A stretch of 64,000 bases of DNA from an uncultured Solirubrobacterales bacterium (GTDB lineage: Bacteria > Actinomycetota > Thermoleophilia > Solirubrobacterales > 70-9), in contig CAWHQR010000010.1 in NCBI GenBank assembly GCA_963831605.1, positions 1,073-65,072 of the forward strand, read 5' to 3'. How positions within the stretch are numbered: the stretch's first letter is position 1; each line of letters opens with the position of its first letter. Made by a program: the position numbers and the translations under genes. The notes below the pieces were generated by a model that worked only from the letters and a program-made list of their open reading frames with translations, was not told the origin of the DNA and did not search any database. Below, in pieces: positions 1 through 64,000 of the stretch.

Positions 1-380
1 TCCACGTGCTTGGGCGTAAAGCCGAGTCCGTGGAAGCAATAAAAACCACCGATCCCTCTGGTGATGTTGGCGCTACTGATCCCCCGGGAGTTGCCGGTGA
101 CCGTGCCGTCTGAGTTGACCTCCGCGAACGCCAGCGGCTCATGGGCGAAAGCGGCCGAATCCGCTGAGCTGGCGCTGGGAACCTTCCCGAGAGTCGACAA
201 CTTCACCTGCGTTCCGGTGATCGTCTGCTTCTTGATCCGGTTGCCGGGCACGGAGTTCTTCTTAATCTGCGTTCCGCTGATCTTGCCGGCCGCATAAACG
301 GTGCCGCCAAGCGCCACGAACAGCGCCATCACCGCAACTACGTTGGCGAAGGTGAGCCGGCGACGAAGTGCCTTGAGCAT
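1..380 (-). CDS. N-terminally anchored surface/secreted protein with ~11-residue repeats, 5' part only (continues past window start)
   Basis: Own translation of the minus strand from ATG 380..378, with GGAGG upstream: MLKALRRRLTFANVVAVMALFVALGGTVYAAGKISGTQIKKNSVPGNRIKKQTITGTQVKL... No stop before position 1, so it is absent from the ORF track. Same N-terminal architecture as CDS 3942..4487 and 23474..24106. Confidence 0.6.
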   Translation of the reverse strand, partial: MLKALRRRLTFANVVAVMALFVALGGTVYAAGKISGTQIKKNSVPGNRIKKQTITGTQVKLSTLGKVPSASSADSAAFAHEPLAFAEVNSDGTVTGNSRGISSANITRGIGGFYCFHGLGFTPKHV

Positions 381-545
381 GTGCTGCCTCCTTCAGGAAG
401 CTGAGGTCGGCAGACCACTGCCTGTGCCCTGCCGCTTGTATCGAGGGCTCCATCCTCTCAACACCGGGTGCGCGTCGTCAATGGACACAGCAAGCAGAGC
501 GGTGTGTGCCCATCGAACACGAAGACGGAGACCTGTTCACACTGC

Positions 546-620
546 GACGGCAAAATCGTGCGCTACGACTCCTACTGGAACCGCGCCGAGACCCTCGAAG
601 CCGCCGGGCTGTCGGCGGAG
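546..620 (+). pseudogene. 3' remnant of a SnoaL-like cassette gene (...GKIVRYDSYWNRAETLEAAGLS, stop lost)
   Basis: Frame of ORF 468..1031 reads the family C-terminal signature. The nucleotide string ctcgaagccgccgggctgtcgg matches the 3' ends of the six intact paralogues. No matching N-terminal part. Confidence 0.5.
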
Positions 621-666
621 CCGCTTTGGACGAAAAGCGGCTATGCCGCGTTGCATGGAAAGCAGC
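620..666 (+). repeat. Hairpin pair: type A (GCCGCTTT-GGACGA-AAAGCGGC) then type B (GCCGCGTT-GCATGG-AAAGCAGC)
   Basis: Read directly. 8-bp inverted repeats around 6-nt loops, between the cassette remnant and CDS 709. Confidence 0.85.
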
Positions 667-669
667 ACG

Positions 670-696
670 TTGACTTCAGCCGCCTGGCGGTAGACT
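670..696 (+). promoter_or_regulatory. Possible promoter TTGACT-N15-TAGACT, 12 nt before ATG 709
   Basis: Hexamers read directly. The 15-nt spacer is short, so this is weak. Confidence 0.25.
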
Positions 697-708
697 CAGC
701 CGCCGCGG

Positions 709-1470
709 ATGATCTCGCGCGGGGCAAAGAGGTTGGGGTTGGCAGCGGCCGTGGCGCTCACACTCCTCGCTGTCCTCGCGCCCGCTTCGCCGGCGGCCTC
801 CCAGCAGTTGAAGATCCGCGCGGTCTACCTCGGCGGGAACATCACGCCCCCGGTCTCGTTCGTCGAGCTGCAGATGACGGCGCCGGGGCAGACCCTCCTC
901 AATGGGCAGGTGCTCAGCATCTGGAACCACGACGGCTCGTCGAACACCAACTTCGTCCTCAACCACGACGTCGCGAACGGCGCGGACCAGAGCACGATCC
1001 TGATCGGAGACCAAGGAGTGCCGAGCGCTGACTTCAACGTGCTGATGCATTCCTCGCTGACCGCCAGCGCCGCCGCGGGGGCCGTTTGCTACGCCTCGAT
1101 CGATTGCGTGTCCTGGGGTGGAGCGTCGTTCACTGGCAATTCGAGCCTCCCGACCTCGGCTGGGACCCCGATGTCCTCGGGCCTCAACACCACCTCGGTC
1201 CTCATCAGGACGATCGCGCGCGGCTGCGCGACGGCGCTCGACGAAGCCGACGACACCAACGACAGCCTCGCCGACTTCACCTCCGGGCCATTCGCGTACC
1301 AGAACAACGCGAGCCCGCCGACCGACACGCCGTGCGCTCCCCCCGTGTCTACCACCCCGGCCCCATCTCCGACCGGTCAGCGCGCCGCCGCGCTCAAGAA
1401 GTGCAAGAAGAAGCAGGGCAAGAAGGCCCGTAAGAAGTGCAAGAGGAAGGCGAGCCTGCTACCCGTCTAA
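709..1470 (+). CDS. Secreted protein, lamin-tail-domain-like core, Lys/Cys-rich C-terminal tail
   Basis: Signal peptide LGLAAAVALTLLAVLAPASPAAS. SFVELQMTAPGQTLLNGQVLSIWN resembles the LTD pattern (xFVELxN...L.GW.L). Tail QRAAALKKCKKKQGKKARKKCKRKASLLPV. Confidence 0.7.
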   Translation: MISRGAKRLGLAAAVALTLLAVLAPASPAASQQLKIRAVYLGGNITPPVSFVELQMTAPGQTLLNGQVLSIWNHDGSSNTNFVLNHDVANGADQSTILIGDQGVPSADFNVLMHSSLTASAAAGAVCYASIDCVSWGGASFTGNSSLPTSAGTPMSSGLNTTSVLIRTIARGCATALDEADDTNDSLADFTSGPFAYQNNASPPTDTPCAPPVSTTPAPSPTGQRAAALKKCKKKQGKKARKKCKRKASLLPV

Positions 1471-1502
1471 GCGCGGATGCGAATCGAACGCACCGGGGAA
1501 CC

Positions 1503-1543
1503 GCCGCTTTGGACGAAAAGCGGCGCTTTGCATGGAAAGCGGC
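1503..1543 (+). repeat. Fused type A + type B hairpins
   Basis: gccgctttggacgaaaagcggcgctttgcatggaaagcggc, 33 nt after stop of CDS 709..1470. Confidence 0.85.
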
Positions 1544-1593
1544 ACTGAACTCGCGCCCTGCTGCGGATCTTCGGCCAGTCGCGCTAGCGGCGG

Positions 1594-2451
1594 CTACTTC
1601 TTTCGCTTCAGCGTCACCGAGGTCGCGAGGGCCCGTGCTGTGCCACCCGTCGGCGTGTACGTGATCGTCGGCGAGACGCTCACCTTGCCCTTCAATCTGA
1701 GCTTCCTCTTCTTCTTCCCCGAGGCACGGATGGGCAGCTGCACCGTGCCAGCCGAGGGAACGCTCACGGCGGCTCTTGCGCCAGAGGAGCTGGCCGTCAC
1801 GCCCGTTCCGCCGACCGTCGCGGTGCCTGGGTTCGGAATGGTGATTGTCGCGGTGGCAGTCCCGTTCTTCTTGTTCCGTGCGATCCCATCCACGGTGAAG
1901 GTGTTGGTCGGCTCCACCTTGGCCGAGACGTTCAGGCGACGATCCATCGCGAACAGGGCGAAGGTCCCAGAGCCGCCGTCATCCAGGCTCCCGGGACTCC
2001 TGAAGTAGCTCTCGCCGGTGACGTCGAAGGTGCAAATGGGCCCGGTTGTGTCAGCTGGTCCGGTGGAATTCCCGAGGATCTCGCCGGCCTTGACCGCCAG
2101 ATTCGCCTGGAACGTGTTCAGGGTGTTAGGGGTGATCGTGTGAGGGCCGTCGTGGACGATGACCTGGTAGGACGTCCCCCCGAGCGACCGATACACCTTC
2201 ATCGTGAGCGCGTCCCCCGCCGCCGTGCCACCTTGCGTGCTCCATGAGGTGAGCGTCCATTTCGTGATCCCGCCCGTCGACGGCACCACATAGCTATTGC
2301 CCGAAGTGACCGTTGGCTGCACCCGATCGAACGGGGAGCAGAAGACCGCCGGGGTGGACGTCTGCCCGACGATTACGGCGCCTGCGGGCGCAGCGCCCGC
2401 GGCCAGCGCCAACACGGTCAGCACCACAAGCTTGATCGATAAGCGTCTCAT
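1594..2451 (-). CDS. Secreted protein with C-terminal K-rich ...PTITYTPTGG... module
   Basis: ORF 1594..2466. The second ATG (2451) has AGGGGAG 5 nt upstream. Signal peptide MRRLSIKLVVLTVLALAAGAAPAGA. C-terminal module shared with CDS 14672..15826. Confidence 0.7.
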   Translation of the reverse strand: MRRLSIKLVVLTVLALAAGAAPAGAVIVGQTSTPAVFCSPFDRVQPTVTSGNSYVVPSTGGITKWTLTSWSTQGGTAAGDALTMKVYRSLGGTSYQVIVHDGPHTITPNTLNTFQANLAVKAGEILGNSTGPADTTGPICTFDVTGESYFRSPGSLDDGGSGTFALFAMDRRLNVSAKVEPTNTFTVDGIARNKKNGTATATITIPNPGTATVGGTGVTASSSGARAAVSVPSAGTVQLPIRASGKKKRKLRLKGKVSVSPTITYTPTGGTARALATSVTLKRKK

Positions 2452-2658
2452 CTCAACTCCCCTCATCCACTTCCCCTGTACCGCAACAACCGATCGACCC
2501 TAACACTCCGCTGGTCGCCGACGCAAGCTCCGCTACCAGCCCCGGGGGCGGCGGCGGGCTAGCTAGCGGCGGTCTTTTGAGCGGGCAGTTCTCCGCCGGC
2601 ACCCTTCCCTGGGTCGCGGGATACTGATCAGGTCAAGTCCAAGCAGAGGAGGAACCAA

Positions 2659-2886
2659 ATGGCGCGGTGGATCAAAGGAATGGCCGCGGCCGGTGCTCTG
2701 ACGGTTGCACTCGCATTTCCGGCTGGAGCGGGAGCGCGAACGCAGTGGATCTGCACGGTCGATGGTGAGCAAGTCGTCTTCGTGTCTGCGGGCGACGCTG
2801 CCCACCACGGGCTCACGATTGCTGACAGCAAGGCTGGGGTCGTGTTCGAAACTAAGTTTGGTGAGGTGGACTGCCACGTAGAGTGA
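2659..2886 (+). CDS. Small secreted protein (75 aa)
   Basis: AGAGGAGG 6 nt before the ATG. Signal peptide MAAAGALTVALAFPAGAGA. Two Cys in the mature part. Confidence 0.5.
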   Translation: MARWIKGMAAAGALTVALAFPAGAGARTQWICTVDGEQVVFVSAGDAAHHGLTIADSKAGVVFETKFGEVDCHVE

Positions 2887-2896
2887 CGCGGAGGGC

Positions 2897-2930
2897 GTGG
2901 AGCCCTCGAAGCCCGCTGGATCTGTCGAAT
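2897..2930 (+). pseudogene. Degenerate 3' remnant of a SnoaL-like cassette gene
   Basis: gccctcgaagcccgctggatctgtcgaatgg aligns to the family 3' end gccctcgaagccgccgggctgtcggagtag with a few substitutions and indels. Followed by a type A hairpin, as in intact cassettes. Confidence 0.4.
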
Positions 2931-2936
2931 GGCAAA

Positions 2937-2962
2937 CCGCTGCTTTGGACGAAAAGCAGCGG
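2937..2962 (+). repeat. Type A hairpin (CCGCTGCTTT-GGACGA-AAAGCAGCGG, 10-bp stem)
   Basis: Read directly. Confidence 0.85.
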
Positions 2963-3106
2963 TCCTACGCCGAAGAGCCCCGCGATTGCGAGGCTCTCCG
3001 TATTCCCTCCGCCCCCGGCGGCCACCACGGCGGCCGGGGCGGGCGTTCTCAACCTACGCCCTGGTGGCGGACGGGCCAACGTCGGTTGACGATCCAGCGG
3101 CATGGC

Positions 3107-3316
3107 CTACTCCTTGACGAACTGGATCACCAGGCGCTCCGGCTGTTCCTTCTGAAAGTGCCGGACTCGCACGCGCCCGCCGCGCTTCGCACCTTGCTGT
3201 CGAGCGTTGGTCGCGAACGTCGTCGGCTTGCCGCCGAAATCGACGCCTGCGATCAACTCCCACGGCGAACCGTCGAAGGTGATGACGGTCTCCCGTTCTG
3301 CGGCGGTCAGGCTCAT
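3107..3316 (-). CDS. Hypothetical small protein (69 aa from internal ATG)
   Basis: ORF 3107..3418. ATG at 3316 has AAGGAAA upstream. No recognisable domain. Confidence 0.3.
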   Translation of the reverse strand: MSLTAAERETVITFDGSPWELIAGVDFGGKPTTFATNARQQGAKRGGRVRVRHFQKEQPERLVIQFVKE

Positions 3317-3797
3317 GGGTTTCCTTTGCTCACGGTTCGGTTCCTTTCGAGGATTGGGGCAAAAGTGGGTGCGCGTCGATTCCGGGAAGGACGTGTTTGG
3401 GGTCCCCGTGGAGTTCACGGGTTCTCATTCAGTCCGCTTCGTCGGCCCGGCCCTAACCCGCCGAACGCGGGGCGCTTTGTCAGCGGCCGGCGCATCGGTC
3501 GTTGAACGCCACCCCTGCGCTGACTGGGGTCCTCAACGTCAGACGTACATCGTCTCCCTGGAAGCCCGCGACTCTTCAGACGCGATCAGGCGCGTGAAGG
3601 AAGCACTCGACGGCGAAGGCAGCTACGTCGAGTTCTCGTCTGACTCGCGCGTTTAGGGGGTTGAACAATCTGGGGTAGGGTCACCGGCAGTCGGCCCGCA
3701 AGAAGGGCTGGTCCTGCGCCGCGATAGCTCCTAGGCGCGTGACAAAGGCCCGGAGTAACGCCAGCTAGTCGCCGTCGAAGGCTTACGGATGGCGGCG

Positions 3798-3836
3798 GCT
3801 CAACTACTGCTTTGCATGGAAAGCAGCGGGTTGAGC
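3798..3836 (+). repeat. Type B hairpin with extended outer stem (GCTCAAC...GTTGAGC)
   Basis: gctcaactactgctttgcatggaaagcagcgggttgagc read directly. Confidence 0.8.
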
Positions 3837-3941
3837 TGACGATTCAGGAGGCAGCTGCCACCCCTGCCGGGGATGGCGCTTCGGCACATCGTCAACGGTC
3901 TCGTGGATGGAAACCGAAGTTTCGAAAGCCCTGACCATGCC

Positions 3942-4487
3942 TTACGGGAAGGTTCCGTTGACGCAGATCACGTAGCGGGCACCGTGCGGGCCCGCGCCCT
4001 TCGGCTCCGCGCCCTGGAGGTCAGGCAGCGCAAAGTTGTTGGTGCCATTGCCACCGTACGTCGTGCCCAACAGGCCGAACAGGAGGGCATTCGAGCTGAT
4101 ATCCAGCAGCCGGCCGTCGGCTGGAAGCATGGTGTTGGGGTAGGTGTTGCCGGCGATAAGGCTGAGTTCGCCAAGCACACAACTGACGTTAACCACGCCC
4201 TGACTAAAGCTGCCGCCGGGGCTCCCGAAGAGACCCGCGGACGCGAAGTTCAAGCTGGAAGGGCTGATATCGGCCGCGGTCAGCGACTGGTCCTGGACTT
4301 TCGCTCCATTCACCGCGTTGGCCTGGATCTTCGCCCCATTCACAGCGTTGTTCTTGATCTGCTTCGTGCCGATTACGTTCTTTCCCAGATGAGTCGCGGC
4401 GATTGCGCCGCCACCGAGCGCCAGGAAGACGGCAACCGTCGCCATCACGTTCGCGTAGGTCAGATTGGCCCGAACCTTCCCCGTCAT
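3942..4487 (-). CDS. N-terminally anchored phage-tail-collar-domain protein (COG4675/MdpB-like)
   Basis: ATG 4487 with GGAGG upstream. TM anchor ANVMATVAVFLALGGGAIAA. Repeats IKNNAVNGAKIQANAVNGAKVQ. C-terminus LLDISSNALLFGLLGTTYGGNGTNNFALPDLQG matches the tail collar consensus (LFsLLGttyGGdG.ttFaLPDLrG). Confidence 0.8.
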   Translation of the reverse strand: MTGKVRANLTYANVMATVAVFLALGGGAIAATHLGKNVIGTKQIKNNAVNGAKIQANAVNGAKVQDQSLTAADISPSSLNFASAGLFGSPGGSFSQGVVNVSCVLGELSLIAGNTYPNTMLPADGRLLDISSNALLFGLLGTTYGGNGTNNFALPDLQGAEPKGAGPHGARYVICVNGTFP

Positions 4488-4557
4488 GGCCCACCTCCTG
4501 CATCGCTTCTTCTCCCTTCGGTCTGAATCATATGGCGCGGGGACGGGACGGGCGAAC

Positions 4558-4593
4558 GCTGCCTTGGACGAAAAGCAGCTACCGCATGAAGGC
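4558..4593 (+). repeat. Type A hairpin plus degenerate type B
   Basis: gctgccttggacgaaaagcagc followed by taccgcatgaagg. Confidence 0.75.
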
Positions 4594-4607
4594 GCCCCCC
4601 GACGCAG

Positions 4608-4636
4608 TTGACACCCTCCTCGGCCATGGGTATAGG
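4608..4636 (+). promoter_or_regulatory. Candidate promoter TTGACA-N17-TATAGG for CDS 4707
   Basis: Perfect -35 and 17-nt spacer read directly. The -10 lacks the final T. Confidence 0.35.
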
Positions 4637-4706
4637 GTCGCCCACAGCGTGAGGGGGGCAGGGGACCCCGCATCCGGGGGGGCGACGAACGACGAAAGGA
4701 CGATCG

Positions 4707-4970
4707 ATGGCTACGTACGTGATCACCCATGAAGTGGACGATGTCGACCAGTGGTTGAGCTCGCCGAAGCGTGAAGAGGTATTCGGGCCAATTGGCGTCA
4801 CTGTTCGGACCTTCTCGGATCCAAATGGATCCAACAAGACCGCGCTCATCGCTGAGATCCCGGACATGGAGGCGTTCCAGGAGCTCATGAAGAGCGACGC
4901 CGCAGCGGATGCCATGAAGAACGACGGGGTCAACCCGGAGACAGTTCTCGTTCTGAGCGAGGGTCAATAG
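4707..4970 (+). CDS. Hypothetical small cytoplasmic protein (87 aa)
   Basis: AAAGGA 8 nt before the ATG. Coding-like composition. Followed by an A+B hairpin pair. Confidence 0.55.
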   Translation: MATYVITHEVDDVDQWLSSPKREEVFGPIGVTVRTFSDPNGSNKTALIAEIPDMEAFQELMKSDAAADAMKNDGVNPETVLVLSEGQ

Positions 4971-4977
4971 CGGCGTA

Positions 4978-5025
4978 GCCGCTTTGGACGAGAAGCAGCT
5001 GTCCGCTTTGCATGGAAAGCAGCGG
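4978..5025 (+). repeat. Type A then type B hairpins
   Basis: agccgctttggacgagaagcagct gt ccgctttgcatggaaagcagcgg. Sits between stop 4970 and the leader of CDS 5051. Confidence 0.85.
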
Positions 5026-5050
5026 CCGCCCGCGACATACTGCGCGAGGG

Positions 5051-5449
5051 ATGTCGGAGGAGAACGTCGAGCTCGTGCGGAGGGCATTAGACGCCTGGAA
5101 CCAACAGGATGAAGAGACGGCCTTGCAGCTCTTCTCGCCTGACGCGGAGCTCGATGCGTCCGGCCGCATCCTGAACCCGGATATCTACACCGGGATCGAC
5201 GGCCTCATGCGGTTTCGCCGTGATATCGCCGAGGCCTGGGATCGCTTTGAGGTGGAGATCGAGGACCTCTTCGATTCCGGCAGCCTCGTGGTGGTCTTTG
5301 TCCGCTCGCTTGGCAAAGGGAGGGCCAGCGGGATCGAGGTCGATTTTCGCTCGGCTTGGCTCGTCGCTGTGTCCGATCAGAAAATCACGAGACTTCGGTT
5401 GTATCGGGAACGGAAGGAAGCCTTGGAAGCCGCCGGCTTGTCGGAGTAG
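5051..5449 (+). CDS. SnoaL-like / NTF2-family protein, paralogue 1
   Basis: MSEENVELVRRALDAWNQQD...EALEAAGLSE. Start chosen by alignment with paralogues. The upstream M of ORF 5012 lies inside hairpin B. Confidence 0.85.
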   Translation: MSEENVELVRRALDAWNQQDEETALQLFSPDAELDASGRILNPDIYTGIDGLMRFRRDIAEAWDRFEVEIEDLFDSGSLVVVFVRSLGKGRASGIEVDFRSAWLVAVSDQKITRLRLYRERKEALEAAGLSE

Positions 5450-5458
5450 TTGGAGACC

Positions 5459-5480
5459 GCCGCTTTGGACGAAAAGCGGC
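5459..5480 (+). repeat. Type A hairpin
   Basis: gccgctttggacgaaaagcggc, 10 nt after stop 5449. Confidence 0.85.
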
Positions 5481-5625
5481 TACCGGAGGAGACGCATGAG
5501 CGGATAGTGGCCGCGGCGAACGCTGCCCGCGCCGTGTAGGAGCAGGGCCGCCCGGCTCAATCGCGGATCGCCTCCGGAAGTGGAGTCGGCCGCGAACGCG
5601 TTCTGAACCGAGTGCCAGGGCCGAG

Positions 5626-6060
5626 CTACTGGCGCTCTCCCTCCGTGGGTTTGGAGATCGCCTCCACTAGCTCACCGGTCATCTCCTCGTTCTCGCCGAG
5701 GGCGATGTCGGCTTGGGTAACGATGCCGGCGAGTTCGCCGTTCTCGACCACGGGCAGCCGCCGAACCTGGTGGCGTGCCATGAGCTCGAGCGCCTCCTCA
5801 AGGTCCTTGTCGGGCTCAACGCTGATGGGATCCTGACGGCCGATGTCTCCGACCGACGTCGCCTTGGGGTCTGCCCCATCAGCGACCACTGTCGTCGTGA
5901 TGTCTCGGTCGGTGATCATCCCGGCAAGCTTCCCGTCGTCGGTTATCGGCAGCGACCCGATGTTCTCGTCGCGCATCAGTCGCGCGGCCTCGACGATCGA
6001 CGCCGAGGCGTCGATCGAGTGGGGCTCCTCGGTCATCGCGTCGCGAACGCTCGTCGCCAT
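5626..6060 (-). CDS. CBS-pair domain protein
   Basis: Two CBS motifs (GSLPITDDGKLAGMITDRDI; RRLPVVENGELAGIVTQADI). GAGGAGG before the ATG. Confidence 0.9.
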   Translation of the reverse strand: MATSVRDAMTEEPHSIDASASIVEAARLMRDENIGSLPITDDGKLAGMITDRDITTTVVADGADPKATSVGDIGRQDPISVEPDKDLEEALELMARHQVRRLPVVENGELAGIVTQADIALGENEEMTGELVEAISKPTEGERQ

Positions 6061-6166
6061 CGTGCCTCCTCCTCTTTCTGTGCGATCTGAGTCCTGCTGC
6101 TGACGACCGCAGACGTTACGGATCTCCGTCAGGTCGCGCTTGCGCGGTAAGGGCGATCCAATGAGC

Positions 6167-6214
6167 GCCGCTACCCATGCAAAGTGGAATAGCCGCTTTG
6201 GACGAAAAGCAGCT
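6167..6214. repeat. Inverted type B fragment abutting a forward type A hairpin
   Basis: gccgctacccatgcaaagtgg aat agccgctttggacgaaaagcagct. Confidence 0.7.
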
Positions 6215-6585
6215 ATTCAGACGCGCGTTTCAAATCTGCAATGTCAGCCAGCGGGGTATTAAGAGATACGGGACGTGTGCCTTCGCGCACGGTCTCCCCC
6301 GCCCCCCATGGCCCTGCTTGGTTTCGGCTTCGGGTTCCGGGTTCGGGGTCAAGCTCGGACGAGCGGTTGATCGACATCGAGATCAACCGACACAAAGGCG
6401 TGGGGGTTTTTGTTTTTCCCTACCTCAATCGACTGGACACGCGGAATACGGGTCCGGGTGTCCCCAGCTCGAGGACGCAGGGGGGACCCACCCCCTCCCT
6501 CCTCGCTCTGTCCAAGGACGCTTTCAGCCGCTAGCTCGTCGCTAGAGGGTCCGGCGCAGCAGGCGAACCGAGTCGGCGCTCGCCT

Positions 6586-7791
6586 TCACTCGGTGTGGCG
6601 GTCCCTCGCCACCGGCCCGCCCGTGGCGAGCACGCGTTCGAGCGTGTCGAGAGCGAACGAGACATCGTCCGAACCGTTAAAGAAGTGAATCGAGAATCTC
6701 GTCGAACCGAAGCGCGGGGAGACGATCACTCCCGATTGATTCATCCATGCCGCCACCTGCTCGCCGTCGCGCTCGGGGAAGCGTGCGGTGACGATGCCAC
6801 TTCGCCGCTCGTCCTCGCGGGGCGTAATCACCTCGGCTCCCAGGTGTTCGAGCCCCTCGATGAGCGTCGAAGCCAGTTTCAGGTTGTGCTCGAGGATCCG
6901 ATCGACGCCGATCACCGAGATCTGCCTGATCGCGGCCGCCAGCGCAACGCCGGCGGAGTAGGACATGGTCGCGTACTCGAGTCGCTCGACCACCGACGAG
7001 GCCAGCCTGAGCGAAGAGGCGTGCAGCGACCAGGGGTCGACCGCACTCTTCCATCCGACGAAGTGAGGATCGAGCCGCTCGAGCAGCCGCTCGCCGACGT
7101 AGCAGAGCGCCGCGCCGAAAGGCCCGCAGAGCCACTTGTAGCCCGCGCAGAGCAGGGCGTCGATTCTCACGCTGGAGAGATCAATCGGAACCGCCCCCAG
7201 CGACTGCGAGGCGTCGACGACCAGCAGGGCGCCGTTGGTCTCGGCCAACTCCGAGAGCTCCTCGAGCTGGTAGCGAAAGCCGGTCGAGTACTGGACGTGG
7301 CTGACGCTGATTGCTGCGGTTCGCTGGTCGACGGCCTCAGCGAGCCCCTCGAACGAGAGCTTGGCCAGGTCCCCAGCCGCTGGGACCAGGCGGACCTCCG
7401 CCCCGGTGTCTCGCGCGACCCTCATCCAGGGATAGGTGACGGTGGGGAACTCGAGGTCGATTGAGACCACATTGCTGCCGCTCTCTGGACGCAGCGACCA
7501 GGCGATCTGCGAGAGCGCCTCAGTGACGCTTGTCGTCACCGCGACCTGTTCGGCCGGTGCGCCGAGCAGCGCGGCGCCCTCGCGGCGCGCCTGCTGGAGG
7601 ACGCCCACCTCGGTCGGCTCATCGAACCAGGTGGTGCCATATAGGCCGAGCTGGCTCTGGAACTTCTCCTCCTCGGCCAGGGCGCTCCGCGACATCAGAC
7701 CGATCGAGGCGGTGTTCATGTAACAGATGTCGTCGAGTGCGGGGAACTCGCCCGCGGGGGCCAGCGAGGCGTCCACGTTCTCCTGCGACAT
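6586..7791 (-). CDS. Class V aminotransferase / cysteine-desulfurase-like PLP enzyme
   Basis: 401 aa. YMNTASIGL near the N-terminus and overall class V layout. The first six codons MSQENV are shared at nucleotide level with the SnoaL cassettes. Confidence 0.85.
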   Translation of the reverse strand: MSQENVDASLAPAGEFPALDDICYMNTASIGLMSRSALAEEEKFQSQLGLYGTTWFDEPTEVGVLQQARREGAALLGAPAEQVAVTTSVTEALSQIAWSLRPESGSNVVSIDLEFPTVTYPWMRVARDTGAEVRLVPAAGDLAKLSFEGLAEAVDQRTAAISVSHVQYSTGFRYQLEELSELAETNGALLVVDASQSLGAVPIDLSSVRIDALLCAGYKWLCGPFGAALCYVGERLLERLDPHFVGWKSAVDPWSLHASSLRLASSVVERLEYATMSYSAGVALAAAIRQISVIGVDRILEHNLKLASTLIEGLEHLGAEVITPREDERRSGIVTARFPERDGEQVAAWMNQSGVIVSPRFGSTRFSIHFFNGSDDVSFALDTLERVLATGGPVARDRHTE

Positions 7792-7794
7792 CGC

Positions 7795-8235
7795 CTACTC
7801 CCGCAGCCCGGCGGCTTCGAGGGCCTGTTCGAGGGTGTCGTACTGATCAAGCCTCGTGATCCGGCCATCCTGAAGCTCGAAGGAGAGGACGAGTTCCATC
7901 TCGACCCGCAGCCCGCTCGCGCTTCCAACGCCCGACGCCTTCATGGGGACCAGGACGCGCTCGCCGGCCTCGACGTAATCGAGCCACTTCATGCGGTATT
8001 CGCTGAACGGCTCGAACCATTCCCTGAAGTATCGGATCAGACCGTCCCAGCCCTTGTAAAAGCTGCTTGGACCGGACCCAATACCCGACTCCAGCGTCCT
8101 CAGCTCGATGTCGGGCGAGTAGTCGCGCTCCAAGATCTCGCGGATCGCTTCGCCTTCCCAATCGATGCCGGTGATTTCCGCATCATCAAACGGTTCGAGC
8201 AGCGCCTTGATCTTCTCGACGTTCTCCTGCGACAT
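7795..8235 (-). CDS. SnoaL-like / NTF2-family protein, paralogue 2
   Basis: MSQENVEKIKALLE...QALEAAGLRE. 3-nt gaps to both neighbours (TAG-GCG-ATG). Confidence 0.85.
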   Translation of the reverse strand: MSQENVEKIKALLEPFDDAEITGIDWEGEAIREILERDYSPDIELRTLESGIGSGPSSFYKGWDGLIRYFREWFEPFSEYRMKWLDYVEAGERVLVPMKASGVGSASGLRVEMELVLSFELQDGRITRLDQYDTLEQALEAAGLRE

Positions 8236-8238
8236 CGC

Positions 8239-8661
8239 CTACTCCGACAGCCCGGCGGCTTCGAGACCATCGGCGCGGTCCGAATATTCCTCGATACGGC
8301 GGAGTTTGCCGCCCTCGAAGGTGTTGACGTGAGCCAGCTCCATGTCGATTGGAACCCCGCTTTCTGCACCGTGGCCCGAGAAGCGAACCCAGACGAACGC
8401 CCGATTGCCGTTGGTCTGGATCTCAAGCGGCTCCACCTGCAGGTCGGGATAGGCCTCGACCCATCGCCATATCTGCTGCCTCACCGCCTCGATGCCCCGG
8501 TGGATGCCGGGATCAGGGTCGCTGGCGGAGTTCACGTACACGCCGTCCGGATGCCAGACATCCAGCGAGGCGAGTTCTTGCTCGTCAACGGGATCTCGTT
8601 CGGCCCGGTTGAACCTGGCGTATCCCGTGCGAACGAAATCTTCGACGTTCTCCTCCGACAT
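8239..8661 (-). CDS. SnoaL-like / NTF2-family protein, paralogue 3
   Basis: MSEENVEDFVRTGYARFN...DGLEAAGLSE. ATG 8661 preceded by the conserved leader gagatactgcgtgggcg. Confidence 0.85.
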   Translation of the reverse strand: MSEENVEDFVRTGYARFNRAERDPVDEQELASLDVWHPDGVYVNSASDPDPGIHRGIEAVRQQIWRWVEAYPDLQVEPLEIQTNGNRAFVWVRFSGHGAESGVPIDMELAHVNTFEGGKLRRIEEYSDRADGLEAAGLSE

Positions 8662-8690
8662 CGCCCACGCAGTATCTCGCGGCGGAGTAC

Positions 8691-8708
8691 TGCTTTCCAT
8701 GCAAAGCA
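8691..8708 (-). repeat. Type B hairpin (reverse orientation)
   Basis: tgctttccatgcaaagca, 30 nt upstream (gene sense) of ATG 8661. Confidence 0.8.
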
Positions 8709-9032
8709 CCAGTGTCGTTAACAGATCGCCGCCGAGAACTTCAATACCGGGTGGAGCTCTATGGCGTTCGGCGCGACCCCGGTTTGACCGTGCGGGATGT
8801 CGAAGAAGCCCACTCCGGTCAACGTCGCACACGACAGCTAGTTCTCGAGCTGCGCGGGCTTTCTGAAGGGCTGGTGCGTTCCCGGCGCCGCCCTTCCGTT
8901 TCCTTGTCAAGAAGCTGATTGCCCAGGTGGGGAGCTTGAAGACGGCGCCGGCTGTTCCGTAGTCGAGTTGGTGGTGAAGCAACTGCGGTTTCGCCATGCA
9001 GGTGAACGACCGCAAGCAGCGTAAGTGGTCGC

Positions 9033-9500
9033 ATGGCCATCGTTCAATCTCCTGACCAGCAGGCGGACGAGATTCTGCTGCAAGAGCTGGAGCGCACGGA
9101 CGATTTGCTGCTGAAAGAGCTGGAGCGCGTGGACGAGATGCTCCTGCGGATTGTGGCCACAATCGACCTATTGCCGGAGCGAATCGCCTCTGCAAATAGG
9201 AGGGAGTTCAGGTCCGTATCAGGCAATGGAACGGGTGCAGCAGAACCGGCGCGAGGCCAGGCGTCCACTCGACCGTTCGACCCCTATGGGGAGGACGAGG
9301 TCGACCCCTATCTGGAGGACGAGGTCGAGGCCGCCGCGGACAAGAAGTCAGCGGCCAGTCAGGTGGCCACGAAAGTGGAGGGCTGGGTAGCGGGCTATGC
9401 CCCAGACTGGGAGGCGCCCAGATTCGCAACCGTCTCGCTGGCGGTTGCCTTGTTTGCGACCGCCATCGCTGTGGTCGGCTTGATCGTTGCTGTCTTTTAG
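9033..9500 (+). CDS. Hypothetical tail-anchored protein (acidic, C-terminal TM helix)
   Basis: Internal repeat LLQELERTDDLLLKELERVDEMLL. C-terminal VSLAVALFATAIAVVGLIVAVF. Locally lower GC. Confidence 0.45.
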   Translation: MAIVQSPDQQADEILLQELERTDDLLLKELERVDEMLLRIVATIDLLPERIASANRREFRSVSGNGTGAAEPARGQASTRPFDPYGEDEVDPYLEDEVEAAADKKSAASQVATKVEGWVAGYAPDWEAPRFATVSLAVALFATAIAVVGLIVAVF

Positions 9501-9528
9501 TCCGGGCGTGGAGGCAATCCTCATGACT

Positions 9529-9557
9529 GAAAAAGGGCGATAGCCCAGGTATCGCCC
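9529..9557 (-). terminator. Intrinsic terminator after paralogue 4
   Basis: Minus strand: GGGCGATA-cctgggc-TATCGCCC followed by CTTTTTC. 8-bp stem abutting the stop codon. Confidence 0.6.
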
Positions 9558-9958
9558 TACTCCGACAGCCCGGCGGCTTCGAGGGCCTTTGCGTCCTGGT
9601 GGGGGAGGAAGTTCTCCACTCGCGTAAAGATGCCGTCGTCGTCAAACGTCCAGAGGACCCAGAACTCGAGATCCATCTCGATCCCGCTCCCCGCTCCACG
9701 GGCGCGGGCATACGAGCGGACCAGAACGTTGTTGCCCTGGACCCGGAACTCGCGTGGCTGAAGCTGTTGCGACTCGAAGGCGTCGGGCTCCATCCATGCT
9801 CGAAGCGCGTCCACGCCTCTCAGCGGCGCTTGATCCCCCGCGGGGAAGAACTCAATCTCGGGATGGACCCGCTCCACCGCGGCGTCGAAGTCGCCGCGAT
9901 TGAAGGCTTCATAGCCACGCCGCACGACATCGATCATCTCCTGCTCTCGGTCAGGCAT
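9557..9958 (-). CDS. SnoaL-like / NTF2-family protein, paralogue 4
   Basis: MPDREQEMIDVVRRGYEAFNRGDFDAAV...KALEAAGLSE. Conserved leader gagatactgcgcgggcg before the ATG. Confidence 0.85.
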   Translation of the reverse strand: MPDREQEMIDVVRRGYEAFNRGDFDAAVERVHPEIEFFPAGDQAPLRGVDALRAWMEPDAFESQQLQPREFRVQGNNVLVRSYARARGAGSGIEMDLEFWVLWTFDDDGIFTRVENFLPHQDAKALEAAGLSE

Positions 9959-9986
9959 CGCCCGCGCAGTATCTCGCGCAAAGGTT

Positions 9987-10030
9987 TCGCTTTCCATGCA
10001 AAGCAGATAGCCGCTTCTCGTCCAAAGCGC
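9987..10030 (-). repeat. Type B + type A hairpins (reverse orientation)
   Basis: tcgctttccatgcaaagcaga t agccgcttctcgtccaaagcgc. Confidence 0.85.
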
Positions 10031-10360
10031 AACTTGGAGGGTCTAGGTGAGGAGGGATCCTCAGCCCGAAGATGGAGCGGATGGACCATCAACCGGAGCC
10101 CGTTCAGTTCCTGGAGTGGATACACGGACCAACAGGAGCGCGGAATAGCGCCAGCCGGTTCGGGACTCTGAATCGGAAGCCACCGCGTGTGACATCTGGA
10201 GGACCCCCCCTACGGTGTCTTTGGTTCGCGCGGCGTCTATCTGAGCGACAAGCTCTCTCATCGACGAACCTTCGAACCCGAGGAGTTTGGTCGCCTCCAC
10301 AAGGCGGCATCATAGGTGGCCGTTCTTGCCTAGCGTGTTTGACGCTCGCACCAAGACACA

Positions 10361-10400
10361 GCGCTTCCATGCGAAGTGCCGCTTCTCGTCCAAAGCAGCT
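10361..10400 (-). repeat. Degenerate type B + type A hairpins (reverse orientation)
   Basis: gcgcttccatgcgaagtgc cgcttctcgtccaaagcagc. Confidence 0.75.
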
Positions 10401-10433
10401 GTCGCCTACTCCTGCAGCCCGGCGGTGGCTAGG
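10401..10433 (-). pseudogene. 3' remnant of a SnoaL-like cassette gene (...LATAGLQE*)
   Basis: ctactcctgcagcccggcggtggctag aligns with the family 3' end ctactccgacagcccggcggcttcgag. No upstream body. Confidence 0.45.
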
Positions 10434-10534
10434 GGGAAGTCATGGCGGCTTGGAAGAAGCGGCGATTCTGAACGCGCCCGACAGGATTCGAATCTGGGGC
10501 AGACTCGCAGCGAGCATCGTGCACCCCTGGGAGA

Positions 10535-11785
10535 TCAGTAGATGGGCAGCTTGTCGAGGAGCGCAAATCGGTCGTCGATTGTCTCGAGCAGATCCTTGTT
10601 GTGAAAGATCATCTTGCTGCGCGTGTAGACGCGAAGCCACTGCTTGTAGATGTGGAGCTCATAGCGGTCGAGCATCTCGCTGAGCGTCAGGTCTTCACGC
10701 TGAGCGATCAGTCCCGCCAAGAACATCGCGCACTCGAAACCGAGCGAGATCGACTGGAAATACGGAGAACCGATTGCCGAATCGCCGGCCAGGAACACGG
10801 GCGAGCTGGAGAAGGGGTGATCATCGGGGCCCGTCTTGCGCCATTCGCGGTTGGTCGCGTTACGCGCTCGATACACGTTGAGCGGGATCCGGACTATCGC
10901 CAGGTCGCCGACCAGCTCGCCATTGGTTTCCTGCTTGATCTTGTCGATGAAGTTGTCCATCGACTCCGCGACCGCGGGAAAATTGCTGCGAAGCCAGTTG
11001 CCATCGAAATGTGACGGCATCGCCTCGTACTCGTCAGCGGTGATGTGGACGATTCCTGTCACGTGGGTGACGCTGCCGTCGTAGTAGGTGCGGTGGACGA
11101 ACGGAATGAACTTGTAGTGAGGGTTTTCGGCGTTCTTGTAGTACTTGCAGTACTCGTTGCAGTCGTAGGTCTGGCCGTACAGGAAGGTGATCACCAGCGC
11201 GTGTTCGAGCGAGATGTTCAGCGTGTTCGCGCCTCCAACCAAGGCCTCGTCGCTGGAGCCCGGTGCCAGGTGATCTCGTAGCAGCGACCCGCTGCCCGTG
11301 CAGTCGACCAGGAGGTCACCCGGCTCGAGCATCGCGATCGCGTCCTGCGCGGTTACGTCGGCCTCAGTGCGTTGCACTGCGCTCGACCCGTTCGAGTCGA
11401 TCAAATCGCTGAGCGTGTGCTCGATGGCGTTGAGCGGACAGAACCCCTGTGCCCACTCGCGAAGATTTGCCATCAGCTCGCGGGAGACGGACCGTCGGAA
11501 CGCGAGGCCCTCGTCGAGCTCTTCCGGATCGAAGACTGCGGCGACCGTGTCTCCGTCAATGTAGTCGGCGCTGTAGCTCTCGACTGAATCCGCCACGAGA
11601 TAAGGCGCGAGTTGGACCATTCGGGTGCGCGTGTACTCGCGTCGCTTCTCGTAGAGGCTCAGCGGAAGGCCCTCGATCGACTGCAGCAACGCCGTCAACA
11701 TGAGGCCAACGGGCCCCGCGCCGATGACGTGGACTCGGCCTGCGGAAGGAAGGGACTCGTCGAGGACAGTAGAGGCGGGGGTCAT
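10535..11785 (-). CDS. FAD/NAD(P)-binding oxidoreductase (monooxygenase-like)
   Basis: N-terminal dinucleotide fold VHVIGAGPVGLMLTALL. GD motif FLAGDSAIGSPYF. 416 aa. Confidence 0.8.
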   Translation of the reverse strand: MTPASTVLDESLPSAGRVHVIGAGPVGLMLTALLQSIEGLPLSLYEKRREYTRTRMVQLAPYLVADSVESYSADYIDGDTVAAVFDPEELDEGLAFRRSVSRELMANLREWAQGFCPLNAIEHTLSDLIDSNGSSAVQRTEADVTAQDAIAMLEPGDLLVDCTGSGSLLRDHLAPGSSDEALVGGANTLNISLEHALVITFLYGQTYDCNEYCKYYKNAENPHYKFIPFVHRTYYDGSVTHVTGIVHITADEYEAMPSHFDGNWLRSNFPAVAESMDNFIDKIKQETNGELVGDLAIVRIPLNVYRARNATNREWRKTGPDDHPFSSSPVFLAGDSAIGSPYFQSISLGFECAMFLAGLIAQREDLTLSEMLDRYELHIYKQWLRVYTRSKMIFHNKDLLETIDDRFALLDKLPIY

Positions 11786-11901
11786 TGAGTGGCCGACCAG
11801 CCTTACTCCGGGGGCATCGTAGAGCCTCTCACGATATACCTGACCCCGGCGTCTGCGAAGCTCTTGGCGTGACGTCGTTGGGCCAATGGCGCACCTGGTG
11901 G

Positions 11902-12453
11902 GTGAAGCAGCGCTGGTATGAGCGCAACCACCGCCAGCGGCGCCGCCTGCGCCTCAACCGTCACGCGGCCCAGGGTGGGTTCTTCATCCGCTATCCGATC
12001 GAGGGCGAGGTCCTTGAGGCGCTCGATTCGGGAAGGCTGGAGATCGGCGAGGGCACCCTTCTGGAGCCGGGCTGCTGGCTGACCCTCTCGGACGACGCGC
12101 GGATCAGGATCGGAGAGGGCTGCTTCCTGAACAAGAACACCATGCTCGCGGCCCTCGAGCTCATCGAGATCGGCGACCACGTGATGTTCGCCAACAACTG
12201 CTTCGTCGGAGATTCGAATCACCGCTACGACGACCCGACCAAGCCGATCACCTGGCAGGGCTTCGAGCCGCAGGGCCCCGTGCGGATCGGCTCCAATTGC
12301 TGGTTCGGGGTCGACTGCGTCGTCACCGGCGGCGTCCAGATCGGGGACCGGTGCGTAATCGGCGCGAATTCCGTGGTCACGAAGGACCTCCCCAGGGGAG
12401 TGATCGCGGCCGGTGTCCCGGCCAAGGTGATCAGGGAGATCGAGTTCAAGTGA
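11902..12453 (+). CDS. Hexapeptide-repeat (LbH) acyl/acetyltransferase; start uncertain (11785-11902)
   Basis: IGEGCFLNKNTMLAA..IGDHVMFANNCFVGD..IGSNCWFGVDCVVTGGVQIGDRCVIGANSVV. ORF-track start 11785 overlaps the divergent ATG of 10535..11785, so the in-frame GTG at 11902 is preferred. Confidence 0.75.
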   Translation: MKQRWYERNHRQRRRLRLNRHAAQGGFFIRYPIEGEVLEALDSGRLEIGEGTLLEPGCWLTLSDDARIRIGEGCFLNKNTMLAALELIEIGDHVMFANNCFVGDSNHRYDDPTKPITWQGFEPQGPVRIGSNCWFGVDCVVTGGVQIGDRCVIGANSVVTKDLPRGVIAAGVPAKVIREIEFK

Positions 12454-12566
12454 TGCCCCGGTTACACCGGGCCGCACCTGCGGTCATATTCGACACCCGG
12501 TTCCCTGCCACGACTCAACGAGGAAGCCGATGAACGACCAAACCCCCGCCCCCGTTCCCTAGCTAA

Positions 12567-12626
12567 CCGCTGCTTTTCGGCTCCGGCGAAACCGCCGCTT
12601 TCCATGCGGCGCCTCGTCCAAAGCAC
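12567..12626 (-). repeat. Compressed/degenerate A and B hairpin cluster
   Basis: Gene sense after the stop: tgctttggacgaggcgccgcatggaaagcggcggtttcgccggagccgaaaagcagcgg. Confidence 0.6.
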
Positions 12627-13027
12627 TACTCCGACAGCCCGGCGGCTTCGAAGGCTTCCTCCTTCGTCTGGTACATCGTGAGCGAGGTCTGCTTCCCGTC
12701 GCGGAACGCGATCAGCCACGCGCTTCGCACCTCTAGGTGGATGCCGTCCCGACCCCGCATGTGTGCGACGTTCTCCACGATCACCCGGCCGTCCTCGACC
12801 TCGACCAGGTCAACGAGCTCAAACCGCATTTCCTCGAATGCCGCGAGGCGCTCTTGCCAGAACGCCCGGATTTCGTCGTGTCCCCGATAGACGCGCGCAT
12901 CGAATGCGCGGCCGTTGGACCAGTCCCAAACGGCGTCGGGGGCCCACTCCTCCAACGCCCCTTCGACGTCACGATTGTTGTACGCGGCGAAGGCGCGTTG
13001 TACCGTCTCGACGTTCTCCTCCGACAT
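12626..13027 (-). CDS. SnoaL-like / NTF2-family protein, paralogue 5
   Basis: MSEENVETVQRAFAAYNNRD...EAFEAAGLSE. Confidence 0.85.
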   Translation of the reverse strand: MSEENVETVQRAFAAYNNRDVEGALEEWAPDAVWDWSNGRAFDARVYRGHDEIRAFWQERLAAFEEMRFELVDLVEVEDGRVIVENVAHMRGRDGIHLEVRSAWLIAFRDGKQTSLTMYQTKEEAFEAAGLSE

Positions 13028-13055
13028 CGCCCACGCAGTATCTCGCGGACGGGTG

Positions 13056-13075
13056 CTGCTTTTCGTCCACAGCGG
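13056..13075 (-). repeat. Type A hairpin (reverse orientation), here in the 5' leader position
   Basis: ctgcttttcgtccacagcgg, upstream of ATG 13027 after leader gagatactgcgtgggcg. Confidence 0.75.
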
Positions 13076-13143
13076 ATGGTGTCGCCAAGTACCGATCGGC
13101 CGGCGCCACCGCCGGCCGAGGCGGGCGCGCCAGTTCTCGGCGA

Positions 13144-13332
13144 TTATCCCTTCAGAGGGGGCAAGTCTTTCCCCCTCTTTCGCTCATAGATGGTCCCGGC
13201 GACTGCCGCGATCAGTAGGGCTGCGACGACAAACCGCAGTCCGAGCGGTAGACCGGTCGCCCATACCACTATCAATGCGATCGCAAGCACCAGCACCGCG
13301 ATTCGGTAGATGTCTAGGCGGGTGAGTCCCAT
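13144..13332 (-). CDS. Small two-TM membrane protein (62 aa)
   Basis: IAVLVLAIALIVVWATGL and FVVAALLIAAVAGTIY helices. Wedged between two cassettes. Confidence 0.45.
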   Translation of the reverse strand: MGLTRLDIYRIAVLVLAIALIVVWATGLPLGLRFVVAALLIAAVAGTIYERKRGKDLPPLKG

Positions 13333-13378
13333 AGGTGGAGCCTCACGCTGGATCTACCCCTTGTCAAGGGATGATCGC

Positions 13379-13400
13379 CAGCTTCTCGTCCAAAGCAGCT
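13379..13400 (-). repeat. Type A hairpin overlapping the stop codon of paralogue 6
   Basis: cagcttctcgtccaaagcagCTActcc. Confidence 0.8.
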
Positions 13401-13794
13401 ACTCCGACAACCCGGCGGCTTCGAGGGCCTGCTCTCTGCTGCCGTAATAGTCGAGGCGCACGCATTTGCCGTCTCGCAGCGTCCACACCGCAGCGTCGAC
13501 ACGTTCCACATCGACGCCACTCTGGCGTCCCCTGGCATGAACGCGGAGAACCGCGACGACGCGCTCACCAGCCTCAATGAACTCCTCCGGATCCCAACGC
13601 CAGCTCTCCCAACTGCTCTCCCAATCGGCCTGCCAACGAGCCAGTCCTTCCAACCCCCGGTACTCACCGGAGTCCGGTATGTCGTGGTCGTAGATCTCGA
13701 TCTCCGGGTCGCAAACTGCAAGAGCAGATTCCATGTCGCCGCGTAGGTACGCGTCATAGGAACGGCGCACTATCTCCACGTTCTCCTCCGACAT
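13399..13794 (-). CDS. SnoaL-like / NTF2-family protein, paralogue 6
   Basis: MSEENVEIVRRSYDAYLRGD...QALEAAGLSE. Leader gagatactgcgtgggcg. Confidence 0.85.
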   Translation of the reverse strand: MSEENVEIVRRSYDAYLRGDMESALAVCDPEIEIYDHDIPDSGEYRGLEGLARWQADWESSWESWRWDPEEFIEAGERVVAVLRVHARGRQSGVDVERVDAAVWTLRDGKCVRLDYYGSREQALEAAGLSE

Positions 13795-13822
13795 CGCCCA
13801 CGCAGTATCTCTCGGCGGAGTA

Positions 13823-13842
13823 CTGCTTTCCATGCAAAGCGG
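13823..13842 (-). repeat. Type B hairpin (reverse orientation)
   Basis: ctgctttccatgcaaagcgg, 29 nt upstream of ATG 13794. Confidence 0.8.
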
Positions 13843-13896
13843 CACTCTTGATCCGCCGGCGGACGACCCTCTACGACCAGAGCCGCCGGCAAACCC

Positions 13897-14658
13897 CTAA
13901 GGCACGTACTCGAGGATCCGTCCCAGATCGCGGAAGCCCGCCGCCGTGTAGATCCGCTCGGCGATCGGAGTCGATTGCAGGCTTGCGGTCGAGCAGCCCC
14001 GTTCGACGGCGTCGTGGAGGTGACGTGCGGTAAGTGCGGTGCCAAGCCCTCGCCGACGTGCCGTCTCGAGAGTCGACATGTTGAAGATGCCGCAGTCACC
14101 GTCGTGGTCGAAGGCGATCGCAGTCGCGACGTGTTCTCCCCCGAGCCGCGCAGCGAGGACATGGAATGCTCTCGGGTCGGCGCCAGTGAGCAGGCCGGCG
14201 GGAACGCCGGCGATTCGCAGGTATTCACAGTACGCGGGCCAATCCAAGGGCCGAAGATCGACCTCCGGGAGAGGGAGGGAGGCGTGATCCAGCGACATGC
14301 CCATCGCCCGGGTGGTCTCCTGGACGGTATATCCGCGGCGGCGCATCTCCATCTGCATTCCGTCGTCACTCTCGTGGACCCACACGGCGTAGCGGCCGAC
14401 GCCGGCGGAGCGGTAGGAATCCTCCGCGGCGGCGACGGCCACGGCGCGCTCGGTTGGGCGGAGGTCGCGATCGATCAAGGCGTTGTTGTAGACCGCGCGC
14501 TCGGGTCCGCTGGGGAACACCCCGGCGGTGACTCCGCTCAGTCGCCTCAGTGAGGCTCCGGCCGAGCCGCGCGCGTACTCCTCCCATGAGGCCAGCAGGG
14601 TGGCGGCGCCGATCTCATACAGCTCTCCGTCACTCACGGCAGTCATGGTCGCCGCCAT
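13897..14658 (-). CDS. GNAT family N-acetyltransferase
   Basis: Acetyl-CoA motif TARRRGLGTALTARHLHDAVERGC...AAGFRDLG. Confidence 0.8.
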   Translation of the reverse strand: MAATMTAVSDGELYEIGAATLLASWEEYARGSAGASLRRLSGVTAGVFPSGPERAVYNNALIDRDLRPTERAVAVAAAEDSYRSAGVGRYAVWVHESDDGMQMEMRRRGYTVQETTRAMGMSLDHASLPLPEVDLRPLDWPAYCEYLRIAGVPAGLLTGADPRAFHVLAARLGGEHVATAIAFDHDGDCGIFNMSTLETARRRGLGTALTARHLHDAVERGCSTASLQSTPIAERIYTAAGFRDLGRILEYVP

Positions 14659-14671
14659 CTTGCCGTGCTGC

Positions 14672-15826
14672 CTAACGCCTGATCAATGCGATCTTTGTGG
14701 ACCGGGTGTTCAACACGCCACCGTCGGGGGTGTAGGTGATCGTTGGCTTGACGGCGACCCTCCCGGTCCGAATGAGCTTCCTCAGCTTTGCCCCTCTCGC
14801 TCGGATCACCAGCAGCACCGCGGTTTGGGCGCGGCCGGCCGTCACCCGAACGGCCTTCGCAGCCGCGAGTCCGTCGCCGGACAGGGCCAGCTCGCCGGGT
14901 GCGGGGACGGTCACGGGCAGCTGTGCCGTGCCCCGCCGCTGGTTCAGCTTCGGCTTGCCTAGCGTGAACACGTTCGAGGGTGGCGCCGGGGAGGCGGCTG
15001 GCGGAGGCACGTCGACCGCGACTCCACACGGGGCCGTGGCGCCGCTGATGAAGCCCTGATTGGCGCCCGTCCCATCGAGGTTGGCGCGGCCGATCGTCCC
15101 GTCGTCGCCGTTCGCCCAGTAGATGTGCCCGCCGTCCACCGCCACGCCGCATGGGCGGTTCCCGCCGGTGATGAAGCCCTGGTCGGCGCGCGAGCCATCG
15201 AGATTGGCGCGACCGATCGTCCCGTCGTCACCGTTGGCCCAGTAGATGTGCGCGCCGTCGACCGCCACCCCGCAGGGGACGTGGGCGCCGGCGATGAAGC
15301 TCTGGTTCACCCCCGAGCCGTCGAGGTTGGCGCGACCGATCGTGTCGCCCGTCTGGTTGGCCCAGTAGAGATGCGCTCCGTCGACCGCCACTCCGCAGGG
15401 GAAGCTGCCGCCGACGACGAGGCCCTGGTTGACCCCCGAGCCGTCGAGGTTGGCGCGGCCGATCGTCCCGTCGATGAGGTTGGCCCAGAAGACGTGCGCG
15501 CCGTCGACCGCGACCCCGCAGGGATTGTTTCCCGCGCCGATGAAGCCGGGGTTCACGCCGGCGCCGTCGAGGTTGGAGCGGCCGATCGTCCCGTCTCCGC
15601 TGTCGCCCCAGTAGAGGTGCGCTCCGTCGGCCGCCACCCCGCAGGGGTTGGGCCCGGCGGTGATGAAGTTCTGGTTGACCCCGGTCCCGTCGATGTTGGC
15701 GGTCCCGATCGTGGTGCCCTTGTCGTTGGCCCAGTAGATGGAGGCAGCAGCACGCGGGGCGAAGGCCAGGCCGAGAAGGAGGACCGCGGCGAGCAGCAGG
15801 GGCACGGGTGAGCGCGAGCCGATCAT
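14672..15826 (-). CDS. Secreted six-bladed YWTD/LDL-receptor-class-B-like beta-propeller with C-terminal ...PTITYTPDGG... module
   Basis: Signal peptide. Six 41-aa repeats, [IL]YWAN..DGTIGRANLDGSGVNQ.F.....PCGVAVDGAH. C-terminal module shared with 1594..2451. Confidence 0.8.
   Translation of the reverse strand: MIGSRSPVPLLLAAVLLLGLAFAPRAAASIYWANDKGTTIGTANIDGTGVNQNFITAGPNPCGVAADGAHLYWGDSGDGTIGRSNLDGAGVNPGFIGAGNNPCGVAVDGAHVFWANLIDGTIGRANLDGSGVNQGLVVGGSFPCGVAVDGAHLYWANQTGDTIGRANLDGSGVNQSFIAGAHVPCGVAVDGAHIYWANGDDGTIGRANLDGSRADQGFITGGNRPCGVAVDGGHIYWANGDDGTIGRANLDGTGANQGFISGATAPCGVAVDVPPPAASPAPPSNVFTLGKPKLNQRRGTAQLPVTVPAPGELALSGDGLAAAKAVRVTAGRAQTAVLLVIRARGAKLRKLIRTGRVAVKPTITYTPDGGVLNTRSTKIALIRR
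14986..15739 (-). repeat. Six tandem ~123-bp coding repeats (propeller blades)
   Basis: Periodicity visible in protein and DNA (recurring gtcgaccgccaccccgcagggg / ggcgcgaccgatcgtcccgtcgtc strings). Confidence 0.8.
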
Positions 15827-16248
15827 GAGCTCGAGGTGCCGCTGATCGGAGTTCCCTGCGCAGAGACCAGGCGCCAGTTCCCGCCGTCGGCCTGAAAGAC
15901 GTGGGTGTAGCGGCTGGCGAGCTCAGTGGCGGATCCGGCTCCGCCGCAAAAGGAGATCGCGGTACGGCCGACGACGATGCCGGTTTCGGGGCCGGTCAGG
16001 CGGGTCACCGACTCTTCCGGGAACGTCTTGATCTCCTGGAAGATCACGGCGCCGCCTGCGATGGCCAGGAGGAACGCTCCGCGGCGGTGCACGGAGCCGC
16101 TCGCGACATCGACGATCAGGAAGTCCTCGGCCAGCAAAGACTCGAGAGCCGGGATGTCGCCGGCCAGCAGCGCCTGGAAGAAGTCCGAGTCTGCCCGCTG
16201 CAGGCCTTCGATCTGCTGCTGCGTCACGGAACCGTCGGGGAGGCTCAT
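15823..16248 (-). CDS. DUF4440/SnoaL-like NTF2-fold protein
   Basis: MSLPDGSVTQQQIEGLQRADSDFFQALLAGDIPALESLLAEDF... ATG 16248 with GGGAG upstream. 4-nt overlap (ATGA) with 14672..15826. Confidence 0.7.
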   Translation of the reverse strand: MSLPDGSVTQQQIEGLQRADSDFFQALLAGDIPALESLLAEDFLIVDVASGSVHRRGAFLLAIAGGAVIFQEIKTFPEESVTRLTGPETGIVVGRTAISFCGGAGSATELASRYTHVFQADGGNWRLVSAQGTPISGTSSS

Positions 16249-16451
16249 CTCCCGCTCCCTTGGATCTTCGTGCCGAAGGTCAGCGATGCGACATCGACAG
16301 CGGCCAGCTCCAGCTCGTAGCGGGCCATCTCGCGGAGGGTCTCCGGCGGGTGCAGCTTGTCGGCGCCTGACCGCTCGAGGACCGTCGCGAGCTTGTCGGC
16401 GGCCTCGTCGAGGATCTCGGCGACCTCCAGGATTTCCTCTGCGCGTCGCAT
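16245..16451 (-). CDS. Hypothetical small helical protein (68 aa)
   Basis: Tightly packed with both neighbours: 4-nt overlap downstream, 3-nt gap upstream. No recognised domain. Confidence 0.45.
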   Translation of the reverse strand: MRRAEEILEVAEILDEAADKLATVLERSGADKLHPPETLREMARYELELAAVDVASLTFGTKIQGSGR

Positions 16452-16454
16452 CAG

Positions 16455-16682
16455 TCAGTCCTGGCAATCGATCAGGGCGAGCGCCGTTGTGTGCGGCTTG
16501 CACTCGGCCGCGGTCGGTTCGTTGGCGGGCGGCTCGAGCAGCCAGCCGGCCTCGGGCGGATCGGCGAGTACCAGCACGCCTCGGGCGGCGCGCGGAAGCT
16601 CGTAGCGTCCGTTGGTGAATGTCGCGTCTGGTGCGTCTGTTCGCATGGCAGTCAGCATCCGCGCACAGGCGTCACAACGCAT
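16455..16682 (-). CDS. Hypothetical small protein (75 aa; may start at ATG 16646, 63 aa)
   Basis: First gene after operator site A. The annotated ATG lies inside the motif itself, so the start is doubtful. Confidence 0.35.
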   Translation of the reverse strand: MRCDACARMLTAMRTDAPDATFTNGRYELPRAARGVLVLADPPEAGWLLEPPANEPTAAECKPHTTALALIDCQD

Positions 16683-16716
16683 CGGTGACTTCGCCAGTCG
16701 AGATCGCCAGTCACCG
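16679..16716 (-). promoter_or_regulatory. Operator-like motif, copy A (GCATCGGTGACT-TCGCCAGTC-N4-TCGCCAGTC)
   Basis: One of three near-identical ~36-nt copies, all oriented toward the downstream gene. Confidence 0.6.
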
Positions 16717-16750
16717 GGAAAGGTCTCGATCTGCTCGAAGTCGGCCCTGC

Positions 16751-16778
16751 CGCCGCGCTCGCAGGCGCGAGCGCGGCG
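16751..16778 (-). terminator. 12-bp perfect GC hairpin after the His-rich peptide gene
   Basis: cgccgcgctcgc-aggc-gcgagcgcggcg. No U-tract. Confidence 0.5.
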
Positions 16779-16799
16779 ACTAGTGCCGGCGCCGGCCGG

Positions 16800-16985
16800 C
16801 TAGATGCGACCGTCCCCGTCGCTCGGGCCGCCGTTGTTGTCGGCATCGTGGTCGCCGCCGTTGTGCTGCGGGATGCCGTGGTGGTGATGGTGGTGTCCGG
16901 CGATTGCGGCCGGCACGGCCGCGGCTGCGGCGATTCCGAGGACCGCCAGGGCCGCTCCGATTCGGGTCTTGATAGATGAGAGCAT
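16800..16985 (-). CDS. Small secreted His/Asp-rich peptide (61 aa precursor)
   Basis: AAGGAAAGGAG before the ATG. Signal peptide MLSSIKTRIGAALAVLGIAAAAAVPAAIA, then GHHHHHHGIPQHNGGDHDADNNGGPSDGDGRI. Confidence 0.65.
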   Translation of the reverse strand: MLSSIKTRIGAALAVLGIAAAAAVPAAIAGHHHHHHGIPQHNGGDHDADNNGGPSDGDGRI

Positions 16986-17013
16986 CGGAACTCCTTTCCT
17001 TGCTTGATGGGAT

Positions 17014-17640
17014 TCATGTGAGGAAGCTCGATATGGCGTGCTCGATCGCGGGTCCCTGCCCCTGCCACTGCTCGGGCGGCGCCGCGCCGACGATCACCGT
17101 CGTGGCGCTCCGCCCAGCGACGATGCAGGCGATCTCGCGGTAGGGGTGCCCGCTAGACGAGGTGTAGGTGTCGATCACGCAGGAGCCGTGCGCGTGCCGG
17201 AATCGAAGGCTCGTCGCGGAAGCGACGGGCTCCACGTTCACGTCCCCCTCGTCGCGGTTGTGCTCGACCCGGAAGGTGCTCCACGCCGCCAACGTCTCCT
17301 CCCCCTGCTGTGGCGTCGCGTTGAGATACCCGCGGATCTCTCCATCCCCAGCCCGGAGGGCGGCCGTCACAGTGCCGGGGTCAGACCTGATCGCGCGCCA
17401 GCCGGCCGGATAGGCAAGGCTTGCCGCGCCGTCCGGCAGCCGGCTCTGCTGCCAGCCGCCCGGCAGCGGCGAGGGGCGAAGCCAGCCGAACGCCTGCGCC
17501 TGGCTGGCCGCGGGGGGCGACGCACTTCCGCCGTATCCGCCGCAACCGGCGACCGCGAGGGCGATCGTGACGATCGCGGCCGCGACCATCGCCATCAGAA
17601 GCGACTTGCGTGGGGATGCGGTTCCTTGCTTGGTGGACAT
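17014..17640 (-). CDS. Lipoprotein, unknown function
   Basis: Lipobox LAVAGC after a TM-like leader. 28 nt upstream of the His-rich peptide gene. Confidence 0.75.
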   Translation of the reverse strand: MSTKQGTASPRKSLLMAMVAAAIVTIALAVAGCGGYGGSASPPAASQAQAFGWLRPSPLPGGWQQSRLPDGAASLAYPAGWRAIRSDPGTVTAALRAGDGEIRGYLNATPQQGEETLAAWSTFRVEHNRDEGDVNVEPVASATSLRFRHAHGSCVIDTYTSSSGHPYREIACIVAGRSATTVIVGAAPPEQWQGQGPAIEHAISSFLT

Positions 17641-17718
17641 GAGGCTTCCCTCCTCGCGCTTGCGTTCTCGCGATGGCGTGGATTACGGCGATCAGGATCC
17701 GCCCGCAAGGGCGGGAAC

Positions 17719-17754
17719 GCATCAGTGACTTCGCCAGTCGGAGTCGCCGGTCGG
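17719..17754 (-). promoter_or_regulatory. Operator-like motif, copy B (GCATCAGTGACT-TCGCCAGTC-N4-TCGCCGGTC)
   Basis: 78 nt upstream of ATG 17640 and just downstream of the LAL regulator stop. Confidence 0.6.
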
Positions 17755-17781
17755 CGCCCGGCGCCTAAGAGATGGGCCCGC

Positions 17782-20559
17782 CTAGCCCACCACCGCCGCT
17801 TTGTCGGACGGCTCCTGCTCCGGCACATCCATCTGCACCAGCTCCGTCCGCGAGGCGACGCCGAGCTTGCTGAAGACCTTTCGCAGGTGGTAGTCGATGG
17901 TGCGAGGGCTCAAGTAGAGCTGGGCGGCGACCTCGCGGTTGGTCATCCCGGAGGCGACCAAGCCGGCGATCTGCAGCTCCTGAGGCGTGAGCTGGTCGAG
18001 CGTCGAGGGGTCCCGCTCCCTGGCCTTCTCCCCTGTCGCACGGAGCTCCGCTTCGGCGCGCTCCTCCCACGGGGCCGTGCCGACCTGGCGGAAGAGATCG
18101 GCCGCCCTTCGCAGGTGCGGGCGTGCCTCACGCCGCTGGCGCTGGCGCCGGAGCCACTCGCCGTAGAGGAGCTCGGTGCGCGCCATCAGGAATGGCGAGA
18201 CGAACCCGTCCGGCGCCAGCGCCTCCTCGAATTGCTCGCGCACGTCCCCATCCCCCACCAGCGCCCGGCAGCGCGCCAGCACGGACCGGCGGAGCGCGGA
18301 GGGCGAGTACCGCACCCAGCTCTTGTAACGGTCGAATGGCTCCGCCGTCTCGTCGAGCCGCCCGGACCGCGCAGCCGCCTCGATCAGATCCGAGATCGAC
18401 CAAAGCCCGATCAGTGGGTTGAATTCGGGCCGCTCAATTGCCGATAGAGGCAGAAGGCGGTCGGTCGCCTCGTCAGGCCTTCCCAGCGTGAGATCAAGCA
18501 TCCCGAGCATCCATTCGGCGTGGGCAAGGATCAGGGTCCCGCCCCCGATCGCGGCCAGCTGGACTGCCTCGTCGAGATGGCTGCGGGCCGCCGACTCGTC
18601 CCCTCGCAGCGAGTCGAGTAACGCGGTCACGGTCAGGTTCCAACCCGCGCCCGAGCGGTGTCCGAAGTCGCTCGCGAGCCTGATTCCCTCCTCCGCGGCG
18701 GATCGCGCGAGGTTGAAGCGCCCGAGCCCGACCAGCGCGTTCGCCTGCGCCCAGAGCGCCAGCGGGAGCATGCTGAGGAGTCCGCGCTCTCGCGCAATGG
18801 CCACCGCACGACTCGAGTGCGGAAGACCGTCTGCGAAGTTGCCCCCGGTGAGACCCATGGTCGCCAGAAGCGACGCCGTGACCAGAGCGCCCGGATCCTC
18901 GAGCTGCTCGCCGCGCTGAACCGCCTCCCGCACGAGCCTTTCGGCTCGTTCATGGTCGCCGGCCAGCTCCGCCGCCATCCCGGTCAGCGTGGCGATGCGG
19001 AAGCGGTCGAGCTCGTCGTTTGGCTCGATCGCGCTGGCGCGGGCGCCGATGTCAACGCTCAGTGCGGATTCTCCAGCGAAGACCGCCGCCTCATGCGCCT
19101 CGCTCAAGGCGTCGAGCTGGAACGAGGGGCTGTCGCTGGTCTCGGCCGCCTCGACCAGCACGGCGAAGGCGCCGCGAAGATCGCCCGTTCTGGCCTCGAT
19201 CACGCCGCGCAGATAGAGGAGCTCGGCGCGGAGCCCATCCGGCGCGAGCGGGAGAACCCTCGCGATCAAGGCCCGGGCCTGATCCGGCTCGCCGGCCGCC
19301 CAGGCCGCGTGAGCAGCAGCCGCGAGCCTGCGCATCCGGCTGTCATCGCTGCCCGAAAGCTCCGCCGCGCGGGCGAACGCAGTCGCGGCCGAAGCGTGCC
19401 CCGCGCGCGATTCGTATCGACGCGCCGAGGCTTCGAGCGCGGCGGCGACCTCTTCGTCGGCGCTGACGCTCGCGAGCGCCTGGTGCCAAACGCGGCGATC
19501 GGTGTGGTGGTCGGCGCTCAGCGCCGCTGCGAGGGCCGCGTGCCCGGCCCGGCGCTGGCTGTGGGTCGACGACTCCAGCAGGGCGGAGCGCACCAGCGGG
19601 TGCCGAAACTCGACCGCGCCGTCCGCGATCCGGAGGAGCCCGTCGCGCTCGGCGGCATCCAACGCATCGGCTGGCAGGCCTGCTTCCTCCGATGCCCGCA
19701 TCACGGTTGCGACCTCGTCTCGGTCGTCGAGCGCGGCGATCAGCAGAGCGGTCTGCGTCTCGGCGGACAGCCGCTCCACGCGCTGCACGAAGGCCGCCCG
19801 CAATCCGGAGCTCAAAGGGGTCGTCTCGGGGAGGGCGGCGCGACCCTGGAGCTGCTGTGCGCTCAGGCCACTCGGCAACTCGAGCAGAGCGAGAGGGTTT
19901 CCGGCGGCTTGCGCGAGCAGCCACTCGCGCACGGGTCCTGCTGCCGTAGGAGCGCTTGCCTCGAGGAGCCGATCGGCGGCGTCGGCATTGACCCCCTCGA
20001 GCACGACCTCCGGCAGTCCCGGCGTTGCGATCTCACGCCCTGCTCCCTCACGCACGACGAAGAGCATCGCCACCGGCTCGGCCCCGAGTCTGCGCGCGCT
20101 GAAGAGGAGCGCTTCCACCGAGGCGACGTCGAGGAACTGCACGTCGTCGACCAGACATAGGACCGGTTGATCGTCGGCCGCCGCGGCAAGCAGTCTCAGC
20201 GCCGCTGCGCAAACGAGCAACCGATCCGAGCCGCCCGATGGCGCGAATCCGAGAGCCGCCGAGAGCGCATCGGCCTGGGCCCGGGGCAACTCATCGAGCT
20301 TTCCGATGATCGGCCGCAGGAGCCCTTCCAGTCCCGCAAAACCCAAATCCGATTCGGCCTCGACACCGGCGATCCGAAGCACCGTTCGCCCCCGGCTGCG
20401 CTCCGCGGCGTAGCTCAGAAGAGCAGTCTTGCCGATGCCGGGCTCGCCCCGTAGGACGAGCGAGCTGCTCTCTCCGCCGGCCGAGACCTCCAGCAGGCGG
20501 TCGATCGCGGCGCACTCCTCCTCGCGGCCAACCAGTGCGGCGGAGTCGGGTGTCGCCAT
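17782..20559 (-). CDS. LAL-type regulator 1 (N-terminal P-loop ATPase, TPR-like middle, C-terminal LuxR HTH)
   Basis: Walker A GEPGIGKTALL. C-terminus LTPQELQIAGLVASGMTNREVAAQLYLSPRTIDYHLRKVFSKLGVASRTEL. Confidence 0.9.
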   Translation of the reverse strand: MATPDSAALVGREEECAAIDRLLEVSAGGESSSLVLRGEPGIGKTALLSYAAERSRGRTVLRIAGVEAESDLGFAGLEGLLRPIIGKLDELPRAQADALSAALGFAPSGGSDRLLVCAAALRLLAAAADDQPVLCLVDDVQFLDVASVEALLFSARRLGAEPVAMLFVVREGAGREIATPGLPEVVLEGVNADAADRLLEASAPTAAGPVREWLLAQAAGNPLALLELPSGLSAQQLQGRAALPETTPLSSGLRAAFVQRVERLSAETQTALLIAALDDRDEVATVMRASEEAGLPADALDAAERDGLLRIADGAVEFRHPLVRSALLESSTHSQRRAGHAALAAALSADHHTDRRVWHQALASVSADEEVAAALEASARRYESRAGHASAATAFARAAELSGSDDSRMRRLAAAAHAAWAAGEPDQARALIARVLPLAPDGLRAELLYLRGVIEARTGDLRGAFAVLVEAAETSDSPSFQLDALSEAHEAAVFAGESALSVDIGARASAIEPNDELDRFRIATLTGMAAELAGDHERAERLVREAVQRGEQLEDPGALVTASLLATMGLTGGNFADGLPHSSRAVAIARERGLLSMLPLALWAQANALVGLGRFNLARSAAEEGIRLASDFGHRSGAGWNLTVTALLDSLRGDESAARSHLDEAVQLAAIGGGTLILAHAEWMLGMLDLTLGRPDEATDRLLPLSAIERPEFNPLIGLWSISDLIEAAARSGRLDETAEPFDRYKSWVRYSPSALRRSVLARCRALVGDGDVREQFEEALAPDGFVSPFLMARTELLYGEWLRRQRQRREARPHLRRAADLFRQVGTAPWEERAEAELRATGEKARERDPSTLDQLTPQELQIAGLVASGMTNREVAAQLYLSPRTIDYHLRKVFSKLGVASRTELVQMDVPEQEPSDKAAVVG

Positions 20560-20597
20560 CGATCCATCGTAGAACCGAACCGCGGTATGCGTAAGCG

Positions 20598-23345
20598 TCA
20601 GACGGGCTCCGGCTCCGGTACGCCCATCTGCATCAGCTGGGTCCGCGAGGCCACACCGAGCTTGCTGAAGACCTTGCGCAGGTGATAGTCGATCGTCCGC
20701 GGGCTCAGATAGAGCTGCTCGGCGACCTGGCGATTGGTCATCCCGGAGGCGACCAGCCCGGCAATCTGGAGCTCCTGCGGGGTGAGCTCGTCAAGCGTCG
20801 AGGGGTCGCGCTTCCTCGCGGTCTCCCCGGTCGCCCGAAGCTCCACTTCGGCGCGCTCCTCCCAACGCGGTGCGCCGACCTGCCGGAAGAGGTCGGCCGC
20901 CCGGCGCAGGTGAGGCCGTGCCTCACGCCGCGCACGATTGCGCCGCAGCCGCTCGCCGAAGAGCAGCTCGGTGCGGGCCTGCTCGAATGGCGAGAGGCCC
21001 GTGCCGGCCTGCAGCGATGCCTCGAATTGCCCGCGCCATTCTCCTTCGCTCACAACCGCACGGCAGCGCGCCAGCAGGGACAGGCGCGCCGGGCTTGGCG
21101 AATCCTCCACCCACTCCCCATAGCGCTCGAGCCGATCGACGGTCTCCTCAAGCCGCTCGGAGCGTGCCGCCGCCTCGATCAGGTCCGGGATCGACCAGAG
21201 GCCGGTGAGCGGATTCGACTCCGCTCGCTCGCCGTCGCTCACGATCAGCAGGCGGTCAGTCGCCTCGCTGGGTCTGCCCAGCGTCAGCTCGAGCAAGCCG
21301 AGCGCCCACATTGCGAACTCGCCGATCAGCACGGCGCCACCGTTCGCGGCGTGCTTCATGGCCTCGTCGGCGTGGTCGCGCCCCCGCGCCTCGTCTCCCC
21401 GCATCGCGTCGAGCAGCGCGAGGTTGGCCAGGTTCCGGCCGACACCCCAATGGTGTCCGAAGTCGCTGGCGAGCCTGATCCCCTCCTCCGCGGCGGCGTA
21501 GGCGAGCTTGAAGCGGCCATGGTCGGCCAGGGCGGCCGCCTGGTGCCCAAGCGCGACTGGCAGGACGCTGAGCAGCGCCCGTTCCCGCGCAATCGCGACT
21601 GCACGCGCGGCGTGGGGCAGGCCGTCTCTCGGCATGTTTCCGATCGTTGCGGCGCGTGCCGCCCAGATCAGCGCGTACGGATCCTGGAGCTCGACCGCCC
21701 GCTGGCTTGCCTCCAGCAGAAGCGGCGCGGCTCGTTGGTTGTCGCCGGCCAGCTCGGCTGCGATCCCGGTGAGGGCGGCGACTCTGAACCGATCGGTCTC
21801 GCTCCGCGGTTCGATCCGGCCGGCGCTTGCGGCGAGGTTGGCAGCCTGGGCGGAGTCGCCGGCGTACATGGCGGCCTCGCATGCTTCGGTCAACAGCTCG
21901 AGAGTGAGCGACCCGTCCTCGCTGGCTTCCGCCGCCTCGACCAGGATGGGGACGGCACCGCGGGCGTCACCGGTTCCCGCCTCGATAACACCCTGCAGAT
22001 ACAGAAGCCTCGGCCGCACCTCGCCTGTCGCAAGCGGTAGTGCCCGAGCGATCGTCTCTCGAGCACGCTCGGGCTGCCCGGCGGCCCACGCCGCCTCGGC
22101 GGCGGCGGCGAGACGGCCGATTCGGTGGCCGTCATCGGCACTCAATTCGGCCGAGCGAAGGAACGCCGTGGCAGCCGAGGCGTGCCCGCCGCGCGCCTGA
22201 TACCGACGCGCTGATGCCTCCAGCGCGCCGGCGACCTCCTCGTCCGTCGTCAGCGTCGCCAGCGCCTGGTGCCACGCGCGACGGTCGGCGTCGGCGCTGC
22301 CATTCAGCGCCGAAGCCAGCGCCAGGTGTGCGCTTCGCCGCTGGCTGTGCGTCGACGACTCGAGCAGCGCGGAACGCACCAGCGGGTGGCGAAACGCGAT
22401 TCCGCCGTCGACCACGCTGAGGAGACCAGCCTGCTCGGCATGGTCGAGCGCATTCGCGGGTAAACCCGCCTCGCCCGCCGCGCGAACCACCGTGGCCACC
22501 TCGTCGGCGTCGTCGAGCGCCGCAATCAACAACGCGCTGCGTGTCTCGGTGGGCAATTGGTCGATACGCCCCAGGAAGGCGGTCCGTAGTCGCGCGCTCA
22601 GGGGCGTCGCTTCGGGTAGGGCGGCGCGGCCCAGTAGCTGTGAGGCGGACAACCCGTTCGGCAGCTCCAGCAGCGCAAGTGGGTTTCCGGCCGCTTCGGC
22701 AAGCAACCACTCGCGCACAGGATCGGCCGCCGCCGGAGCGCTCACCTTCAGGAGCTGCACGGCGGCTTCCGTGCCCACGCCCTCGACCATCAGCTCGGGC
22801 AGGTCCGGGGCGTTGAAACCTCGGCCAGCGCCTTCCCGGACCGCGAACAGCAGCGACACCGGCTCGGCCCCGAGTCTGCGCGCGCTGAAAACGAGGACCT
22901 CGACCGACTCCGCGTCCAGGAACTGCGCGTCGTCGATCAGACAGAGGAGCGGACGCTCATCCGCGGCGGCGGCGAGCATGCTGAGCGTCGCCGCCGACAC
23001 GAGCAGGCGATCGGCTCCGTGGGAAGGAGCAAGCCCGAGCGCCGCCGAGAGCGCGGCCGCCTGCGTCTCGGGCAGCTCCCCGAGCTTGTCCACGACTGGC
23101 CGTAGCAGCCCGAAGAGACCTCCAAAGCCGAGATCCGATTCCCCCTCAACGCCCGCCGTTCGGAGCACCAGCCCCGCACCGGCGCGTTCGGCTGCATAGC
23201 CGAGCAGAGCCGTCTTGCCGATTCCCGCCTCGCCGCGCAAAACGAGGGAGCTGCTCTCTCCGGCCGCCGAAGCCTCCAGCAGGCGGTCGATCGCGGCGCA
23301 CTCCTGCTCGCGGCCAACCAGCGCGCCGGAGTCGGCTGTCGCCAT
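20598..23345 (-). CDS. LAL-type regulator 2 (tandem paralogue)
   Basis: Start set at MATADSGALVGREQECAAIDRLLE by alignment to regulator 1. Walker A GEAGIGKTALL and the same LuxR HTH. The 5' leaders of both genes also align. Confidence 0.9.
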   Translation of the reverse strand: MATADSGALVGREQECAAIDRLLEASAAGESSSLVLRGEAGIGKTALLGYAAERAGAGLVLRTAGVEGESDLGFGGLFGLLRPVVDKLGELPETQAAALSAALGLAPSHGADRLLVSAATLSMLAAAADERPLLCLIDDAQFLDAESVEVLVFSARRLGAEPVSLLFAVREGAGRGFNAPDLPELMVEGVGTEAAVQLLKVSAPAAADPVREWLLAEAAGNPLALLELPNGLSASQLLGRAALPEATPLSARLRTAFLGRIDQLPTETRSALLIAALDDADEVATVVRAAGEAGLPANALDHAEQAGLLSVVDGGIAFRHPLVRSALLESSTHSQRRSAHLALASALNGSADADRRAWHQALATLTTDEEVAGALEASARRYQARGGHASAATAFLRSAELSADDGHRIGRLAAAAEAAWAAGQPERARETIARALPLATGEVRPRLLYLQGVIEAGTGDARGAVPILVEAAEASEDGSLTLELLTEACEAAMYAGDSAQAANLAASAGRIEPRSETDRFRVAALTGIAAELAGDNQRAAPLLLEASQRAVELQDPYALIWAARAATIGNMPRDGLPHAARAVAIARERALLSVLPVALGHQAAALADHGRFKLAYAAAEEGIRLASDFGHHWGVGRNLANLALLDAMRGDEARGRDHADEAMKHAANGGAVLIGEFAMWALGLLELTLGRPSEATDRLLIVSDGERAESNPLTGLWSIPDLIEAAARSERLEETVDRLERYGEWVEDSPSPARLSLLARCRAVVSEGEWRGQFEASLQAGTGLSPFEQARTELLFGERLRRNRARREARPHLRRAADLFRQVGAPRWEERAEVELRATGETARKRDPSTLDELTPQELQIAGLVASGMTNRQVAEQLYLSPRTIDYHLRKVFSKLGVASRTQLMQMGVPEPEPV

Positions 23346-23379
23346 CGACCCATCGTAAGGCCGAACTGCGGTCTGCATA

Positions 23380-23413
23380 GACCGGCGACGCCGACTGGCG
23401 AAGTCACCGATGC
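23380..23413 (+). promoter_or_regulatory. Operator-like motif, copy C (reverse complement of A/B, pointing at CDS 23474)
   Basis: gaccggcgacgccgactggcgaagtcaccgatgc. 60 nt before ATG 23474. Followed by TTCGCG-N17-TAGAGA. Confidence 0.6.
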
Positions 23414-23473
23414 GTTCGCGGGCTCGCGCACCGACCCTAGAGACGCTGCGCACCCAACCCAAGGAGCACACAG

Positions 23474-24106
23474 ATGAGAACCACGAAGACCGATTCACGA
23501 CGACGACGCCTTCGAGTCAGCCCCGCGCTGGTCGTGGCCTCAATCGCCCTGTTCGCGGCGATGAGCGGCTTTGGCTACGCGGCGGTGAATATGAAGGCGA
23601 ACAGCGTCAAGACGCGGAACCTCAGTCATGCGGCGGTGACCACCGACAAGATCGCCGACGGCGCCGTCACCACTCCGAAACTGGCGCCTGACGCCGTCGC
23701 GCCGAGCGCGACGAACGCAGCCAACGCGGCGAACGCCGCCAGGCTCGGTGGGGCCGCTCCGGGCCAGTGTCAGACCGGCTGGCTCAAGGCCTCGATCGTG
23801 GTTGACACCTCGACCGTGTCGGACGCGACGCCGGACGCAACCATTCCCGGAGCGTTCGACTGCGCCAGCAAGGCCGCCGATGCGGTGACGATCCACCGGA
23901 TCGCCACTGGGCGGTACACGCTCACCCTCGCCGGCCTTGACTCGGGTGTCGCGATCTCGTCGAGCGCAAACGTTGGCGGCGGAGCGGCGAACGTCGTCAC
24001 GGCGGCCAGCAAGGTCGACGCTCAGGGCAAGGTGAATCTGAACGTCTGGAACAACAGCGATGCAGCCCTCGTCGACGGCAAGACGGTCTCTCTGATCGTT
24101 TTCTGA
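23474..24106 (+). CDS. N-terminally anchored surface protein with ~11-residue repeats
   Basis: AAGGAG before the ATG. Anchor LVVASIALFAAMSGFGYAAV. Repeats NSVKTRNLSHAAVTTDKIADGAVTTPKLAPDAV. Paralogue of 1..380 and of the N-terminus of 3942..4487. Confidence 0.7.
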   Translation: MRTTKTDSRRRRLRVSPALVVASIALFAAMSGFGYAAVNMKANSVKTRNLSHAAVTTDKIADGAVTTPKLAPDAVAPSATNAANAANAARLGGAAPGQCQTGWLKASIVVDTSTVSDATPDATIPGAFDCASKAADAVTIHRIATGRYTLTLAGLDSGVAISSSANVGGGAANVVTAASKVDAQGKVNLNVWNNSDAALVDGKTVSLIVF

Positions 24107-24126
24107 GTCGGCGGCTCGGAGTTCGA

Positions 24127-24152
24127 GGGCCCCGGCCGAAGAGCCGGGGCCC
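24127..24152. terminator. 10-bp GC hairpin between convergent genes
   Basis: GGGCCCCGGC-cgaaga-GCCGGGGCCC. Confidence 0.5.
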
Positions 24153-24188
24153 GCCACTCCGACGGAGTCATTCCTGGCCGTGAGCGCC

Positions 24189-25644
24189 TCAGTCATCGAG
24201 GCCGGCGGTGACGCCGGCGCCCCATGCGATTCCCTCGTCCGGTCCGCTCGAGCGAGAGTCGAGTTGACGCGCGGCTCTGACCGCTGCGCGTCCGAGTCCG
24301 TTGGCGTAGGTGGGGAACGAGAAGGGAACCAGCGCGAGGTGTTCGACCATCGTGCCGGACGCCATGGCGAGTGCCGCCAGCTGAGCGAGTTCGACCGCAC
24401 GCTCACCCACGATGTGGCAGCCGAGGATCGTGTGGTTCCCGCGGTCGACGACGAGCTTGCAAAACCCCGTGGGGCGACCGTCGATGATCGGGCGCGGCAT
24501 GGAGCCGAAGCCCTCAGCGCCCACGACGACGTCATGGGTCTCGCGAGCGGCCGCCTCGGTGAGTCCGACAGAGGCGTATTCGGGATCGGTGAAGCTGCCC
24601 AGAGGGCTGACCTCCGGGGGGAGTACCTCGGTGCTTCCCACGGTGGCATTGGTCGCTGCGAGGTAGGCCTCGCGTGCGGCCTCGTGCACGACCATGATGT
24701 GCCCGGTGACGTCTCCCGCGGCGTAGATGCCCGGGGCCGTCGTACGCAGCTGGGAGTCCACCTTGATGTAGCCGCGGGGATCGGTCTCAACTCCCGCGAC
24801 CTCAAGGCCGAGGCGTTCGGTGTCGGCGACCCAGCCAACCGCGACCACAGCCACGGTCGCGTCGATTTCTGCCGGTGCATCGCTCCCGGAGCGGACGAGT
24901 CGCACTCCGGAGGACGACGGCTCGAAGCGCTCGATCGTTCCGGCGTGCTCGAGGACGCGCACGCCGGAGGCCTCCAATGCAGTGCTCATCGCTTCGGCGA
25001 CCTCCTCGTCCTCGCTCATGAGGATGCGGGGCGCCGCCTCGAACAGGGTGACCCGCGACCCGAAGGCGTTGAAGATCGAGGCGACCTGGACTCCGGTTGC
25101 ACCGGCGCCGACCACGAGCAGCGAGTCGGGCACCGATTCGAGGCGCCAGGCGTCGCTGTGTGTGGAGGTCAGCTCGAAGCCGGGCACGGGGAGTTGCCGA
25201 GAGACACCTCCGGTGCACACGATGATCTGCGCGGCTCGCAGTCGGGTTCCGTGCTTCACTCTCGATTACATGCGGCGCGACGAAGCGGACCGCTCCGGCA
25301 TTTTCATAGAGGGTCACGCCCGCCTGCTGGAACTCGTCACGGAAGAGCGCGTGCTCGCGCACGACGCCGGTGACCTCGCGAACGCGCGCAAGTAGACGGC
25401 GATAGTCGAGCGTGGGCTCGCCGGCGCTGATCCCGTACTGCTCGAGTTGCCGCGCCTCCCGCATCAGGCGCGCCGCGTGGGCCAAGGTCCGCACAGGCAC
25501 CGGCCCGTCGTTGGCGGCCATTCCCCCGAGTTCGTCGCGCGTGACGAGAGCCGTTCGAGCTCCGAGTCGCGCCGCACGCAGCGCAGCGACGACGCCCGCG
25601 GGTCCAGCGCCGATCACGATCACACCGAAGTCGTCAGCCGGCAC
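24189..25644 (-). pseudogene. Class I pyridine-nucleotide-disulfide oxidoreductase (dihydrolipoamide-dehydrogenase-like), frame-broken and lacking the CxxxxC
   Basis: N-terminal part in ORF 24802..25644 (VIVIGAGPAGVVAALRAARLG...). The rest is in ORF 24189..25259. The frames meet at ~25258-25266 (..APHVIE | VKHGTRLRAAQIIVCTGG..). The expected GGTCxNxGCxP reads GGMAANDGPVP. Confidence 0.7.
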
Positions 25645-25729
25645 CCTCGTAGCGTCGCATTTCCTGGACCCGCTGCCGGTCGAGACACAGCAGATAGCCG
25701 ACTCTCGTCAGAGCCCCAGCCCCAGGAGG

Positions 25730-26218
25730 ATGACCGGACGGCGCTCTACGCTCGCTGCTGTGCTGGAGTTGAGCTTCGGCGACCTCCGGGAGCAGTTCGT
25801 GTTCGGCCTGGTCGACGGCATCAACGGTGCCGCGGGCCTGGTGATCGGGCTGCTCGGGTCGAGCGCCTCTTCGGCCATCATTCTGACGGCGCTGACGGCC
25901 CGGGCCGGGTCGAGCGCGGTGTCGATGGCCGGGGCGCAGTACCAGTCCGACCAGTCCGAGCTCCCGCGCAAGCTCAGGCTCGGGAGGGTCGCCGCGATGG
26001 GCGGCGGCTACTTGACCTCGGCGCTGTTGCCGGGCCTGGGGTTCGCGGTCGGGATCGAGGTCGGGGTGGCGGTGTTCGTCCCCTCGGCGGCTGTGATCCT
26101 GGTCGTGATCGCGTGGGCCCGCCACCGCCGCGCGGGCTGGGCGAAGGCGGTCCTGACGACGCTCGCGATCTTCGCGATGGCGATCGGCGCGGGGCTACTC
26201 GCCTCGGCGGTCGGCTAG
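25730..26218 (+). CDS. VIT1/CCC1-family membrane protein (short form)
   Basis: CAGGAGG before ATG 25730. LREQFVFGLVDGINGAAGLV...SSAVSMAGAQYQSDQSE fits the VIT family pattern. C-terminal TM helices. Confidence 0.65.
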   Translation: MTGRRSTLAAVLELSFGDLREQFVFGLVDGINGAAGLVIGLLGSSASSAIILTALTARAGSSAVSMAGAQYQSDQSELPRKLRLGRVAAMGGGYLTSALLPGLGFAVGIEVGVAVFVPSAAVILVVIAWARHRRAGWAKAVLTTLAIFAMAIGAGLLASAVG

Positions 26219-26295
26219 CTCGTGGCCGTCATCACGATTCCGGCGCTATGGAATTCGGGGCGTAAGACCCGTCCCCGACGGGACGCAGTAGAAGC

Positions 26296-27552
26296 ATGCA
26301 TCCGACGTCCGCGCCCGACGAAGGCAAGCCGATCGTGATCGTCGGCGGCGGCCTCACCGGCGGCAACGCGGCGGCGACACTTCGCGACGAGGGGTTTCAG
26401 GGACGGGTCGTCCTGATCTCCCCCGAGCCGGGAGTTCCCTTCGGCCGTCCTCCGCTCTCCAAGACCTATCTCCGGTCCGAGGAGGATCTCGACGGCTGGT
26501 ACGTGAGACCCGCGGAATGGTGGGAGGAGAACGAAGTCGAGAGGCTGACCGAGCTGGTCGCTTCTGTCGATCCCGCCGCCCACAGAGTCGTCATGGAGTC
26601 GGGCCAGGAGGTCGAATACCAGCAGGCTCTGATCGCCACAGGGGGGCGGAACCGGCGGCTCGACATCCCGGGGATCGACCTGCCCGGAATCCACCAGCTC
26701 CGCAGCGTTGCCGAGTGCGACGCGATCAAGGACGAGATCGGGGCCGACAGGCATGCGGTGGTCGTCGGGATGGGGTTCATCGGCTGCGAGGTCGTGGCGT
26801 CCCTGACGCAGCTCGGGGTGCGCGTGACCTCGCTCTTCCCGGAGACCGTTCCGCTGAAGCGAGTCCTCGGCGATCAGGTCGGCGGCGTGATCGGCGGCTT
26901 CCACCGGGCCGAGGGAGTGGAGCTGATGCCCGGGAGCAAGATCACCGCATTCGAGGGCGAGGACAGGGTCGCAGCGGCCGTGACGGCGGACGGTGACCGC
27001 ATCGAATGCGACTTCGCGGTCGTCGGCGTCGGGATCGAGCCGGTGCTGCCCAGCTTCACGTCGCCCGTTGATCAGGAGAACGGCCTGCTCGTCGACGAGC
27101 GCTGCCGTGCCAGTGCTCCCGATCTCTACGGGGCCGGGGATGTGGCGAACCACCTCCATCCGCTGTTCGGGCGGGTTCGGGTCGAGCACTACAACAACGG
27201 CGAGAAGATGGGACAAGCGGCGGCGAGGTCGATGCTCGGCTCGACCGACGCCTACGACTACGTCCACACCTTCTGGTCCGACCAGTACGACCACAAGCTC
27301 GAGTACGCGGGTCACGCCACGAAGTGGGACGACTTCGTGATCCGGGGAAACCTGGACGAGGGGAAGCTGCTCGGCTTCTACCTCCAGGAAGGGCTGCTGC
27401 GGGCCGCGGTCGGCATCGACCGTGGAGGCGACCCCGAATTGGACACCGACTCGGAAATGGCGGCCGCCGCCCGCCTCGTCGGCATGAGTGCGCGGCCCGA
27501 CCCCGGCCGGCTTGCCGACGAGGGAATCGATCTCTGGTCGCTCACGGACTGA
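26296..27552 (+). CDS. FAD-dependent ferredoxin/rubredoxin-reductase-like oxidoreductase
   Basis: IVIVGGGLTGGNAAATLR, FGRPPLSKTYL, second fold HAVVVGMGFIGCEVVASL, GAGDVA. Confidence 0.9.
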   Translation: MHPTSAPDEGKPIVIVGGGLTGGNAAATLRDEGFQGRVVLISPEPGVPFGRPPLSKTYLRSEEDLDGWYVRPAEWWEENEVERLTELVASVDPAAHRVVMESGQEVEYQQALIATGGRNRRLDIPGIDLPGIHQLRSVAECDAIKDEIGADRHAVVVGMGFIGCEVVASLTQLGVRVTSLFPETVPLKRVLGDQVGGVIGGFHRAEGVELMPGSKITAFEGEDRVAAAVTADGDRIECDFAVVGVGIEPVLPSFTSPVDQENGLLVDERCRASAPDLYGAGDVANHLHPLFGRVRVEHYNNGEKMGQAAARSMLGSTDAYDYVHTFWSDQYDHKLEYAGHATKWDDFVIRGNLDEGKLLGFYLQEGLLRAAVGIDRGGDPELDTDSEMAAAARLVGMSARPDPGRLADEGIDLWSLTD

Positions 27553-27570
27553 CGCGAGGCCGCCGGCGGC

Positions 27571-28296
27571 CTATTCGTTCGAGAACAGGGGGATATTCGC
27601 CCCGCTCGCCGCCACGAGACGAGTGTCCATCAGGGCGACGACCAGCTCGGCGACGTCCCCGGGGGTCAGGCCGGGACGCAGCGCGGGGTTTGCCTGACGC
27701 AGCATCTGGGTGTCGACGGCGCCGGGGCTGACGCAGATCGCGCTGATGCCGTGCTCCTTGCCCTCGGCCGCGATCGCCTCCGTCAGGCCGATGACACCGT
27801 ATTTGGAGACGTTGTACGCGGTCAGCCCGGGGAACTTCTCGGTGGCGTAGACGCCGGAGAGTGAGCCGAAATTGACGATGCGCCCCTCGCCGGAGCGCCG
27901 CATCGCAGCGAACGCCGCGCGGCAGCAGAGAAACGAGCCGGTCAGGTTGACATCGAGGGACTCCGCCCATGCCTCCGGCGTGATCTCGTCGAACGGCGCC
28001 GATCTGAGCACGCCGGCCGCGCAGACGAGGGCGGAGAGGCTGCCCAGTTCCCCCGCCGATGCGAAGAGGCGCTCGACCTGATCGGCATCGCTCACGTCGG
28101 TCGGTTTCGAGGTCGCTTCGCCCCCCTGCTCGCGAATGCGCCCGGCGACGGCGTCAAGGGCGTCGCCGTCACGGGCGGCGAGAACCACGTGAGCACCGGC
28201 GCCCGCGATGGCCTCGGCAGTGGCGGCTCCGATGCCGCGGCTGGCGCCCGTCACCACCGCCAGGCGCCCCTCGAGCCAGTGACGCGAGTCAGCCAC
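27571..28296 (-). CDS. Short-chain dehydrogenase/reductase (SDR)
   Basis: AVVTGASRGIG, NFGS, YNVSK catalytic motif. GTG start 28296 overlaps the upstream stop by 8 nt. Confidence 0.85.
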   Translation of the reverse strand: MADSRHWLEGRLAVVTGASRGIGAATAEAIAGAGAHVVLAARDGDALDAVAGRIREQGGEATSKPTDVSDADQVERLFASAGELGSLSALVCAAGVLRSAPFDEITPEAWAESLDVNLTGSFLCCRAAFAAMRRSGEGRIVNFGSLSGVYATEKFPGLTAYNVSKYGVIGLTEAIAAEGKEHGISAICVSPGAVDTQMLRQANPALRPGLTPGDVAELVVALMDTRLVAASGANIPLFSNE

Positions 28297-29380
28297 GTGC
28301 TGCTGCCCGCGGTGCGGCGCCGACGACTCGCCGGTAGAGCTGTTCGTGAGCGTCAAGGCTTCGCTCGAGATCGAGGTCGCGTTCGGCGTGCGCTCGGCAC
28401 TCCGAGCGCGACAAACCTGTGGCCCTGCCGACCGCGTCGGCCGCCGCCTCGATGTCGCCGGGTGCGACCAGGAAGCCGGTCGACCCGTCCACGACCACCT
28501 CGCCGAGGGCGCCGCGCTTGAAGGCGACGACCGGAGTCCCGCACGCCTGCGCCTCGGCGGCGAGCATGCCGAACGGCTCATCCCACATCGCGGGGCAGAG
28601 AACCACGGCGGCGCGAGCCATCGCCGCCCAGAGTGTCGGGCGCGGCACCGCTCGATGGAGGGTGACGTCTGGGTCCGCCTGGCGAGGGTCGATCCGCTCC
28701 CGCTCGTAGTCGGCGTCGTAGCTGTCGCCATAGAGGTCGATGCGGGCCCCGGCTGCCCGGGCGATCTCGATGGCCTCGGCCGCTCCCTTCTCCGGGCTCA
28801 GCCTGCCGGCGAAGACTGCACCGTCCCCACCCGCGGAGGACCACTCGATCAGCTCGGTGGGCACGTTGGGTGGGAGGATCGCCGCGACCGGGACGATTCG
28901 GCGCCAGGCGCTCGCCTGGAACTCGGATACCCCGGCGACCGTTGGCGGGTTGTCGGAATCGGCCGCTTGACGCAGAGCGCCGGCGACCGCCTCGTCCGGG
29001 GGCAGGTGGACCGTGTGCACCACGGGCGCGGGCAGATCGGCGGCGAGGGTGATCGCCGGGGCGTCGAAGGCGTGGTTGTGGATGACGTCGTATCGGTCCT
29101 CGCGGAGCACCGAGTAGACGGCGGCGAACGAGTCGGCTGCGGCGTCCGCCCCGGCAGCGGCGCCGGAGGCCCGGTAGAGCGTGGCGCTCAACGCCCTGGG
29201 ATCGACGCCGGCATCGATCACCTGAACCCCCGGCACCTCCGATCCGGCGGCGGCATAGAGGTGCACCTCGTGGCCCCTGCCGAGCAATCCACGCGCGAGG
29301 TCGGCGACGAAGGCCTGCGAGCCGCCGCGCTGAGGCTCACGGATCGCCGCGACGAGCGGCGCGACAAGGGCGACCCTCAT
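28289..29380 (-). CDS. GT4-family (group 1) glycosyltransferase
   Basis: MRVALVAPL... C-terminus EPFGMLAAEAQACGTPVVAFKRGALGEVV (EX7E region). ATGA overlap with the upstream gene. Confidence 0.85.
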   Translation of the reverse strand: MRVALVAPLVAAIREPQRGGSQAFVADLARGLLGRGHEVHLYAAAGSEVPGVQVIDAGVDPRALSATLYRASGAAAGADAAADSFAAVYSVLREDRYDVIHNHAFDAPAITLAADLPAPVVHTVHLPPDEAVAGALRQAADSDNPPTVAGVSEFQASAWRRIVPVAAILPPNVPTELIEWSSAGGDGAVFAGRLSPEKGAAEAIEIARAAGARIDLYGDSYDADYERERIDPRQADPDVTLHRAVPRPTLWAAMARAAVVLCPAMWDEPFGMLAAEAQACGTPVVAFKRGALGEVVVDGSTGFLVAPGDIEAAADAVGRATGLSRSECRAHAERDLDLERSLDAHEQLYRRVVGAAPRAAARG

Positions 29381-30165
29381 CGCGTGATGGCCTTGACCGC
29401 GAGGTCGCGCGGCGGGTTGATTCCCAGCAGCTCGTATGGGACCCGGCTTCCGCCGAGGCGACGCACCTTCGCGACCGCGGCCGGATAGAAGATCGAGCAG
29501 AGCTCGACGGCCTCCGCATGGCTCGCGAACTCCACGTACATCTCGCCCTCGAAGCTCACGTACTGGTAACCGTGGGAGGCGAGCCACTCGAGATTGTTCG
29601 GCCAGACGATCATGACGCTGCCGCCCGGCCGGCAGACCCGCTCCATCTCGGCAAGGCCGGCGTCTCCACCGTGGCCAGCGGCCGGGGTGAGAGCGGAGCA
29701 GGTGACGACCAGATCGGCGCAGTCGTCCGCAGCGGGCAACTCGTCGAAGAAGCCCTCGATGACTCTGACGCGATGCCCACCGTCCGCCCGGGAGAGCTTT
29801 CGATCCAGGATCTCGCGCATCGGCGCCGCCGGTTCGACGGCAAGTACCTCGTTCGCGCGGTCGATGAGCTCGATCGTCAGCCGACCCGTGCCGGCCCCGA
29901 CCTCGACGACCCGCTCGACACCCCGCGGCAGCGACCCCAGCACGCCGGGGTGCAGCCGCTCCGCCGTCACGAGCCTGTCCAGGAGCTCGGGTTCGAGCCG
30001 GTAGAGCAGCTCCCAGGCGAGGGAGGTGTCGAGTTGAGGATCACCTCGCTCCTCGGATACGAAGCGCCTCGCCTCATCCGCGCTCAGCACCTGGAGGTCG
30101 GCCGCGGTGTAGCGCTTCGGCAGCTCGCGACCCCGCCGCAGCGGTGTCTCAGGCGTGATCTCCAA
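29377..30165 (-). CDS. Class I SAM-dependent methyltransferase (start uncertain, TTG 30165 proposed)
   Basis: Motif I VVEVGAGTGRLT. The acidic loop LAVEP. The upstream part of ORF 29377..30303 overlaps the queD 3' end and is Arg/Gly junk. Confidence 0.7.
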   Translation of the reverse strand: MEITPETPLRRGRELPKRYTAADLQVLSADEARRFVSEERGDPQLDTSLAWELLYRLEPELLDRLVTAERLHPGVLGSLPRGVERVVEVGAGTGRLTIELIDRANEVLAVEPAAPMREILDRKLSRADGGHRVRVIEGFFDELPAADDCADLVVTCSALTPAAGHGGDAGLAEMERVCRPGGSVMIVWPNNLEWLASHGYQYVSFEGEMYVEFASHAEAVELCSIFYPAAVAKVRRLGGSRVPYELLGINPPRDLAVKAITR

Positions 30166-30622
30166 CCTCGGCCCAGTTCTTGTCCGTCTCCCACAGGCGC
30201 ACCGTCCGCAGCCGCCCCTCCGGCAGCTCAGAGCTGATCCGCTCCCAGAAGGCCAGGGCGAGGTTCTCGGCGGTCGGGATGCGCCCCTCGAGCCAGGGCA
30301 CATCGGTGTTCAGGTTCCGGTGGTCCACGTCTTTGATGACCCGGCGGTGGATTAGGTCCGAGAGCTCCTTCAGGTCCATGACGTAGCCGGTGTCGTCCTG
30401 GACCTCGCCGGCCACGACGATCTCGAGGACGTAGTTGTGGCCGTGCAGGTTCGCGCACTTGCCGAACAGAAGCTCGTTTTCCTCGTCGGACCTATCCGGG
30501 TCGCTCAGCTGGTGAGCGGCGTTGAACGTCTCTCGGCGGCTGACCAGCACGGTCGTCGAGCCAGCCTTCGACCCTCCGTCTGCGATCGCCGTATCTGTGT
30601 CTGTCAGATCCTCATACGGCAC
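30149..30622 (-). CDS. queD: QueD/PTPS family 6-carboxy-tetrahydropterin synthase-like enzyme
   Basis: FNAAHQL, CANLHGHNY (Cx3HGH), DHRNLN, ENLA. GTG 30622 with GAGGAGAAGG 4 nt upstream. Confidence 0.8.
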   Translation of the reverse strand: MPYEDLTDTDTAIADGGSKAGSTTVLVSRRETFNAAHQLSDPDRSDEENELLFGKCANLHGHNYVLEIVVAGEVQDDTGYVMDLKELSDLIHRRVIKDVDHRNLNTDVPWLEGRIPTAENLALAFWERISSELPEGRLRTVRLWETDKNWAEVGDHA

Positions 30623-30677
30623 AAGCCTTCTCCTCGCCCAGTGGCTCTGGACGATCGTACTTGCTCCTCCCGGCGGG

Positions 30678-31460
30678 CTAAGTCGAGGGGGGCTTGTTGG
30701 GCGCGCGGTACTCGGGGTTGGGATGGTCGGGCATCGAGAGATCCCAGTCGAAGGTGGAATTGCCGTGGGCCGGGACGCCGCCGGCATCCTTGAGCATCCG
30801 CGCGAAGTGGAGGATGTTCCAGGCCATGAACGTCGCGTTGCGGGTGGTCCAGGCGTTCTCGGGTCCGCCGCTCCCCGGATCGGCGTAGGAATCACCGGGG
30901 CCGGCCTCGCCGTTCCAGTACGAGTCCGTCTGGGGAGGGATCGTGACGCCGATGTGCTGAAGCGCGTAGAGGACCTGGGCGCTGACGTGCTTGCCCCCGT
31001 CCTCGTTGCCGGTCGTCACCGCGCCCCCGACCTTCCCGTAGTAGGACCACTGGCCGGCGTCGTTCACCTCTCCGGAGTAGGCGTAGAGCCGCTCGATGAT
31101 CCGCCGCGTCGGCGAGGCCTGGTCGCCGAGCCAGATCGGCCCCGCGATCATCAGGATGTCGGCCGGCTCGACCAGCTCGCGATAGATCTTCGGGAAGTCG
31201 TCGTGCTCGTAGCCGTGCTCGGTCATGTCGGGCCACACGCCGGGCGGAATCACATGGTCGACCGTGCGGATCAGGTCGAATTTGACGCCCACGCGCTCCA
31301 TGATTCCTCGAGGTATCGCCAGCAGGGCCTCGGTCTGGCTCGGCTCGGGTGAGCGCTTCAGGGTGCCGTTGAAGACCACGGCCCGCAGATCGTCGTATTT
31401 CGTGGGGGCCTCGTCGGCGTGCCTGTCGATGAAGCTCTGGATGTTCTTGGGTATGTGCAT
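30678..31460 (-). CDS. Flavodoxin-like fold NAD(P)H-dependent FMN reductase family protein
   Basis: VVFNGTLKRSPEPSQT...ADILMIAGPIWLGDQASPTRRIIERL. 260 aa. Confidence 0.7.
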   Translation of the reverse strand: MHIPKNIQSFIDRHADEAPTKYDDLRAVVFNGTLKRSPEPSQTEALLAIPRGIMERVGVKFDLIRTVDHVIPPGVWPDMTEHGYEHDDFPKIYRELVEPADILMIAGPIWLGDQASPTRRIIERLYAYSGEVNDAGQWSYYGKVGGAVTTGNEDGGKHVSAQVLYALQHIGVTIPPQTDSYWNGEAGPGDSYADPGSGGPENAWTTRNATFMAWNILHFARMLKDAGGVPAHGNSTFDWDLSMPDHPNPEYRAPNKPPST

Positions 31461-31550
31461 GCCGCGCAGTCTGGAGATCGCAGCGGGCGTTACAACCCCG
31501 CCGTCGCAATCTGGTCATCCACTTACGTGGGCGGGATAGGGTGACCCCTG

Positions 31551-32607
31551 GTGTTGGCGAGCTTCCAGCTGCTGCCCGAGCAGTCGACCGACGAACTCCT
31601 GACGTCGATCCGGACCGCGGACGAGCTCGGCTACCACGCCTGCTACAGCGCGGACGAGATCTACCACAAGGACGCCTGGATGCTGTTCGCCGCGGCCGCG
31701 CGGGAGACGGAGCGGATCCGGCTCGGGCCCTGCGTCGCGCCGATCTTCATGCGCGAGCCGACCTACGTTGCCCAACTGGCCGCGACGCTCGACGAGCTGA
31801 GCGGCGGGCGGGCGGAGGTCATTTTCGGCATCGGCAACATCGCGATGCTCGAGCAGTACGGCGTGCAGTGGCGGGGAACCCGGCCGATCGCGCGGCTCCG
31901 CGAGGCGCACCAGGTCATGCGCACACTGCTCGACGAGGGCTCGATCGACTTCGAGGGCGACTTCTACGCCTACTCGGGCATCACCACCGCGGCACGGCCC
32001 GTCCAGGAGCACCTGCCGCTGAAGATCGGGGCGATGGGCGGACCCAAGTCGATGGAGCTCGCCGGCGAGATCACCGACGGGCTCTGCACCGCGTGCGCGT
32101 ACTCGCCGGAGGCGCTCACCTACGCAGTCGATTCCTTCGAGGCGGGCGCCCAGCGCGGCGGCAGGAGCCCGCGAGGGCCTCGATCTCTCCGACTCGCTGC
32201 TCGGCGCCATCGCCGCGGACCGCGACGCCGCGAAGCGGGCGGGGAGGGTCCTCGCCGCCTTCTACATTCCCTCGATGCCGCCGGCGCTGCTGGACCGGCA
32301 CGGAATCAGCTTCGACGAGGTCGCGCCGGTCAATGAGGCCTTCGCCGCCGGCGACGTGAAGCGCGCCCTGGAGCTGACCCCGGACTCGATCGCCGATCGT
32401 CTGGTCGTCGCAGGCACCCCTGACGATTGGCTGGAGTGGCTGAAGGACGTCTATGCCGCGGCCGGGTTCGAGCACGCCGTCGTCTCGTTCACGGATCCGT
32501 TCACCCTTCGATCCTGGGCCGACATCGAGATCGAGGAGCTCCCGGGCCTGAACGAGCAGGTCCGCCTCTTCGGCGAAGAGGTACTGCCGGCGCTCGGCGG
32601 GCGTTAG
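31551..32607 (+). pseudogene. Luciferase-like (LLM class, probably F420-dependent) oxidoreductase with a +1 frame break near 32155-32168
   Basis: ORF 31551..32336 carries the LLM N-terminus (AYSADEIYHKDAWMLFAAAA...). The C-terminus continues in the +1 frame (AREGLDLSDSLLGAIAADRDAAKRAGRVLAAFYIPSMPPALLDRHGI... = ORF 32275..32607 and its upstream extension). Confidence 0.7.
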
Positions 32608-32922
32608 TTAGGCCGGCTGGCGCAGCAGGCCCGAAACAGCCTCGGCGAGCCGCTTCCCCGTCACTGTCAGCCGGTACTCGGCGTGCGGCGGGCGTCCGGG
32701 GACCAGCTGCCGCTCCACGATCCCGGCCGCCTCGAGCTGGTCGAGACGGTCCGAGAGCGTCGTCGGGGAGATGCCCGGCAGCGACTGGCGGAACTCGTTG
32801 AAGCGCACGGCGCCGCTGGAGCAGGCGTAGATCGTGCCCAGCGTCCAACGGCGCTCCAGCAGGGCCGCCACGGAGCGAACCTCGCGCGGGACGGGCGCGC
32901 AGCTACGACACCTGGGCGACAT
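32608..32922 (-). CDS. HxlR-type winged-helix transcriptional regulator
   Basis: CPVPREVRSVAALLERRWTLGTIYACSSGAVRFNEFRQSLPGISPTTLSDRLDQLEAAGIVER. Confidence 0.8.
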   Translation of the reverse strand: MSPRCRSCAPVPREVRSVAALLERRWTLGTIYACSSGAVRFNEFRQSLPGISPTTLSDRLDQLEAAGIVERQLVPGRPPHAEYRLTVTGKRLAEAVSGLLRQPA

Positions 32923-35194
32923 CAGCTCCGCGCTCGGCCGGCTCGAGGGCGTGGTCGAGGACCTCACCGATGCTCATCACCGGGTGGAAGGTCATCTGCT
33001 CGCGCACCTCCTCGGGGACCTCGTCGAGGTCGCCGCGGTTGCGCTCGGGCAGGATCACCTCGGTGAGCCCCGCCGCGTGAGCGGCGAGCACCTTCTGCTT
33101 GAGCCCGCCGATCGGCAGGACCCGTCCCTGCAGGGTGACCTCGCCCGTCATCCCGACGGTGTGCTTGACCGGGCGTCCGCTGAGCAGCGACGCCAGTGCG
33201 GTCGTCATCGCCGTGCCGGCGCTTGGGCCGTCCTTCGGGATCGCCCCGGCAGGGACGTGGACGTGAAACTCGCGCTTGAAATCGTCGCTGTCGATGCCGA
33301 GCTCATCGGCGTGTGAGCTGACGTAGGACAGCGCGATCCGCGCCGACTCCTTCATCACGTCGCCCAGCTGGCCGGTGAGCACCAGGCCCTTGTCGCCCTC
33401 CATGGCGGTCGCCTCGATGAAGAGGACGTCGCCGCCCGTGCCGGTGACCGCCAGTCCGGTGGCCACGCCCGGGATCGCCGTGCGCTCCACGGACTCCTGG
33501 AAGAACTTCTGGCGGCCGAGGGCGTCGACCACCTCGTCGCTTTCGATCGAGATCGGCGCCTCCGCCTCGCCCGAGGCGATCCGTGTCGCCTCGCGGCGCA
33601 GCAGCTTGCCGAGCTCGCGCTCGAGCTGGCGCACGCCCGCCTCGCGGGTGTACTCGGTGATCACCTTGCGCAGGATCGCGTCGGAGGCCTCGACCTCTTC
33701 GTCGCGAAGGCCGTTGCGCTTCACCTGGCGGGGCCACAGGTAGCCGCGCGCGATCGCGAGCTTCTCCTCGGTCGTGTAGCCATCGAAGCGGATGACCTCC
33801 ATCCGGTCCAGCAGCGGCGCCGGGATCGTGTCGACCATGTTCGCGGTCGCCAGGAAGACGACCTCGGAGAGGTCGACCTCGACGTCGAGGTAGTGATCGC
33901 GGAAGGAATGGTTCTGCGCCGGATCGAGGACCTCGAGCAGCGCAGCGGAGGGATCTCCGCGCCAGTCCGCGCCGACCTTGTCGACCTCGTCCAGCAGGAT
34001 CACCGGGTTCATCGTCTTGGCGTCGCGCAGGGCGCGAACGATCCGGCCCGGCAGCGCGCCGATGTAGGTGCGCCGGTGGCCGCGAATCTCCGCCTCATCG
34101 TGGATCCCGCCCAGGGAAAGACGAACGAACTCACGTCCAAGGGAGCGGGCGACGGACTCGCCGATCGAGGTCTTGCCGGTGCCGGGAGGACCGACCAGGG
34201 TGAGGATCGCGCCGTTGGCGCGCGAGTCGTCCTCCACCCCGCGCTCCTCACGCAGCTTGCGAACCGAGATGAACTCGGTGATGCGCCGCTTCACGTCGTC
34301 CAGGCCGGCATGGTCCTCGTCCAGGACCTCACGGGTGTGCTTGGGGTCGAGCTTCTCCTCTGAGCGCTTCGACCACGGCACGGCCAGCAGCCAGTCCAGG
34401 TAGCTGCGGATCATCGACGACTCCGGCGACTGCTCGCCCTGGCGCTCGAGCCGGCGCAGCTCACGCTCGGCCTGCTCGGCGACCTCCTCGGGCATCTCGG
34501 CATCGGCGATCTTCTTCTCGTAGTCACTGATCAGGTCGCCCTCGTCCTCGCCGAGCTCCTTGCGAATCGACTCCATCTGCTTGCGAAGGAAATACTCGCG
34601 CTGCTGCTTCTGGGCGCCCGAGTCGACGTCGTCGCGGATCTTGACGCGGACCTGAAGCTCGGCCAGGCGCTCACGCTGCATCTCGACGGCCGCCTCGAGG
34701 CGGGCCTTCACGTCGAGGGTCTCCAGCAGCTTCAGCTTCTGCTCACGCGAGAGGTCGGGGCTGAAGTTGGCGGTGTCGGCCAATGCGCCCGGCTCCTCGA
34801 CAGATCGCAGGAACGCCCCGATGCGCTCGTCTGCTCCTCGCAACTCGAGGATCTCGTCGACGACGGCGCGGTACTCGCGGACCAGCTCGGCGCTGCGCTC
34901 GTCCTCCGGGTTGCCGTCGTGGATCTCCTGTACGTCGACGCGCAGCTGGTCGCCGTCGCCCGACTGAGCGGCGCCGGCCAGGCCGCGATGCAAACCGACC
35001 ACCGTCGCCGCCCATCCACCGTTCGGCAGCTGAGCGCGCTCGATCACCTCGGCGACCACACCGATACGGCCGAAGTCGCCGTCTCGCCGCGGCAGCAGGA
35101 ACACGCGATCCTCATCGCCGGTGTCGATCGGCAGCGTTGCCGTGACGCCGGGGAAAACGATTGCTTCATCAAGTGGAATCAGAAGAAAGGTCAT
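32903..35194 (-). CDS. lon: ATP-dependent Lon protease
   Basis: LON N-domain, Walker A GPPGTGKTS, catalytic PKDGPSAGTAMTTAL. Start set at MTFLLIPLDEAIVFPG. Confidence 0.95.
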   Translation of the reverse strand: MTFLLIPLDEAIVFPGVTATLPIDTGDEDRVFLLPRRDGDFGRIGVVAEVIERAQLPNGGWAATVVGLHRGLAGAAQSGDGDQLRVDVQEIHDGNPEDERSAELVREYRAVVDEILELRGADERIGAFLRSVEEPGALADTANFSPDLSREQKLKLLETLDVKARLEAAVEMQRERLAELQVRVKIRDDVDSGAQKQQREYFLRKQMESIRKELGEDEGDLISDYEKKIADAEMPEEVAEQAERELRRLERQGEQSPESSMIRSYLDWLLAVPWSKRSEEKLDPKHTREVLDEDHAGLDDVKRRITEFISVRKLREERGVEDDSRANGAILTLVGPPGTGKTSIGESVARSLGREFVRLSLGGIHDEAEIRGHRRTYIGALPGRIVRALRDAKTMNPVILLDEVDKVGADWRGDPSAALLEVLDPAQNHSFRDHYLDVEVDLSEVVFLATANMVDTIPAPLLDRMEVIRFDGYTTEEKLAIARGYLWPRQVKRNGLRDEEVEASDAILRKVITEYTREAGVRQLERELGKLLRREATRIASGEAEAPISIESDEVVDALGRQKFFQESVERTAIPGVATGLAVTGTGGDVLFIEATAMEGDKGLVLTGQLGDVMKESARIALSYVSSHADELGIDSDDFKREFHVHVPAGAIPKDGPSAGTAMTTALASLLSGRPVKHTVGMTGEVTLQGRVLPIGGLKQKVLAAHAAGLTEVILPERNRGDLDEVPEEVREQMTFHPVMSIGEVLDHALEPAERGADVAQVS

Positions 35195-35249
35195 GGGCAC
35201 GATCCAGTTTCTGTAGTTAGTCCAGACAGGATAGCGCGTTGCTGAACGG

Positions 35250-37178
35250 CTATCCCACCGGCTCGGGTGCGTCGGCACGCGCCGTCGCCTGCTGCGCCCG
35301 GGCGCGCCCCCTGGCGTCTCTGACCAGGCGGCTCAGGGTCTCCACGTCGTATGCGCCCCGATGACGGCGGCCGTTGATGAAGAACCCAGGCGTGCCCGCG
35401 ACGTCGCTCGCATCTGCGCTCGACACGTCCTCCGCGACGCGTGGCGCGTACACGCGCCGCCGCATCTCGTCGCGGAATCGCTCGACGTCCAGGCCGAGCT
35501 CCTCGGCATGGCGCTCGGGATCGGGCGCCCCGAGCTGATCCTGGTGGTGGATCAACTTGTCGTGCATCTCCCAGAAGGCGCCCTGTGCAGCGGCCGCCTC
35601 GGATGCCTCGGCCGCGTTCTGCGCATTGGGATGGACATCGTTGAGCGGCAGGTGGCGCCAGACGTAGCGGAGGTCGTCGCCGAAGTCGTCGAGCAGCTCA
35701 CGAATCACGGGCTCGGCACGCCCGCAGTACGGGCACTCGTAGTCGCCGTACTCGACCAGCGTCACGGGCGCGTCGTCGGAGCCGCGGATGTGGTCGCGCT
35801 CCGGGTCCACATCCTCGGAGAGGTCGAGCAGGTCGTCGTAGGTGCCGGCGATCTGGCGCGCTCTCACCTCGGCGGGCAGCCGGCGGGTCGCTTGGAAGAC
35901 CATCCAGGCCAGGAGCGGCGCCACCAGCGCCGCCGCGAGAACACCGATCTTCGCCTCGTCGAGCTGCTGGCCGCCCAGTGCGAGGCTCGCGATCAGGATG
36001 GAGACCGTGAAGCCCATGCCTCCGACGGTCGCGCCACCCAGGGTCACCGGCCAACTCAAGCCCCTCCGCAGACCCAGCGTCCACGACCTCGACACCAGCC
36101 AAGCGGTGCCGGCGATGCCGACTGGCTTCCCGACGACGTAGCCGAAGAAGATGCCCAGGGTGATCGGGGAGCTGATGGCGTCGCCGAGCAGCTGGCTGTC
36201 GAAGTGAACCCCGGCGTTCGCCAAGGCGAAGACGGGCACGATCACGTAGCTGGTCCAAGGGTGCAGCATGTACTGGAGCCGCTCGTTGGCCGAGATCGCG
36301 GACGCCACGCTGCGCTGGGCGGACCGGGCGAGCTCCGGCGTCGGCTGTTCGCGGAAGGAGCGCGCCTGCTCGGTGACCCGCTCGAGATCGCCGCGCTCCG
36401 GCGGGTATGCGCTCGTTACGAGGCCCACCGCGAGGCCCGCGACCACCGGATCGATCCCCGACTCGAAGAGCGCCACCCAGAGCGCGATTCCGGCGACGAT
36501 GGCCGCCTCGTTCCGCCAGATGCCGTGCGCATAGCGAAGTCCCAGGAGGACACCGAAGAAGGCCACGGCCAGGGCCAGGGGCACCAGGTCGACGTGATCC
36601 GTGTAGACGGTCGCGATGATGACCAGCGCCACCAGGTCGTCGACCACCGCGATCGTGAGGACGCGAAGCCGTAGCCGGGTCCCCCGCGGTGCCAGGAGCC
36701 CCAGGACACCGAGCGCCAGGGCGGTGTCGGTCGACATCGCCGCGCCCCATGCGTGCGCGCCAGAGCCTCCGGCGTTGAAGGCAGTGAAGATCAGGATCGG
36801 CACCGCCATCCCGCCCAGGGAGGCGAAGACCGGGATCGCCAGGCGCTGGCGCTCGCGGAGCTCCCCGGTGTCGAGCTCGCGCTTCGCCTCCAGCCCGACG
36901 ACCAGGAAGAAGAAGGTCATCAGACCGCTGTTGACCCACTCGCGGAGGTCCATCGAGATCCCACCGCTCCCGATCGTGATTGCGAGCTTCGTCGTCCAGA
37001 ACGACTCGTAGGAATCCGACCACGGCGAGTTCGCCCACACCAGCGCCACCGCCACGGCGGCGATCAGGACAACGGCGCCGCCCGACTCGGCGCTCAGGAA
37101 GTCCCTGACGGGTGACGCCAGGTTCCGCGCCCAGGCGGTCTTGCCCGTGTAGGCGGCAGTCGCCGGCTGCGCGCTCAT
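35250..37178 (-). CDS. nhaA: Na+/H+ antiporter NhaA fused to a C-terminal DsbA-like thioredoxin domain
   Basis: ~430-aa NhaA TM core (WANSPW.., FFFLVVGLEAKRE..), then VTLVEYGDYECPYCGRAEPV (CPYC). Confidence 0.9.
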   Translation of the reverse strand: MSAQPATAAYTGKTAWARNLASPVRDFLSAESGGAVVLIAAVAVALVWANSPWSDSYESFWTTKLAITIGSGGISMDLREWVNSGLMTFFFLVVGLEAKRELDTGELRERQRLAIPVFASLGGMAVPILIFTAFNAGGSGAHAWGAAMSTDTALALGVLGLLAPRGTRLRLRVLTIAVVDDLVALVIIATVYTDHVDLVPLALAVAFFGVLLGLRYAHGIWRNEAAIVAGIALWVALFESGIDPVVAGLAVGLVTSAYPPERGDLERVTEQARSFREQPTPELARSAQRSVASAISANERLQYMLHPWTSYVIVPVFALANAGVHFDSQLLGDAISSPITLGIFFGYVVGKPVGIAGTAWLVSRSWTLGLRRGLSWPVTLGGATVGGMGFTVSILIASLALGGQQLDEAKIGVLAAALVAPLLAWMVFQATRRLPAEVRARQIAGTYDDLLDLSEDVDPERDHIRGSDDAPVTLVEYGDYECPYCGRAEPVIRELLDDFGDDLRYVWRHLPLNDVHPNAQNAAEASEAAAAQGAFWEMHDKLIHHQDQLGAPDPERHAEELGLDVERFRDEMRRRVYAPRVAEDVSSADASDVAGTPGFFINGRRHRGAYDVETLSRLVRDARGRARAQQATARADAPEPVG

Positions 37179-37208
37179 TCGTTCAGCCTACGCGGGGAGC
37201 TCCGGTTG

Positions 37209-38585
37209 CTATGCCGGAGCCAGCTTCGCGCGGTCGAGCAGCCGATCGATGTCGCTCTCGATGCCCGCGGTCAGCACGTCGACATCGGAGGCGTGGTCGC
37301 GGTCTCCCGTGACGCCGAAGTAGAGCTCGCCGTCGTAGGAGAAGATCGCGACGACGATCCGGATCGTGCCCACGATCGGGACGAAGGGGTACGAGGCGAC
37401 GAGCTTGCGGCCCAGCGTGTGCAACGCGACCTGAGGGCCAGGGACGTTCGTCGTCGCGGTATCCATGTTGAGGCCCGCGGAGCGGGTCGCGACCCGGCTC
37501 CCCAGCGCGAGCAGCATCGGAGGCGCAAATCCGGAGAGCTGCGCCAGGGCATCGCCGGCGACGGCCTGTCCCGACGACTTGATGTCGTCCATCTGCTCGC
37601 GGATGGCACCGAGGCGCTCGGCCGGATCGTCGAGGCCGACGGGCAGGCGGGCGAACACCGCCGAGACGCGGTTGTTGTACTCGCCCCTCTCGCCCGGCGC
37701 GCGAACCGAGACGGGGACCATCGTGCGCACCACCCTGTCGGTGGTGATCTGCTCGCCCCGATGTTCGAGCAGCACCCGGTATCCGTTGGTGATCAGGGTG
37801 AGCACCACGTCGTTCACCGTGCCGCCCAGGGCCGACCGCGCTTCCTTCACGTCGCCGAGCGAGACCTTCGCCCAGCTCCAGACGCGGTGCGGCCCGATGG
37901 GACCTGTCAGGGACGAGCTGGAGGGACGCACGGCCGGGGCCGCGGACAGCAGGGCCCTGGCCGCGCCGGCGGCCGCGCGCAGCACCTCGGTCGGGGCGTG
38001 CAGGGCGAAGCGGACCTGTGCGGCCGGATCGCGGACGCGGTGCCGGGCGCTGTAGGCGATCAGCTCGACGCCGGAGGGCTCGGGATCCGCATGCCAGACC
38101 TCGCCATTGGTCGTCTGCTCAGGCGTCTCGCCGAACATCAGGGACATCATGTCCGTGGCGGCGACGCCATCGACCATGCAGTGGTGGACCTTCGAGAGGA
38201 GGGCCCAGCGATCGCCCTCGATGCCCTCGACCATCCAGATCTCCCAAAGCGGCTTGGAACGATCGAGGTGCTGTGAGAAGACCCGGGCCGCGGTGGCGCG
38301 GATCTGCTCCTCCGTCCCAGGCGCCGGCACCGCGCTGTGGCGCAGGTGGTAGTTGATGTTGAAGTGCGGATCGTCGACCCAAACGGGCTCGCCCATCCCC
38401 AGGGGAACGAAGCGAACCTTCTGGCGGTAGCGAGGGGTCAGGCTCAGCTTCCCGGCCACCATCGAGCGCAGCTCGTCGAACGGGGGCGGCGGGCCCTCGA
38501 AGAGGCTGACGCCGCCGATGTGCATGGGAGTCACGTCGTTCTCGACGTGCAGGAACATCGCGTCCTGCACGCTCATTGCCTGCAT
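37209..38585 (-). CDS. Wax ester synthase / diacylglycerol acyltransferase (WS/DGAT)
   Basis: HHCMVDGVA active-site motif. Start at MQAMSVQDAMFLH with GAGGAG upstream. Confidence 0.9.
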   Translation of the reverse strand: MQAMSVQDAMFLHVENDVTPMHIGGVSLFEGPPPPFDELRSMVAGKLSLTPRYRQKVRFVPLGMGEPVWVDDPHFNINYHLRHSAVPAPGTEEQIRATAARVFSQHLDRSKPLWEIWMVEGIEGDRWALLSKVHHCMVDGVAATDMMSLMFGETPEQTTNGEVWHADPEPSGVELIAYSARHRVRDPAAQVRFALHAPTEVLRAAAGAARALLSAAPAVRPSSSSLTGPIGPHRVWSWAKVSLGDVKEARSALGGTVNDVVLTLITNGYRVLLEHRGEQITTDRVVRTMVPVSVRAPGERGEYNNRVSAVFARLPVGLDDPAERLGAIREQMDDIKSSGQAVAGDALAQLSGFAPPMLLALGSRVATRSAGLNMDTATTNVPGPQVALHTLGRKLVASYPFVPIVGTIRIVVAIFSYDGELYFGVTGDRDHASDVDVLTAGIESDIDRLLDRAKLAPA

Positions 38586-39304
38586 GCGATCTCCTCTGTT
38601 TGCCTCAGGACCGACCCCAGCTCCCCGTAGACCTCCGGGTTGACGGCCATCCCGCAGTGGCTGCCGTCGACCTCGACGCATCTCGCGTACGGGTCGAGGC
38701 AGGCACGCCAGTCCACGATCCCGTCGCTCCTCGAATACACGGCCAGCGTCGGCATGTCCGGGTCCAGGTGCGCCTCGAGCAGTGCATGAAAGTCCGTGCA
38801 GCACTCGCCATCCCGGCACTCGCTCGAGAACATCCCCGGCATGCCACGGTCCCCGATCCAGGCGAGCGACCGAACGGTGCGCAGAACGGAGTCGGATACC
38901 GCCAGCGGGTCCAGGACCGGCGAGCCGAGGGTGATGAGGCCCGCAACGGATTCCGGGTGGCCGGCGGCCAGCGCGCGCGCCATGGTCCCGCCGCGGCTCT
39001 GCCCGATGACGACGGCCGGACGATCGAATTCGGCGAGCTTCTCCTCGAGGCGCGAGAGCTCGCGGCCGGCGCAGCCGATGTTGATCAGCATGCCGCTGGC
39101 GCGCACCTCGTGGCCGCGGCGCCGCAGCCAGCCGACGAGAGCCGTCAGGGAGGCATCACCGGCCATGAAGCCCGGAATAACGAGGACCGGAGGCGGGTCC
39201 ACCGCCCGCTCCACCGAGAGGAACCGCCGATCCACGAGCAGGCGCGCCAACTCAAGCCAGTAACGGAGCTCCCCACGCACGGGCGCGACTTCCACTCCTG
39301 GCAC
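38573..39304 (-). CDS. Alpha/beta-hydrolase
   Basis: Nucleophile elbow GQSRGG. 13-nt overlap with the WS/DGAT start. Confidence 0.75.
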   Translation of the reverse strand: MPGVEVAPVRGELRYWLELARLLVDRRFLSVERAVDPPPVLVIPGFMAGDASLTALVGWLRRRGHEVRASGMLINIGCAGRELSRLEEKLAEFDRPAVVIGQSRGGTMARALAAGHPESVAGLITLGSPVLDPLAVSDSVLRTVRSLAWIGDRGMPGMFSSECRDGECCTDFHALLEAHLDPDMPTLAVYSRSDGIVDWRACLDPYARCVEVDGSHCGMAVNPEVYGELGSVLRQTEEIACRQ

Positions 39305-39310
39305 GGTATC

Positions 39311-39685
39311 TCAGCGCTCGGTCTTCGACTGCCAGAAGGCGACCTCGCCGGCGGTAGGCGTGGAAACCACGCTGCGCCAGCCCTCGGGACCCTCACGCGC
39401 GGTCAGCAGGACGTCGCCGCCGAGGGCCCGCGCGCGTTCGGTCGTGACCTTGATGTCGGAGACCTCCACGTAGGGAAGCCAGAGCGGGTGCTCCGCCGCC
39501 TCGGCGCATTCGACCAGGCCGCCCCCAAGCCCCTCCCCCATGCCGAGCGAGAGATAGGAGCCGTCTCCGGCGCGAATTCGCTCCGGCCGCCAGCCCAGCA
39601 CGCCCGTGTAGAAGGCGAGCGCGTCATCCAGATCGCCGGTATGCAGCTCGAGATGGACGACCGAGTTGGAGGCACGCTTATTCAT
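39311..39685 (-). CDS. VOC/glyoxalase-family protein
   Basis: VVHLELHTGDLDDALAFYTGVLGW. 124 aa from ATG 39685. Confidence 0.7.
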   Translation of the reverse strand: MNKRASNSVVHLELHTGDLDDALAFYTGVLGWRPERIRAGDGSYLSLGMGEGLGGGLVECAEAAEHPLWLPYVEVSDIKVTTERARALGGDVLLTAREGPEGWRSVVSTPTAGEVAFWQSKTER

Positions 39686-39776
39686 CGCCTGCCATTCAGA
39701 CCGACCACCGTCTCGAAATTCATCGGTTCCGGCGATGAGTTTCGGCGACCCCGTCGGTCTACTCTGCATACACGGG

Positions 39777-40892
39777 ATGAGCACGATGCCGACACAGTCG
39801 ACGGTGGAGCAGAGAGAGCTGCTGGCAACCGCCCGCAAGGGAGGCGAGGACGCTTACGCGCGGCTGGTGGAGCCGCACCGCTCCGAGTTGCAGGCGCACT
39901 GCTATCGCATGCTCGGCTCGATCCAGGACGCCGAGGACGCGCTCCAGGAGGCGCTGGTCCGCGCCTGGAAGAACCTCCACAAATTCGAGGGCCGCAGCTC
40001 ACTGCGCTCCTGGCTGTACCGAATCGCCACCAACACCTCACTTGACGCGATCGGGCGGCGGCCAAAGCGGATCCTCCCGGTCGACTACGGCCCGCCGGCC
40101 GACCCGCACGGCGGGGTCGGCGAGCCGCTCGTCGAGTCCGTCTGGATCGAGCCCTTCCCGGACGAGACCCTGGGAATCCAGGACGGCTACGCCTCGCCCG
40201 ACGCGCGCTACGAGCAGCGCGAGGCCGTCGAGCTCGCCTTCATCGCGGCCCTGCAGCTGCTGCCGGCCAACCAGCGCGCGGTCCTCATCCTCCGCGAGGT
40301 GCTCGGCTTCTCCGCGCAGGAGACCGCGGACACACTCGACACGAGCGTCGTCTCGGTGAACAGCGCGCTCCAGCGTGCCCGGGCGACGATCGAGAAGAGG
40401 CTGCCGGAACAGAGCCAGCAGGAGACCCTGAAGGCGCTCGGCGACGAGAAGCTGCGCGAGATCGTCGAGCAGTACGCGGACGCGTGGGAGCGCAACGACG
40501 TCGATGTCGTGGTCTCGCTGCTCGCCGAGGACGCCGCCTTCACGATGCCGCCGATGGCGCGCTGGTTCCGCGGCCACGACAGGATCCGAGCGTTCCTCGA
40601 GATGTGGTCGATGCTTCCGGAGTGGGGCTGGAAGTCGATCCCCACGACCGCGAACGGGCAGCCCGCCCTCGCGTTCTACAGCTGGGACGAGGAGAAGCAG
40701 GCACGGGTTCCCTTCGCCGTCAACGTGCTGACCTTCGAGGGCGATCAGATCAAGGAGGTCGACGCGTTCATCCTGCGCGGCTCGCAGGATCCGGACCCCG
40801 AGGTCCAGGCTCGGACCCCCGAACAGCCGGCCGACTACGAGAAGCTGGCCAGGGCCTACGACCGGTTCGGGCTCCCTGCTAGCTTGGATTAG
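39777..40892 (+). CDS. ECF-type sigma-70 factor with C-terminal SnoaL-like extension (SigG/TIGR02960-like); alternative start 39735
   Basis: LVEPHRSELQAHCYRMLGSIQDAEDALQEALVRAW (region 2), LREVLGFSAQETADTLDTSVVSVNSALQRAR (region 4), then ~170-aa NTF2-like tail. Confidence 0.85.
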   Translation: MSTMPTQSTVEQRELLATARKGGEDAYARLVEPHRSELQAHCYRMLGSIQDAEDALQEALVRAWKNLHKFEGRSSLRSWLYRIATNTSLDAIGRRPKRILPVDYGPPADPHGGVGEPLVESVWIEPFPDETLGIQDGYASPDARYEQREAVELAFIAALQLLPANQRAVLILREVLGFSAQETADTLDTSVVSVNSALQRARATIEKRLPEQSQQETLKALGDEKLREIVEQYADAWERNDVDVVVSLLAEDAAFTMPPMARWFRGHDRIRAFLEMWSMLPEWGWKSIPTTANGQPALAFYSWDEEKQARVPFAVNVLTFEGDQIKEVDAFILRGSQDPDPEVQARTPEQPADYEKLARAYDRFGLPASLD

Positions 40893-40897
40893 CGAGC

Positions 40898-40924
40898 TGT
40901 CACTGCTCGGTTGGCGACCTCGTC
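40898..40924 (+). promoter_or_regulatory. TGTCACt-N16-CGTC, resembling an ECF41-type target promoter
   Basis: Read directly between the sigma gene stop (40892) and MFS gene start (41061). Assignment is speculative. Confidence 0.25.
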
Positions 40925-41060
40925 TCTAGGGGCGAGGAACGTTTTTGATCGCGTCCTTGACTTCGATCGCGGTCGAACTTGTACAAAGAACCGATGAGTT
41001 TCCGGGGGTCGCCCGGTCTGTTTGGAAACGACCCCCCATTGGCAGAGGAGGCCATTCCGG

Positions 41061-42581
41061 ATGACGCAGGCACAGGGTGGAACAGGCACGAAAACTGAAC
41101 TGATGAGCGATCGCTCCCGATGGATCGCGCTGTACGTGCTCTGCGCGGGCATGCTGATGATCGTTCTCGACGTCACCGTCGTGAACGTCGCGCTGCCCTC
41201 CATCAAGGACGATCTCGGGTTCTCACAGGCCAGCCTGGCCTGGGTCGTGAACGGCTACCTGATCACGTTCGGCGGCCTGCTCCTCCTCGCCGGGCGCCTC
41301 GGCGACCTGCTCGGACGCCGGAGGATCTTCCTGATCGGGCTCGCGCTGTTCGTAGCGGCCTCCCTCCTCTGCGGTGCCTCCCAGAGCGAGGGGATGCTGA
41401 TCGGCTCCCGCCTGCTGCAGGGCGTCGGCGGCGCGCTGACCTCCGCAGTGATCCTCGGGATGATCGTGACGATGTTCCCGGAGCAGGGGGACCAGGCGAA
41501 GGCGGTCGGCGTCTATGCATTCGTCGCGTCAGCCGGCGGCGCGATCGGCCTGCTGCTCGGCGGCCTGGTCACTCAGGTCATCAGCTGGCACTGGATCTTC
41601 TTCATCAACGCCCCGATCGGCCTGGTGACGGCCATTCTGGCGAGGCGCCTGCTCGAAGACGATGAGGGTCTCGGCTTCAGCAAGGGCGCGGACCTGGTGG
41701 GCGCGTTCCTGATCACCACCTCGCTGATGCTCGGCGTCTACACGATCGTCAAGCCGGCCGCCGAGCAGGGCTGGGGCGCCACCGAGACGCTCCTGTTCGG
41801 CGCCGGATCGCTCGCCCTTCTCGCGCTGTTCATCGCGCGCGAGGCGACCGCTACGACGCCGCTGATCCCGCTCCGGATCTTCCGCTCGCGGAACGTCACC
41901 GGTGCGAACCTCGTCCAGGTGCTGACCGTGGCGGGGATGTTCGGGATGTTCTTCATGGGCTCCCTCTACCTGCAGCTCGTGCAGGGGTACGACGCGCTCC
42001 AGATCGGCCTGGCCTTCCTGCCGGTGACCCTCATCATGGGGACGCTGACCGGCCGTTACTCCGAGCCCTTGATCACGCGGTTCGGCGCCCGTCGCCTGCT
42101 CTTCCCGGGCCTCACCCTGGTCGCCCTGGGGCTCATCTACTTCACCCAGGCTCCGGTCAAGGCCGACTACGTGACCAACGTGCTGCCAGTCCTCGTGCTG
42201 CTCGGCGCGGGCATCGGCATCTCCTTCCCGGCGCTGATGACGATCGCGATGTCGGGAGCGACCCGCAGCGACGCGGGGCTCGCCTCCGGGCTGGTCAACA
42301 CCTCCGCCCAGGTCGGCGGGGCGATCGGGCTCGCCGTGCTCGCGACACTCGCCACCTCACGGTCCAACGACCTCGAGGCAGCCGGTCACTCCACGGCTTC
42401 GGCGCTGACCAGCGGCTACCACCTGGCGTTCTGGGTCGCTTCCGGGCTGGTCGTGGCCGCCATCGCGGTCGCCGCGACCGTCATCGAGCCCGAATCGAGG
42501 GCCGCCGAGCACTTCGCCGCCGACGAGGAGCCCGGCGAGCTGCCGCAACGCGACGACGCGGCGTACTCCGAGGCCGCCTAG
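41061..42581 (+). CDS. MFS transporter, DHA2 (14-TMS, EmrB/QacA-like)
   Basis: AGAGGAGG before the ATG. LDVTVVNVALPSI and GRLGDLLGRRR motifs. Confidence 0.9.
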   Translation: MTQAQGGTGTKTELMSDRSRWIALYVLCAGMLMIVLDVTVVNVALPSIKDDLGFSQASLAWVVNGYLITFGGLLLLAGRLGDLLGRRRIFLIGLALFVAASLLCGASQSEGMLIGSRLLQGVGGALTSAVILGMIVTMFPEQGDQAKAVGVYAFVASAGGAIGLLLGGLVTQVISWHWIFFINAPIGLVTAILARRLLEDDEGLGFSKGADLVGAFLITTSLMLGVYTIVKPAAEQGWGATETLLFGAGSLALLALFIAREATATTPLIPLRIFRSRNVTGANLVQVLTVAGMFGMFFMGSLYLQLVQGYDALQIGLAFLPVTLIMGTLTGRYSEPLITRFGARRLLFPGLTLVALGLIYFTQAPVKADYVTNVLPVLVLLGAGIGISFPALMTIAMSGATRSDAGLASGLVNTSAQVGGAIGLAVLATLATSRSNDLEAAGHSTASALTSGYHLAFWVASGLVVAAIAVAATVIEPESRAAEHFAADEEPGELPQRDDAAYSEAA

Positions 42582-42944
42582 TTGGACGAGGCGGTCCAGC
42601 GGGCGCTCGAGACCGACCGCACGGTCGACATCACCACAACCGGCCGCAACAGCGGGCAGCCCCGGCGGATCGAGATCTGGCGTTATCGCTACGACGGCAG
42701 GACGTTCCTCAGCGGTTCACCGGGGACGCGGGACTGGTACGCGAACCTGCTCGCCGATCCCGAGTTCGTCTTCCACCTGAAGGGCAGCGCGCAGGCCGAC
42801 CTGCCGGCCGTCGCCATCCCGATCACCGACGAGGCCGAGCGCCGCGAGGTGATCGCGGGGATCCTGGATGACCTCGGCCGCGGATCGGGCGATCTCGAGG
42901 AGTGGGTGGCTCGGAGCCCGCTCGCCGAGGTCAAGTTCCGCTGA
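42582..42944 (+). CDS. Deazaflavin (F420)-dependent nitroreductase-family (DDN-like) protein
   Basis: ITTTGRNSGQPRRIEIW...WYANLLADPEF fits the PF04075-like pattern. TTG start abuts the MFS stop. Confidence 0.65.
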   Translation: MDEAVQRALETDRTVDITTTGRNSGQPRRIEIWRYRYDGRTFLSGSPGTRDWYANLLADPEFVFHLKGSAQADLPAVAIPITDEAERREVIAGILDDLGRGSGDLEEWVARSPLAEVKFR

Positions 42945-42971
42945 TCAGCGGGCTTCGTTACCGTCCCCGCG

Positions 42972-43202
42972 GTGATCATGGAGTCCGAGGCGATCAGGCG
43001 GCGGCTGCTGCCTGTGGCGTTGGTGGCGGGAGCGCTCGGCGCCGTCGCGGTGTCGGGTTGCGGCGAGAAGTCCGAGCCAACCGTGCATCCGCCGACCACG
43101 GCGGCCACCACGACCACTCCTCCGGCCACCACCACGCCGGCGCCGTCGACCACGGCGAAGACGCCCACGCCGACGGCTCCCGTGCCGAAGACGACCCCGT
43201 AG
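42972..43202 (+). CDS. Small Thr/Pro-rich lipoprotein
   Basis: Lipobox AVSGC, then low-complexity PTTAATTTTPPATTTP. Confidence 0.45.
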   Translation: MIMESEAIRRRLLPVALVAGALGAVAVSGCGEKSEPTVHPPTTAATTTTPPATTTPAPSTTAKTPTPTAPVPKTTP

Positions 43203-44270
43203 TCAGCGCGACTGGGCGCGGAAGAAGTCCGCGAGCTCACGCGCCTGCTGCGCGGGATCGCCGGCGGTCGGGACCGACGCGGCACGCGCGGGCCGCTGCT
43301 TCGCCTCGCCGGCGCCCTGGGTGCCGGAATCGCCCGAGTTCGTCGCGATCAGCACTCCGGCTGCGGCGATCCCGAGTGCCACCGCAACCGCCGCGACCCG
43401 CTTGGCGAAGGAACGGTGGCGCCGCGCGATCTCGGCGGGGGCGGGCCAGCTGCTGGTGACGGGACCCGTCTGAGGAAGGGCGCGGGTGGGCCGGGTCTGC
43501 GAGCGGATCCGGCGGACCGCTCCAGCGTCCCCATTCCCATTGATGGTGGCGAGCGCCTCACCGAGGGAGCGGGCGTCCGCGAAGCGGTCGGCTGGGTCCT
43601 CCCGCATGCAGCGCTCGATGATTTCCCGGAGTTCGGGCGACCTCGATTGAGGGAGCAGCTCGTCCGCGACGACTCCGCAGGCGTAGACGTCGGCGGCCGG
43701 CGTGATCCTGCCGTCGGCGAGCTGCTCGGGCGCCATGTATCGCTCGGTCCCGATCACCTTGCCGGCCTGGGTGAGGCGCGTGGTCTCCTCGACCGCCCTG
43801 GCGATCCCGAAGTCGGTGATCTTGAGGCAGCCGTCGGAGGTGCGGACGAGCAGGTTCTGGGGCTTGATGTCGCGGTGCACGAGCTTCTTCGCATGGGCAT
43901 GGCCGAGCCCGTCGCAGAGCTGGCAGAGCAGCTGGATCGCCTCGTTCCCGGGGATCGAGCGCCGACGGCCATCGAGGCGGTCACCGAGCGTGCCGCCCTC
44001 GACCTGCTCCATGACGATGTACGGCCTGTCCTCGTCCTCGCCCACGTCGAACACCTGGACGATGTTGGGATGGTCGAGTTTCGCGGCGAGGCGTGCCTCC
44101 CGTGAGAATCGTCGCCGCACCTCGTCGTCGCCGGCGAAGTTGTCGGCGAGAAGCTTGATCGCCACGTCGCGGTCGAGCTTGGTGTCCCTGGCGCTGTAGA
44201 CCGTTGCCATGCCGCCGTGGCCCAGGCGGTCCCTGAGCTCGTAGCGGCGCTCGCCGAGGTGCTTGTTCAC
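43203..44270 (-). CDS. Hanks-type Ser/Thr protein kinase with C-terminal TM segment
   Basis: GHGGMATVY, AIK, HRDIKPQNLL, DFGIA, APE. Confidence 0.9.
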   Translation of the reverse strand: MNKHLGERRYELRDRLGHGGMATVYSARDTKLDRDVAIKLLADNFAGDDEVRRRFSREARLAAKLDHPNIVQVFDVGEDEDRPYIVMEQVEGGTLGDRLDGRRRSIPGNEAIQLLCQLCDGLGHAHAKKLVHRDIKPQNLLVRTSDGCLKITDFGIARAVEETTRLTQAGKVIGTERYMAPEQLADGRITPAADVYACGVVADELLPQSRSPELREIIERCMREDPADRFADARSLGEALATINGNGDAGAVRRIRSQTRPTRALPQTGPVTSSWPAPAEIARRHRSFAKRVAAVAVALGIAAAGVLIATNSGDSGTQGAGEAKQRPARAASVPTAGDPAQQARELADFFRAQSR

Positions 44271-44743
44271 TCCGGCTCCCCGTTCAGCTTTGCCTGCCCG
44301 GGCGGACCAACGCCGCCGTGCTTCGAGTGTCCCGGCGGGACGAAGTGCTGGTCACCGTGATGCCCGTCGCCATGCTCATCCTTCGGCTTCTTCTTCGGCT
44401 CGGGCGGCGGTGGTGGTGGCGGCGGCGGCGGGCAGTTCACCTCGTCGACCAGACGGGCGGCGACGGCGGCGACGTCCGGGCGCATCGACTGTGGGATGTC
44501 CGCTCCCTCCACGGCTGCTCGCAGCTCGTCGGCGGCGTGCGCCGCGTGACAGGTGTCGCCCGAGTCGAGGTCGGATGCGACGCGGTCACTGAGCTTGGCG
44601 AGGTGGCCGGCGGTGGCGGGTGGGATGGGCGGGGGCTGGACGACCGTCTTCTCCCCTCCCCCCGAGCCGCACGCCGAGAGGCCAAGGGCCGCCAGGGCGA
44701 GCGCAGTCGCCAGCCCCGCGGCTCTCGAATTCCCCATGGACAT
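44267..44743 (-). CDS. Lipoprotein with poly-Pro and His-rich tail
   Basis: Lipobox LGLSAC. PPPPPPPPPPEPKKKPKDEHGDGHHGDQH. 4-nt overlap with the kinase start. Confidence 0.6.
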   Translation of the reverse strand: MSMGNSRAAGLATALALAALGLSACGSGGGEKTVVQPPPIPPATAGHLAKLSDRVASDLDSGDTCHAAHAADELRAAVEGADIPQSMRPDVAAVAARLVDEVNCPPPPPPPPPPEPKKKPKDEHGDGHHGDQHFVPPGHSKHGGVGPPGQAKLNGEPE

Positions 44744-44765
44744 CAATCGAAGATCTCCTGGTCCA

Positions 44766-44948
44766 TCAGCCATTACCCCTGTCTCGTTGCTCGAAACCGG
44801 CGCAGCTCATCACCGGCAGACGGGGATAGCGAGGGAAGTCAGGGTCGGTCTTGGAGCGCTCGCACAGCGAGAAGACCGAGCCGCGGGTGGTGCGGATCAG
44901 GCGTTGATGCCGGCAGCGGTCGCAGAGGCCGGCGGCCGGAGAGCTCAC
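44766..44948 (-). CDS. Small Cys-rich (CxxC...C...C) putative zinc-binding protein
   Basis: GLCDRCRHQRLIRTTRGSVFSLCERSKTDPDFPRYPRLPVMSCAGFE. 4-nt overlap with the upstream gene. Confidence 0.55.
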   Translation of the reverse strand: MSSPAAGLCDRCRHQRLIRTTRGSVFSLCERSKTDPDFPRYPRLPVMSCAGFEQRDRGNG

Positions 44949-45331
44949 CGCTCCGCTTCTAGGTCTCCGGCGTCCGCGGCGGCTTCCTGGGCCTGCTCGA
45001 CGGCCTTCTCCGCCTCCTCGGCAGCCTCCTCAGCATGGGCCGCAGCCTGCTCCGCGCCGAAGATCGCGCGCTTCAGTCCCTCCGCCACGAACTCGCCGCC
45101 CCGCTGGGCGCGCTCGAGGGGCTCGGTCAGCCTGACGACGCGGCCCAGCAGCTCGTTCATCCGCTCGGCCTGCTCGAGCGCCTCGTCGGCCTGTCGGCGC
45201 ATCACTTCGAGCTGCTCGCGCGAGACCTCCATCAGGTCGTTGGCCTCCCGGATGCTGCGCTCCATCGTTCGCGGCAACTCGATCGCTGCCCGCGCCATCG
45301 AGATCGGCCAGTTGATCAGCTCGCGTACCAC
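44945..45331 (-). CDS. Coiled-coil protein (start uncertain)
   Basis: Heptad-like, Glu/Ala-rich. GTG 45331 or ATG 45298. Confidence 0.45.
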   Translation of the reverse strand: MVRELINWPISMARAAIELPRTMERSIREANDLMEVSREQLEVMRRQADEALEQAERMNELLGRVVRLTEPLERAQRGGEFVAEGLKRAIFGAEQAAAHAEEAAEEAEKAVEQAQEAAADAGDLEAER

Positions 45332-45388
45332 GGATTCAGGGTAGTGAAGCTGTCCGGAGACGCTGCAAGAGCTCTCTACTTCACTTTG

Positions 45389-45394
45389 TATAGT
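45389..45394 (+). promoter_or_regulatory. -10 hexamer TATAGT 6 nt before GTG 45401 (leaderless mRNA candidate)
   Basis: Read directly. No SD sequence. -35 is weak. Confidence 0.35.
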
Positions 45395-45400
45395 CGGGGT

Positions 45401-47170
45401 GTGCCGACCTTCCGTCGCTTGCTTGGTTTTCTGCGTCCGTATCGCCGTCAGCTGATCGGATCGCTGGCGCTCGCCTGGCTGGCGATGGGCATGACCGTGC
45501 TGATCCCACTGCTCATCGGCGGGGCCGTGAACGCGATCGAGGATGAGCGCCGCAGCGACATCGCGCCCCTGGTCCTGGCCCTCCTGGGTGCGGGTGTGCT
45601 CAGGCTCCTGCTGACTCTCGGGCGACGGCTGATCGCAGGCAAGGTCTCTCTGGCGGTCGAGTTCGACCTGCGACAGGTCTTCTACGAGCATCTGCAGAAG
45701 CTCGAGCTCGGATTCTTCGACACCCAGCAGACCGGCCAGCTGATGTCACGAGCGACGGTCGACCTGCAGTCGATCCGGTTCTTCCTGGGCTACGGGCTGA
45801 TCTGGGTGAGCCAGAGCGCGCTCACGATCCTGTTCGCGGCCGTCGCCATGTTCATCCTCGATCCCGTCCTCGCCCTGCTCGCGCTCGCGCCGGTCCCGTT
45901 CCTGGTCGCGACCGCGACCCGCTACAGCCGGCGCAACCGCCCGGCTGAGCAGGAAGTCCAGCAGCGCATCGGCGAGGTGACGGCGAGCGCCGAGGAAAGC
46001 ATCTCCGGGATCCGGATCGTCAAGGCGTTCGCACGGGAGCGACACGTGCTCGGCCGGTTCACCCATTCCGTCAACCGCGTCTTCGAGCAGAGCATGGTGT
46101 CGACGAGGCTGCAGGCCTTCTACACGCCGCTGATGGGCTTCATGCCGAGCATCGGACTGGCCGCCGTGCTGCTGGTCGGCGGGCTGCAGGTGATTCACGG
46201 CACGACGAGCGTCGGGCACCTGACCGCCTTCTACGCCTACGTCGTGCTGCTCTCAGGCCCCGTGCGCTGGCTCGGCATGTCGCTGAGCATGGCCCAGCGC
46301 GCCGTGGCTTCCGGCAACCGGATGTTCGAGATCCTCGACCGGCAGCCGTCAATGGAGAGCGCCCCTGATGCGCCGCCGCTGCCCGAGGGGCGCGGCCAGG
46401 TCTCGCTTCAGCGGGTCACGCTGCGCTATGACGGCGCCGAGCCCGCGCTGACGGGCATCGACCTCGAGGTCGAGCCGGGCCGGACCGTGGCGCTGGTCGG
46501 GCCGACGGCCGCCGGCAAGACGAGCCTGGTCGGCCTGCTCGCCCGCCTCTACGACCCGAGCGAGGGACGCGTGGTCATCGACGGAACCGACATCAAGGAC
46601 GTTGACCTGGCATCGCTGCGCCGTGAGATCGCCTTCGTCGCCGATGACAGCTTCCTGTTCTCGGACACGGTCTCGGGCAACATCGCCTACGCCCGCCCCG
46701 GCGCCACCGAGGAGCAGATCGAAGAGGCGGCGAAGCGCGCTCAGGCGCACGACTTCATCACGCAGCTGCCCGACTCCTACGACACGGTGATCGGCGAACG
46801 CGGCCTGACGCTCTCCGGTGGGCAGCGTCAGCGGATCGCGATCGCCAGGGCGCTGGTGGCAGAGCCGCGGATCCTGATCCTCGACGACGCGACCTCCTCG
46901 GTGGACGCCCGCACGGAGGCACAGATCAAGGAGGGGCTGCGCGAGGCGATGAAGGGACGGACCACCTTCATCGTGGCGCACCGGCTCTCCACCATCTCGC
47001 TGGCCGACGAGATCGTGGTGCTCGATCGTGGCCGGATCGTCGATCGCGGCACACACGAGGAACTGCTCGAGCGCTGCCCTCTGTACGAGGAGATCGCGGA
47101 GAAGGGGCTCGAGGACTCCGTCTACCTGCAGCGGGATCTCGAGGAGCGCGAGGAGCTGGCGAAGCTATGA
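45401..47170 (+). CDS. ABC exporter, fused permease-ATPase, subunit 1
   Basis: Six-TM domain plus Walker A GPTAAGKTS, signature LSGGQRQR, Walker B ILILDDATS. Confidence 0.9.
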   Translation: MPTFRRLLGFLRPYRRQLIGSLALAWLAMGMTVLIPLLIGGAVNAIEDERRSDIAPLVLALLGAGVLRLLLTLGRRLIAGKVSLAVEFDLRQVFYEHLQKLELGFFDTQQTGQLMSRATVDLQSIRFFLGYGLIWVSQSALTILFAAVAMFILDPVLALLALAPVPFLVATATRYSRRNRPAEQEVQQRIGEVTASAEESISGIRIVKAFARERHVLGRFTHSVNRVFEQSMVSTRLQAFYTPLMGFMPSIGLAAVLLVGGLQVIHGTTSVGHLTAFYAYVVLLSGPVRWLGMSLSMAQRAVASGNRMFEILDRQPSMESAPDAPPLPEGRGQVSLQRVTLRYDGAEPALTGIDLEVEPGRTVALVGPTAAGKTSLVGLLARLYDPSEGRVVIDGTDIKDVDLASLRREIAFVADDSFLFSDTVSGNIAYARPGATEEQIEEAAKRAQAHDFITQLPDSYDTVIGERGLTLSGGQRQRIAIARALVAEPRILILDDATSSVDARTEAQIKEGLREAMKGRTTFIVAHRLSTISLADEIVVLDRGRIVDRGTHEELLERCPLYEEIAEKGLEDSVYLQRDLEEREELAKL

Positions 47171-49065
47171 ATGACTCGGACGGCGCCCAGAACTTCTTCG
47201 CCCTCTTCCGCTCGCTCTGGGCCCTGATCCGCGGCGACGATGGCCGCTGGCGCAAGGTGCGCTGGCTGCTGTCGCTGCTCCGGCCCTACCGGAGGCAGGT
47301 GCTGATGATGTTCGGTGCGCTGATCCTTGCCACCGGGGCGACGCTCGCACCGCCGTATCTGGTCGGACAGGCCGTACACGTCTCCCTGAACGGGGACACG
47401 AACGCCCTCGTGCTGATCGTCGTGGCCTTCATGGCAGCGGCCCTGGTCGGCTGGGGGACCAGCTACCTGCAGACCTATCTGGTCGGTTGGGTCGGCGAGC
47501 GGGCGCTCCAGGACCTGCGCATTCGGATTTTCACCCACCTGCAGCAGATGTCGATCGGTTTCTTCACGCGAAACCGACCCGGCGTGCTGATCTCGCGGAT
47601 CACCAACGACGTCGACGCGCTGGACCAGCTGATCAGCACCGGCGTGGTCACGCTCTTCTCGAGCACGCTGACACTGGTCGGCGTAGTCGTGATCATGCTG
47701 GTCGCGGACGTCCAGCTGGCGCTGGTGGTCTTCCTGACGCTTCCCCTGCTGTTCATCGCCAGCCTCGTCTTCCGGATCGTCGCGGCGAGCGCGTACCGGA
47801 TCACACGTGAACGCATCGCCGAGGTGACGGCCTATCTGCAGGAGACCCTGAGCGGGGTCCGGGTCGTGCGGAGCTTCGCCCAGGAGCAGCGCCACATCGA
47901 GCGCATGGCAGAGCTCAACGAGCTCAACCGCCGGGCGAACCTGAAGACCGTCTACCTGAACGCGTCGTACTTCCCGGCCGTAGAGCTGCTCTCGGCGATC
48001 GGCACGGCGGTGATCCTGCTCTACGGCGGCTATCAGGCACTCGACCCCGGGCTGACCCAGGCCGAGATTCACGCCCAAATCGGGATCGTGGTGGCGTTCG
48101 TCGGCTACCTCAACACGTTCTTCGATCCGATCCAGCAGCTCTCCAACCTCTACACGACCTACCAGCAGGGCATGGCGGCGCTGGACAAGATCTTCGACCT
48201 GCTCGACACCGAACCGGACATGGCCGACAAGCCGGATGCCCTCGATCCCGGGACGCTCCGCGGGGAGATCGAGATGGACCACGTCTGGTTCTCATACGGG
48301 CTGGACCGGACCGCGGGGTTGAAGCGATCGAGCGGGAAGATCGAGACGGGTCCTGATGAGGAGGAGGACGACACGGCTTGGGCGCTCGAGGACGTGTCAA
48401 TCCACGTGCCCGCCGGACAGACCCTGGCGCTCGTCGGCGAGACGGGCGCGGGCAAGTCGACCTTCGCGAAGCTGGTCTCTCGCTTCTACGACCCGCAGAG
48501 GGGCCGGGTGCTGGTGGACGGCAACGACCTGCGCGACCTGAGTTCGACCTGCCTGCGGAGCCAGCTCGGCATCGTGCCGCAGGAGGGTTTCCTGTTCTCC
48601 GGGACCGTGCGCGAGAACATCGCGTTCGGGCGACCGGATGCGTCGGACGACGAGATCGAGGCGGCGGCCGACGCGATCGGCGCGGGCGACTTCATCCGCA
48701 GAATGGGGGAAGGCTTCGACACCGAGGTCGGGGAACGTGGCGTCTCGCTGTCGGCCGGGCAGCGCCAGCTGATCGCCTTCGCGCGAGCGCTGCTGGCCGA
48801 ACCGCGCATCCTGATCCTCGACGAGGCGACCTCCAACGTCGACGTGCGGACCGAGCGGACGATCGAACTGGGGCTTGAGCGGCTGCTCAAGGGACGCACG
48901 GCGATCGTCATCGCGCACCGCCTCTCGACGATCCGCGGAGCCGACCGGATCGCGGTGCTCGAGAACGGTCGGATCAGAGAAAGCGGCTCGCACGACGAGC
49001 TGATCGCGGCCGGCGGCCGATACGCCGAGCTGTACGGGACCTGGGCGGATTTGGCCGCCGCGTAG
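47167..49065 (+). CDS. ABC exporter, fused permease-ATPase, subunit 2
   Basis: ATGA overlap. GETGAGKST, LSAGQRQL, ILILDEATS. ~35-aa acidic insertion before Walker A. Confidence 0.9.
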   Translation: MNDSDGAQNFFALFRSLWALIRGDDGRWRKVRWLLSLLRPYRRQVLMMFGALILATGATLAPPYLVGQAVHVSLNGDTNALVLIVVAFMAAALVGWGTSYLQTYLVGWVGERALQDLRIRIFTHLQQMSIGFFTRNRPGVLISRITNDVDALDQLISTGVVTLFSSTLTLVGVVVIMLVADVQLALVVFLTLPLLFIASLVFRIVAASAYRITRERIAEVTAYLQETLSGVRVVRSFAQEQRHIERMAELNELNRRANLKTVYLNASYFPAVELLSAIGTAVILLYGGYQALDPGLTQAEIHAQIGIVVAFVGYLNTFFDPIQQLSNLYTTYQQGMAALDKIFDLLDTEPDMADKPDALDPGTLRGEIEMDHVWFSYGLDRTAGLKRSSGKIETGPDEEEDDTAWALEDVSIHVPAGQTLALVGETGAGKSTFAKLVSRFYDPQRGRVLVDGNDLRDLSSTCLRSQLGIVPQEGFLFSGTVRENIAFGRPDASDDEIEAAADAIGAGDFIRRMGEGFDTEVGERGVSLSAGQRQLIAFARALLAEPRILILDEATSNVDVRTERTIELGLERLLKGRTAIVIAHRLSTIRGADRIAVLENGRIRESGSHDELIAAGGRYAELYGTWADLAAA

Positions 49066-49182
49066 CGGCCACCAGGCCGCTCCACTTCGGAGCGCAGGGC
49101 GAAGCCCGGAGCGACTTATGTGGGGCGGCCGCTTGTGGCCGCGATCTGATGGCGAAGCCGTCCCGTGAGGAACGCTTCGTAG

Positions 49183-49875
49183 CTAGCCCGGACTGATCCC
49201 GCCGGACCCGCTGGATCCGCCGGATGAACCGGAGCTGCCGCTGGTGCCGCTGCTACCGCTCGTCCCGGAGCTGCCCGGGGTGCCGCCGGAGGGTGCGCTC
49301 GGGCTGCTCGGCGCGCTGGGGGTGACGGTTCCACCGCTGCTCGAGCTGGAGCTGGAGCTGCTCGAGCTCGAGGGGGTCGACGTGGAGCTGGAACCGTTGA
49401 TCGCGGAGCCGCAATCCTTGAAGCCGTAGGCGGAGGCCGCAGTCCCGGCCGCGGACTTGGCACTGTCGAGCTCGGTCTCGAACTGGGACGGGTCCTCTCC
49501 TCGCTGGACGGCCAGGCCGATCTTCTGACCGGCGGAGACCTGGTCCGACATCGCCTTCAGGAAGGCTTCGAGGTTCGTGTCGCTCGGCGGGTTGAGCTGG
49601 TTGATGCTGTCGATCACGCCCTGGCGGAGCTGGGCGATCTGAGCGGCCTGGCTCTCGCCCTGGCCGGCTGCGGCGAACTGCTCGATCGAGGAGTTGGCCT
49701 CGGCGCAGATCGAGTCGGCCTGGGTGATGAACTGCGCCTTGCTCGCCGTCTGCTGGGTCGTCTGCGTCGGGACGACGATGGGCGTCACAGGGGAGCTGTC
49801 GCCGCCGCAGGCGGAGAGAGCTGCCGCCGAGCCCACGGCCGCAACGAGGGCGATCAGGTGCCTCGGACGCCACAT
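49183..49875 (-). CDS. Lipoprotein with Ser/Gly-rich C-terminal tail
   Basis: Lipobox ALSAC. Tail SSSTSTPSSSSSSSSSSSSGG... Confidence 0.7.
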   Translation of the reverse strand: MWRPRHLIALVAAVGSAAALSACGGDSSPVTPIVVPTQTTQQTASKAQFITQADSICAEANSSIEQFAAAGQGESQAAQIAQLRQGVIDSINQLNPPSDTNLEAFLKAMSDQVSAGQKIGLAVQRGEDPSQFETELDSAKSAAGTAASAYGFKDCGSAINGSSSTSTPSSSSSSSSSSSSGGTVTPSAPSSPSAPSGGTPGSSGTSGSSGTSGSSGSSGGSSGSGGISPG

Positions 49876-49910
49876 ACGGCCGCGCAAGGTAGCAAGGATG
49901 TGCAACGGAA

Positions 49911-50660
49911 CTAGGCCGCTTCCTCGCTGCGCTCAGAGTCAACCAACCGGAGGTGCCGGTGCGGCCTTCGATGTCCGTTCCGCCCTCCGTACGTTTCGGT
50001 CTGGGAGTGGCAGTTCGCGCACAACAACTGGATGTTCTCTAGACGATTGTCGGTTCCGTCGCCGTTCCGATGATGAAGCTGCGCGCTGAGAGGCTGCCCC
50101 ATCCAAGTGCTGATTCCACAGATCTCGCACCTGTTCTCCTTGATTCCCGCAGCAAGGAGCCGGCCCTTCAAATGGGACCGATTCGTTCGGCGTTCCTTGA
50201 CCAGCAGCTCGCTAAGCGGGATCAAATGTGACCGGGACTGAATACGCCCTGTTGCAACGGCCTTGCACCAGGTCGCCTTTGAGAAGCCAAAGTGCCGGCA
50301 ACACTCCATCGCGCGCATGCCCTTGTCGTGAGCCCGCTGAATCTCATCCCAGTCGTATCGGCGGGCGAACTCATCGTGAACAGGCAGGCCGATCCGTCGC
50401 GCGTGGTAGCTGACGGTCGCCTTCGAAAGACCCAATTCGGCCGCGATCATCGCGTGGGTGTATCCCTCATCAAACAAACGGGCGATCACTTCTCTTTTCT
50501 CCGAGGGCCGCATGGGCGGAAACGATGGCTCGGACACCCACCCGTCGGCGACTGCGCGCTGCCACTGTCGCGCGGAGATTCCGAAGCGGTCACACGTCTC
50601 CAATACCGTGTGCCCTTCGTCGTAGAACCGACCGATCGTTGCCCAGTCCTGACGCTCCAT
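49911..50660 (-). CDS. HNH endonuclease with three N-terminal HTH-like modules
   Basis: CEICG...LHHRNGDGTDNRLENIQLLCANCH. Three repeats of the type G.T..E.C..FG.S.A.W. Visibly lower GC and GC3 than its neighbours. Confidence 0.8.
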   Translation of the reverse strand: MERQDWATIGRFYDEGHTVLETCDRFGISARQWQRAVADGWVSEPSFPPMRPSEKREVIARLFDEGYTHAMIAAELGLSKATVSYHARRIGLPVHDEFARRYDWDEIQRAHDKGMRAMECCRHFGFSKATWCKAVATGRIQSRSHLIPLSELLVKERRTNRSHLKGRLLAAGIKENRCEICGISTWMGQPLSAQLHHRNGDGTDNRLENIQLLCANCHSQTETYGGRNGHRRPHRHLRLVDSERSEEAA

Positions 50661-50823
50661 ATCGAACGTATGTTCGCATCCGAACCGGACGGAATCCCCT
50701 GCAAACCAGGAAGAGCCGGCAACTGCCGACTCGTCTAACTGCGGGCCAGGGACTTGAACCCCGAATTTGCGCTCCAGAGGCGCACGTGTTGCCAATTACA
50801 CCAGCCCGCAAGGCTCCGAAAGC

Positions 50824-52083
50824 CTAGCTTGCTGTGAGCTTTCCGAGGTCGCTGTCGGTGTCCCCGAGCAGTGCCTTCGCCTCGTCACTCGCGACGTCGA
50901 TGCCCTCGGCGAGCATCGTTCGGGCGTGCGCCAGCTCCTCCGAGCGCTCGACCGTCAGCGCCCCCGCCACCTTCCCGTCCTTCAGGTAGAAGACCGCGAA
51001 CTCGCCCGCGTCACGGTCCCCGCGCCAGATCTCCTCGTCCCAATCCGTCGCCGGCCCCACGTACTCGAGCCCGGCCCAATCGGCCAGGTCACTGAAGAAA
51101 TACGGCACCACCTCGTACGGCTTCGCATCGCCCATCATCGACCGTGCCGCGTGCTGGCCCTGCTGCATCGCCACGTCCCAGTGCTCGACCCGCAGCCGCC
51201 GGCCGTGCACGCGACTGTCGTACGAGCAGGAATCTCCAGCCGCGTAGATCCCCTCCACCGAGGTCTGGAGCGTCTCGTCGCAGCGAATTCCGCCGTCGTC
51301 CTCGTCGATCTCGAGCCCGGCCCGCTGAGCCAGCATCACGTCCGGCCTCACGCCCGCGCCGACGACGACCATGTCCCCCTCGATCGTCTTGCCGCTCTCC
51401 GTGACGACGGCCGTGGCGTGGTCATCGCCCTGGAAGGAGGCGAGCGTCTCGCCGCCGTGGATCTCGACCCCCTTCGACTCGAGCAGCTCGTGGAACCAGC
51501 GGCCGGCGTCCTCTCCGAAGGTCCGCGAGAGCGCGACGTCCTCCATCATCACGATCGCGCAGTCCGTCCCCTTCGACGTCAGGGATGCGGCGACCTCACA
51601 CCCGATGTAGCTCCCTCCCACCAGCACCACCCGGTCCGCCCGCTCGGCGTCCGCGCGGATGTTGTCCGAGTTGCCCAGCGCCCGGAGGTAGTGGATGCGG
51701 TCGAGGTTCGCCCCGTCGACCCTCAGAAGATTGACGTTCGCACCCGGGGCCAGCAGCGCCTTCTCGAAGCCCACCTCCTCCCCGCCCTGCAGCTTCACCG
51801 TTCGCGCCTCGGCGTCGAGCGACATCACGTTCGTCCCCGTCCGCAGCTCCACCGAGTTCTCCTCGTACCAGGACACCGGGTTGACGTGGGCGTCCTCGCG
51901 CTTGGACTCACCTCGCAGGTACTCCTTGGAGAGCGGCGGCCGCTCGTACGGCGGCTCCGGCTCGCGCCCGGCCAGCAGGATGTCGCCCTCCGCACCGCCC
52001 TTGCGCAGCTCGGCCGCGCAGTAGCCCGCGGCGAACCCGCCGATCAGCAGATATTCAACCTGCCGAGTTGCCATCCGACCCAA
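50824..52083 (-). CDS. FAD-dependent ferredoxin-reductase/AIF-like oxidoreductase (paralogue of 26296..27552); start 52083 or 52074
   Basis: YLLIGGFAAGYCAAELR, YERPPLSKEYL, VVLVGGSYIGCEVAASL, AAGD. Confidence 0.85.
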   Translation of the reverse strand: MGRMATRQVEYLLIGGFAAGYCAAELRKGGAEGDILLAGREPEPPYERPPLSKEYLRGESKREDAHVNPVSWYEENSVELRTGTNVMSLDAEARTVKLQGGEEVGFEKALLAPGANVNLLRVDGANLDRIHYLRALGNSDNIRADAERADRVVLVGGSYIGCEVAASLTSKGTDCAIVMMEDVALSRTFGEDAGRWFHELLESKGVEIHGGETLASFQGDDHATAVVTESGKTIEGDMVVVGAGVRPDVMLAQRAGLEIDEDDGGIRCDETLQTSVEGIYAAGDSCSYDSRVHGRRLRVEHWDVAMQQGQHAARSMMGDAKPYEVVPYFFSDLADWAGLEYVGPATDWDEEIWRGDRDAGEFAVFYLKDGKVAGALTVERSEELAHARTMLAEGIDVASDEAKALLGDTDSDLGKLTAS

Positions 52084-52750
52084 AGAACGTCTTCAGTTCC
52101 TCTTCGAGCCCCGGGTCGAGCACGGCCAGCACCTCGTCCCCGGCCTCCAGCACCGTATCCGGCGTGGGGACGAACCCGCCCTGGCCCTCGCGCAGGATCG
52201 AGATCAAGAGACTTCCCTCCGGCATGCTGAGGTCGCCGACACGCCTCCCTGCTACCCGGCTGTCGTCCGCGAGCAACATCTCGATGATCTCCAGCCGCTC
52301 CTCAGGCAGGTCGAGCAGGTGCACCAGTCCGTACTCCGGCACCTCGTGCTCCAGCAATCGCAGGATCAGATCGGTGGCCGAGACGTATGGCTTGATCCCC
52401 AGCAGCTCGAAGTGCGGACGGTTCCGGGGGTTGTTCACCCGGGCGATGATCCGGTCGACCAGGTATTTCTCCTTCGCGACCTGGCAGATCAGCATGTTGT
52501 CCTCGTCGTCGCCGGTGACCGCGATCACCATGTCCGCCCGCGAGATCCCGGCCCGCTCCAAAACCCAGAGCTCCGAGGCATCGCCGTACTGGATGTTGTG
52601 CTCAAGCTCCTGCTCGACCGTCGTGTAGCGGTTCCGGTTGTCCTCGATCACGGTCACCTCGTGACCCTTGTCGATGAGCTCACGGGCGAGGTTCCATCCC
52701 ACCTTGCCCGCCCCGGCGATGATGATGTACTTGCCGCTCGCCTCGCCCAT
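52055..52750 (-). CDS. trkA: TrkA-type K+ uptake regulatory protein (RCK N + C domains)
   Basis: IIIAGAGKVGWNLAREL. The TrkA-C part VGDLSMPEGSLLISILREG. ATGA overlap upstream. Confidence 0.85.
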   Translation of the reverse strand: MGEASGKYIIIAGAGKVGWNLARELIDKGHEVTVIEDNRNRYTTVEQELEHNIQYGDASELWVLERAGISRADMVIAVTGDDEDNMLICQVAKEKYLVDRIIARVNNPRNRPHFELLGIKPYVSATDLILRLLEHEVPEYGLVHLLDLPEERLEIIEMLLADDSRVAGRRVGDLSMPEGSLLISILREGQGGFVPTPDTVLEAGDEVLAVLDPGLEEELKTFFGSDGNSAG

Positions 52751-53184
52751 CAGCTGGTCTGGGCCGCCTCGAGGACCTCTTTCTCGAGCATCTCGATGGC
52801 GATGCGGGTCGGGCAGATCGTGTTGACGCCCTGCTTCTCGTACCACTCGGCTCTCAGCGGGTCGAGGATTCGGGCGATCACGGTCGGGACGTTGAACTTC
52901 CTCCTGGCGAGCTGGGCGACGACGATGTTGGTGTTGTCTCCATCGGTCGAGGCGATGAACGCGTCGGCGCGCTCGATGCCGGCCGCCGTCAGAGCCTCCT
53001 CCTCGAGGGCCGTGCCGACGGTGAACTGACCGCCGCTGTCCTCCCAGGAGCGGTCGAGGTTCACCTCGAGGCGCGCGTGCGCCTCGGGATCCTCGTCCAG
53101 GCACGACACCTCGTGCCCCTCGCGCAGCATGCTCCGCGCGACAGAGGACCCAACCCTCCCGCAACCGACGATGAGAACGAACAT
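52750..53184 (-). CDS. trkA: TrkA-N (RCK) domain protein
   Basis: MFVLIVGCGRVGSSVARSM. Confidence 0.85.
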   Translation of the reverse strand: MFVLIVGCGRVGSSVARSMLREGHEVSCLDEDPEAHARLEVNLDRSWEDSGGQFTVGTALEEEALTAAGIERADAFIASTDGDNTNIVVAQLARRKFNVPTVIARILDPLRAEWYEKQGVNTICPTRIAIEMLEKEVLEAAQTS

Positions 53185-53327
53185 TCCGTTCGGATCTTAG
53201 TCCTGCGGGTGCCCGAGCACCCTCGCACCATCCGGGGCAACTACTGAAAAGGGAGGGGTAGTTCTACCCATTGTTAGGAGAGGGGATTCCGAGCAGACTG
53301 GAGGACGCGTGTCAGGGGGCCAATCGG

Positions 53328-54230
53328 ATGGCTATGGACGACACTCAGACCGGGACGGCTGGGAGCCACAACCTCGACGTGGGCAACGCGCTCGACCGCG
53401 GAGAGATCGACGTCCACTTTCAGCCGAAGGTGGATCTGCGCAACGGACGAGTGATCGGGGTCGAGGCTCTCGCTCGCTGGGAGCACTCCGAGTTCGGACT
53501 GCTGCCGGCCGCGGAGTTCATCCACACGATCGAGTCGGACGCCGAGATGAGGTCACTGACCGAGCGCGTGATCGGGATCTCGGCGCAGGCCGGCGGCGAC
53601 TGGTGGCGATCGGGCCTGCACCTGCAGCTGTCCGTGAACCTCCCTGCGATCGCCGTTTCGGCAACCGACTGGGACCTGGCAGCGTTCGTCTCCAGCTCGC
53701 TCTCGACCGCCGGCCTTCCGGGGAAGGCCATCGACTTCGATGTCACCGAGGACGCGCTTCTCCTGGACACGGAGCTCGTCACGAAGCGACTGGCGGCCCT
53801 CATTGAGCTCGGGGGCGGAATCGCCATCGACGACTTCGGGACGGGGTACTTCTCCCTGCGACAGCTGACCGAGCTCCCCATCGGCGAGCTCAAGATCGAC
53901 AGAAGCCTGACCCTCCATCTCGACGATGACGAGTCCAGGATGATCGTCCGGGCGATCATTCATCTCGCCCACCAGATCGGGCTGCCCGTCGTCGCCGAGG
54001 GGGTCGAGACCAAGGATGCCTGGCACCAGCTGCGGAGCATGGGATGCGAGCGGGCTCAGGGTTTCCTGATTTCCCCACCGATCCCATCACGCGAGGTGCC
54101 CGCCTGGCTCGCAAGCTGGAACCAGCAGGCCCGGGAACTCAGCTCCACCAGCCGAATCAAGCGCCGGCGCAGAATCACCAGGAAGCCGGGGACCGCGCCG
54201 GCCGAAGCGCCGGCCAAAGCCCCGGCCTAG
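53328..54230 (+). CDS. EAL-domain c-di-GMP phosphodiesterase (stand-alone)
   Basis: FQPKV...EALARW, VNLP, DVTE, AIDDFGTGY, KIDRS, EGVE, QGF. Confidence 0.85.
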   Translation: MAMDDTQTGTAGSHNLDVGNALDRGEIDVHFQPKVDLRNGRVIGVEALARWEHSEFGLLPAAEFIHTIESDAEMRSLTERVIGISAQAGGDWWRSGLHLQLSVNLPAIAVSATDWDLAAFVSSSLSTAGLPGKAIDFDVTEDALLLDTELVTKRLAALIELGGGIAIDDFGTGYFSLRQLTELPIGELKIDRSLTLHLDDDESRMIVRAIIHLAHQIGLPVVAEGVETKDAWHQLRSMGCERAQGFLISPPIPSREVPAWLASWNQQARELSSTSRIKRRRRITRKPGTAPAEAPAKAPA

Positions 54231-54257
54231 CGGTCACCGGGCCGCTCTCTTGGGGGG

Positions 54258-56171
54258 TCACTCCTCGGGCGGCGCCGTCAGGAGCACGCGGCACGGCGCC
54301 CTCTTCAGCACGTACTCGGTCACCTCGCCGATCTCATCAGGCCGCGCTCCTCCGATGCCCCCGAGCACCGCGCCTCCCCGGATCCTCGTCGGCGGCTCGC
54401 CGCCCATGACGATCACCTCGACGTCCTTGTCCCTTGCTTCATCGACGATTCCCGATCCGATCGAGCGCGCCGGAACCAATTTCGTCGTGACCTCGACGTT
54501 CTCGTACTCGCCCCCCACCTCGCGTGCCCGTTCGAGCGCGGTCTCGCCCCCCGCGCGAATCTCCTTGGGCAAGGGTGCGTCGAGGGGGACGGTGAGCGGC
54601 AGCTCCGCGACGTAGACGATCTCGAGCCGGGGAGGACGCCCCCCCTTCCCCACCTCGGCGTCAGCGAGGCGGCCGGCCGTGCTGACGATGTCATCGTCGA
54701 GACCGGTGCCGAAGACCGGGACGAGGATCGTCGAGAACTCGACCTCGGTCGGCTGCTTCTTGAGCGAAGCCTCCGGAACCTGCACCCGCCTGGTCAGCGG
54801 CGTGCCCTCCACGTAGCGCCGGTAGATCACGTAGAAGACGAGCCCGAACAGCATCCAGCCGCCGCCGACGTAGACGGCCGTGCGGTGCAGCAGGAAGACG
54901 GATATCCAAGCCAGCCCGCTGATCAGGGCGCCCGCGATCGCGGGCAGGGGCAGCTCGTGGGAGCCGATTCGGACGTTCCACGGCACCCGGTAGGGCCGCT
55001 CCAGATCGGGTTCGATCACCCGTAATCGGACGATCGAAACCTGGGCGATCGTGACCGCGAGCAGCGCGCCGAACGCGTAGACGCGCGCCAGGAAGCGGAT
55101 ATCGCCTGGTATCGCGAGCGCCAGCGCGAGCAGGGCGGCGATGATGATCGCGATGTACGGCGTCGAGTAGTTCTTCTCGAGCTTGCCGGCCCAGCTCGGG
55201 ATCTGGCGGTTGGTCGCCAGCACGTAGACGTGCCTCGAGAGACCCAGCATCGCGGTGTTCGCCGCCCAGAAGAGGACGGGCACGGCGACCAGCATCACCG
55301 CCCACTTCATGACGTCGGCAAGCCAGGCCGGGTTGTAGTTCGCGACCACCCCCAGGATCGGCTCCTCGATGTACTTGCCCGCGAGCGCGGTCTCCGGGCC
55401 GTGCGGACCGGTCACGACAGGGACCGCCATGAGAGCCACGGCCGCGATACCGGCATAGATCAGGGGAATCGCCACCGCGCCCACGCCCAACACGCGCTTC
55501 AGGTCAGCCGGCTCGAATTCGAGATCCGGCGCGAGATCGCTCGCCGCTTCGATGCCCGCGTACGCGATCGTCGCGATCACCAGCGAGTAGACGATGTCCT
55601 TGACGCTCGGGGATGTGAAGAGATCGAGGTGGGCTGTGAGCCGGTCCGGGTGAAGCACGACGATCAGCCCGACGACGATCACCAGCAGCTGCAGCCCGAG
55701 CTCGGCCAGCGCCAGCACAACGAGGCGGAACTGCCGGTTTCGCCCGGTGACATCGGCGATGTTGAGGATGGCGGCGAGGCCGATGACGACGATCGCCACG
55801 GCGAGCTCGACATCTCCGCCGCCGAACCGGCCGGAGATCGGCGTCAGGTAGTGGGAGACCGTGATCGACGCCGCAGCGATCACGATCAGGTAATCGATCA
55901 GGATCGCCCAGCCCGCGATGAAGCTGATCAGCTCGTTGAAGGCGTGCCGGGCGAAGGTGGCGGACCCGCCTCGCTGCCGCAGCATCGCTCCGCCCTCCAC
56001 GTAGGAGAGCGAGGTGACGGCGAACATCAACCCGGCCGCCAGGAAGATCAGCGGAGTCAGCCCCAGCCCGCGATCGGCAACCACGCCGACCGAGAAGTAG
56101 ATCGAGAACCCGACGGCGGACGACGCGGCCGCATACAGGAACGGAACGCCCAGCAGGCGCTTCGTCCTCAT
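54258..56171 (-). CDS. APC-family amino-acid permease fused to a C-terminal universal stress protein domain
   Basis: 12-TM APC core, then a Usp-like tail (ILVPVFG...VIVMGG...VTEYVLKRAPCRVLL). Confidence 0.85.
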   Translation of the reverse strand: MRTKRLLGVPFLYAAASSAVGFSIYFSVGVVADRGLGLTPLIFLAAGLMFAVTSLSYVEGGAMLRQRGGSATFARHAFNELISFIAGWAILIDYLIVIAAASITVSHYLTPISGRFGGGDVELAVAIVVIGLAAILNIADVTGRNRQFRLVVLALAELGLQLLVIVVGLIVVLHPDRLTAHLDLFTSPSVKDIVYSLVIATIAYAGIEAASDLAPDLEFEPADLKRVLGVGAVAIPLIYAGIAAVALMAVPVVTGPHGPETALAGKYIEEPILGVVANYNPAWLADVMKWAVMLVAVPVLFWAANTAMLGLSRHVYVLATNRQIPSWAGKLEKNYSTPYIAIIIAALLALALAIPGDIRFLARVYAFGALLAVTIAQVSIVRLRVIEPDLERPYRVPWNVRIGSHELPLPAIAGALISGLAWISVFLLHRTAVYVGGGWMLFGLVFYVIYRRYVEGTPLTRRVQVPEASLKKQPTEVEFSTILVPVFGTGLDDDIVSTAGRLADAEVGKGGRPPRLEIVYVAELPLTVPLDAPLPKEIRAGGETALERAREVGGEYENVEVTTKLVPARSIGSGIVDEARDKDVEVIVMGGEPPTRIRGGAVLGGIGGARPDEIGEVTEYVLKRAPCRVLLTAPPEE

Positions 56172-56184
56172 CTCCCCAGCTCCC

Positions 56185-56388
56185 TCATCCGCGCATCGAC
56201 AGGTACAGCCTCCCGGAGCCGAGGGCGATGAAGAGCAGTCCGAACAGGAATCCGACGGCGAGCGGTCCCCCACCGCGCGCCAGCGTCAGCACCAGCATGA
56301 GGATGCCGAACCCGATGATGACCACCGAGAACGTGCGGACCGCAAGCTGGTAGCCCTCATCCGGCGAGGGACGCCGACGCTGATTCAC
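56185..56388 (-). CDS. Hypothetical small membrane protein (67 aa, GTG start)
   Basis: Two TM helices (FSVVIIGFGILMLVLTLA, VGFLFGLLFIALG). Between hppA and the permease. Confidence 0.35.
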   Translation of the reverse strand: MNQRRRPSPDEGYQLAVRTFSVVIIGFGILMLVLTLARGGGPLAVGFLFGLLFIALGSGRLYLSMRG

Positions 56389-56423
56389 GCCCCCATTAAA
56401 CGGGTTGCGCCGGGGGGCGGCGA

Positions 56424-58508
56424 TCAGCCGGGCAGTCCCCCGATGATCGGGATGATCAGGATGGCCACGATGTTCGCCACCTTGATCATGGGGTTGATCG
56501 CCGGACCGGCCGTGTCCTTGTAGGGATCGCCCACCGTGTCTCCGGTGACCGCGGCCGCATGGGCCTCCGAGCCCTTGCCGCCGAACTCCCCGTCCTCGAT
56601 CAGCTTCTTGGCGTTGTCCCAAGCCCCGCCTCCAGCGGTCATCGAGATCGCCATGAAGATGCCGACGACGATCACCCCGATCAGCAGGCCTCCGAGCGCC
56701 TGGTAGGAGATCAGCCCGACGAGCAGCGTCACCACGATCGGGATCAGCGAGGGCAGGATCATCTCCTTCTGGGCCGCAGCGGTGACCAGGGCCACCGCGC
56801 GCCCGTACTCGGGTTTGTCCTCGCCCTTCATGATCCCCGGCTTCTCGCGGAACTGACGGCGGACCTCCTCGACCACCTGGCTGGCGGCGCGGCCCACGGC
56901 CTCGATCGCCAGAGAGGCGAACATGTAGACCATGATCCCGCCGATCAGCAGCCCGATGAGCACGGGCGGATCGGAGATCTGGAAGCTCAGCGCGTGGCCG
57001 CCCGCCTCCGTCTGGAGCTCATGCGTGAAGGCGTCGAAGAGCACCAGCGCGGCGAGCGCGGCCGAGCCGATCGCATAGCCCTTGGTGACGGCCTTCGTGG
57101 TGTTCCCGACCGCGTCGAGCGGGTCGGTGATGTCGCGAACGTCCTGGGGCAGGTCCGCCATCTCCGCGATCCCGCCCGCGTTGTCGGTGATCGGGCCGAA
57201 CGCGTCCAGGGCGACGATCAGCCCGGTCAGCGAGAGCTGCGCCATCACCGCGACGCCGATGCCGTAGATGCCGGCGGTGCCACCTCCGGCAAGCTTCCAG
57301 GAGCCGAGGATCGCGAAGGCGATCACCAGCACGGGCAGCGCCGTCGACTGCAGGCCCTGCGCGAGTCCCTGGATGATGTTGGTCGCATGACCGGTCTCGG
57401 ACGCCTTCGAGATCGTCCGCACGGGCCGGAAACGGGTCGACGTGTAGTAGTCCGTGAGGACGAAGAGCAGCGCGGTGACGCCGACTCCGATCAGGCCGCA
57501 GAGCCACAGGTCGGTGACGCTCGTGTTGCCGAGGGCGTTGCCGCCCAGCGGGTCGTTCATCAGCCACTTGGTGATCGGGTAGAAGGCCGCCGCCGAGAGC
57601 ACCGCCGAGACGGCGAGACCTCGATACAGCGCTGCCTCCACGTTCCCGGTCCGTGTGCGCACCGAGAGAGCACCGATGATCGAGGCGATGATCGCCACAG
57701 CGCCGATCGCGAGCGGGTAGATGGCCACCTCGCGGGTGAACCCGGTGAAGGTGATCACGCCGAGCAGCATCACGGCCACGGCGGTCACCGCGTAGGTCTC
57801 GAAGAGGTCCGCGGCCATACCGGCGCAGTCGCCGACGTTGTCGCCGACGTTGTCGGCGATCACTGCGGGGTTGCGCGGGTCGTCCTCCGGAATGCCTGCC
57901 TCGATCTTGCCGACGAGGTCCGCCCCGACGTCGGCGGCCTTGGTGAAGATGCCGCCGCCGAGTCGCGCGAAGACGGAGATCAGCGAGCCGCCGAAGCCGA
58001 GCCCCACGAGTGCGTCGACGCACTCCTTGTCACTCAGGTCCGTGAAGATGAGCAGGGCGCCGAAGTAACCGGCGACGCCGAGCAGCGCGAGCCCGACCAC
58101 CAGCAGTCCCGTAACGGAGCCGCCCTTGAAGGCGATGTCGAGCGCGGGTGGAATGCCGCCGCGCGCCGCCTCGGCCACCCGCGAATTGGCTCTGACGGAG
58201 AGGTTCATCCCGATGAAGCCGGCCGAACCGGAGAGGATGCCGCCGATCACGAATCCGATCGCCGTCTCCACGTTCTGCAGCGGGATCAGCAGGATCGCGA
58301 CGATCACGCCGACGCCGGCGATGATCGTGTACTGCCGCCGCAGGTAGGCGCTGGCACCCTCCTGAACCGCCCCGGAGATCTCCTGCATCGCCTCGTTGCC
58401 GGGCGACTTGGCCAGCAGGCGCTGCGTGATGAGCAGGCCGTACACCACGGCGGCGGCCGCGCAACCGAGCGCGACGACGATTCCGTAATCGGTCAAAAAC
58501 TTTGTCAA
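56424..58508 (-). CDS. hppA: Membrane-bound proton/sodium-translocating pyrophosphatase
   Basis: [34 protein letters not shown]. 694 aa. Confidence 0.95.
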
Positions 58509-58592
58509 GGGGATAGCTCCTGCGTCGGGTTCGAAGAAATGCCGCTCGTAAAAAGCGGCGCGGCAGTGTACTTGTTACGCCGGGTACTCGGC

Positions 58593-59009
58593 TTAGCCCG
58601 GGGTCCAGAGCCCCGAGTCCCCCTTTGGAGGCTCGGGGCCGGAGCTCTCGCCCTCGCCACCGTCGCCCTGGTCTGACGGCGCTCCCTCTCCGGCGTGGGT
58701 GGCGTAGAGAACCTGAAGTTCCGAGATCGCCTGGCGGAGCTGTGCCTGGGCGTCGGGCTTGACCAGGCCCACGAGCGCCTGGGCGGCGTCGATTCCGACC
58801 TTGGCCTGGGCCAGATCGCGCTCGTCGTCCTTCGCAATCCGCCGCGCCGAGAGATTGAGGATGCTGACCACGCTCTGCAGCACGACGTCCTCGACCCTGA
58901 CCTTGCGGATCTCCTCCTCCAACTGGGCGCGGACCTCCTCCTCGGTCGGCTGCCCGGGCTGCTGCTCGACGGGCTGCTGCTCTGAACCCTGCTGCTCTTC
59001 ATCTGCCAC
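58593..59009 (-). CDS. DUF1844-like protein
   Basis: GTG 59009 with GGAGGGAG upstream. VVLQSVVSILNLSARRI...DLAQAKVGIDAAQALVGLV. Confidence 0.55.
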   Translation of the reverse strand: MADEEQQGSEQQPVEQQPGQPTEEEVRAQLEEEIRKVRVEDVVLQSVVSILNLSARRIAKDDERDLAQAKVGIDAAQALVGLVKPDAQAQLRQAISELQVLYATHAGEGAPSDQGDGGEGESSGPEPPKGDSGLWTPG

Positions 59010-60213
59010 TGACGGCTCCCTCCGGTGCGTAGGTCTTACGAGTCTCCTCGACGGAACGACGATAGATCTCCTCGATCGGTGCGCCCTCGGCGAAGCGGGC
59101 GTAGGCCCGCTGGGCACCGTTCTGCTCCAGGAGGTCGACCTGGAGCCCGAGCGCCTGCCGGGCGGGCTCCGTCCATTCGACCAGATCCTCGAGGATGGCT
59201 CTGGTCGGGACCAGGCGGCCCTCGCGGAAGTCGATCATCTCGCCGTCCATCCCGTAGCGGATCGCCCGCCAGAGGTTCTCCTCGATCTCGCGCTGCGCGA
59301 CGCCGAGACGGCCGCAGAAGCCGGCGGCGCTCTCCGGGGTGACCCCGGCATCGAGATCCGCCGCCGTCTGGGCGACGCAGGCGGTGATCAGCGCGGCGAG
59401 GTTGAGCGACTCGTCGCCTCGCGTCTGGGCGTCGCAGATACGGACCTCGACGGTGCCGAAGGAATGGTGCGGGCGGACGCTCCACCAGAGCTGGGTCGCC
59501 TCCACGATCGAGTTCGTTTCCTCGAGCAGCCGCACGAAATCCGCATAGGTCGCCCAGTCCCCGAACGGCTCGTGGACGCCGCAGCGGGGAAAGGTGCGCG
59601 TGAAGATCTCGGTTCTGACCGAGTGCAGCCCCGTGTCGCGATGATCGAGGAACGGCGAGTTCGCTGAGAGGGCGAGCAGCGGCGGCAGGAGCTCCCGCAT
59701 CCGGTCCGAGACGCGAACCGCGCGGTCGGGCCCCTCGATGCCGACGTGGACGTGGAGGCTCCAGGTGTTGTTCCGCTGTGCGACCCAGCGCAGGTCCCCC
59801 TCCAGCCGCCGGTAGTGCTCGGTCTGAATGATGTGCTGGTCGAGATAGTTGGCCCACGGGTGGGTCCCCATCGCGGCCAGGGCCAGTCCCATCTCGTCGG
59901 CGATGGCGAAGAGGCGCGTGCGCCTCGCCTGCTGGCGCTCGGCTGCGTCGCCGAAGGTCTCGCCGCGGCCCGAGCGAATCTCGATCTCGGTGTCGATCAG
60001 CTCGCCCTTGACGGCATGGGTCAGCTCCGGATCCCGCAGGCAGGCCGCCTGCATCTCCTCGAAGCGGTGCTCGAGGTCGAGAACCGCGGGATCGAGGATC
60101 GCGAACTCCTCCTCGATCCCGACCGTGAAGTCGGTCGAGGCCTCGAAGGTCTCGTGGACCGCATCGAGGTCCAGCCCGTCGTGATTTGGATCGGGATCGG
60201 TGGTCACCGGCAA
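58999..60213 (-). CDS. Carboxylate-amine ligase, GCS2/YbdK family
   Basis: FTVGIEEEFAILDP, LHVHVG. 404 aa. Confidence 0.85.
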   Translation of the reverse strand: MPVTTDPDPNHDGLDLDAVHETFEASTDFTVGIEEEFAILDPAVLDLEHRFEEMQAACLRDPELTHAVKGELIDTEIEIRSGRGETFGDAAERQQARRTRLFAIADEMGLALAAMGTHPWANYLDQHIIQTEHYRRLEGDLRWVAQRNNTWSLHVHVGIEGPDRAVRVSDRMRELLPPLLALSANSPFLDHRDTGLHSVRTEIFTRTFPRCGVHEPFGDWATYADFVRLLEETNSIVEATQLWWSVRPHHSFGTVEVRICDAQTRGDESLNLAALITACVAQTAADLDAGVTPESAAGFCGRLGVAQREIEENLWRAIRYGMDGEMIDFREGRLVPTRAILEDLVEWTEPARQALGLQVDLLEQNGAQRAYARFAEGAPIEEIYRRSVEETRKTYAPEGAVSGR

Positions 60214-60219
60214 CCCGGA

Positions 60220-60894
60220 CTAGGCCAGGTAGAAGTAGAGGGCGTAGAGCAGGTCCACTGCGGGACTCGAGGTGTGCACGGTGACGTCCGGAGGCACCTG
60301 GAGCAGGCGCTCGGAGTAGTTGAAGATGATCTTGACGCCGGACTTGACCAGCCGGTCAGCGACCTCCTGAGCCGCGTCTGATGGGACGGCGAGCACACCG
60401 ACGACCACCTGCTCGCCCTCGACCACGGCGTCGATGTCGTCGAAGGACCGGACCTCGAGACCGCCCACCCGCCGGCCGATCACGGCTGGATCGACGTCGA
60501 ACATGGCCACGATCTGGAAGCCATGGTCGGCGAAGATGTCCGAGCTCGCAATGGCCTGTCCGAGATGGCCGGCGCCGAACAGGGCGATGTTGTGCTGGCC
60601 CGCGGTCCGGAGGATCTTGCGGATCTCCGAGACCAGTGAGTCGACGTTGTAGCCCACCCCCCGCTTGCCGAACTTGCCGAAGCCGGACAGGTCCCGCCGG
60701 ATCTGGGTCGAGTTGATGTGGGTGTAGTCCGAGAGCTCCTGCGAGGAGATCGTGTCCTTGCCCATCTTCCGCGCCTGCGTGAGCACCTGTAGATAGCGCG
60801 AGAGCCGTGCGGCGACCCCGAGCGAGAGACGATCCCCGTCCGTGAGCTCCGAGGGCTGCTGCTCGGCGGCCTCGGCCGCGACGTCCTCGATCAT
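60220..60894 (-). CDS. rex: Redox-sensing repressor Rex
   Basis: RLSRYLQVL, ISSQEL, RRDLSGFGKFGKRGVGYNV, Rossmann FGAGHLGQA. Confidence 0.9.
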   Translation of the reverse strand: MIEDVAAEAAEQQPSELTDGDRLSLGVAARLSRYLQVLTQARKMGKDTISSQELSDYTHINSTQIRRDLSGFGKFGKRGVGYNVDSLVSEIRKILRTAGQHNIALFGAGHLGQAIASSDIFADHGFQIVAMFDVDPAVIGRRVGGLEVRSFDDIDAVVEGEQVVVGVLAVPSDAAQEVADRLVKSGVKIIFNYSERLLQVPPDVTVHTSSPAVDLLYALYFYLA

Positions 60895-61202
60895 GCGGAC
60901 AAGGTATCGAGACCTACACCGCAGGCTCTGCCGACTCATCCTCGGCGTCGCCAGGCAAGGTGAGTTCAGCTGAGTTTTTGTCAGTTCTGCTCAGATTGGT
61001 GCCAGATTTGGTGCCAAACGCTCGCTCCGCCGGCATGGCCCATCCACTCCTGGAGGGTCCGTGGCGGCTCCAAGCCCGGAGTCGCCTTCGTAGACGTTCG
61101 GCATTGACTTGCCTTTCCGGCGGCAGATCGGATTTCAGGTCGCGCCGCGTCGGTCTGCTTGCGGTGTGGTGCCCACCGGGGGCAAGCTCGGAGCGGGAGC
61201 CG

Positions 61203-62195
61203 CTACTTGGAGGCAGGTTTGCAGCCGCGCTTCTTGAGGCGCTGGTTCGTGTCCTTGATGTTGGCCTGGATCATCGCCCGCTTCGCCTCGCTTCCCGCCT
61301 CGGCGAGCCCGTCGTGCTGGCGCATCAGCTTCTTGCGAAGCTTCTTGCAATTCGGGTGCTGGCTCTTGCAGCCGCGCTTCTTGAGGCGCTTCTTCGTGTC
61401 CTTGATGTTGGCCTGGATCATCGCCCGCTTCGCCTCGGTTCCCGCGTTGGCGAGCCCCTTCTGCTGGCGCTTCAGCTTCTTGCGGAGCTTCTTGCAATTC
61501 GGGTGCTCGCCCGCGGTCGGTGTGGGGTTGGCGGGCGTGGGATTCGCCGTGTAGGTGATCGTCACCTGGCCGTCGCCCGAGTGCACCCCAGTCTCGAAGT
61601 TGGTCCCGGCCGGTCCAGTGCCAGAACCGCCGCCCCCAGCACCGGCGTTGAACCCTCCCCCGCCCCCATACCAGCCGCCACCGCCTCCTCCAGCGGAAAA
61701 AATGCCCGCGGCATTTCCGCCTGAGCCGAAGGTGCCCATGGTCGCGGGTGAAGTCGCGCTTCCTCCGGCACCCGGCGTCCCGCCTCCGCCAGCGGCGCCA
61801 AAGCTGCAGAGGGCGGGGGAGAACCCGTCTGCCCCCATGAGGCCGCCGCCACCACCTCCGTCAGACGACTGGCCGCCAGGCGAACAGCCCCCTCCTCCGC
61901 CACCGCCTCCGGCAACCAGGACCCGCTGGTTGAGGGTCGTCCCCCCGATCCGGATATCCGAGGCACCGCCGCCCCCCTTATCAGTGCCATTACCGCCGCC
62001 GTTGAAGCCACCCGTGCCGGTGGAAGGGGAGTTCGCCCCCCGTCCGCCAACGTTGACCCGAATCGAGTCCCCCGCCGTGAGGGGAATTGTCGCCGTGGTG
62101 TGGCCGCCGAGGCCGGGGCTGCCGAATCCGGGGTTCGCCGCCCCGCCCTGTGCCCCGAAGAGGTCGAAGCTCGCGCTGGTCACCCCGGCGGGCAC
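61203..62195 (-). CDS. Secreted glycine-rich-domain protein with duplicated Lys/Cys-rich C-terminal unit; true 5' end unresolved (extends to ~62320)
   Basis: GGxGG-rich core (ALK/LTK-like Gly-rich pattern). The in-frame upstream extension encodes a signal peptide (RLHLVGLAAAFACAGTALLASPALA) with no ATG/GTG/TTG. The nearby ATG 62323 is out of frame. Confidence 0.7.
   Translation of the reverse strand: MPAGVTSASFDLFGAQGGAANPGFGSPGLGGHTTATIPLTAGDSIRVNVGGRGANSPSTGTGGFNGGGNGTDKGGGGASDIRIGGTTLNQRVLVAGGGGGGGGCSPGGQSSDGGGGGGLMGADGFSPALCSFGAAGGGGTPGAGGSATSPATMGTFGSGGNAAGIFSAGGGGGGWYGGGGGFNAGAGGGGSGTGPAGTNFETGVHSGDGQVTITYTANPTPANPTPTAGEHPNCKKLRKKLKRQQKGLANAGTEAKRAMIQANIKDTKKRLKKRGCKSQHPNCKKLRKKLMRQHDGLAEAGSEAKRAMIQANIKDTNQRLKKRGCKPASK
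61221..61514 (-). repeat. Tandem duplication, 2 x 147 bp (49 aa: HPNCKKLRKKL.RQ..GLA.AG.EAKRAMIQANIKDT..RLKKRGCK)
   Basis: Copies begin at 61221 and 61368. Only a handful of substitutions between them. Confidence 0.85.
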
Positions 62196-62340
62196 GGTCC
62201 AGGTCTGCGCCGCGCCGGTGTAGTTGAAGGTCTCGGTGGTCGCGAGGGCGGGCGAGGCGAGCAGTGCCGTCCCAGCGCAGGCGAACGCGGCTGCCAGACC
62301 GACGAGGTGGAGGCGCTGCCCATGCCCGAGGATTTTTCGA

Positions 62341-62709
62341 CTAGACGCCGTGGGGGGACCCTAATGCTGGCTCCGCTCGTCTACAAGGGCGATGTCTCGG
62401 ATCGAATCCGGATAGCTGCTTTCCATGCAGCTTTCCATGCAAAGCAGCGGTCTCGGTGACGTCCGTGTCAGCCCTGCCCCGCCCGCTTGACCGCCTCCCC
62501 GAAGCTCGGGGCGCCCTTAGGTTCTGACGGCCGGGCGCCCCGTCGAAGTCCGGCGTTGGCTCGCGCCAGTGCGGATGCTCTTTCAGAACCCGGTCGCGGG
62601 CAGCCTTGATCTTGGCCGGGTCCAGTGCGCCGTCATCGTCGCGGAGTTCGTCTAGCTGGACAGCGAGCCAGAAGTCGGCGGCATTTTGCAGGCCACCGTC
62701 ACCGACCAC
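62341..62709 (-). CDS. Hypothetical ORF, probably decayed in its 3' half
   Basis: N-terminal 60 aa look protein-like (LQNAADFWLAVQLDELRDDDGALDPAKIKAARDRVLKEHPHW). The rest is Arg/Gly-rich and reads through a type B hairpin. Confidence 0.25.
   Translation of the reverse strand: MVGDGGLQNAADFWLAVQLDELRDDDGALDPAKIKAARDRVLKEHPHWREPTPDFDGAPGRQNLRAPRASGRRSSGRGRADTDVTETAALHGKLHGKQLSGFDPRHRPCRRAEPALGSPHGV
62414..62450 (-). repeat. Type B hairpin with internal duplication (only copy outside the first 14 kb)
   Basis: agctgctttccatgcagctttccatgcaaagcagcgg. Confidence 0.8.
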
Positions 62710-62771
62710 CTGGCGCTCTACCTCGGCCCGGTCGTAGTCCGCCAGCCGGGAGTCCCGGAGGGTCTCGCGGT

Positions 62772-63026
62772 TCAGCGGGACAAGGTATCGAGCCGCGCCC
62801 GCACGCCGTCGGCGTCGAGGAACAGCTCCGACACGATCTCCCCGCCGACCTCGATCACGGGGATGCGCTCGAGGTAGCGGCGCAGCAGTCCCTCTTCCGA
62901 TTCGATGTCCACCTCCACCAGCTCGAACGAGAGCTCCGCGCGGAGCTCCTCGAGCCCCTCGCGCGCCTCATCGCAGAGGTGACAGTCAGGCCGCCCGTAC
63001 AGAACTACGGTCGGTCGCGAAGGCAT
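62772..63026 (-). CDS. Glutaredoxin-like (DUF836/thioredoxin-fold) protein
   Basis: VVLYGRPDCHLCDEA...IPVIEVGGE. Confidence 0.75.
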   Translation of the reverse strand: MPSRPTVVLYGRPDCHLCDEAREGLEELRAELSFELVEVDIESEEGLLRRYLERIPVIEVGGEIVSELFLDADGVRARLDTLSR

Positions 63027-63999
63027 CGAAGCCCAGGTAGTCGGGGTAGGGGATCGGATCCGTGAAGCGGGCGGCGGAGCCGATCATCGCCGCATTGTCG
63101 GTGCAGAGGGAGATCGGAACCAGCTTGAGGCGAAGGCCGAGCTCGTCGCAGAGCGCCCGCGTGCGGTCGCGGAGCTCGGCGTTTGCGGCGACGCCACCCC
63201 CCAGCGCGATCGCGGGCCAATCGCCCGAGCGGACGGCCCGCCGGAGCTTCGTCTCCAGCTGGTGGGTGATCGCCCGCTGGAAGGAGGCGGCCAGATCGGC
63301 GCGGCAGCGCTCGGTCTCCTCCGGCCCCAGGTCGCGCACCCGGTAGACCAGCGAGGTCTTCAGGCCACTGAAGCTGAAGTCGAGACCGCGCTCGCTCATC
63401 GCCACCGGGAAATCGAAGGCCTCCGGATCGCCGTCCTCCGCGACCCGCTGGATCGCCGGGCCGCCCGGATAGCCGAGGCCGAGGAGCCGAGCGCCCTTGT
63501 CGAAGGCCTCACCGGCGGCGTCGTCGACGGTTGAGCCGAGGATCTCGAAGGAGCGGTGCTCGCGCACACCGGCCAGCAGCGTGTGGCCCCCGCTCGCAAT
63601 CAGGCAGAGGAACGGCGGCTCGAGCGGATCCGGCTCCAGGAAGTTGGCCGCGACGTGACCATGGAGATGGTCGACCGGGATCAGCGGCTTCCGGTGCGCC
63701 GCCGCCAGTGCCTTCGCGGAGCTCAGCCCGACCAGCAGCGCTCCGATCAGTCCCGGCCCCTGGGTGACCGCGATTGCGTCGGCTTCCGCCAACGTCGTGC
63801 CGGCCTCGTCCAGCGCCGCGGCGACCACGGCGTTGACGAGCTCGAGGTGGTGCCGCGAGGCGACCTCCGGCACCACGCCTCCGTAGCGCTCGTGGAACTC
63901 GGCCTGGGAGGAGACGACGTTGGAGAGGATCCGCGGGCCGTCGACGACGGCGGCACAGGTGTCGTCGCAGGACGTCTCCAGGGCGAGGAGCGGGCTCAA
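62986..63999 (-). CDS. tsaD: tRNA N6-adenosine threonylcarbamoyltransferase TsaD
   Basis: LALETSCDDTCAAVV, RHHLE, GPGLIGALLVG, VDHLHGH, GGVAAN. Confidence 0.95.
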   Translation of the reverse strand: MSPLLALETSCDDTCAAVVDGPRILSNVVSSQAEFHERYGGVVPEVASRHHLELVNAVVAAALDEAGTTLAEADAIAVTQGPGLIGALLVGLSSAKALAAAHRKPLIPVDHLHGHVAANFLEPDPLEPPFLCLIASGGHTLLAGVREHRSFEILGSTVDDAAGEAFDKGARLLGLGYPGGPAIQRVAEDGDPEAFDFPVAMSERGLDFSFSGLKTSLVYRVRDLGPEETERCRADLAASFQRAITHQLETKLRRAVRSGDWPAIALGGGVAANAELRDRTRALCDELGLRLKLVPISLCTDNAAMIGSAARFTDPIPYPDYLGFDAFATDRSSVRAA

Positions 64000-64000
64000 G

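Follow-up and report, generated by a model that had tools for sequence, protein, structure and literature searches.

What are the two kinds of 22-nt palindrome that crowd the first 14 kb of this 64,000-nt stretch of Solirubrobacterales DNA (hereafter the window)? Type A is represented by the site at 620..641 (+; GCCGCTTT-GGACGA-AAAGCGGC) and type B by the site at 645..666 (+; GCCGCGTT-GCATGG-AAAGCAGC). We found 16 window matches to the pattern GCYGCTTTN6AAAGCRGC with at most two mismatches, as opposed to 0.02 in dinucleotide shuffles, which establishes the repeat family reported by the initial annotation as real. In total, the window holds about 20 good copies and three or four degenerate ones. 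A looser scan than this pattern, from which the oriented copies are taken, placed A copies at 620, 1503, 2939, 4558, 4978, 5459 and 6192 and B copies at 645, 1522, 3806 and 5002 on the + strand, and B copies at 8689, 9986, 13822 and 62427 and A copies at 10010, 10378, 13055 and 13378 on the − strand; degenerate or partial copies lie at ~6167, 10359 and 12567-12625. The copies listed earlier thus exist, but some coordinates were 2-25 nt off (3798 becomes 3806, 6167 becomes 6192 and 62414 becomes 62427). Their clustering is genuine: the first 14 kb contains every cassette except one, and its G+C is lower than elsewhere in the window (0.61-0.65 versus 0.67-0.72). As first described, A follows or overlaps stop codons and B precedes start codons, at distances of 8-53 nt 3' of stops for A and 19-64 nt 5' of starts for B. 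The TACTCCG string noticed after both types could be traced to a SnoaL_2 gene family: after A copies on the − strand it corresponds, when reverse-complemented, to ..TCGGAGTAG at the 3' end of these genes (encoding ..AAGLSE*), and after B it is the beginning of their leader.

Read from its left end, the island starts with a SnoaL 3' remnant (468-619) directly before the A site at 620, which forms an A+B junction with the B site at 645 across a 3-nt gap. There follow a gene (709..1470, +) whose secreted product has a lysine-rich tail and matches no Pfam family, a junction at 1503..1543 (+) whose A (1503-1524) and B (1522-1543) overlap by 3 nt, a secreted-protein gene on the strand opposite to the sites (1594..2466, −), belonging to a 32-member family in 24 related loci, and a gene for a small secreted protein (2659..2886, +). 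Solo A (2939..2960, +) and solo B (3806..3827, +) sites precede a gene for a phage tail collar domain protein, also opposite to the sites (3942..4490, −), and the A site at 4558..4579 (+). The gene for an 87-aa protein (4707..4970, +) is followed by the junction at 4978..5023 (+; A 4978-4999, B 5002-5023), and the unit 4561-4999 is 90% identical to positions 2131-2562 of locus L059, where it is site-bounded too. Next, a SnoaL_2 (NTF2-like) gene (5051..5449, +) has B 28 nt upstream and A 10 nt past its stop. The A-to-A cassette at 5459..6213 (+; A 5459-5480 and A 6192-6213) encloses a Pfam-confirmed CBS-domain gene (5626-6060, −) and a partial inverted B (~6167-6188).

Further right, a three-gene unit on the − strand (6586..8710) is led by B (8689-8710) and comprises two SnoaL genes (8239-8670 and 7795-8235) and a class V aminotransferase gene (6586-7791). 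Beyond it lie a membrane protein gene (9033..9500, +; DNA 93% identical to L108), a SnoaL_2 gene (9557..9958, −), an A+B junction (9986..10031, −; B 9986-10007, A 10010-10031) and, at 10359..10440 (−), a degenerate B and an A (10378-10399) followed by a SnoaL 3'-end remnant (..GGGCTGCAGGAGTAG). The scrambled, nested half-sites at 12567..12625 (−), consisting of an A left arm, a B left arm with spacer and an A spacer with right arm, may be a recombination scar. They adjoin a SnoaL_2 gene (12626..13027, −), at which an A site occupies the leader position (13055..13076, −), as had been noted. The unit 13065-13380 shares 94.6% identity with L077, and the A site at 13378..13399 (−) indeed overlaps the stop codon of the next SnoaL_2 gene (13399..13794, −). 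The B site at 13822..13843 (−) is the final one of the island, and G+C is higher past it. The isolated cassette (61198..62448, −) consists of a B site with a 12-nt internal duplication from 62414 (62427-62448), a gene for a secreted protein with a lysine-rich tail (~61203-62323) and an A remnant reduced to the left arm (61198-61204); it is 96.4% identical to L052 4317-5545, which retains a full A site.

Both 22-mers are present in about 100 further loci, almost all of them in genomes of Solirubrobacterales species; of 429 sites in total, 409 lie outside the window, and just one of those falls within a called gene. Sites occur as solo B (134), as solo A (103) or as adjacent A-then-B (90), the last with a gap of 2-3 nt or an overlap of 3 nt; adjacent B-then-A was not found among the tallied arrangements. 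Successive sites share their orientation in 304 cases and oppose each other in 25, and distant pairs run B...A (115; median 857 nt) far more often than A...B (13). These loci, too, are built of intergenic, co-oriented sites in B-gene(s)-A units, which meet at A+B junctions of fixed layout. The two types form a genuine repeat family that is intergenic and biased in orientation. Sites and neighbouring gene agree in orientation for most enclosed genes, but about one-third, such as the CBS gene, lie on the strand opposite to their sites.

The palindromes had been interpreted as hairpins whose structure is maintained, given a change on both arms at stem position 3. Such changes are present in the copies cited, but show no statistical regularity: positions 3/20 of the A copies read C-G in 69, C-A in 57, T-A in 32 and T-G in 29, and are nearly independent. 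Stem pairing in 139 A copies was no better than in shuffled columns (85.7% of cells pair versus 85.5 ± 0.5), B copies showed a weak arm-to-arm association (127 pairs versus 108 expected), and the most conserved columns are the 6-nt "loops". Perfect copies can fold as DNA (−8.1 and −6.7 kcal/mol), and the quarter or so of copies with a C-A mismatch fold at −2.7 kcal/mol, no better than shuffles. The A and B 22-mers are not structure-maintained hairpins.

These data bear on two explanations that require a folded strand. Regular placement relative to starts and stops would suit an RNA-level role, with B a 5' stabilising stem-loop and A a 3' terminator or processing stem-loop of cassette mRNAs, and transcription in Actinobacteria can end at G+C-rich stems that lack a T-tract. 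We consider this very unlikely, since in A copies C-A exceeds the wobble-compatible T-G, many of the genes between sites are on the opposite strand, inverted A sites also mark the stops of a recombinase gene and of an integrase gene (see below), and an Rfam search returned no match. Single-strand DNA hairpins mobilised by an HUH Y1 transposase, as in REP/RAYT and IS200/IS605 (PATE) elements, would likewise be short, intergenic, orientation-biased palindromes, and perfect copies can fold here; moreover, a ..TAG motif is often found 5' of the stem, and in REPs GTAG precedes the stem. Yet covariation is absent, the C-A copies fold no better than shuffles, crossovers fall in the "loop" rather than outside the hairpin, and neighbouring copies are direct A-then-B, never inverted REP pairs. 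In addition, a search of 1.3 Mb of DNA rich in the repeats revealed no HUH/RAYT or IS200-like gene, although this is weak evidence, and inverted copies surround a gene for a tyrosine recombinase instead. The REP/MITE reading of the initial annotation is therefore highly improbable; its other guess, a cassette-boundary element, is favoured by array anatomy, site-bounded homologies, arm segregation and an empty/filled polymorphism.

Cassette-sized segments recur at 90-99.8% identity in differing neighbourhoods, with homology breaking inside sites. We found 48 cassette-sized matches of ≥90% identity between species-level genomes, and 60 of 179 match ends lay within 30 nt of a site, versus 7 of 179 random points. 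The CBS protein of the window is encoded without change on 14 contigs, and its neighbourhoods there are of at least five kinds; the 754 bp in common span from one A spacer to the next, and the cassette-side arm is constant whereas the far arm varies with the neighbour. More generally, where two A sites have only the left flank in common, the left arm differs by 0.10 and the right arm by 1.16 mismatches; where they have only the right flank in common, these values are 1.12 for the left arm and 0.52 for the right. Strains 99.94-99.97% identical part precisely where a B site ends. Among contigs 99-99.9% identical we found only one clean empty/filled event: the filled locus has CCCGCTTC-GGACGA-GAAGCGGT on the left and ACCGCTTT-GGACGA-AAAGCGGG on the right, and the empty locus has CCCGCTTC-GGACGA-AAAGCGGG. 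The empty site thus combines the left arm of the left site with the right arm of the right site, placing the crossover inside the 6-bp spacer.

Could A and B instead be regulatory palindromes bound by the same factor, B as operator or promoter and A as an end-of-gene element, with the rearrangements being RecA-dependent or microhomology by-products of dispersed 22-45-bp repeats? B stands at a fixed distance of ~28 nt before SnoaL starts within a conserved leader (..GAGATACTGCGTGGGCGATG), A lies directly past stops, and the arms are conserved independently, as in a protein-binding palindrome. We nevertheless judge this unlikely: about one-third of the enclosed genes are antisense to the sites, and the central 6 bp are the most conserved part here but the least conserved in typical operators. 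Furthermore, the crossover lies in 6 bp of identity between mismatches, which is less than RecA needs. Each arm goes with its own flank, the sites have neither a sigma-70 nor a terminator consensus, and inverted copies flank a tyrosine recombinase gene. The regular B-before-start and A-after-stop placement suggests a role in expression, which recombination does not need; speculatively, B may also supply promoter elements for the cassette gene and A may mark the gene end.

A recombinase, for which the initial annotation had suggested looking, is encoded in related A/B arrays. It is an Xer-like tyrosine recombinase (PF00589) of 215-240 aa that lacks the N-terminal core-binding domain, has the full catalytic set (R, K, HxxR, H and Y invariant) and is nearest in fold to XerA and XerH. 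In lineages with A/B sites, an inverted A lies on its stop codon in 9 of 12 gene variants, one further variant reads through A, and two have A 25-35 nt downstream. Upstream of the gene, A is present in 9 of 12 variants, and L100 has B instead. The repeat that flanks the gene in a different lineage has the same arms around the spacer GCGCGA. The 64-kb window contains no recombinase gene, and an enzyme could therefore act there only in trans; the small-recombinase gene was present in only 3 of about 100 randomly hit loci. Most of 80 metagenomic relatives (64-78% identity) have no A/B site nearby, and most also lack a clear flanking inverted repeat. The recombinase family thus extends beyond the repeat, and its association with A/B sites could have arisen by accident in particular lineages.

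Alternatively, the same sites and cassette movement might depend on host XerC/XerD or larger phage-type integrases, the small recombinase being a passenger; that most of its relatives lack A/B sites speaks for this. Integrases of 367-412 aa do adjoin sites, which also suits the reading favoured below: one gene ends at an A site (L085), and in L032, L093 and L094 an integrase module, 88-96% identical between species, begins at a B site. The 6-bp central region also matches the geometry of Xer sites (PMC6449649). Nonetheless, A is on or just past the small-recombinase stop in all 12 variants, with an inverted site upstream in most, and the repeat that flanks this gene differs by lineage. Nor do the sites appear to resemble the general dif consensus, which is AT-rich. 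We regard another catalyst as doubtful.

From these sequence comparisons we infer, with a probability of roughly 60%, that A and B are recombination sites bounding cassettes that are moved by the small tyrosine recombinase in soil Solirubrobacterales. They would be double-stranded 8-6-8 core sites for site-specific cassette exchange, in which two inverted 8-bp arms (GCYGCTTT / AAAGCRGC), weakly extending to ~12 bp, enclose a strongly conserved, asymmetric crossover region of 6 bp that reads GGACGA in A and GCATGG in B. This spacer would confer polarity on each site and, because same-class sites have it in common, probably determines pairing between sites as well. Two sites of one class in direct repeat would recombine to release the intervening DNA as a circle, and the reverse reaction would insert the circle wherever a site of its class is available. 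Over many rounds, this could yield co-oriented arrays of B, one to three genes and A, joined by A+B junctions, and shuffle cassettes within and between Solirubrobacterales genomes. Of this scheme, the cassette structure, the mosaic breakpoints within sites and a single empty/filled event with its crossover in the spacer are directly observed. The likely catalyst, acting in trans from outside the window, is the 215-240-aa recombinase. Two points count against this model: tyrosine recombinases usually bind arms longer than 8 bp, and the usual core-binding domain is missing.

In logic, the A/B system resembles integrons and Acinetobacter dif modules, but its features place it in neither. As in integrons, a repeated palindromic site marks each boundary in co-oriented arrays of short, mostly single-gene cassettes with very diverse, largely unknown functions; cassettes recur in other arrays and species, a Xer-related tyrosine recombinase would excise and integrate them, and many arrays have no recombinase gene nearby, like CALIN clusters. 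Unlike attC sites, which are folded single strands of 57-141 nt, A/B sites are 22 bp (8-6-8) without R''/L''-L'/R' boxes and come in at least two spacer classes. The small recombinase lacks the IntI-specific insertion and the core-binding domain (58.9 bits versus a cut-off of 265), and no attI site or common promoter is evident in A/B arrays. A survey found no complete integrons in Actinobacteria (PMC4889954); if the proposed reading is true, integron-like gene shuffling would occur in a phylum in which no integrons have been found so far.

With Acinetobacter dif modules the system shares identical modules in different contexts and a mechanism inferred rather than demonstrated. The XerC/XerD sites there (pdif), however, are 28 bp (11-6-11), resemble chromosomal dif, have a variable centre and bound modules in alternating inverted orientation on plasmids, whereas A/B sites are chromosomal and co-oriented (304 versus 25), with 8-bp arms, a centre that is most conserved and falls into discrete classes, and a dedicated small recombinase as candidate enzyme. 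REP/RAYT systems (REPtrons) are also short, many-copy intergenic palindromes confined to one lineage, with the candidate enzyme gene flanked by inverted copies, but the A/B-flanked gene encodes a PF00589 protein rather than an HUH Y1 transposase, hairpin covariation is lacking, neighbours are direct, and the repeats delimit mobile gene cassettes. The invertases FimB/FimE and the shufflon recombinase Rci are similarly tyrosine recombinases that are small or lack an arm-binding domain and use short inverted repeats as substrate, as here a gene lies between inverted sites; in contrast, A/B sites are mainly direct repeats bounding cassettes, and no inversion polymorphism was seen. Heterospecific lox/FRT sites for recombinase-mediated cassette exchange are engineered and, at 13-8-13, larger, and for A/B both incompatibility and a shared enzyme are putative; both nevertheless combine identical arms with different asymmetric spacers and hold a gene between two spacer classes in the same orientation.

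Sites made of the arms GCYGCTTT and AAAGCRGC around the spacer GGACGA (A) or GCATGG (B) form a repeat family clustered in the first 14 kb of the window, as the initial annotation had described. The pattern GCYGCTTTN6AAAGCRGC, allowing ≤2 mismatches, was matched 16 times in the window, compared to 0.02 times in dinucleotide shuffles, and the first 14 kb, with a G+C content of 0.61–0.65 (0.67–0.72 elsewhere in the window), hold every site except those of one cassette. A looser oriented scan placed A sites on the + strand at 620, 1503, 2939, 4558, 4978, 5459 and 6192 and B sites on the same strand at 645, 1522, 3806 and 5002, while on the − strand B sites were found at 8689, 9986, 13822 and 62427 and A sites at 10010, 10378, 13055 and 13378; copies that are degenerate or incomplete were seen around 6167, 10359 and 12567–12625. 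The last of these is a scrambled site with nested half-sites of A and B, and the B site at 62414–62448 carries a 12-nt internal duplication of arm and spacer; both have the appearance of aberrant recombination scars.

The string TACTCCG, previously recorded after both types of site, does occur there, and is explained as the end or leader of genes of the SnoaL_2/NTF2-like family: it is the reverse complement of ..TCGGAGTAG, the final codons (..EAAGLSE*) of these paralogous genes, and after B it is the beginning of their conserved leader. Six intact members and two remnants of the family are present in the window, and an exact-protein look-up returned no record for two of the window's SnoaL proteins. 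The repeats could be imagined as copied untranslated regions of recently duplicated paralogues. We rejected this explanation, because the six intact genes are only 28–43% identical to each other, so that their near-identical flanking sites are not relics of recent duplication, and because non-SnoaL genes bear the same sites. One non-SnoaL gene, encoding a class V aminotransferase (6586–7791) that begins MSQENVD and is preceded by ..TAGGCGATG, has the same start context as the SnoaL genes (GGCG ATG TCG SAG GAG AAC GT); judging from this, a conserved initiation region may be common to different cargo genes of one unit.

We also re-examined the proposal that the hairpin structure of the repeats is maintained. 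Stem positions 3 and 20 vary nearly independently (C-G 69, C-A 57, T-A 32 and T-G 29 in 200 A copies; T-A 78, C-A 52, C-G 49 and T-G 34 in 227 B copies). Among 139 A copies, 85.7% of the cells were paired, compared to 85.5 ± 0.5% when the 3′ letters were shuffled (174 of 500 shuffles equal or better), and the covariation score was 0.164, compared to 0.159 for shuffled copies. Perfect copies fold as DNA at −8.1 and −6.7 kcal/mol, whereas the common C-A variant folds at −2.7 kcal/mol, no better than shuffles. With arms that vary nearly independently and pairing at the shuffled level, a structure-maintained hairpin was rejected. The most conserved columns of the site are its six central bases, and independent arms around a most-conserved centre are the pattern expected of a recombinase core site, in which a protein would recognise each arm and partners would need to agree in the central crossover region.

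Rfam at gathering thresholds reported only a tRNA (50739–50810) in the whole window, and at E up to 5 nothing at the repeats within 1–14.5 kb; this tRNA-Gln (CTG; 50738–50811, − strand) is the sole Rfam or ARAGORN match in the window. As intrinsic terminators or sigma-70 promoters the repeats were not recognised: a scan for −35/−10 and T-tract terminator consensus sequences revealed no enrichment, and at the repeats only by-chance T runs. Upstream of SnoaL starts, TGGAAA and GATACT can be read by eye 17 nt apart, a pair that the consensus scan did not call; that B additionally supplies a promoter is speculative.

Outside the window, an exact-pattern scan using one genome per species detected the A/B pattern in at least 118 stretches, nearly all of which, among the matches listed, derive from Solirubrobacterales or Thermoleophilia MAGs. 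Viral contigs yielded just eight single matches, consistent with chance, and phage-borne repeats were rejected on these grounds. About 100 related loci of 8 kb together with the window contain 429 sites, and outside the window only one of 409 falls within a called gene. The sites occur as solo B (134), solo A (103) or adjacent A-then-B pairs (90) with a gap fixed at 2–3 nt or a 3-nt overlap; no adjacent pair in these loci or the window has the B-then-A order. Neighbouring sites have the same orientation in 304 cases versus the opposite one in 25, and distant pairs are B...A in 115 cases (median 857 nt) versus A...B in 13. This arrangement indicates that the unit is B, one to three genes and A, and that units placed in tandem produce the A+B junctions, with a clear array of such units in the related locus L037. 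Relative to the sites, about one enclosed gene in three is encoded on the other strand, as is the Pfam-confirmed CBS gene in the window, which is evidence against a plain promoter or terminator role. When sites with these arms were tallied, the minor spacer classes GCGCGA and CACGCG were also present.

Loci of different species-level genomes, compared all against all, gave 48 inter-species matches (≥90% identity, ≥250 bp), all cassette-sized and up to 99.8% identical, and 60 of 179 match ends lay ≤30 nt from a site, versus 7 of 179 for random points. In the window, the matched segments include 5460–6213 (97.5% identical to L037), 61198–62429 (96.4%, L052), 4561–4999 (90%, L059) and 13065–13380 (94.6%, L077). 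At 61198 only the left arm of A survives, beside unrelated DNA, and L052 has a full site at the matching position. An exact copy of the window's 144-aa CBS protein was found in 14 contigs and at least five different neighbourhoods; the DNA in common, 754 bp long and 97% identical, is delimited by the spacers of two successive A sites, and the cassette-side arm is constant whereas the far arm varies with the neighbour. Consistently, pairs of A sites with only the left flank in common show 0.10 left-arm and 1.16 right-arm mismatches, and pairs with only the right flank in common show 0.52 right-arm and 1.12 left-arm mismatches. The end of a B site is the exact point at which three strain-level contigs (99.94–99.97% identical) diverge. 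Between near-identical strains (L128, 6183–6700, against L129 and L127), a replacement begins exactly at a B site and, in L129, stops 50 nt into a SnoaL gene, so that only one end of this event is site-specific.

The most telling case, in which the crossover could be mapped, comes from soil metagenome contigs with flanks 99–99.9% identical: six of them have a 1.64-kb cassette carrying a sigma-70 gene and two ORFs, framed by a direct pair of A sites, and a seventh lacks it. The left site of the filled locus reads CCCGCTTC-GGACGA-GAAGCGGT, the right site ACCGCTTT-GGACGA-AAAGCGGG and the empty site CCCGCTTC-GGACGA-AAAGCGGG. The empty site thus joins the left arm of the left site to the right arm of the right site, which places the exchange within the 6-bp spacer, on either side of which there are mismatches. 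Inversion polymorphisms between inverted sites were not specifically found in these comparisons. The initial annotation had offered a cassette-boundary element as one reading of the repeats, and the co-oriented arrays of B-gene(s)-A units, found elsewhere and gained or lost precisely at sites, the homology breaks within sites and the empty/filled locus all support it; we put at roughly 0.85–0.9 the probability that mobile cassettes are joined by recombination at these sites.

Clustering of 943 called genes identified tyrosine recombinases in seven loci, one kind of which is small (215–242 aa; intact example at L100:6433–7161) and is encoded within SnoaL-rich arrays. Its catalytic set (R81, K106, H176-x-x-R179, H202 and Y211) is invariant in 18 sequences, the protein matches PF00589, and the core of its AF2 model (pLDDT >85) matches XerA (5hxy, E = 1.3e-9); the protein thus has both the residues and the catalytic-domain fold of a tyrosine recombinase. 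In both sequence and predicted fold, XerA, XerC/D and XerH come nearest to it. Xer recombinases (XerC/D/A/H/S) measure ~290–360 aa and possess an N-terminal core-binding domain, whereas the present protein lacks this domain, its N-terminal 42 aa are predicted to be disordered, and it matches the XerA and XerC models from about position 110 with its best family scores, 93 and 91 bits (cut-offs 220 and 335), short of Xer family membership. It falls far under every curated family cut-off, integron integrases included: only residues 156–217 match TIGR02249 (58.9 bits, cut-off 265) and PRK15417 (46.2 bits, cut-off 435), and the match to IntI4 (2a3v) is weaker than those to XerA and XerH.

The position of this gene suggests a link to the sites. 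Across 12 gene variants from lineages with A/B sites (P0001, P0004, P0013, P0032, P0043, P0060, P0083, L095, L123, L155, L161 and L177), an inverted A overlaps or abuts the stop codon (..TAG-CCGCTTCTCGTCC..) in nine, the P0013 gene reads through the A site, and in L155 and L161 the site lies 25–35 nt downstream of the stop. A direct A is located roughly 30–70 nt upstream of the start in 9 of the 12 variants; in L100, B rather than A occupies the upstream position. The recombinase has at least 7947 homologues at E ≤ 1e-20, and most of 80 metagenomic relatives (64–78% identity) are without an A/B site. Among relatives, L158 and L175 have a flanking inverted repeat with the same arms and the spacer GCGCGA, and L193 and L216 are flanked by a 27-nt inverted repeat; a 60-nt flanking inverted repeat also occurs in this group (L158, L175, L193, L216 and L184). 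We infer an enzyme–site link that is strong within the lineage, with some lineage-specific variation, and other lineages may have sister systems that use different site sequences. A plasmid origin was rejected, as PLSDB contained no match to the small recombinase at E ≤ 1e-20, and regular-expression and tblastn searches found no recombinase gene in the 64-kb window. Between the upstream A and the recombinase start, a short inverted repeat (CTCCTCCGT..ACGGAGGAAG) is present in L128 (3975–4000), L131 and L095; it would sequester the Shine-Dalgarno and may place the recombinase under translational control.

Larger integrase genes, of phage type, adjoin the sites as well. The L085 module (1385–3717), which also contains Xis and HTH genes, has an A site at the end of its integrase gene, and in L032 (2913–5355), L093 (5663–8000) and L094 (2390–4818) a module of a 244-aa ORF and a ~410-aa integrase, 88–96% identical between species, starts at a B site. 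This fits the sites being substrates of tyrosine recombinases, and they may also be attachment sites for larger integrative elements.

In REP/RAYT systems, inverted REPs lie on either side of the gene for a RAYT (HUH Y1 transposase), with the hairpin as the recognised structure, and the present system resembles them only in that a dispersed palindrome occurs in inverted copies around an enzyme gene. It differs in enzyme class, the gene between the inverted copies being PF00589, in the lack of hairpin covariation and in the mode of pairing, as adjacent pairs are always direct A-then-B and not inverted as in BIMEs or REPINs. A tblastn search of 1.3 Mb with IS200 TnpA and E. coli RAYT queries gave nothing significant, the best match being antisense within a ribonucleotide reductase gene. 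The REP/MITE reading of the initial annotation was not supported, this search of 1.3 Mb having found no HUH/Y1 gene. IS200/IS605 elements and PATEs carry subterminal hairpins and are cleaved outside the hairpin by a Y1 TnpA; here crossovers map between both arms and the same search found no Y1 gene, and this origin was also rejected. Eight repeat-rich loci contain whole or fragmentary genes for transposases of the IS110 family (DEDD) (L025, L030, L043, L081, L090, L101, L111 and L148); some IS110 members target REPs.

In the mechanism that we propose, A and B would be 8-6-8 duplex core sites whose asymmetric spacers confer polarity and, probably, partner specificity. Direct repeats of the same class would recombine to excise or insert circular cassettes, by which co-oriented arrays would be built and reshuffled, and the small Xer-like recombinase would be the catalyst, serving both A and B. 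We lean towards this full mechanism, enzyme assignment included, with less confidence than towards the junctions themselves. Integrons are the textbook dedicated gene-capture machine, and their attC sites, imperfect inverted repeats of 57–141 nt, contain R''-L''/L'-R' boxes and a GTTRRRY core. Like integrons, the present system has a tyrosine recombinase, palindromic boundary sites, co-oriented arrays and diverse, poorly annotated cargo, as in chromosomal integrons. Unlike them, its sites are 22 bp (8-6-8) without GTTRRRY/RYYYAAC boxes, which sets them apart from attC, and the candidate recombinase is without the IntI-specific additional domain. A survey of Actinobacteria genomes found no complete integron in any of them (PMC4889954). 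Acinetobacter dif modules (PMC6449649) share the 6-bp centre and arms conserved inside and variable outside, but differ in site length and orientation, centre conservation, replicon and enzyme. Compared with XerC/XerD sites, the 6-bp centre and palindromic inner arms fit, but the arms are only 8 bp, against the 11-6-11 layout of XerC/XerD sites; the predominance of co-oriented neighbours (304 versus 25) departs from the alternating inverted orientation of dif modules.

We see about even chances that an undescribed natural cassette-exchange platform is present in Solirubrobacterales and, with variant spacers, probably in other soil Actinomycetota; in it, a catalytic-domain-only Xer-like recombinase acting on minimal 22-bp duplex sites with orthogonal spacer classes (GGACGA, GCATGG, GCGCGA and others) would move SnoaL-like and other small accessory genes between species. 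A literature search found no earlier description of an A/B-site cassette system. Such a platform would be a functional analogue of integrons built from different parts, its spacer classes being a natural counterpart of heterospecific lox sites. If this is true, a cassette system that is independent and simpler in mechanism exists in abundant soil Actinomycetota, and gene capture of this kind would have arisen repeatedly in evolution. The system would account for some of the accessory-gene turnover in uncultured Solirubrobacterales, where cassettes are 96–99.8% identical between species-level genomes, and would offer a handle on the hugely expanded SnoaL-like family; a ~220-aa recombinase on 22-bp sites with several orthogonal spacers would also be an attractive genome-engineering tool. 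For annotation, A/B repeats should not be labelled REPs, terminators or CRISPR-like arrays.

Between neighbouring sites we counted 260 genes, of which 70 (27%) are SnoaL-like and the other 190 fall into 144 clusters. Pfam families among 143 cargo representatives comprise Glyoxalase (6), SnoaL_2 (4), alpha/beta hydrolases, cupins and many singletons, with many representatives unmatched. Many of the non-SnoaL cassette proteins are secreted and have Lys/Arg-rich tails (..KKCKKKQGKKARKKCKRK.., ..KRLKKRGCKP..), such as those encoded at 709–1470, 1594–2466 and ~61203–62323 in the window and others in L052, L093 and L108; one secreted-protein family has 32 members in 24 loci. Elsewhere in the window, the adjacent ~2.8-kb segments 17803–20593 and 20597–23379 are 72.5% identical at the DNA level and resemble two large paralogues arranged in tandem.

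Follow-up and report, generated by a model that had tools for sequence, protein, structure and literature searches.

Palindromic two-spacer sites delimit a chromosomal array of apparently mobile gene cassettes in Solirubrobacterales

Introduction

Integron attC sites are 60-140 nt long, conserved in structure rather than in sequence, and undergo crossover at the R' box. Complete integrons are lacking in Actinobacteria (PMC9024848). Another kind of modular gene array is known from dif modules, in which inversions and deletions take place between sites with identical spacers (PMC13141974; PMC6449649). In engineered cassette exchange with heterospecific sites, cassettes are exchanged without excision (PMC2887974).

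Here we describe a locus that has features of each of these systems, for which no published description was found in the literature. The window, namely the whole stretch of 64,000 nucleotides analysed, comes from an uncultured Solirubrobacterales bacterium. The original prediction, made from the sequence alone, was a cassette-like array of SnoaL/NTF2 paralogues generated by recombination at conserved gene ends. We consider, with a probability of roughly 0.7, that positions 1 to about 13850 belong to a chromosomal array of mobile cassettes, most of them carrying one gene, that are rearranged by the recombinase mechanism proposed below. The array extends past the left edge of the window. Cassettes have been swapped, inverted and moved in related soil Solirubrobacterales, apparently by a miniature Xer-like recombinase. 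This would be integron-like cassette shuffling in a phylum otherwise without integrons.

Results

Anatomy and map of the A and B sites

The boundaries of the array are the palindromic "hairpins" of the original prediction, and we call these 22-28-bp elements A and B sites. Inverted arms of 8-11 nt (ATAGCYGCTTT and AAAGCRGCTAT) flank an asymmetric 6-nt spacer, and the consensus reaches 11-6-11. The spacer is GGACGA in A sites and GCATGG in B sites; the two types accompany this arm sequence in 202 and 102 instances, and no other spacer occurs more than 6 times. The motifs are indeed far above chance, with 19 and 23 matches in the window against 0.3 and 0.2 expected. Both counts allow up to 3 mismatches and they overlap, since at 3 mismatches either pattern picks up the other motif as well. 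Between 600 and 13850 there are about 21 sites, + throughout up to 6210 and - throughout from 8690. The first 14 kb hold about 21 sites versus 1 in the remaining 50 kb, and GC content is 61-65% in the array region versus 67-72% over most of the remaining window.

On the + strand, A cores (GCTTT-GGACGA-AAAGC) are found at 623-638, 1506-1521, 2942-2957, 4561-4576, 4981-4996, 5462-5477 and 6195-6210, and B cores (GCTTT-GCATGG-AAAGC) at 648-663, 1525-1540, 3809-3824 and 5005-5020, with a degenerate B in the opposite orientation at 6170-6185. On the - strand, A cores are located at 10013-10028, 10381-10396, 13058-13073 and 13381-13396, and B cores at 8692-8707, 9989-10004 and 13825-13840, the last site of the array. 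Another degenerate B is seen at about 10365-10380, and an isolated B at 62430-62445. At 12597-12624 (-), an A and a B are fused, with the inner arms missing (GCTTT-GGACGA-GGCGCC-GCATGG-AAAGC).

Cassettes other than SnoaL genes

Genes for a CBS-domain protein, an 87-aa protein and a 62-aa membrane protein, as well as a hexapeptide-transferase/FAD block, are cassettes in the same sense as the SnoaL genes described below. The CBS cassette (5460-6213; gene 5626-6060, -) runs between A 5462 and A 6195 and recurs from A to A with essentially the same ends and 97% identity in at least four contexts besides the window, twice on one contig, and an identical CBS protein is encoded on 14 contigs. The 87-aa gene cassette (4561-4999; gene 4707-4970, +) is bounded by A 4561 and A 4981, and in the related contig L065 an A-B doublet precedes it. 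The 62-aa membrane protein cassette (13065-13380; gene 13144-13332, -) lies between A 13058 and A 13381; L083 has a copy at 94.6% identity that is preceded by a B site. The block at 10378-12544 (-) contains a FAD-binding-like gene (10535-11785, -) and a hexapeptide transferase gene (11785-12453, +), and is located across the array core from this position in contigs L214 and L215, which are 99.5% identical. Further cargo comprises genes for secreted proteins (709-1470, +; 1594-2466, -), a small secreted protein (2659-2886, +), a 69-aa protein (3107-3313, -) and a phage-tail-collar-domain protein (3942-4484, -).

Rearrangements in related genomes

When genome contigs were scanned with the B core, the matches were overwhelmingly in MAGs of Solirubrobacterales, with sites dispersed over the chromosomes; the comparison sequences are mostly metagenome-assembled. 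The cassettes of the window each match different MAGs at 88-97% identity, and the homology terminates at sites, for example at + strand A sites for L034, L065, L043, L220 and L222. In an all-against-all test of flanks, 20 site pairs had one flank in common and 2, from the same MAG, had both. Rare arm variants are common to the homologous side only, so that each arm moves with its own flank. Neighbouring junctions are mainly co-oriented (198 versus 31 opposed), with a median spacing of 864 nt.

Comparison of related strains had been suggested as a check, and replacement, translocation and inversion at the boundaries were all observed in relatives. First, L121/L123, L122 and L124 have flanks that are 99.8% identical, but the block that a B and an A site enclose is either 0.8 kb or 4.6 kb long. 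Second, contigs 99-99.8% identical to the window differ from it in cassette blocks at A/B sites; the window, L214/L215 and L216 are related by one translocated block plus replaced blocks, and the L214 breakpoint falls within the A core at 10381-10396. A 2942 has three different left neighbours across genomes. Third, L125 15036-16795 is the reverse complement of L126 15035-16794 at 100.0% identity. This 1,760-bp segment lies between inverted A sites, which have exchanged arms on either side of an identical 17-nt core, and it contains a gene for a Xer-like tyrosine recombinase of about 215 aa. Against our explanation count breakpoints away from A/B sites (3275, 12544 and 13892 in the window) and one cassette that is preceded by an A site in the window but by a B site in L065. 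Among the compared genomes there was no clean case of single-cassette presence or absence leaving one site, and no circular intermediate was found.

These observations bear on a quite different view, that the sites are REP-like palindromes that owe their spread to replication slippage or to an undetected RAYT/HUH enzyme and act as RNA hairpins (such as mRNA stabilisers or terminators), and that dispersed repeats, through RecA-mediated or illegitimate rather than site-specific recombination, cause the synteny breaks. Short intergenic palindromes in high copy number throughout the genome would fit it, as would the GTAG that precedes many A sites, as in REPs, and homologous or illegitimate events are present in the region. 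Every site can fold as a hairpin (z-scores -1.1 to -3.7), with a T·G wobble as the innermost pair in half of the A sites. However, about 23% of the sites have a C·A mismatch at the outer stem position and covariation is weak, while the 6-nt "loop", of two types only, is the most conserved part. T-tracts are absent, and terminator-like sites occur no more often than expected (9 versus 8.9). The polarity of the sites tracks the array instead of the neighbouring gene, and many independent breakpoints fall in an identical core of 17 nt, a short length for RecA. Finally, the recurrent gene families include tyrosine recombinases but no Y1/HUH gene. We regard a REP-like origin as rather improbable.

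SnoaL genes and their conserved ends

The SnoaL genes are the commonest cargo of the arrays. All six predicted ORFs are present, and all scored above the gathering threshold of the Pfam SnoaL_2 HMM (41-63 bits against 27). They occupy both strands as had been stated, but one is on + and five are on -. The cassette gene at 5051-5449 (+) is situated between B 5005 and A 5462, and that at 13399-13794 (-) between B 13825 and A 13381. Upstream of 12626-13027 (-), also a cassette gene, a 5' box (13025-13044) is followed directly by A 13058; the gene at 9557-9958 (-) is preceded by a 5' box (9956-9975), B 9989 and A 10013, and a breakpoint between strains lies at its 3' box (9557-9586). The gene at 8239-8661 (-), 88.6% identical to L036, has its 5' box at 8659-8678 and then B 8692 upstream. 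The predicted 5' box, gagatactgcgtgggcg, is intact before the genes at 8239, 12626 and 13399, but elsewhere altered or missing: it has one substitution before 9557, a gene whose first codons also differ, is diverged before 5051, and is absent before 7795-8235 (-), which starts 3 nt past the previous stop.

Codon alignment bore out the contrast between conserved DNA ends and diverged middles. Over the first 7 and the last ~9 codons, third-position identity among the six genes ranges from 0.86 to 1.0, compared with about 0.33 in the middle. Pairs of identical residues use the identical codon in 157/182 cases (0.86) at the ends versus 191/452 (0.42) in the middle (Fisher p=1.4e-25), and the non-preferred GAA and GGG are among the conserved codons. 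The termini MS(E/Q)ENVE...LEA(A/V)GL(S/R)E are a feature of the protein family, conserved at the protein level across orthologues, and homogenisation at the nucleotide level is superimposed on this. The idea that diverged middles are cargo swapped within fixed ends was not upheld: the one paralogue tested, 13399-13794, has whole-gene orthologues elsewhere at 65-98% identity. Nor are the coding ends the principal recombination sites, a role that belongs to the palindromic A/B sites, about 70% of which have no adjoining SnoaL gene in related loci. Crossovers were directly seen at the inner edges of the end boxes, and the conserved ends serve as crossover points too. In orientation, SnoaL genes follow the sites in 17/17 cases and non-SnoaL genes in 33, with 25 anti-oriented; these statistics rest on crude gene calls (GC3 filter).

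The prediction had set recombination against simple tandem duplication. Recombination does drive the array, but the joints on either side of 7795-8235, at 7792-7794 and 8236-8238, read TAG-GCG-ATG in tandem without a site, and thus tandem growth of SnoaL genes occurs too. Similar site-less junctions exist in L121/L122. Next to these, the class-V aminotransferase gene at 6586-7791 (-) carries a grafted SnoaL 5' end as its first six codons (MSQENV), and its homology with L026 (96%) ends at 7773. Of three predicted orphan 3' ends, two (603-620 and 10406-10423) differ from the 3' box at no more than 3 positions. The first remnant (546-620, +) consists of about 25 codons and the 3' box, has lost its stop codon and abuts A 623; it is 97% conserved in L034, where the stop is intact. 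The second (10401-10433, -) abuts A 10381 and is present in L214/L215 as well. The third (2897-2930, +), upstream of A 2942, is a degenerate box recognised by eye only. In L124, one truncated SnoaL remnant was produced by ordinary deletion.

Could the locus simply be an ordinary paralogue family, in which SnoaL genes were duplicated in tandem, their ends were kept by protein selection plus gene conversion, and the hairpins are incidental? The protein-level conservation of the termini, the site-less tandem junctions and the crossovers at the box edges all agree with this. It leaves unexplained the recurrence in several contexts of non-SnoaL cassettes whose identical ends are set by sites, the sites without a SnoaL neighbour, the cross-species conservation of the non-coding SnoaL 5' sequence and the inversion between A sites. 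Since the inversion and the multi-context CBS cassette contradict it as a complete explanation, we give it very little credence in that form; it survives as one component.

A candidate recombinase

As predicted, no recombinase was found in the window, neither by tblastn with nine integrases nor by a Pfam scan of ten ORFs (two of them in the array, the others to its right and near the tRNA). In relatives, however, a Xer-like tyrosine recombinase gene adjoins the sites. The protein, of about 211-233 aa, is essentially a catalytic domain only (PF00589, 101 bits); it aligns with the corresponding domains of XerA and XerD and has RxxE, KGG, HxxR, GH and Y. In all A/B-bearing loci examined, its gene is enclosed by two sites, + on the upstream side and - on the downstream side. 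These are an A+/A- pair in L093, L108, L121-124 and L125-130 (int1); in L125 int2 the A- lies beyond a second gene of 94 aa, L112 has a B+ as its upstream site, about 110 nt from the start, and the two sites of L016 are A-like but degenerate. Some metagenome contigs show A- or C-type pairs in the same arrangement, and the recombinases at the two kinds of site are not separable by sequence (A-A identity 0.76, A-C 0.74). In a broad metagenome sample, recognisable flanking inverted sites were found for about 10/69 evaluable genes; thus the family is not universally tied to A/B sites. As a separate observation, an IS110 element is located at a B site in L127/L128; IS elements are known to target dif-module sites (PMC10132070).

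The same cassette system might instead be run by another enzyme, full-length host XerC/XerD or a trans-acting recombinase working at dif-like A/B sites, a role put forward for Xer enzymes in Acinetobacter dif modules, with the short recombinase just another cassette or a local invertase. The arm/6-nt spacer/arm layout resembles dif, Xer-type sites mobilise dif modules by reaction of sites with identical spacers (PMC13141974), the short recombinase is missing from the window, and most metagenome members of its family lack recognisable A/B flanks. However, symmetric arms suggest one protein rather than a XerC/XerD pair, and hundreds of site copies per lineage stand against a single dif site. The oppositely oriented sites around the recombinase gene, and its place within the sole segment observed inverting, also argue for the short enzyme. 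We hold a different enzyme to be unlikely. As for a classical integron, or a CALIN (an attC cluster without integrase) with unusual attC sites, small co-oriented cassette arrays shuffled between genomes are what it would predict, but there is no IntI, the associated recombinase reaches only 60.6 bits on the integron-integrase model (cut-off 265), and the short, sequence-conserved sites exchange in the middle, unlike attC. The lack of complete integrons in the phylum also counts against this reading, to which we assign almost no probability. The core idea of a recombination-driven cassette array stands, with the recombinase outside the window, but it is neither a classical integron nor a shufflon.

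Proposed mechanism

In our model, a small Xer-like tyrosine recombinase, encoded elsewhere in the genomes with its own gene between inverted A-type sites, would be the enzyme acting at A/B sites, the short double-strand cores that separate the cassettes. It would bind the symmetric arms of two A sites or two B sites and exchange strands inside the spacer, whose asymmetry sets site polarity. Strand exchange probably needs identical spacers, so that A and B would be incompatible. Recombination between directly repeated sites would result in excision and integration, presumably via circular cassette intermediates, and hence in replacement and reordering of cassettes; inverted sites would give inversion. 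Each SnoaL gene brings its own conserved 5' region and conserved 3' end, and the 5' box is possibly a promoter with a near-leaderless start. SnoaL ends of about 30-45 nt also act as short homologies for ordinary recombination, which would homogenise the ends and generate site-less tandem operons, SnoaL starts grafted onto other genes, and truncated remnants.

Discussion

Acinetobacter dif modules (pdif, XerC/XerD) are gene modules bounded by ~28-bp arm/6-nt spacer/arm sites, and, as here, the same module occurs in different contexts. Those modules reside on Rep_3 plasmids, whereas the present arrays are chromosomal and in Actinomycetota. The present sites also differ in their symmetric arms, their mostly co-oriented rather than alternating arrangement, and their two discrete spacer classes, often as A-B doublets, and a dedicated ~215-aa recombinase gene lies between its own sites.

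Like integrons (IntI, attI, attC), these arrays consist of mostly single-gene co-oriented cassettes, common to several species and reshuffled between strains, with paralogous families and unknown small proteins as cargo and a tyrosine recombinase apparently involved. In contrast to integrons, an IntI-specific domain and an attI platform are lacking, and the arrays are not confined to one per genome. Crossover takes place at the centre of a short conserved palindrome, whereas attC sites are long hairpins that are defined by structure and recombine in single-stranded form. Many cassettes also appear to bring their own 5' expression signal.

The recombinase has the length of FimB/FimE (~200 aa), with little or no core-binding domain, and by sequence its best structural relatives are XerA and XerD. 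One protein acting at a symmetric site, as proposed here, would recall archaeal XerA/dif, and a segment bounded by inverted sites was observed inverted, as with small invertases. The Fim enzymes control one promoter switch and XerA one dif site, whereas the present sites number in the hundreds and delimit mobile genes. REP/BIME elements, which go with RAYT transposases, are likewise high-copy intergenic palindromes, sometimes paired and associated with genome rearrangement, but no RAYT gene was seen here, the central 6 nt are conserved with a stem not maintained by covariation, and polarity tracks the array.

Finally, engineered cassette exchange with heterospecific lox or FRT sites also employs two site classes with common arms and different spacers flanking a cassette (B...A). 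The present system would be a natural counterpart, in which A and B are presumably incompatible.

Palindromic junctions as probable recombination sites

The key feature of the array is its palindromic junctions, described as hairpins in the original prediction and called here A and B sites. We put at about 70% the probability that site-specific recombination at these sites drives the array, with a short tyrosine recombinase found in relatives as the leading candidate enzyme. The 16-nt cores are GCTTT-GGACGA-AAAGC in A and GCTTT-GCATGG-AAAGC in B. Allowing up to three mismatches, 19 (A) and 23 (B) core matches were found in the window against 0.3 and 0.2 expected, the two match lists overlapping. 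About 21 sites lie within 600-13850 and just one in the other 50 kb. Every site is on the plus strand up to 6210, and every site from 8690 is on the minus strand. The GC content of the array region is below that of most of the remaining window. In related loci, the arm sequence is accompanied by the B spacer 202 times, by the A spacer 102 times, and by any other spacer at most 6 times. The extended consensus, ~ATAGCYGCTTT-N6-AAAGCRGCTAT, comprises an 11-nt arm, a 6-nt spacer and an 11-nt arm, of which the outer 3 nt per arm are weakly conserved. The sites are thus sequence-conserved over 22-28 bp, with symmetric arms. A full junction between two SnoaL genes reads ...GAAGCCGCCGGGCTGTCGGAGTAG-(0-3 nt)-A-(~3 nt)-B-(8-12 nt)-CGCGAGATACTGCGTGGGCG-ATGTCGGAGGAGAACGTCGAG.

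The outer stem position is paired in ~58% of sites and is a C·A mismatch in ~23%, T·G is the innermost pair of half the A sites, and stem covariation is weak. Thus, the "loop" and the inner arms are the most conserved parts, and pairing in the stem is not preserved by covariation. T-tracts are missing from the sites, and a scan gave no excess of terminator-like sites. Rfam gave the tRNA as the sole match for the whole window at the gathering threshold, and one chance-level match, with no known RNA family, for 1-14500 at the E-value threshold. The dif, lox and FRT sites are the basis for reading inverted arms around an overlap region as a recombinase core site. By analogy, the A and B sites would be double-strand core sites for a tyrosine recombinase, with inverted arms and an asymmetric 6-nt overlap, rather than structure-selected hairpins.

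Two sites in the window are unusual. One at 12597-12624, GCTTT-GGACGA-GGCGCC-GCATGG-AAAGC, is an A-B doublet minus its inner arms and could be an aberrant recombination product. The other is the isolated B site at 62418-62445, with a half-duplication (GCTTTCCATGCA, GCTTTCCATGCAAAGC), beside a gene with an ALK/LTK glycine-rich domain (61203-62195). A homology of 96.4% with L059, a comparison locus from a relative (as are all L numbers below), ends within this site, which makes it a solitary cassette junction lying 48 kb away from the array.

Homology breaks and variation between strains

Matches to the B core were listed, as a part of the total, from one pass over a species-representative genome collection. 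Besides scattered single chance matches, those listed fell in Solirubrobacterales/Thermoleophilia MAGs, many with several sites per 8 kb, and the sites are dispersed over the chromosomes of these MAGs. The best match of each window segment is a different MAG, at 88-97% identity, and ends at a site (segments 1-641, 4561-4999, 5460-6213, 8236-8708, 13065-13380 and 61198-62429). When all flanks were compared with one another, 20 site pairs had only one flank in common and 2 had both, these two coming from one MAG. Breakpoints fall in the central core of the sites. Sharing of rare arm variants is confined to the side of the homologous flank; for example, the left arm GCTCCTTT accompanies the left flank and the right arm AAAGCAGT the right flank. 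Since arm variants track their flank, the exchange is placed between the arms. Breakpoints away from sites were also seen, at window positions 3275, 12544 and 13892.

Adjacent junctions are co-oriented in 198 cases versus 31 opposed, with a median spacing of 864 nt, typical of single genes. By crude gene calls, 33 non-SnoaL genes between co-oriented sites are co-oriented with them and 25 anti-oriented, and SnoaL genes are co-oriented in 17 of 17 cases. Polarity therefore follows the array and not the gene, which argues for a role at the DNA level.

The original prediction expected changes in cassette order or content between related strains, and block replacements, a translocation and an inversion were indeed seen in near-identical contigs. 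In contigs 99-99.8% identical to the window, the core 3275-9586 is colinear. In two of them (L214 and L215), block 10378-12544 sits on the opposite side of this core, and another (L216) has other cassettes in place of 9586-13892. The distance between an A and a B site is 5.5 kb in L214 versus 1.0 kb in L216, and the A site at 2942 has three different left neighbours among near-identical strains. At a second locus, present in four samples with flanks 99.8% identical, a block with a B site at one end and an A site at the other measures 0.8 kb versus 4.6 kb; the longer form carries six SnoaL genes and a cNMP-binding gene. Single cassettes also recur. An exact copy of the CBS protein (window 5626-6060) is found on 14 contigs, and its A-to-A cassette (5460-6213) occurs at 97% identity, its ends unchanged, in four or more contexts other than that of the window, and twice on one contig. 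In the strain sets compared, no single cassette was found present in one strain and absent from another with one site left.

Cassette blocks in relatives were searched for an intact tRNA at their edges, and none was found. tRNA-like T-arm fragments, GGTTCGAATCC, lie at variable-block edges in L122 (~12270-12440) and, as the reverse complement, in L216 (~13290-13320), where ARAGORN returned no intact tRNA. In L127 (16781-17956) and L128 (16932-17978), an IS110-family element (DEDD_Tnp_IS110/Transposase_20) interrupts a B site where arm and spacer meet. This element varies between strains, being absent from others (cf. L125 ~16759), and by analogy with IS1111-attC at attC and ISAjo2-like IS at pdif, it seems to target cassette sites.

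SnoaL genes as cargo

The six SnoaL genes of the original prediction are present in the window, and all six match Pfam PF12680 SnoaL_2, with 41.2-62.9 bits against a gathering cut-off of 27. Their predicted profile of high ends and a low middle was borne out by a protein-guided codon alignment of the six paralogues, in which mean identity at third positions reaches 0.86-1.0 over the first seven and the last nine codons versus ~0.33 elsewhere. At shared residues the same codon is used in 86% of cases at the ends versus 42% in the middle (Fisher p=1.4e-25), and the non-preferred GAA and GGG are among the conserved end codons. The ends are therefore conserved as DNA besides protein; at the protein level, the MS(E/Q)ENVE and LEA(A/V)GL(S/R)E termini are family traits. 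In 47-65 SnoaL genes from many MAGs, nucleotide conservation ranges from ~-22 to +21 around the ATG and from -33 to 0 before the stop. Orthologues of 13399-13794, the sole paralogue tested, are found at 65-98% identity. Two details of the prediction stood in part. The shared upstream 5' box, GAGATACTGCGTGGGCG, is intact at three genes and has one substitution before 9557, but it is diverged before 5051; gene 7795-8235 begins 3 nt past the preceding stop. Of the three orphan 3' ends, two are clear (603-620 and 10406-10423) and the third is degenerate.

We infer that the ends are alike partly through function, with an expression signal at the 5' end and a Shine-Dalgarno-like sequence with coupling at the 3' end, and partly through frequent short-homology recombination within a common cassette pool. 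Site-less tandem joints of the form TAG-GCG-ATG were seen repeatedly in the window and in L121/L122, and this joint puts GGAG, from the last codons of the upstream gene, 6 nt ahead of the next ATG. The 5' box does not correspond to the sigma-70 promoter consensus, and a promoter/terminator scan gave no enrichment; GATACT as the -10 element of a near-leaderless start at this box is a putative assignment. As for recombination, the window, L214 and L216 have in common a 3' box and the flank beyond it, and the SnoaL body of the window differs from that in L214/L216, which puts a crossover between strains precisely on the inner border of the 3' box. An aminotransferase in the window bears a grafted SnoaL start, MSQENV, with the breakpoint at codon 6, and in L124 a SnoaL gene has lost its 5' part by deletion, leaving a truncated 3' remnant. 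The 5' and 3' ends of SnoaL genes also have in common an in-frame direct repeat, (A/C)TG TCG GAG, read as M-S-E or L-S-E (e.g., window 13792-13770 and 13416-13399). Recombination between such repeats would stay in frame; the repeat may be significant, or two conserved motifs may happen to look alike.

The 3' box precedes only 29% of A sites, and the 5' box follows only 28% of B sites. With so few sites adjoining SnoaL boxes, SnoaL is cargo and not a component of the site. When ORFs from 90 high-GC loci were clustered, the family with the most members was SnoaL (65, in 38 loci), followed by trypsin-like proteases (20) and tyrosine recombinases (9). The proteases, secreted serine proteases near B sites in 17 loci among L001-L120, may be another favoured cargo. 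Just outside the array, gene 14672-15826 (minus strand) contains five tandem 123-nt repeats (15010-15801, 65-80% identity) that code for the propeller blades, of LDL-receptor class B (YWTD-type), in a secreted protein.

A short recombinase linked to the sites

As the original prediction stated, no recombinase was found in the window, either by tblastn with nine integrases or among ten ORFs compared with Pfam, and none turned up beside the tRNA at 50.7 kb (50739-50810, minus strand), where the neighbouring ORF is a pyridine-nucleotide oxidoreductase. This tRNA is overlapped by an ORF (49911-50795, minus strand) with resolvase/transposase-type HTH domains, and GC falls to 65% across 50-54 kb; positions 49911-54000 may be the remnant of an integrated element, without integrase.

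In the 90 loci, four of the nine tyrosine recombinases are short, and their genes have a plus-strand site upstream and a minus-strand site downstream. The bracketing pairs are tight A sites in L093 and L108 and two degenerate A-like sites in L016; in L112, the upstream site is a B site ~110 nt from the start. The short protein (~215 aa) consists of the PF00589 catalytic domain alone (101 bits) and has partial scores on XerC, XerA, XerD and FimB/E-type invertase models. Alignment to XerA/XerD structures places the catalytic R, K, HxxR, H and Y (aGLRisE, GKGG, HQLRH, LGH and IY against XerA 4a8e/5hxy). Judged by its sequence, it is a member of the tyrosine recombinase superfamily.

Exact-protein look-up of two members yielded ten more contigs, all with a plus-strand A site 46 nt upstream of the start and a minus-strand A site directly after the stop or, for the second copy in L125, beyond one more small gene. 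Positions 15036-16795 of L125 are the exact reverse complement of 15035-16794 of L126 (100.0% over 1,760 nt) between colinear flanks, and at the four junctions the left and right arms are re-paired across an identical 17-nt core, GCTTTGGACGAGAAGCA. The recombinase gene lies in this inverted segment. Of the sequenced organisms among the matches listed, MFD02199.bin.2.51 is nearest to that of the window (96-97% in shared segments), and it has the short recombinase.

The family comprises >7,900 clusters (90% identity) in public metagenomes, so that the phenomenon, if our reading is true, could be widespread. That the recombinase is always flanked by A sites was rejected, since inverted A-type or C (spacer GCGCGA) sites flank it in only ~10 of 69 evaluable metagenome contigs with members 70-86% identical to one family member (P0021). 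The association is limited to the A/B-bearing lineage. Type C sites have identical arms and were located at L140 2221/3045, L151 787/1629 and L139 699, where they bracket further family members; C-like palindromes with variable stems often lie 3' of B sites in L001-L120. Recombinases adjacent to A and to C sites did not separate by sequence into distinct clades. This result is neutral because A and C sites have the same arms: it is expected if the protein reads the common arms and the spacer only has to match, and it is not positive evidence.

Comparison with known systems

The predicted integron- or shufflon-like behaviour stood as far as cassettes are co-oriented and variable between strains. 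Co-oriented arrays that vary between strains are features of integrons, too, but IntI and attC are both lacking, and a classical integron was rejected. No IntI was found in the window, and the short recombinase scores 60.6 bits against a 265-bit cut-off (TIGR02249). The attC sites are 60-140 nt long and structure-conserved, with an R''-L''...L'-R' layout and the crossover in R', whereas A and B sites are 22-28 bp long and sequence-conserved, with a central breakpoint. The likeness to shufflons did not hold. In a shufflon, inverted repeats lie in the 3' region of one gene and Rci swaps its C-terminal segments, whereas A/B units are whole genes, mostly between direct repeats; one whole-gene inversion was seen. 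CRISPR arrays and DGRs were considered and rejected, and so was an IS200/IS605 element whose transposase would be the SnoaL gene, for which Pfam gives SnoaL_2. REP elements come with a Y1 HUH transposase (RAYT) and with hairpins kept by structure; no gene of this kind is among the recurrent families in the 90 loci, and stem covariation of the A and B sites is weak.

The dif modules have the same 28-bp 11-6-11 layout as A/B sites. Their arms are distinct, one for XerC and one for XerD, and are recombined by the host XerC/XerD. The A/B arms are symmetric and a dedicated short recombinase is linked to them, though action of the host XerC/XerD on A/B sites is a less probable alternative. dif modules occur with opposite sites on Acinetobacter Rep_3 plasmids, whereas A/B sites are mostly co-oriented and lie on chromosomal Solirubrobacterales contigs of up to 2.6 Mb. 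dif modules have been called unique to plasmids of Acinetobacter (PMC13141974), and complete integrons are reportedly lacking in, or essentially absent from, Actinobacteria (PMC9024848). In the literature searched, neither the A nor the B site sequence was found, nor was such a system found by topic. We rate the A/B array as a gene-cassette platform based on site-specific recombination, a kind already known, in a form that appears new.

More tentatively, and with somewhat less than even confidence, we propose a third, hitherto undescribed kind of cassette platform in Solirubrobacterales, beside integrons and Acinetobacter dif modules. A mini Xer-like recombinase with only a catalytic domain would act on symmetric 22-28-bp sites, whose spacer classes (A, B, and C in relatives) would be mutually non-recombining. 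B...A cassettes would be exchangeable between loci and species, as in a natural recombinase-mediated cassette exchange, with the SnoaL fold as dominant, rapidly diversifying cargo. If true, it would be a functional, chromosomal analogue in a dominant soil actinobacterial order, implying that cassette platforms evolved repeatedly from Xer-like recombinases, and it would account for part of the turnover of accessory genes in these uncultured organisms. It would also give a handle on the heavy amplification and diversification of one SnoaL-fold family. The tiny recombinase (~215 aa), the short sites and the natural heterospecific spacers would then make appealing tools for engineering the genomes of high-GC Gram-positives. 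In behaviour, the A/B array is nearest to Acinetobacter dif modules and integrons, though it departs from the definition of both. It differs from them in having its own mini-recombinase gene between its own sites, on Actinomycetota chromosomes.

Follow-up and report, generated by a model that had tools for sequence, protein, structure and literature searches.

Two tandem LAL regulators (LAL1 and LAL2) encoded in a 64-kb stretch of DNA from an uncultured Solirubrobacterales bacterium, hereafter the window, probably act as MalT-like activators on three composite operator-promoter modules, a reading to which we give a probability of about 0.75. The first-pass annotation had proposed that a motif found beside these genes is the LAL operator and defines a local three-promoter regulon, and this proposal is supported on comparative grounds by the pairing of motif and LAL gene in 27 sources, by the phylogenetic footprint and by an invariant recognition helix. 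The locus thus appears as a real but ordinary local regulon, whose arrangement is kept in relatives, and it reveals no new kind of mechanism. The features of the locus are collected in Table 1.

Table 1. Regulators, motif copies, operator-promoter modules and putative target genes, with positions in the window.
Feature	Coordinates	Strand	Details
LAL1	17782..20559	-	925 aa; AAA_16 ATPase, TPR, GerE/LuxR HTH
LAL1 leader	20560..20597	-	-10 TACGAT 20566-20571, 6 nt, ATG 20559
LAL2	20598..23345	-	915 aa; AAA_16 ATPase, TPR region, GerE/LuxR HTH
LAL2 own promoter	23346..23357	-	-10 TACGAT 23352-23357, 6 nt, ATG 23345 (leaderless)
Copy A	16676-16712	-	gene orientation: GACTGGCGATCTCGACTGGCGAAGTCACCGATGCGTT
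Copy B	17716-17752	-	gene orientation: GACCGGCGACTCCGACTGGCGAAGTCACTGATGCGTT
Copy C	23380-23416	+	gene orientation: GACCGGCGACGCCGACTGGCGAAGTCACCGATGCGTT
Module A	16654..16712	-	half-sites 16704-16711, 16691-16698, inverted 16681-16688; GCGTT 16676-16680; N16; GATGCT 16654-16659
Module B	17694..17752	-	half-sites 17744-17751, 17731-17738, 17721-17728; GCGTT 17716-17720; GATCCT 17694-17699
Module C	23380..23438	+	half-sites 23381-23388, 23394-23401, 23404-23411; GCGTT 23412-23416; GACCCT 23433-23438
Module C target	23474..24106	+	210-aa N-terminally anchored repeat protein, no known family
Module B target	17014..17640	-	208-aa lipoprotein, lipobox LAVAGC, PsbP/Mog1-type fold
Unit B, second gene	16800..16985	-	61-aa secreted peptide, His6 run and GIPQHNGGDHDADNNGGPSDGDG tail
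Hairpin	16751..16778	-	14-bp GC-rich stem; z = -3.07; 22 nt past the His-rich ORF
Unit A, first gene	16455..16646	-	leaderless; 63-aa protein, TNGRYELP...GVLVLADPPEAGW, no signal peptide
Unit A, second gene	16245..16451	-	68-aa helical protein, MRRAEEILEVAEILDEA..., no signal peptide
Unit A, third gene	15823..16248	-	141-aa DUF4440/SnoaL-like protein
Unit A, fourth gene	14672..15826	-	384-aa YWTD (LDL-receptor class B) beta-propeller, signal peptide

The motif occurs in the window in exactly three copies, located where the annotation had placed them, with scores of 53.6-57.0 bits against a 37-nt PWM derived from related sites; no fourth site was found, the next-best score being below 12 bits and the maximum over 30 shuffles 6.7. 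Since exact matches to the 15-mer core and to the double-repeat pattern were also restricted to these three places in the window, and the PWM scores far exceeded those of the shuffles, a chance origin of the three copies is excluded. Each copy is directed at the start of one gene, as had been claimed, and all of them lie beside the LAL genes. Module A leads to the ATG at 16646, 7 nt past its hexamer; of the pair of positions given earlier for this gene start (16682/16646), 16682 did not hold. Module B begins 29 nt past the LAL1 stop codon and precedes the lipoprotein gene, and module C diverges from LAL2, at 35 nt from the LAL2 ATG, and precedes the gene at 23474; the distances to the ATG reported for copies B (78 nt) and C (60 nt) were correct.

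Analysis of motif anatomy revealed three AYYGGCGA half-sites with spacings of 13 and 10 bp: half-site 1 is a direct copy 13 bp upstream of half-site 2, and half-sites 2 and 3 form an 8-2-8 inverted repeat, which is followed by GCGTT, a non-conserved 16-nt spacer and a -10-like hexamer GAYNCT. The motif had been described as a direct repeat of about 36 nt. The 9-nt direct repeat with its 13-bp start-to-start spacing is real, but conservation extends over about 60 nt and takes in three half-sites and the hexamer. The third, inverted half-site had been missed because it is degenerate in the window (TCACC in place of TCGCC), where the inverted repeat is weaker than in relatives. The -10 boxes were located by phylogenetic footprinting; a generic sigma-70 and terminator scan of the 14-26 kb region, using E. 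coli consensus rules that are ill-suited to a 67.5% GC actinobacterium, gave no match. Among 51 unique sites, the half-sites, GCGTT and the hexamer were conserved, and the N4 and N16 spacers were not. An A at position 2 and a T at position 6 are the hallmark of a housekeeping-type -10 hexamer, and this pair was found at offset 16 in 46 of the 51 sites, as compared with 0-2 sites at the other offsets tested, except for offset 25 (6 sites). The footprint shows selection on the half-sites and the -10 box and not on the spacers, and each motif copy appears to be a composite of operator and core promoter. GCGTT lies outside any half-site, at about -34 to -30, and is replaced by GCGAG or GCGAC in a more distant LAL clade. 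Readings of GCGTT or GCCGAT as ECF-type or sigma-28-type elements were dropped: candidate -35 elements lie at an unsuitable spacing, and information is carried by A2/T6 and not by the bases preceding the hexamer.

Both LAL proteins show the features of LAL/STAND regulators, namely a P-loop NTPase, a superhelical sensor and a C-terminal GerE HTH. The AAA_16 domain (PF13191) was matched with 58.7 and 61.0 bits (cut-off 32.6), with Walker A sequences GEPGIGKT and GEAGIGKT aligned in the two proteins, and GerE (PF00196) with 60.5 and 60.2 bits (cut-off 23.5). In the sensor of LAL1, TPR_12 reached 39.5 bits (cut-off 30.1) and TPR_MalT 24.6 bits, below its cut-off; LAL2 had no above-threshold TPR match and aligned with LAL1 over its full length. 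Orthology to MalT was rejected, since the equivalog model NF003420 aligned through the HTH alone (46.2 and 38.6 bits, cut-off 537) and no mal genes lie nearby. An exact look-up of LAL1 gave no match, and the locus of the window was recovered through the copy-C target, in an assembly in which both LAL genes are split by frameshifts.

The claimed tandem duplication including the 5' leaders is borne out by 69% overall identity between LAL1 and LAL2 and by homologous leaders of about 35 nt. Identity rises to 88% in the HTH segment and falls to 56-61% in the sensor. No operator-associated LAL, even at 49% overall identity, departed from the recognition helix LSPRTIDYHLRKVF, which differed in two other GerE-type proteins at the surveyed loci. 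As they share this helix, LAL1 and LAL2 should both use the same operators; their divergence is greatest in the sensor, and the signals to which they respond may therefore differ. The LAL genes have starts of their own of the form TACGAT/TAGGAT-N6-7-ATG, and TACGAT or TAGGAT is kept at the position of the LAL2 promoter in the listed divergent spacers (17 distinct sequences). Because half-site 1 of module C falls within the -35 region of this promoter, LAL2 is probably autoregulated, either positively or negatively, via module C. Upstream of the LAL1 leader no PWM site was found, the 3' end of LAL2 being located there instead, and LAL1 has retained a promoter and lost the operator. The distance between operator and LAL start was 31, 32 or 35 nt, which does not correspond to steps of a helical turn; this variability counts against activation at the LAL promoter with a fixed geometry.

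At the target promoters the geometry can be read from the small-protein class, in which the ATG follows the hexamer by 6-7 nt at several distinct loci, so that these genes are leaderless. For module A, as for its orthologues, 34 nt separate the leaderless ATG from the 3' end of half-site 3. Taking these ATGs as TSSs, the inverted repeat would be centred near -43 with its 3' edge at -35, as in MalT boxes, and half-site 1 would be centred near -61.5; the promoter-proximal site would then end at about -35 with repeated sites upstream, the layout of a MalT-type promoter. No recognisable -35 hexamer was found at the target promoters, and the -10 box is suboptimal, its first base being G and not T in the large majority of sites. 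By analogy with MalT, ATP and an inducer would cause LAL multimerisation, the HTH domains would bind the half-site array cooperatively, and the bound LALs would recruit RNA polymerase to promoters devoid of a usable -35 element. In this scheme we infer LAL binding, activation as opposed to repression, TSS positions and inducer dependence from sequence.

The same layout could equally serve repression, given an operator that overlaps the -35 region of the targets with its 3' edge and that of the LAL promoter with half-site 1, and the LAL SCO6993 is reported to act as a repressor, binding palindromes both at its targets' promoters and at its own promoter (PMC9628970). The LALs would then use the same operator mainly to occlude RNA polymerase until an inducer releases or remodels the complex. 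We consider this unlikely, since promoters with no -35 hexamer and a suboptimal -10 are typically activator-dependent, the geometry agrees with that of the activators MalT and Actinoplanes MalT (PMC7567727), and STAND regulators of such architecture are mostly activators (PMC4381067).

Conservation of the arrangement was studied in a comparison set consisting of the window and 26 fetched Solirubrobacterales/Thermoleophilia stretches, a few of them overlapping. These stretches added 52 sites, to give a total of 55 above 39 bits, many of them orthologous and therefore not phylogenetically independent. Nineteen sites were divergent from a LAL gene at 31-35 nt from its ATG, another 19 lay 14-69 nt past a LAL stop codon, 15 had a LAL elsewhere in the locus and two had none. 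Motif anatomy, conservation, geometry and co-occurrence with LAL genes were directly observed, and the pairing with fixed geometry was present in all 27 sources with a high-scoring site; among weak, chance-type matches (20-39 bits) a LAL was nearby in 1 of 22. Furthermore, the four loci chosen purely by LAL homology (70-88% identity) all carried the motif, both upstream-divergent and downstream. When 185,579 species genomes were scanned with a degenerate pattern, full-length motifs were confined to Solirubrobacterales, Thermoleophilia and unclassified Actinomycetota MAGs; no MAG had more than three strict matches, and almost all of them adjoined LAL genes. Matches outside this clade (about 25 Microcoleus genomes, Cupriavidus, Streptomyces and others) scored 22-31 bits and were rejected as chance or coding, lacking also the flanking GAC, GCGTT and a LAL. 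The possibility that the motif is a dispersed REP- or MITE-like repeat with many intragenic copies, which the annotation had named as its refuting case, was tested and not borne out, the 64 kb containing three copies, all at gene starts beside LALs. Since about 8-20 kb were read around each match, regulon members distant from LAL genes are under-sampled in these figures. Relatives, whose inspection had been suggested, keep the LAL-motif arrangement, and the targets shift in place and identity.

These data also bear on whether the conserved block might be read by another factor, such as an alternative sigma factor or a different regulator, the LALs being mere conserved neighbours. The conservation of GCGTT outside the half-sites and the two orphan sites, with no LAL within 8 kb, would fit such a factor. 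We nevertheless regard it as quite improbable: the LAL is the sole constant neighbour among target genes that vary and move, the association persists for LALs just 49-56% identical to LAL1, the recognition helix is invariant together with the half-site, A2/T6 is a housekeeping-type signature, and three half-sites including an inverted pair suit dimeric or oligomeric HTH proteins and not a sigma -35 element.

The LAL pair is enclosed by a 59-nt inverted repeat, 83% complementary, made up of copies B and C. The same bracketing by inverted copies recurs in relatives (loci L052 and L043, for example), and tandem LAL duplication is frequent in this family (L004, L030 and the window), so that the copies might be taken for terminal inverted repeats or recombination sites at the ends of a mobile cassette. 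This seems very improbable, as neither transposase or recombinase genes nor target-site duplications were seen at the examined loci, additional copies lie in direct orientation one gene beyond the bracketing pair (copy A, for instance), conservation runs outward beyond the repeat, taking in start codons and a -10 box whose spacing is fixed, and the distance to the LAL stop varies in a way unlike element boundaries. A reading of the motif as a leader, a riboswitch or some other transcribed cis-regulatory RNA can practically be discounted: the N16 spacer can fold short GC hairpins in some copies (copy B, for example), but its sequence is unconserved, the leaderless starts place the motif upstream of the transcript, and an Rfam search of positions 14000-26000 gave nothing at or above the gathering threshold, the sole match at E <= 1 being an irrelevant 24-bit one inside the lipoprotein gene.

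Under the activator reading, the LALs would control three output units: the anchored repeat protein; the PsbP-fold lipoprotein with the His-rich secreted peptide; and a leaderless four-gene operon for two small cytoplasmic proteins, a DUF4440 protein and a secreted YWTD propeller. Together they would make up a small regulon of mostly cell-envelope proteins. All targets had been described as exported; export signals were predicted for four of the seven products and not for the other three. Pfam and NCBIfam searches assigned no family to five of the seven, and a biosynthetic-cluster context was looked for around the locus and not found. With 11 sites, the anchored repeat protein ranks second by frequency among the target families of relatives; its AlphaFold model was unusable (mean pLDDT 54). 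The fold of the lipoprotein resembles MTC28, Apa and LpqN, and the His-rich peptide gene follows the lipoprotein gene in relatives as well. At least 14 related loci retain the 63-aa protein. The annotated hairpin is real and, although devoid of a U-tail, is likely the terminator between units B and A.

The LAL subfamily comprises thousands of homologues in soil metagenomes, 120 of them at 68% identity or more. A broader, rather doubtful reading is that an expanded Solirubrobacterales family, with one helix and one operator but divergent sensors, forms a network that integrates many sensors on one operator. Several paralogues per genome, often in tandem, would converge on a few envelope-protein promoters, mixed LAL oligomers might form, and the LAL gene with its outward-facing operators would be a unit that duplicates and reshuffles target genes. 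If true, this would be a signal-integration network in an abundant, uncultured soil lineage. Defined operators are known for few LAL/STAND transcription factors, and the comparative data now define, for a large LAL subfamily, a sharp operator that can be tested, together with the complete architecture of its promoters. The consensus permits prediction of regulon members in uncultured Solirubrobacterales, and it links several unannotated secreted and small-protein families into one putatively co-regulated set, a first handle on their function.

Among known systems, MalT of Actinoplanes sp. SE50/110 is likewise an actinobacterial LAL encoded within its own regulon, where it acts as an activator (PMC7567727). 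Its palindrome ends 34.4 +/- 1.0 nt from the TSS and overlaps the -35 (PMC7567727), and the operator of the window shares the inverted repeat, the -35 overlap and a 3' end about 34 nt from the inferred TSS. In both cases the controlled genes, neighbours of the regulator in Actinoplanes, are mostly poorly annotated, and motif and genes recur in related genera with shuffled gene order (PMC7567727). The Actinoplanes operator is TCATCC-N5-GGATGA, in contrast to three AYYGGCGA half-sites (direct plus 8-2-8 inverted), and its regulon covers 17 TSSs and about 40 genes, as compared with a predicted 3 promoters and 9 genes in the uncultured Solirubrobacterales bacterium, whose LAL genes are, unlike that of Actinoplanes, bracketed by outward-facing operators and leaderless.

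MalT of E. coli and Klebsiella follows the same domain logic of STAND ATPase, superhelical-repeat sensor and LuxR HTH (PMC7567727, PMC4381067). It multimerises and binds its boxes cooperatively (PMC4381067), which we presume for the LALs as well, and these boxes are also several, short and partly direct repeats, with the promoter-proximal one near -35 (-34.5/-35.5 in E. coli; PMC7567727) at promoters with a weak -35 element. On the other hand, the MalT box GGA(T/G)GA differs from the GGCGA of the half-site, and the window LALs are not orthologues and lie among no maltose genes.

Operators of NarL/GerE-type HTH proteins are 7-2-7 inverted heptamers. Half-sites 2 and 3, inverted with a 2-bp spacer, are as expected for a GerE-type HTH dimer; the extra direct half-site 13 bp upstream differs from such operators, and a 900-aa STAND protein differs from the NarL/GerE response regulators. 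The protein architecture is common to the Streptomyces LALs SCO6993, PikD, RapH and NysRI (PMC9628970), which act on antibiotic pathways, unlike the window locus with no biosynthetic cluster. SCO6993 binds short palindromes, its own promoter being among the bound sites, and has yielded no consensus operator (PMC9628970), whereas the comparison of Solirubrobacterales loci yields a sharp one.

Inspection of the sequence confirmed the three operator-like copies (A, B and C) at the positions proposed by the first-pass annotation. Perfect matches to the 15-nt core and to the double-repeat pattern were restricted to these copies in the 64 kb searched. Related sites were used to build a 37-nt weight matrix; with it, the three copies scored 53.6-57.0 bits, no further site exceeded 12 bits across the 64 kb, and shuffled sequence reached a maximum of 6.7 bits. 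A motif of ~36 nt had been described; it is present, but the similarity is longer, covering about 59-66 nt.

Features of the operator modules, LAL genes and His-rich peptides. Positions refer to the window unless an L-number (another stretch fetched for comparison) is given; copies are written in the orientation of the gene faced.
Feature	Position	Strand	Sequence or content
Copy A	16676-16712	minus	GACTGGCGATCTCGACTGGCGAAGTCACCGATGCGTT
Copy B	17716-17752	minus	GACCGGCGACTCCGACTGGCGAAGTCACTGATGCGTT
Copy C	23380-23416	plus	GACCGGCGACGCCGACTGGCGAAGTCACCGATGCGTT
Hexamer, module A			GATGCT
Hexamer, module B			GATCCT
Hexamer, module C			GACCCT
LAL1	17782-20559		AAA_16, TPR, GerE domains
LAL2	20598-23345		AAA_16, TPR, GerE domains
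LAL1 TACGAT	20566-20571		6 nt, then ATG
LAL2 TACGAT	23352-23357		6 nt, then ATG
His-rich peptide/tail	16800-16985
His-rich peptide/tail	L001 11765-11944
His-rich peptide/tail	L002 13809-14000, 13014-13178
His-rich peptide/tail	L015 3009-3191, 2250-2393

Since the core reads GGCGA-A-N-TCGCC in most relatives, the element was resolved into three AYYGGCGA half-sites, with half-site 1 in direct orientation 13 bp upstream of half-site 2, and half-sites 2 and 3 forming an 8-2-8 inverted repeat. Half-site 3 is degenerate in the window copies (TCACC), and for this reason only the direct repeat had been recognized; that repeat exists, but the relatives' variants revealed that the layout first described lacked the third, inverted half-site. 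Half-site 3 is followed by GCGTT, 16 non-conserved nucleotides and a hexamer. At this offset of 16, A in hexamer position 2 together with T in position 6 (A2/T6) was present in 46 of 51 unique sites, compared with 0-2 sites at the other offsets tested, except for six at offset 25. The A2/T6 pattern is the signature of a putative -10 box of the housekeeping type. In several distinct loci the ATG of a conserved 63-aa protein class lies 6-7 nt past the hexamer, which implies leaderless mRNAs and would fix the transcription start at the ATG. Relative to this predicted start, the inverted repeat would be centered near -43, with its 3' edge at -35, and half-site 1 near -61.5.

In four loci on long contigs, picked solely by their LAL homologues (70-88% identity), the motif was found in every case, both facing away from the LAL start and shortly after the LAL stop. 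A degenerate pattern scanned over one genome per species (185,579 species) matched 60 stretches, with full-length motifs solely in Solirubrobacterales, Thermoleophilia and unclassified Actinomycetota MAGs. The remaining matches scored 22-31 bits, had no LAL and corresponded mostly to one sequence conserved across Microcoleus genomes, CAGCGGCGACTTTCACCGGCGACATCGCCGTTGCGAC, which is probably coding; these Microcoleus matches (L007, L016, L018, L021, L023, L028 and ~20 further loci) are false positives that have nothing to do with the operator. Among 55 sites above 39 bits, 19 were divergent and started 31, 32 or 35 nt from a LAL ATG, another 19 had the same direction as a LAL and were located 14-69 nt past its stop, 15 had a LAL at some other place in the locus, usually one gene on, and two had no LAL inside the 8 kb examined. 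The pairing persisted at 49-56% identity to LAL1 (L009, L014, L050, L055). The recognition helix LSPRTIDYHLRKVF was invariant in all operator-associated LALs, and differed in two other GerE-type proteins of these loci. Targets vary in identity and position between genomes: some have the anchored repeat protein divergent, others downstream, and an ABC ATPase or MFS transporter gene faces the distant LALs. What stays constant beside the motif is the LAL. One orphan operator-promoter (L032, 3279-3386) has no LAL within 8 kb; downstream of it there is just a 14-codon ORF, after which it meets the 3' end of a convergent ABC permease gene, and an anchored-repeat-like protein is encoded on its divergent side; this promoter might yield a small or antisense RNA.

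LAL1 and LAL2, which are 69% identical overall, 88% in the HTH segment and only 56-61% in the sensor, have those defining features of LAL/STAND regulators that could be tested. Their assignment as MalT orthologues was rejected (46 bits with the MalT model vs a cut-off of 537). The tandem duplication including the 5' leaders, suggested previously, is confirmed by the homology of the ~35-nt LAL1 and LAL2 leaders. This similarity ends where the operator would begin, so that LAL1 has a predicted promoter but no operator; in the LAL1 leader (20560-20597), which carries TACGAT-N6-ATG, the boundary of the duplication coincides exactly with the edge of the operator. Each of the 17 distinct divergent spacers listed has the arrangement TACGAT/TAGGAT-N6-7-ATG, indicating that these LAL mRNAs are probably leaderless. 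An independent assembly of window 17782-23345 (L065 4312-9872; ENA ERZ25039478 contig_15284) shows the LAL genes, intact in the window, as five ORFs (495, 349, 244, 230 and 403 aa), presumably due to frameshift errors.

Unit A, downstream of copy A, encodes four products: the 63-aa protein, predicted to be leaderless; a helical protein of 68 aa; a DUF4440/SnoaL-like protein; and a YWTD propeller with a signal peptide. Of the two starts proposed for this unit (16682/16646), the ATG at 16646 was retained because of the hexamer-ATG spacing of the 63-aa class, in agreement with GC3 periodicity and independent L065 gene calls, and 16682 was discarded. The 63-aa and 68-aa ORFs share a frame, with only TGA-CTG-ATG between them (16449-16457, minus strand); the stop position is kept in relatives, and the same two genes are called in L065. 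Five 123-nt tandem repeats, 65-80% identical (15010-15801, within the 384-aa gene 14672-15826), correspond to YWTD/LDL-receptor class B blades of the propeller. A 96-nt repeat, 79% identical, is shared by two neighboring minus-strand ORFs (12980-13075 and 13747-13842), one of them SnoaL-like (12626-13027), and relatives carry arrays of 2-8 SnoaL_2/DUF4440 genes near LAL loci (L001 3370-4185; L002 16284-21223).

The first product of unit B is a 208-aa lipoprotein, whose confident model (pLDDT 85.6) indicates a PsbP/Mog1-type fold resembling MTC28, Apa and LpqN from the mycobacterial envelope. The second is a secreted, His-rich peptide of 61 aa that has an invariant GIPQ(H/N)NGGDxDADNNGGPSDGDG tail and is kept with the lipoprotein in relatives. 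A run of 6-8 His precedes the tail, and in two relatives a short ORF for a lipoprotein ends in the same tail; peptide and tail had no family assignment and look like a calcium- or metal-binding module. The hairpin noted at 16751-16778 is real (14-bp stem, z = -3.07) and lies 22 nt downstream of the His-rich ORF. Unit C encodes a 210-aa N-terminally anchored repeat protein, for which no family was found and the structure model was too poor to use. Export of all targets, as claimed by the first-pass annotation, did not hold: export signals were present in four of seven products and absent in three. No biosynthetic or other recognizable pathway was found around the module.

The proposal that the motif is a candidate operator for the adjacent LALs was reinforced. 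The co-occurrence of LAL and operator, the invariant recognition helix, the geometry and an inverted repeat that fits dimers of GerE-type HTH domains make MalT-like activation the best-supported reading, in which LALs would bind the half-site array and activate -35-less promoters in the MalT manner. MalT itself forms multimers in response to inducer and ATP, and its binding to the MalT boxes is cooperative (PMC4381067). The predicted LAL2 promoter has half-site 1 of module C within its -35 region, and this overlap makes LAL2 autoregulation likely; the operator-LAL distance varies (31-35 nt), which speaks against a strict geometry of activation at the LAL promoter. Repression by LALs through the same site has a precedent in the LAL SCO6993, a repressor with palindromic binding sites (PMC9628970), and appears unlikely here. 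Binding of the motif by a different factor, set beside the constant LAL partner, is more doubtful still, and it is very improbable that the inverted copies are boundaries of a mobile cassette. An RNA element, with no Rfam match, is the least probable reading. The data favor none of these four alternatives.

We found no literature description of this operator or LAL regulon for this lineage. The analysis provides a solid prediction, useful rather than surprising, of a LAL regulon, well defined and conserved, in soil actinobacteria that are abundant and uncultured. A more novel but less probable reading is that a single operator and a single recognition helix are shared by numerous LAL paralogues whose sensors diverge, which would give a many-sensors-to-one-operator network. 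As to known systems, the 3' edge at the predicted -35 matches E. coli MalT boxes as well as the Actinoplanes MalT palindrome, which lies 34.4 ± 1.0 nt from the TSS and overlaps the -35 (PMC7567727). The operator would work like such MalT-type or Actinoplanes-type sites, from which it differs in its sequence and in its three-half-site layout.
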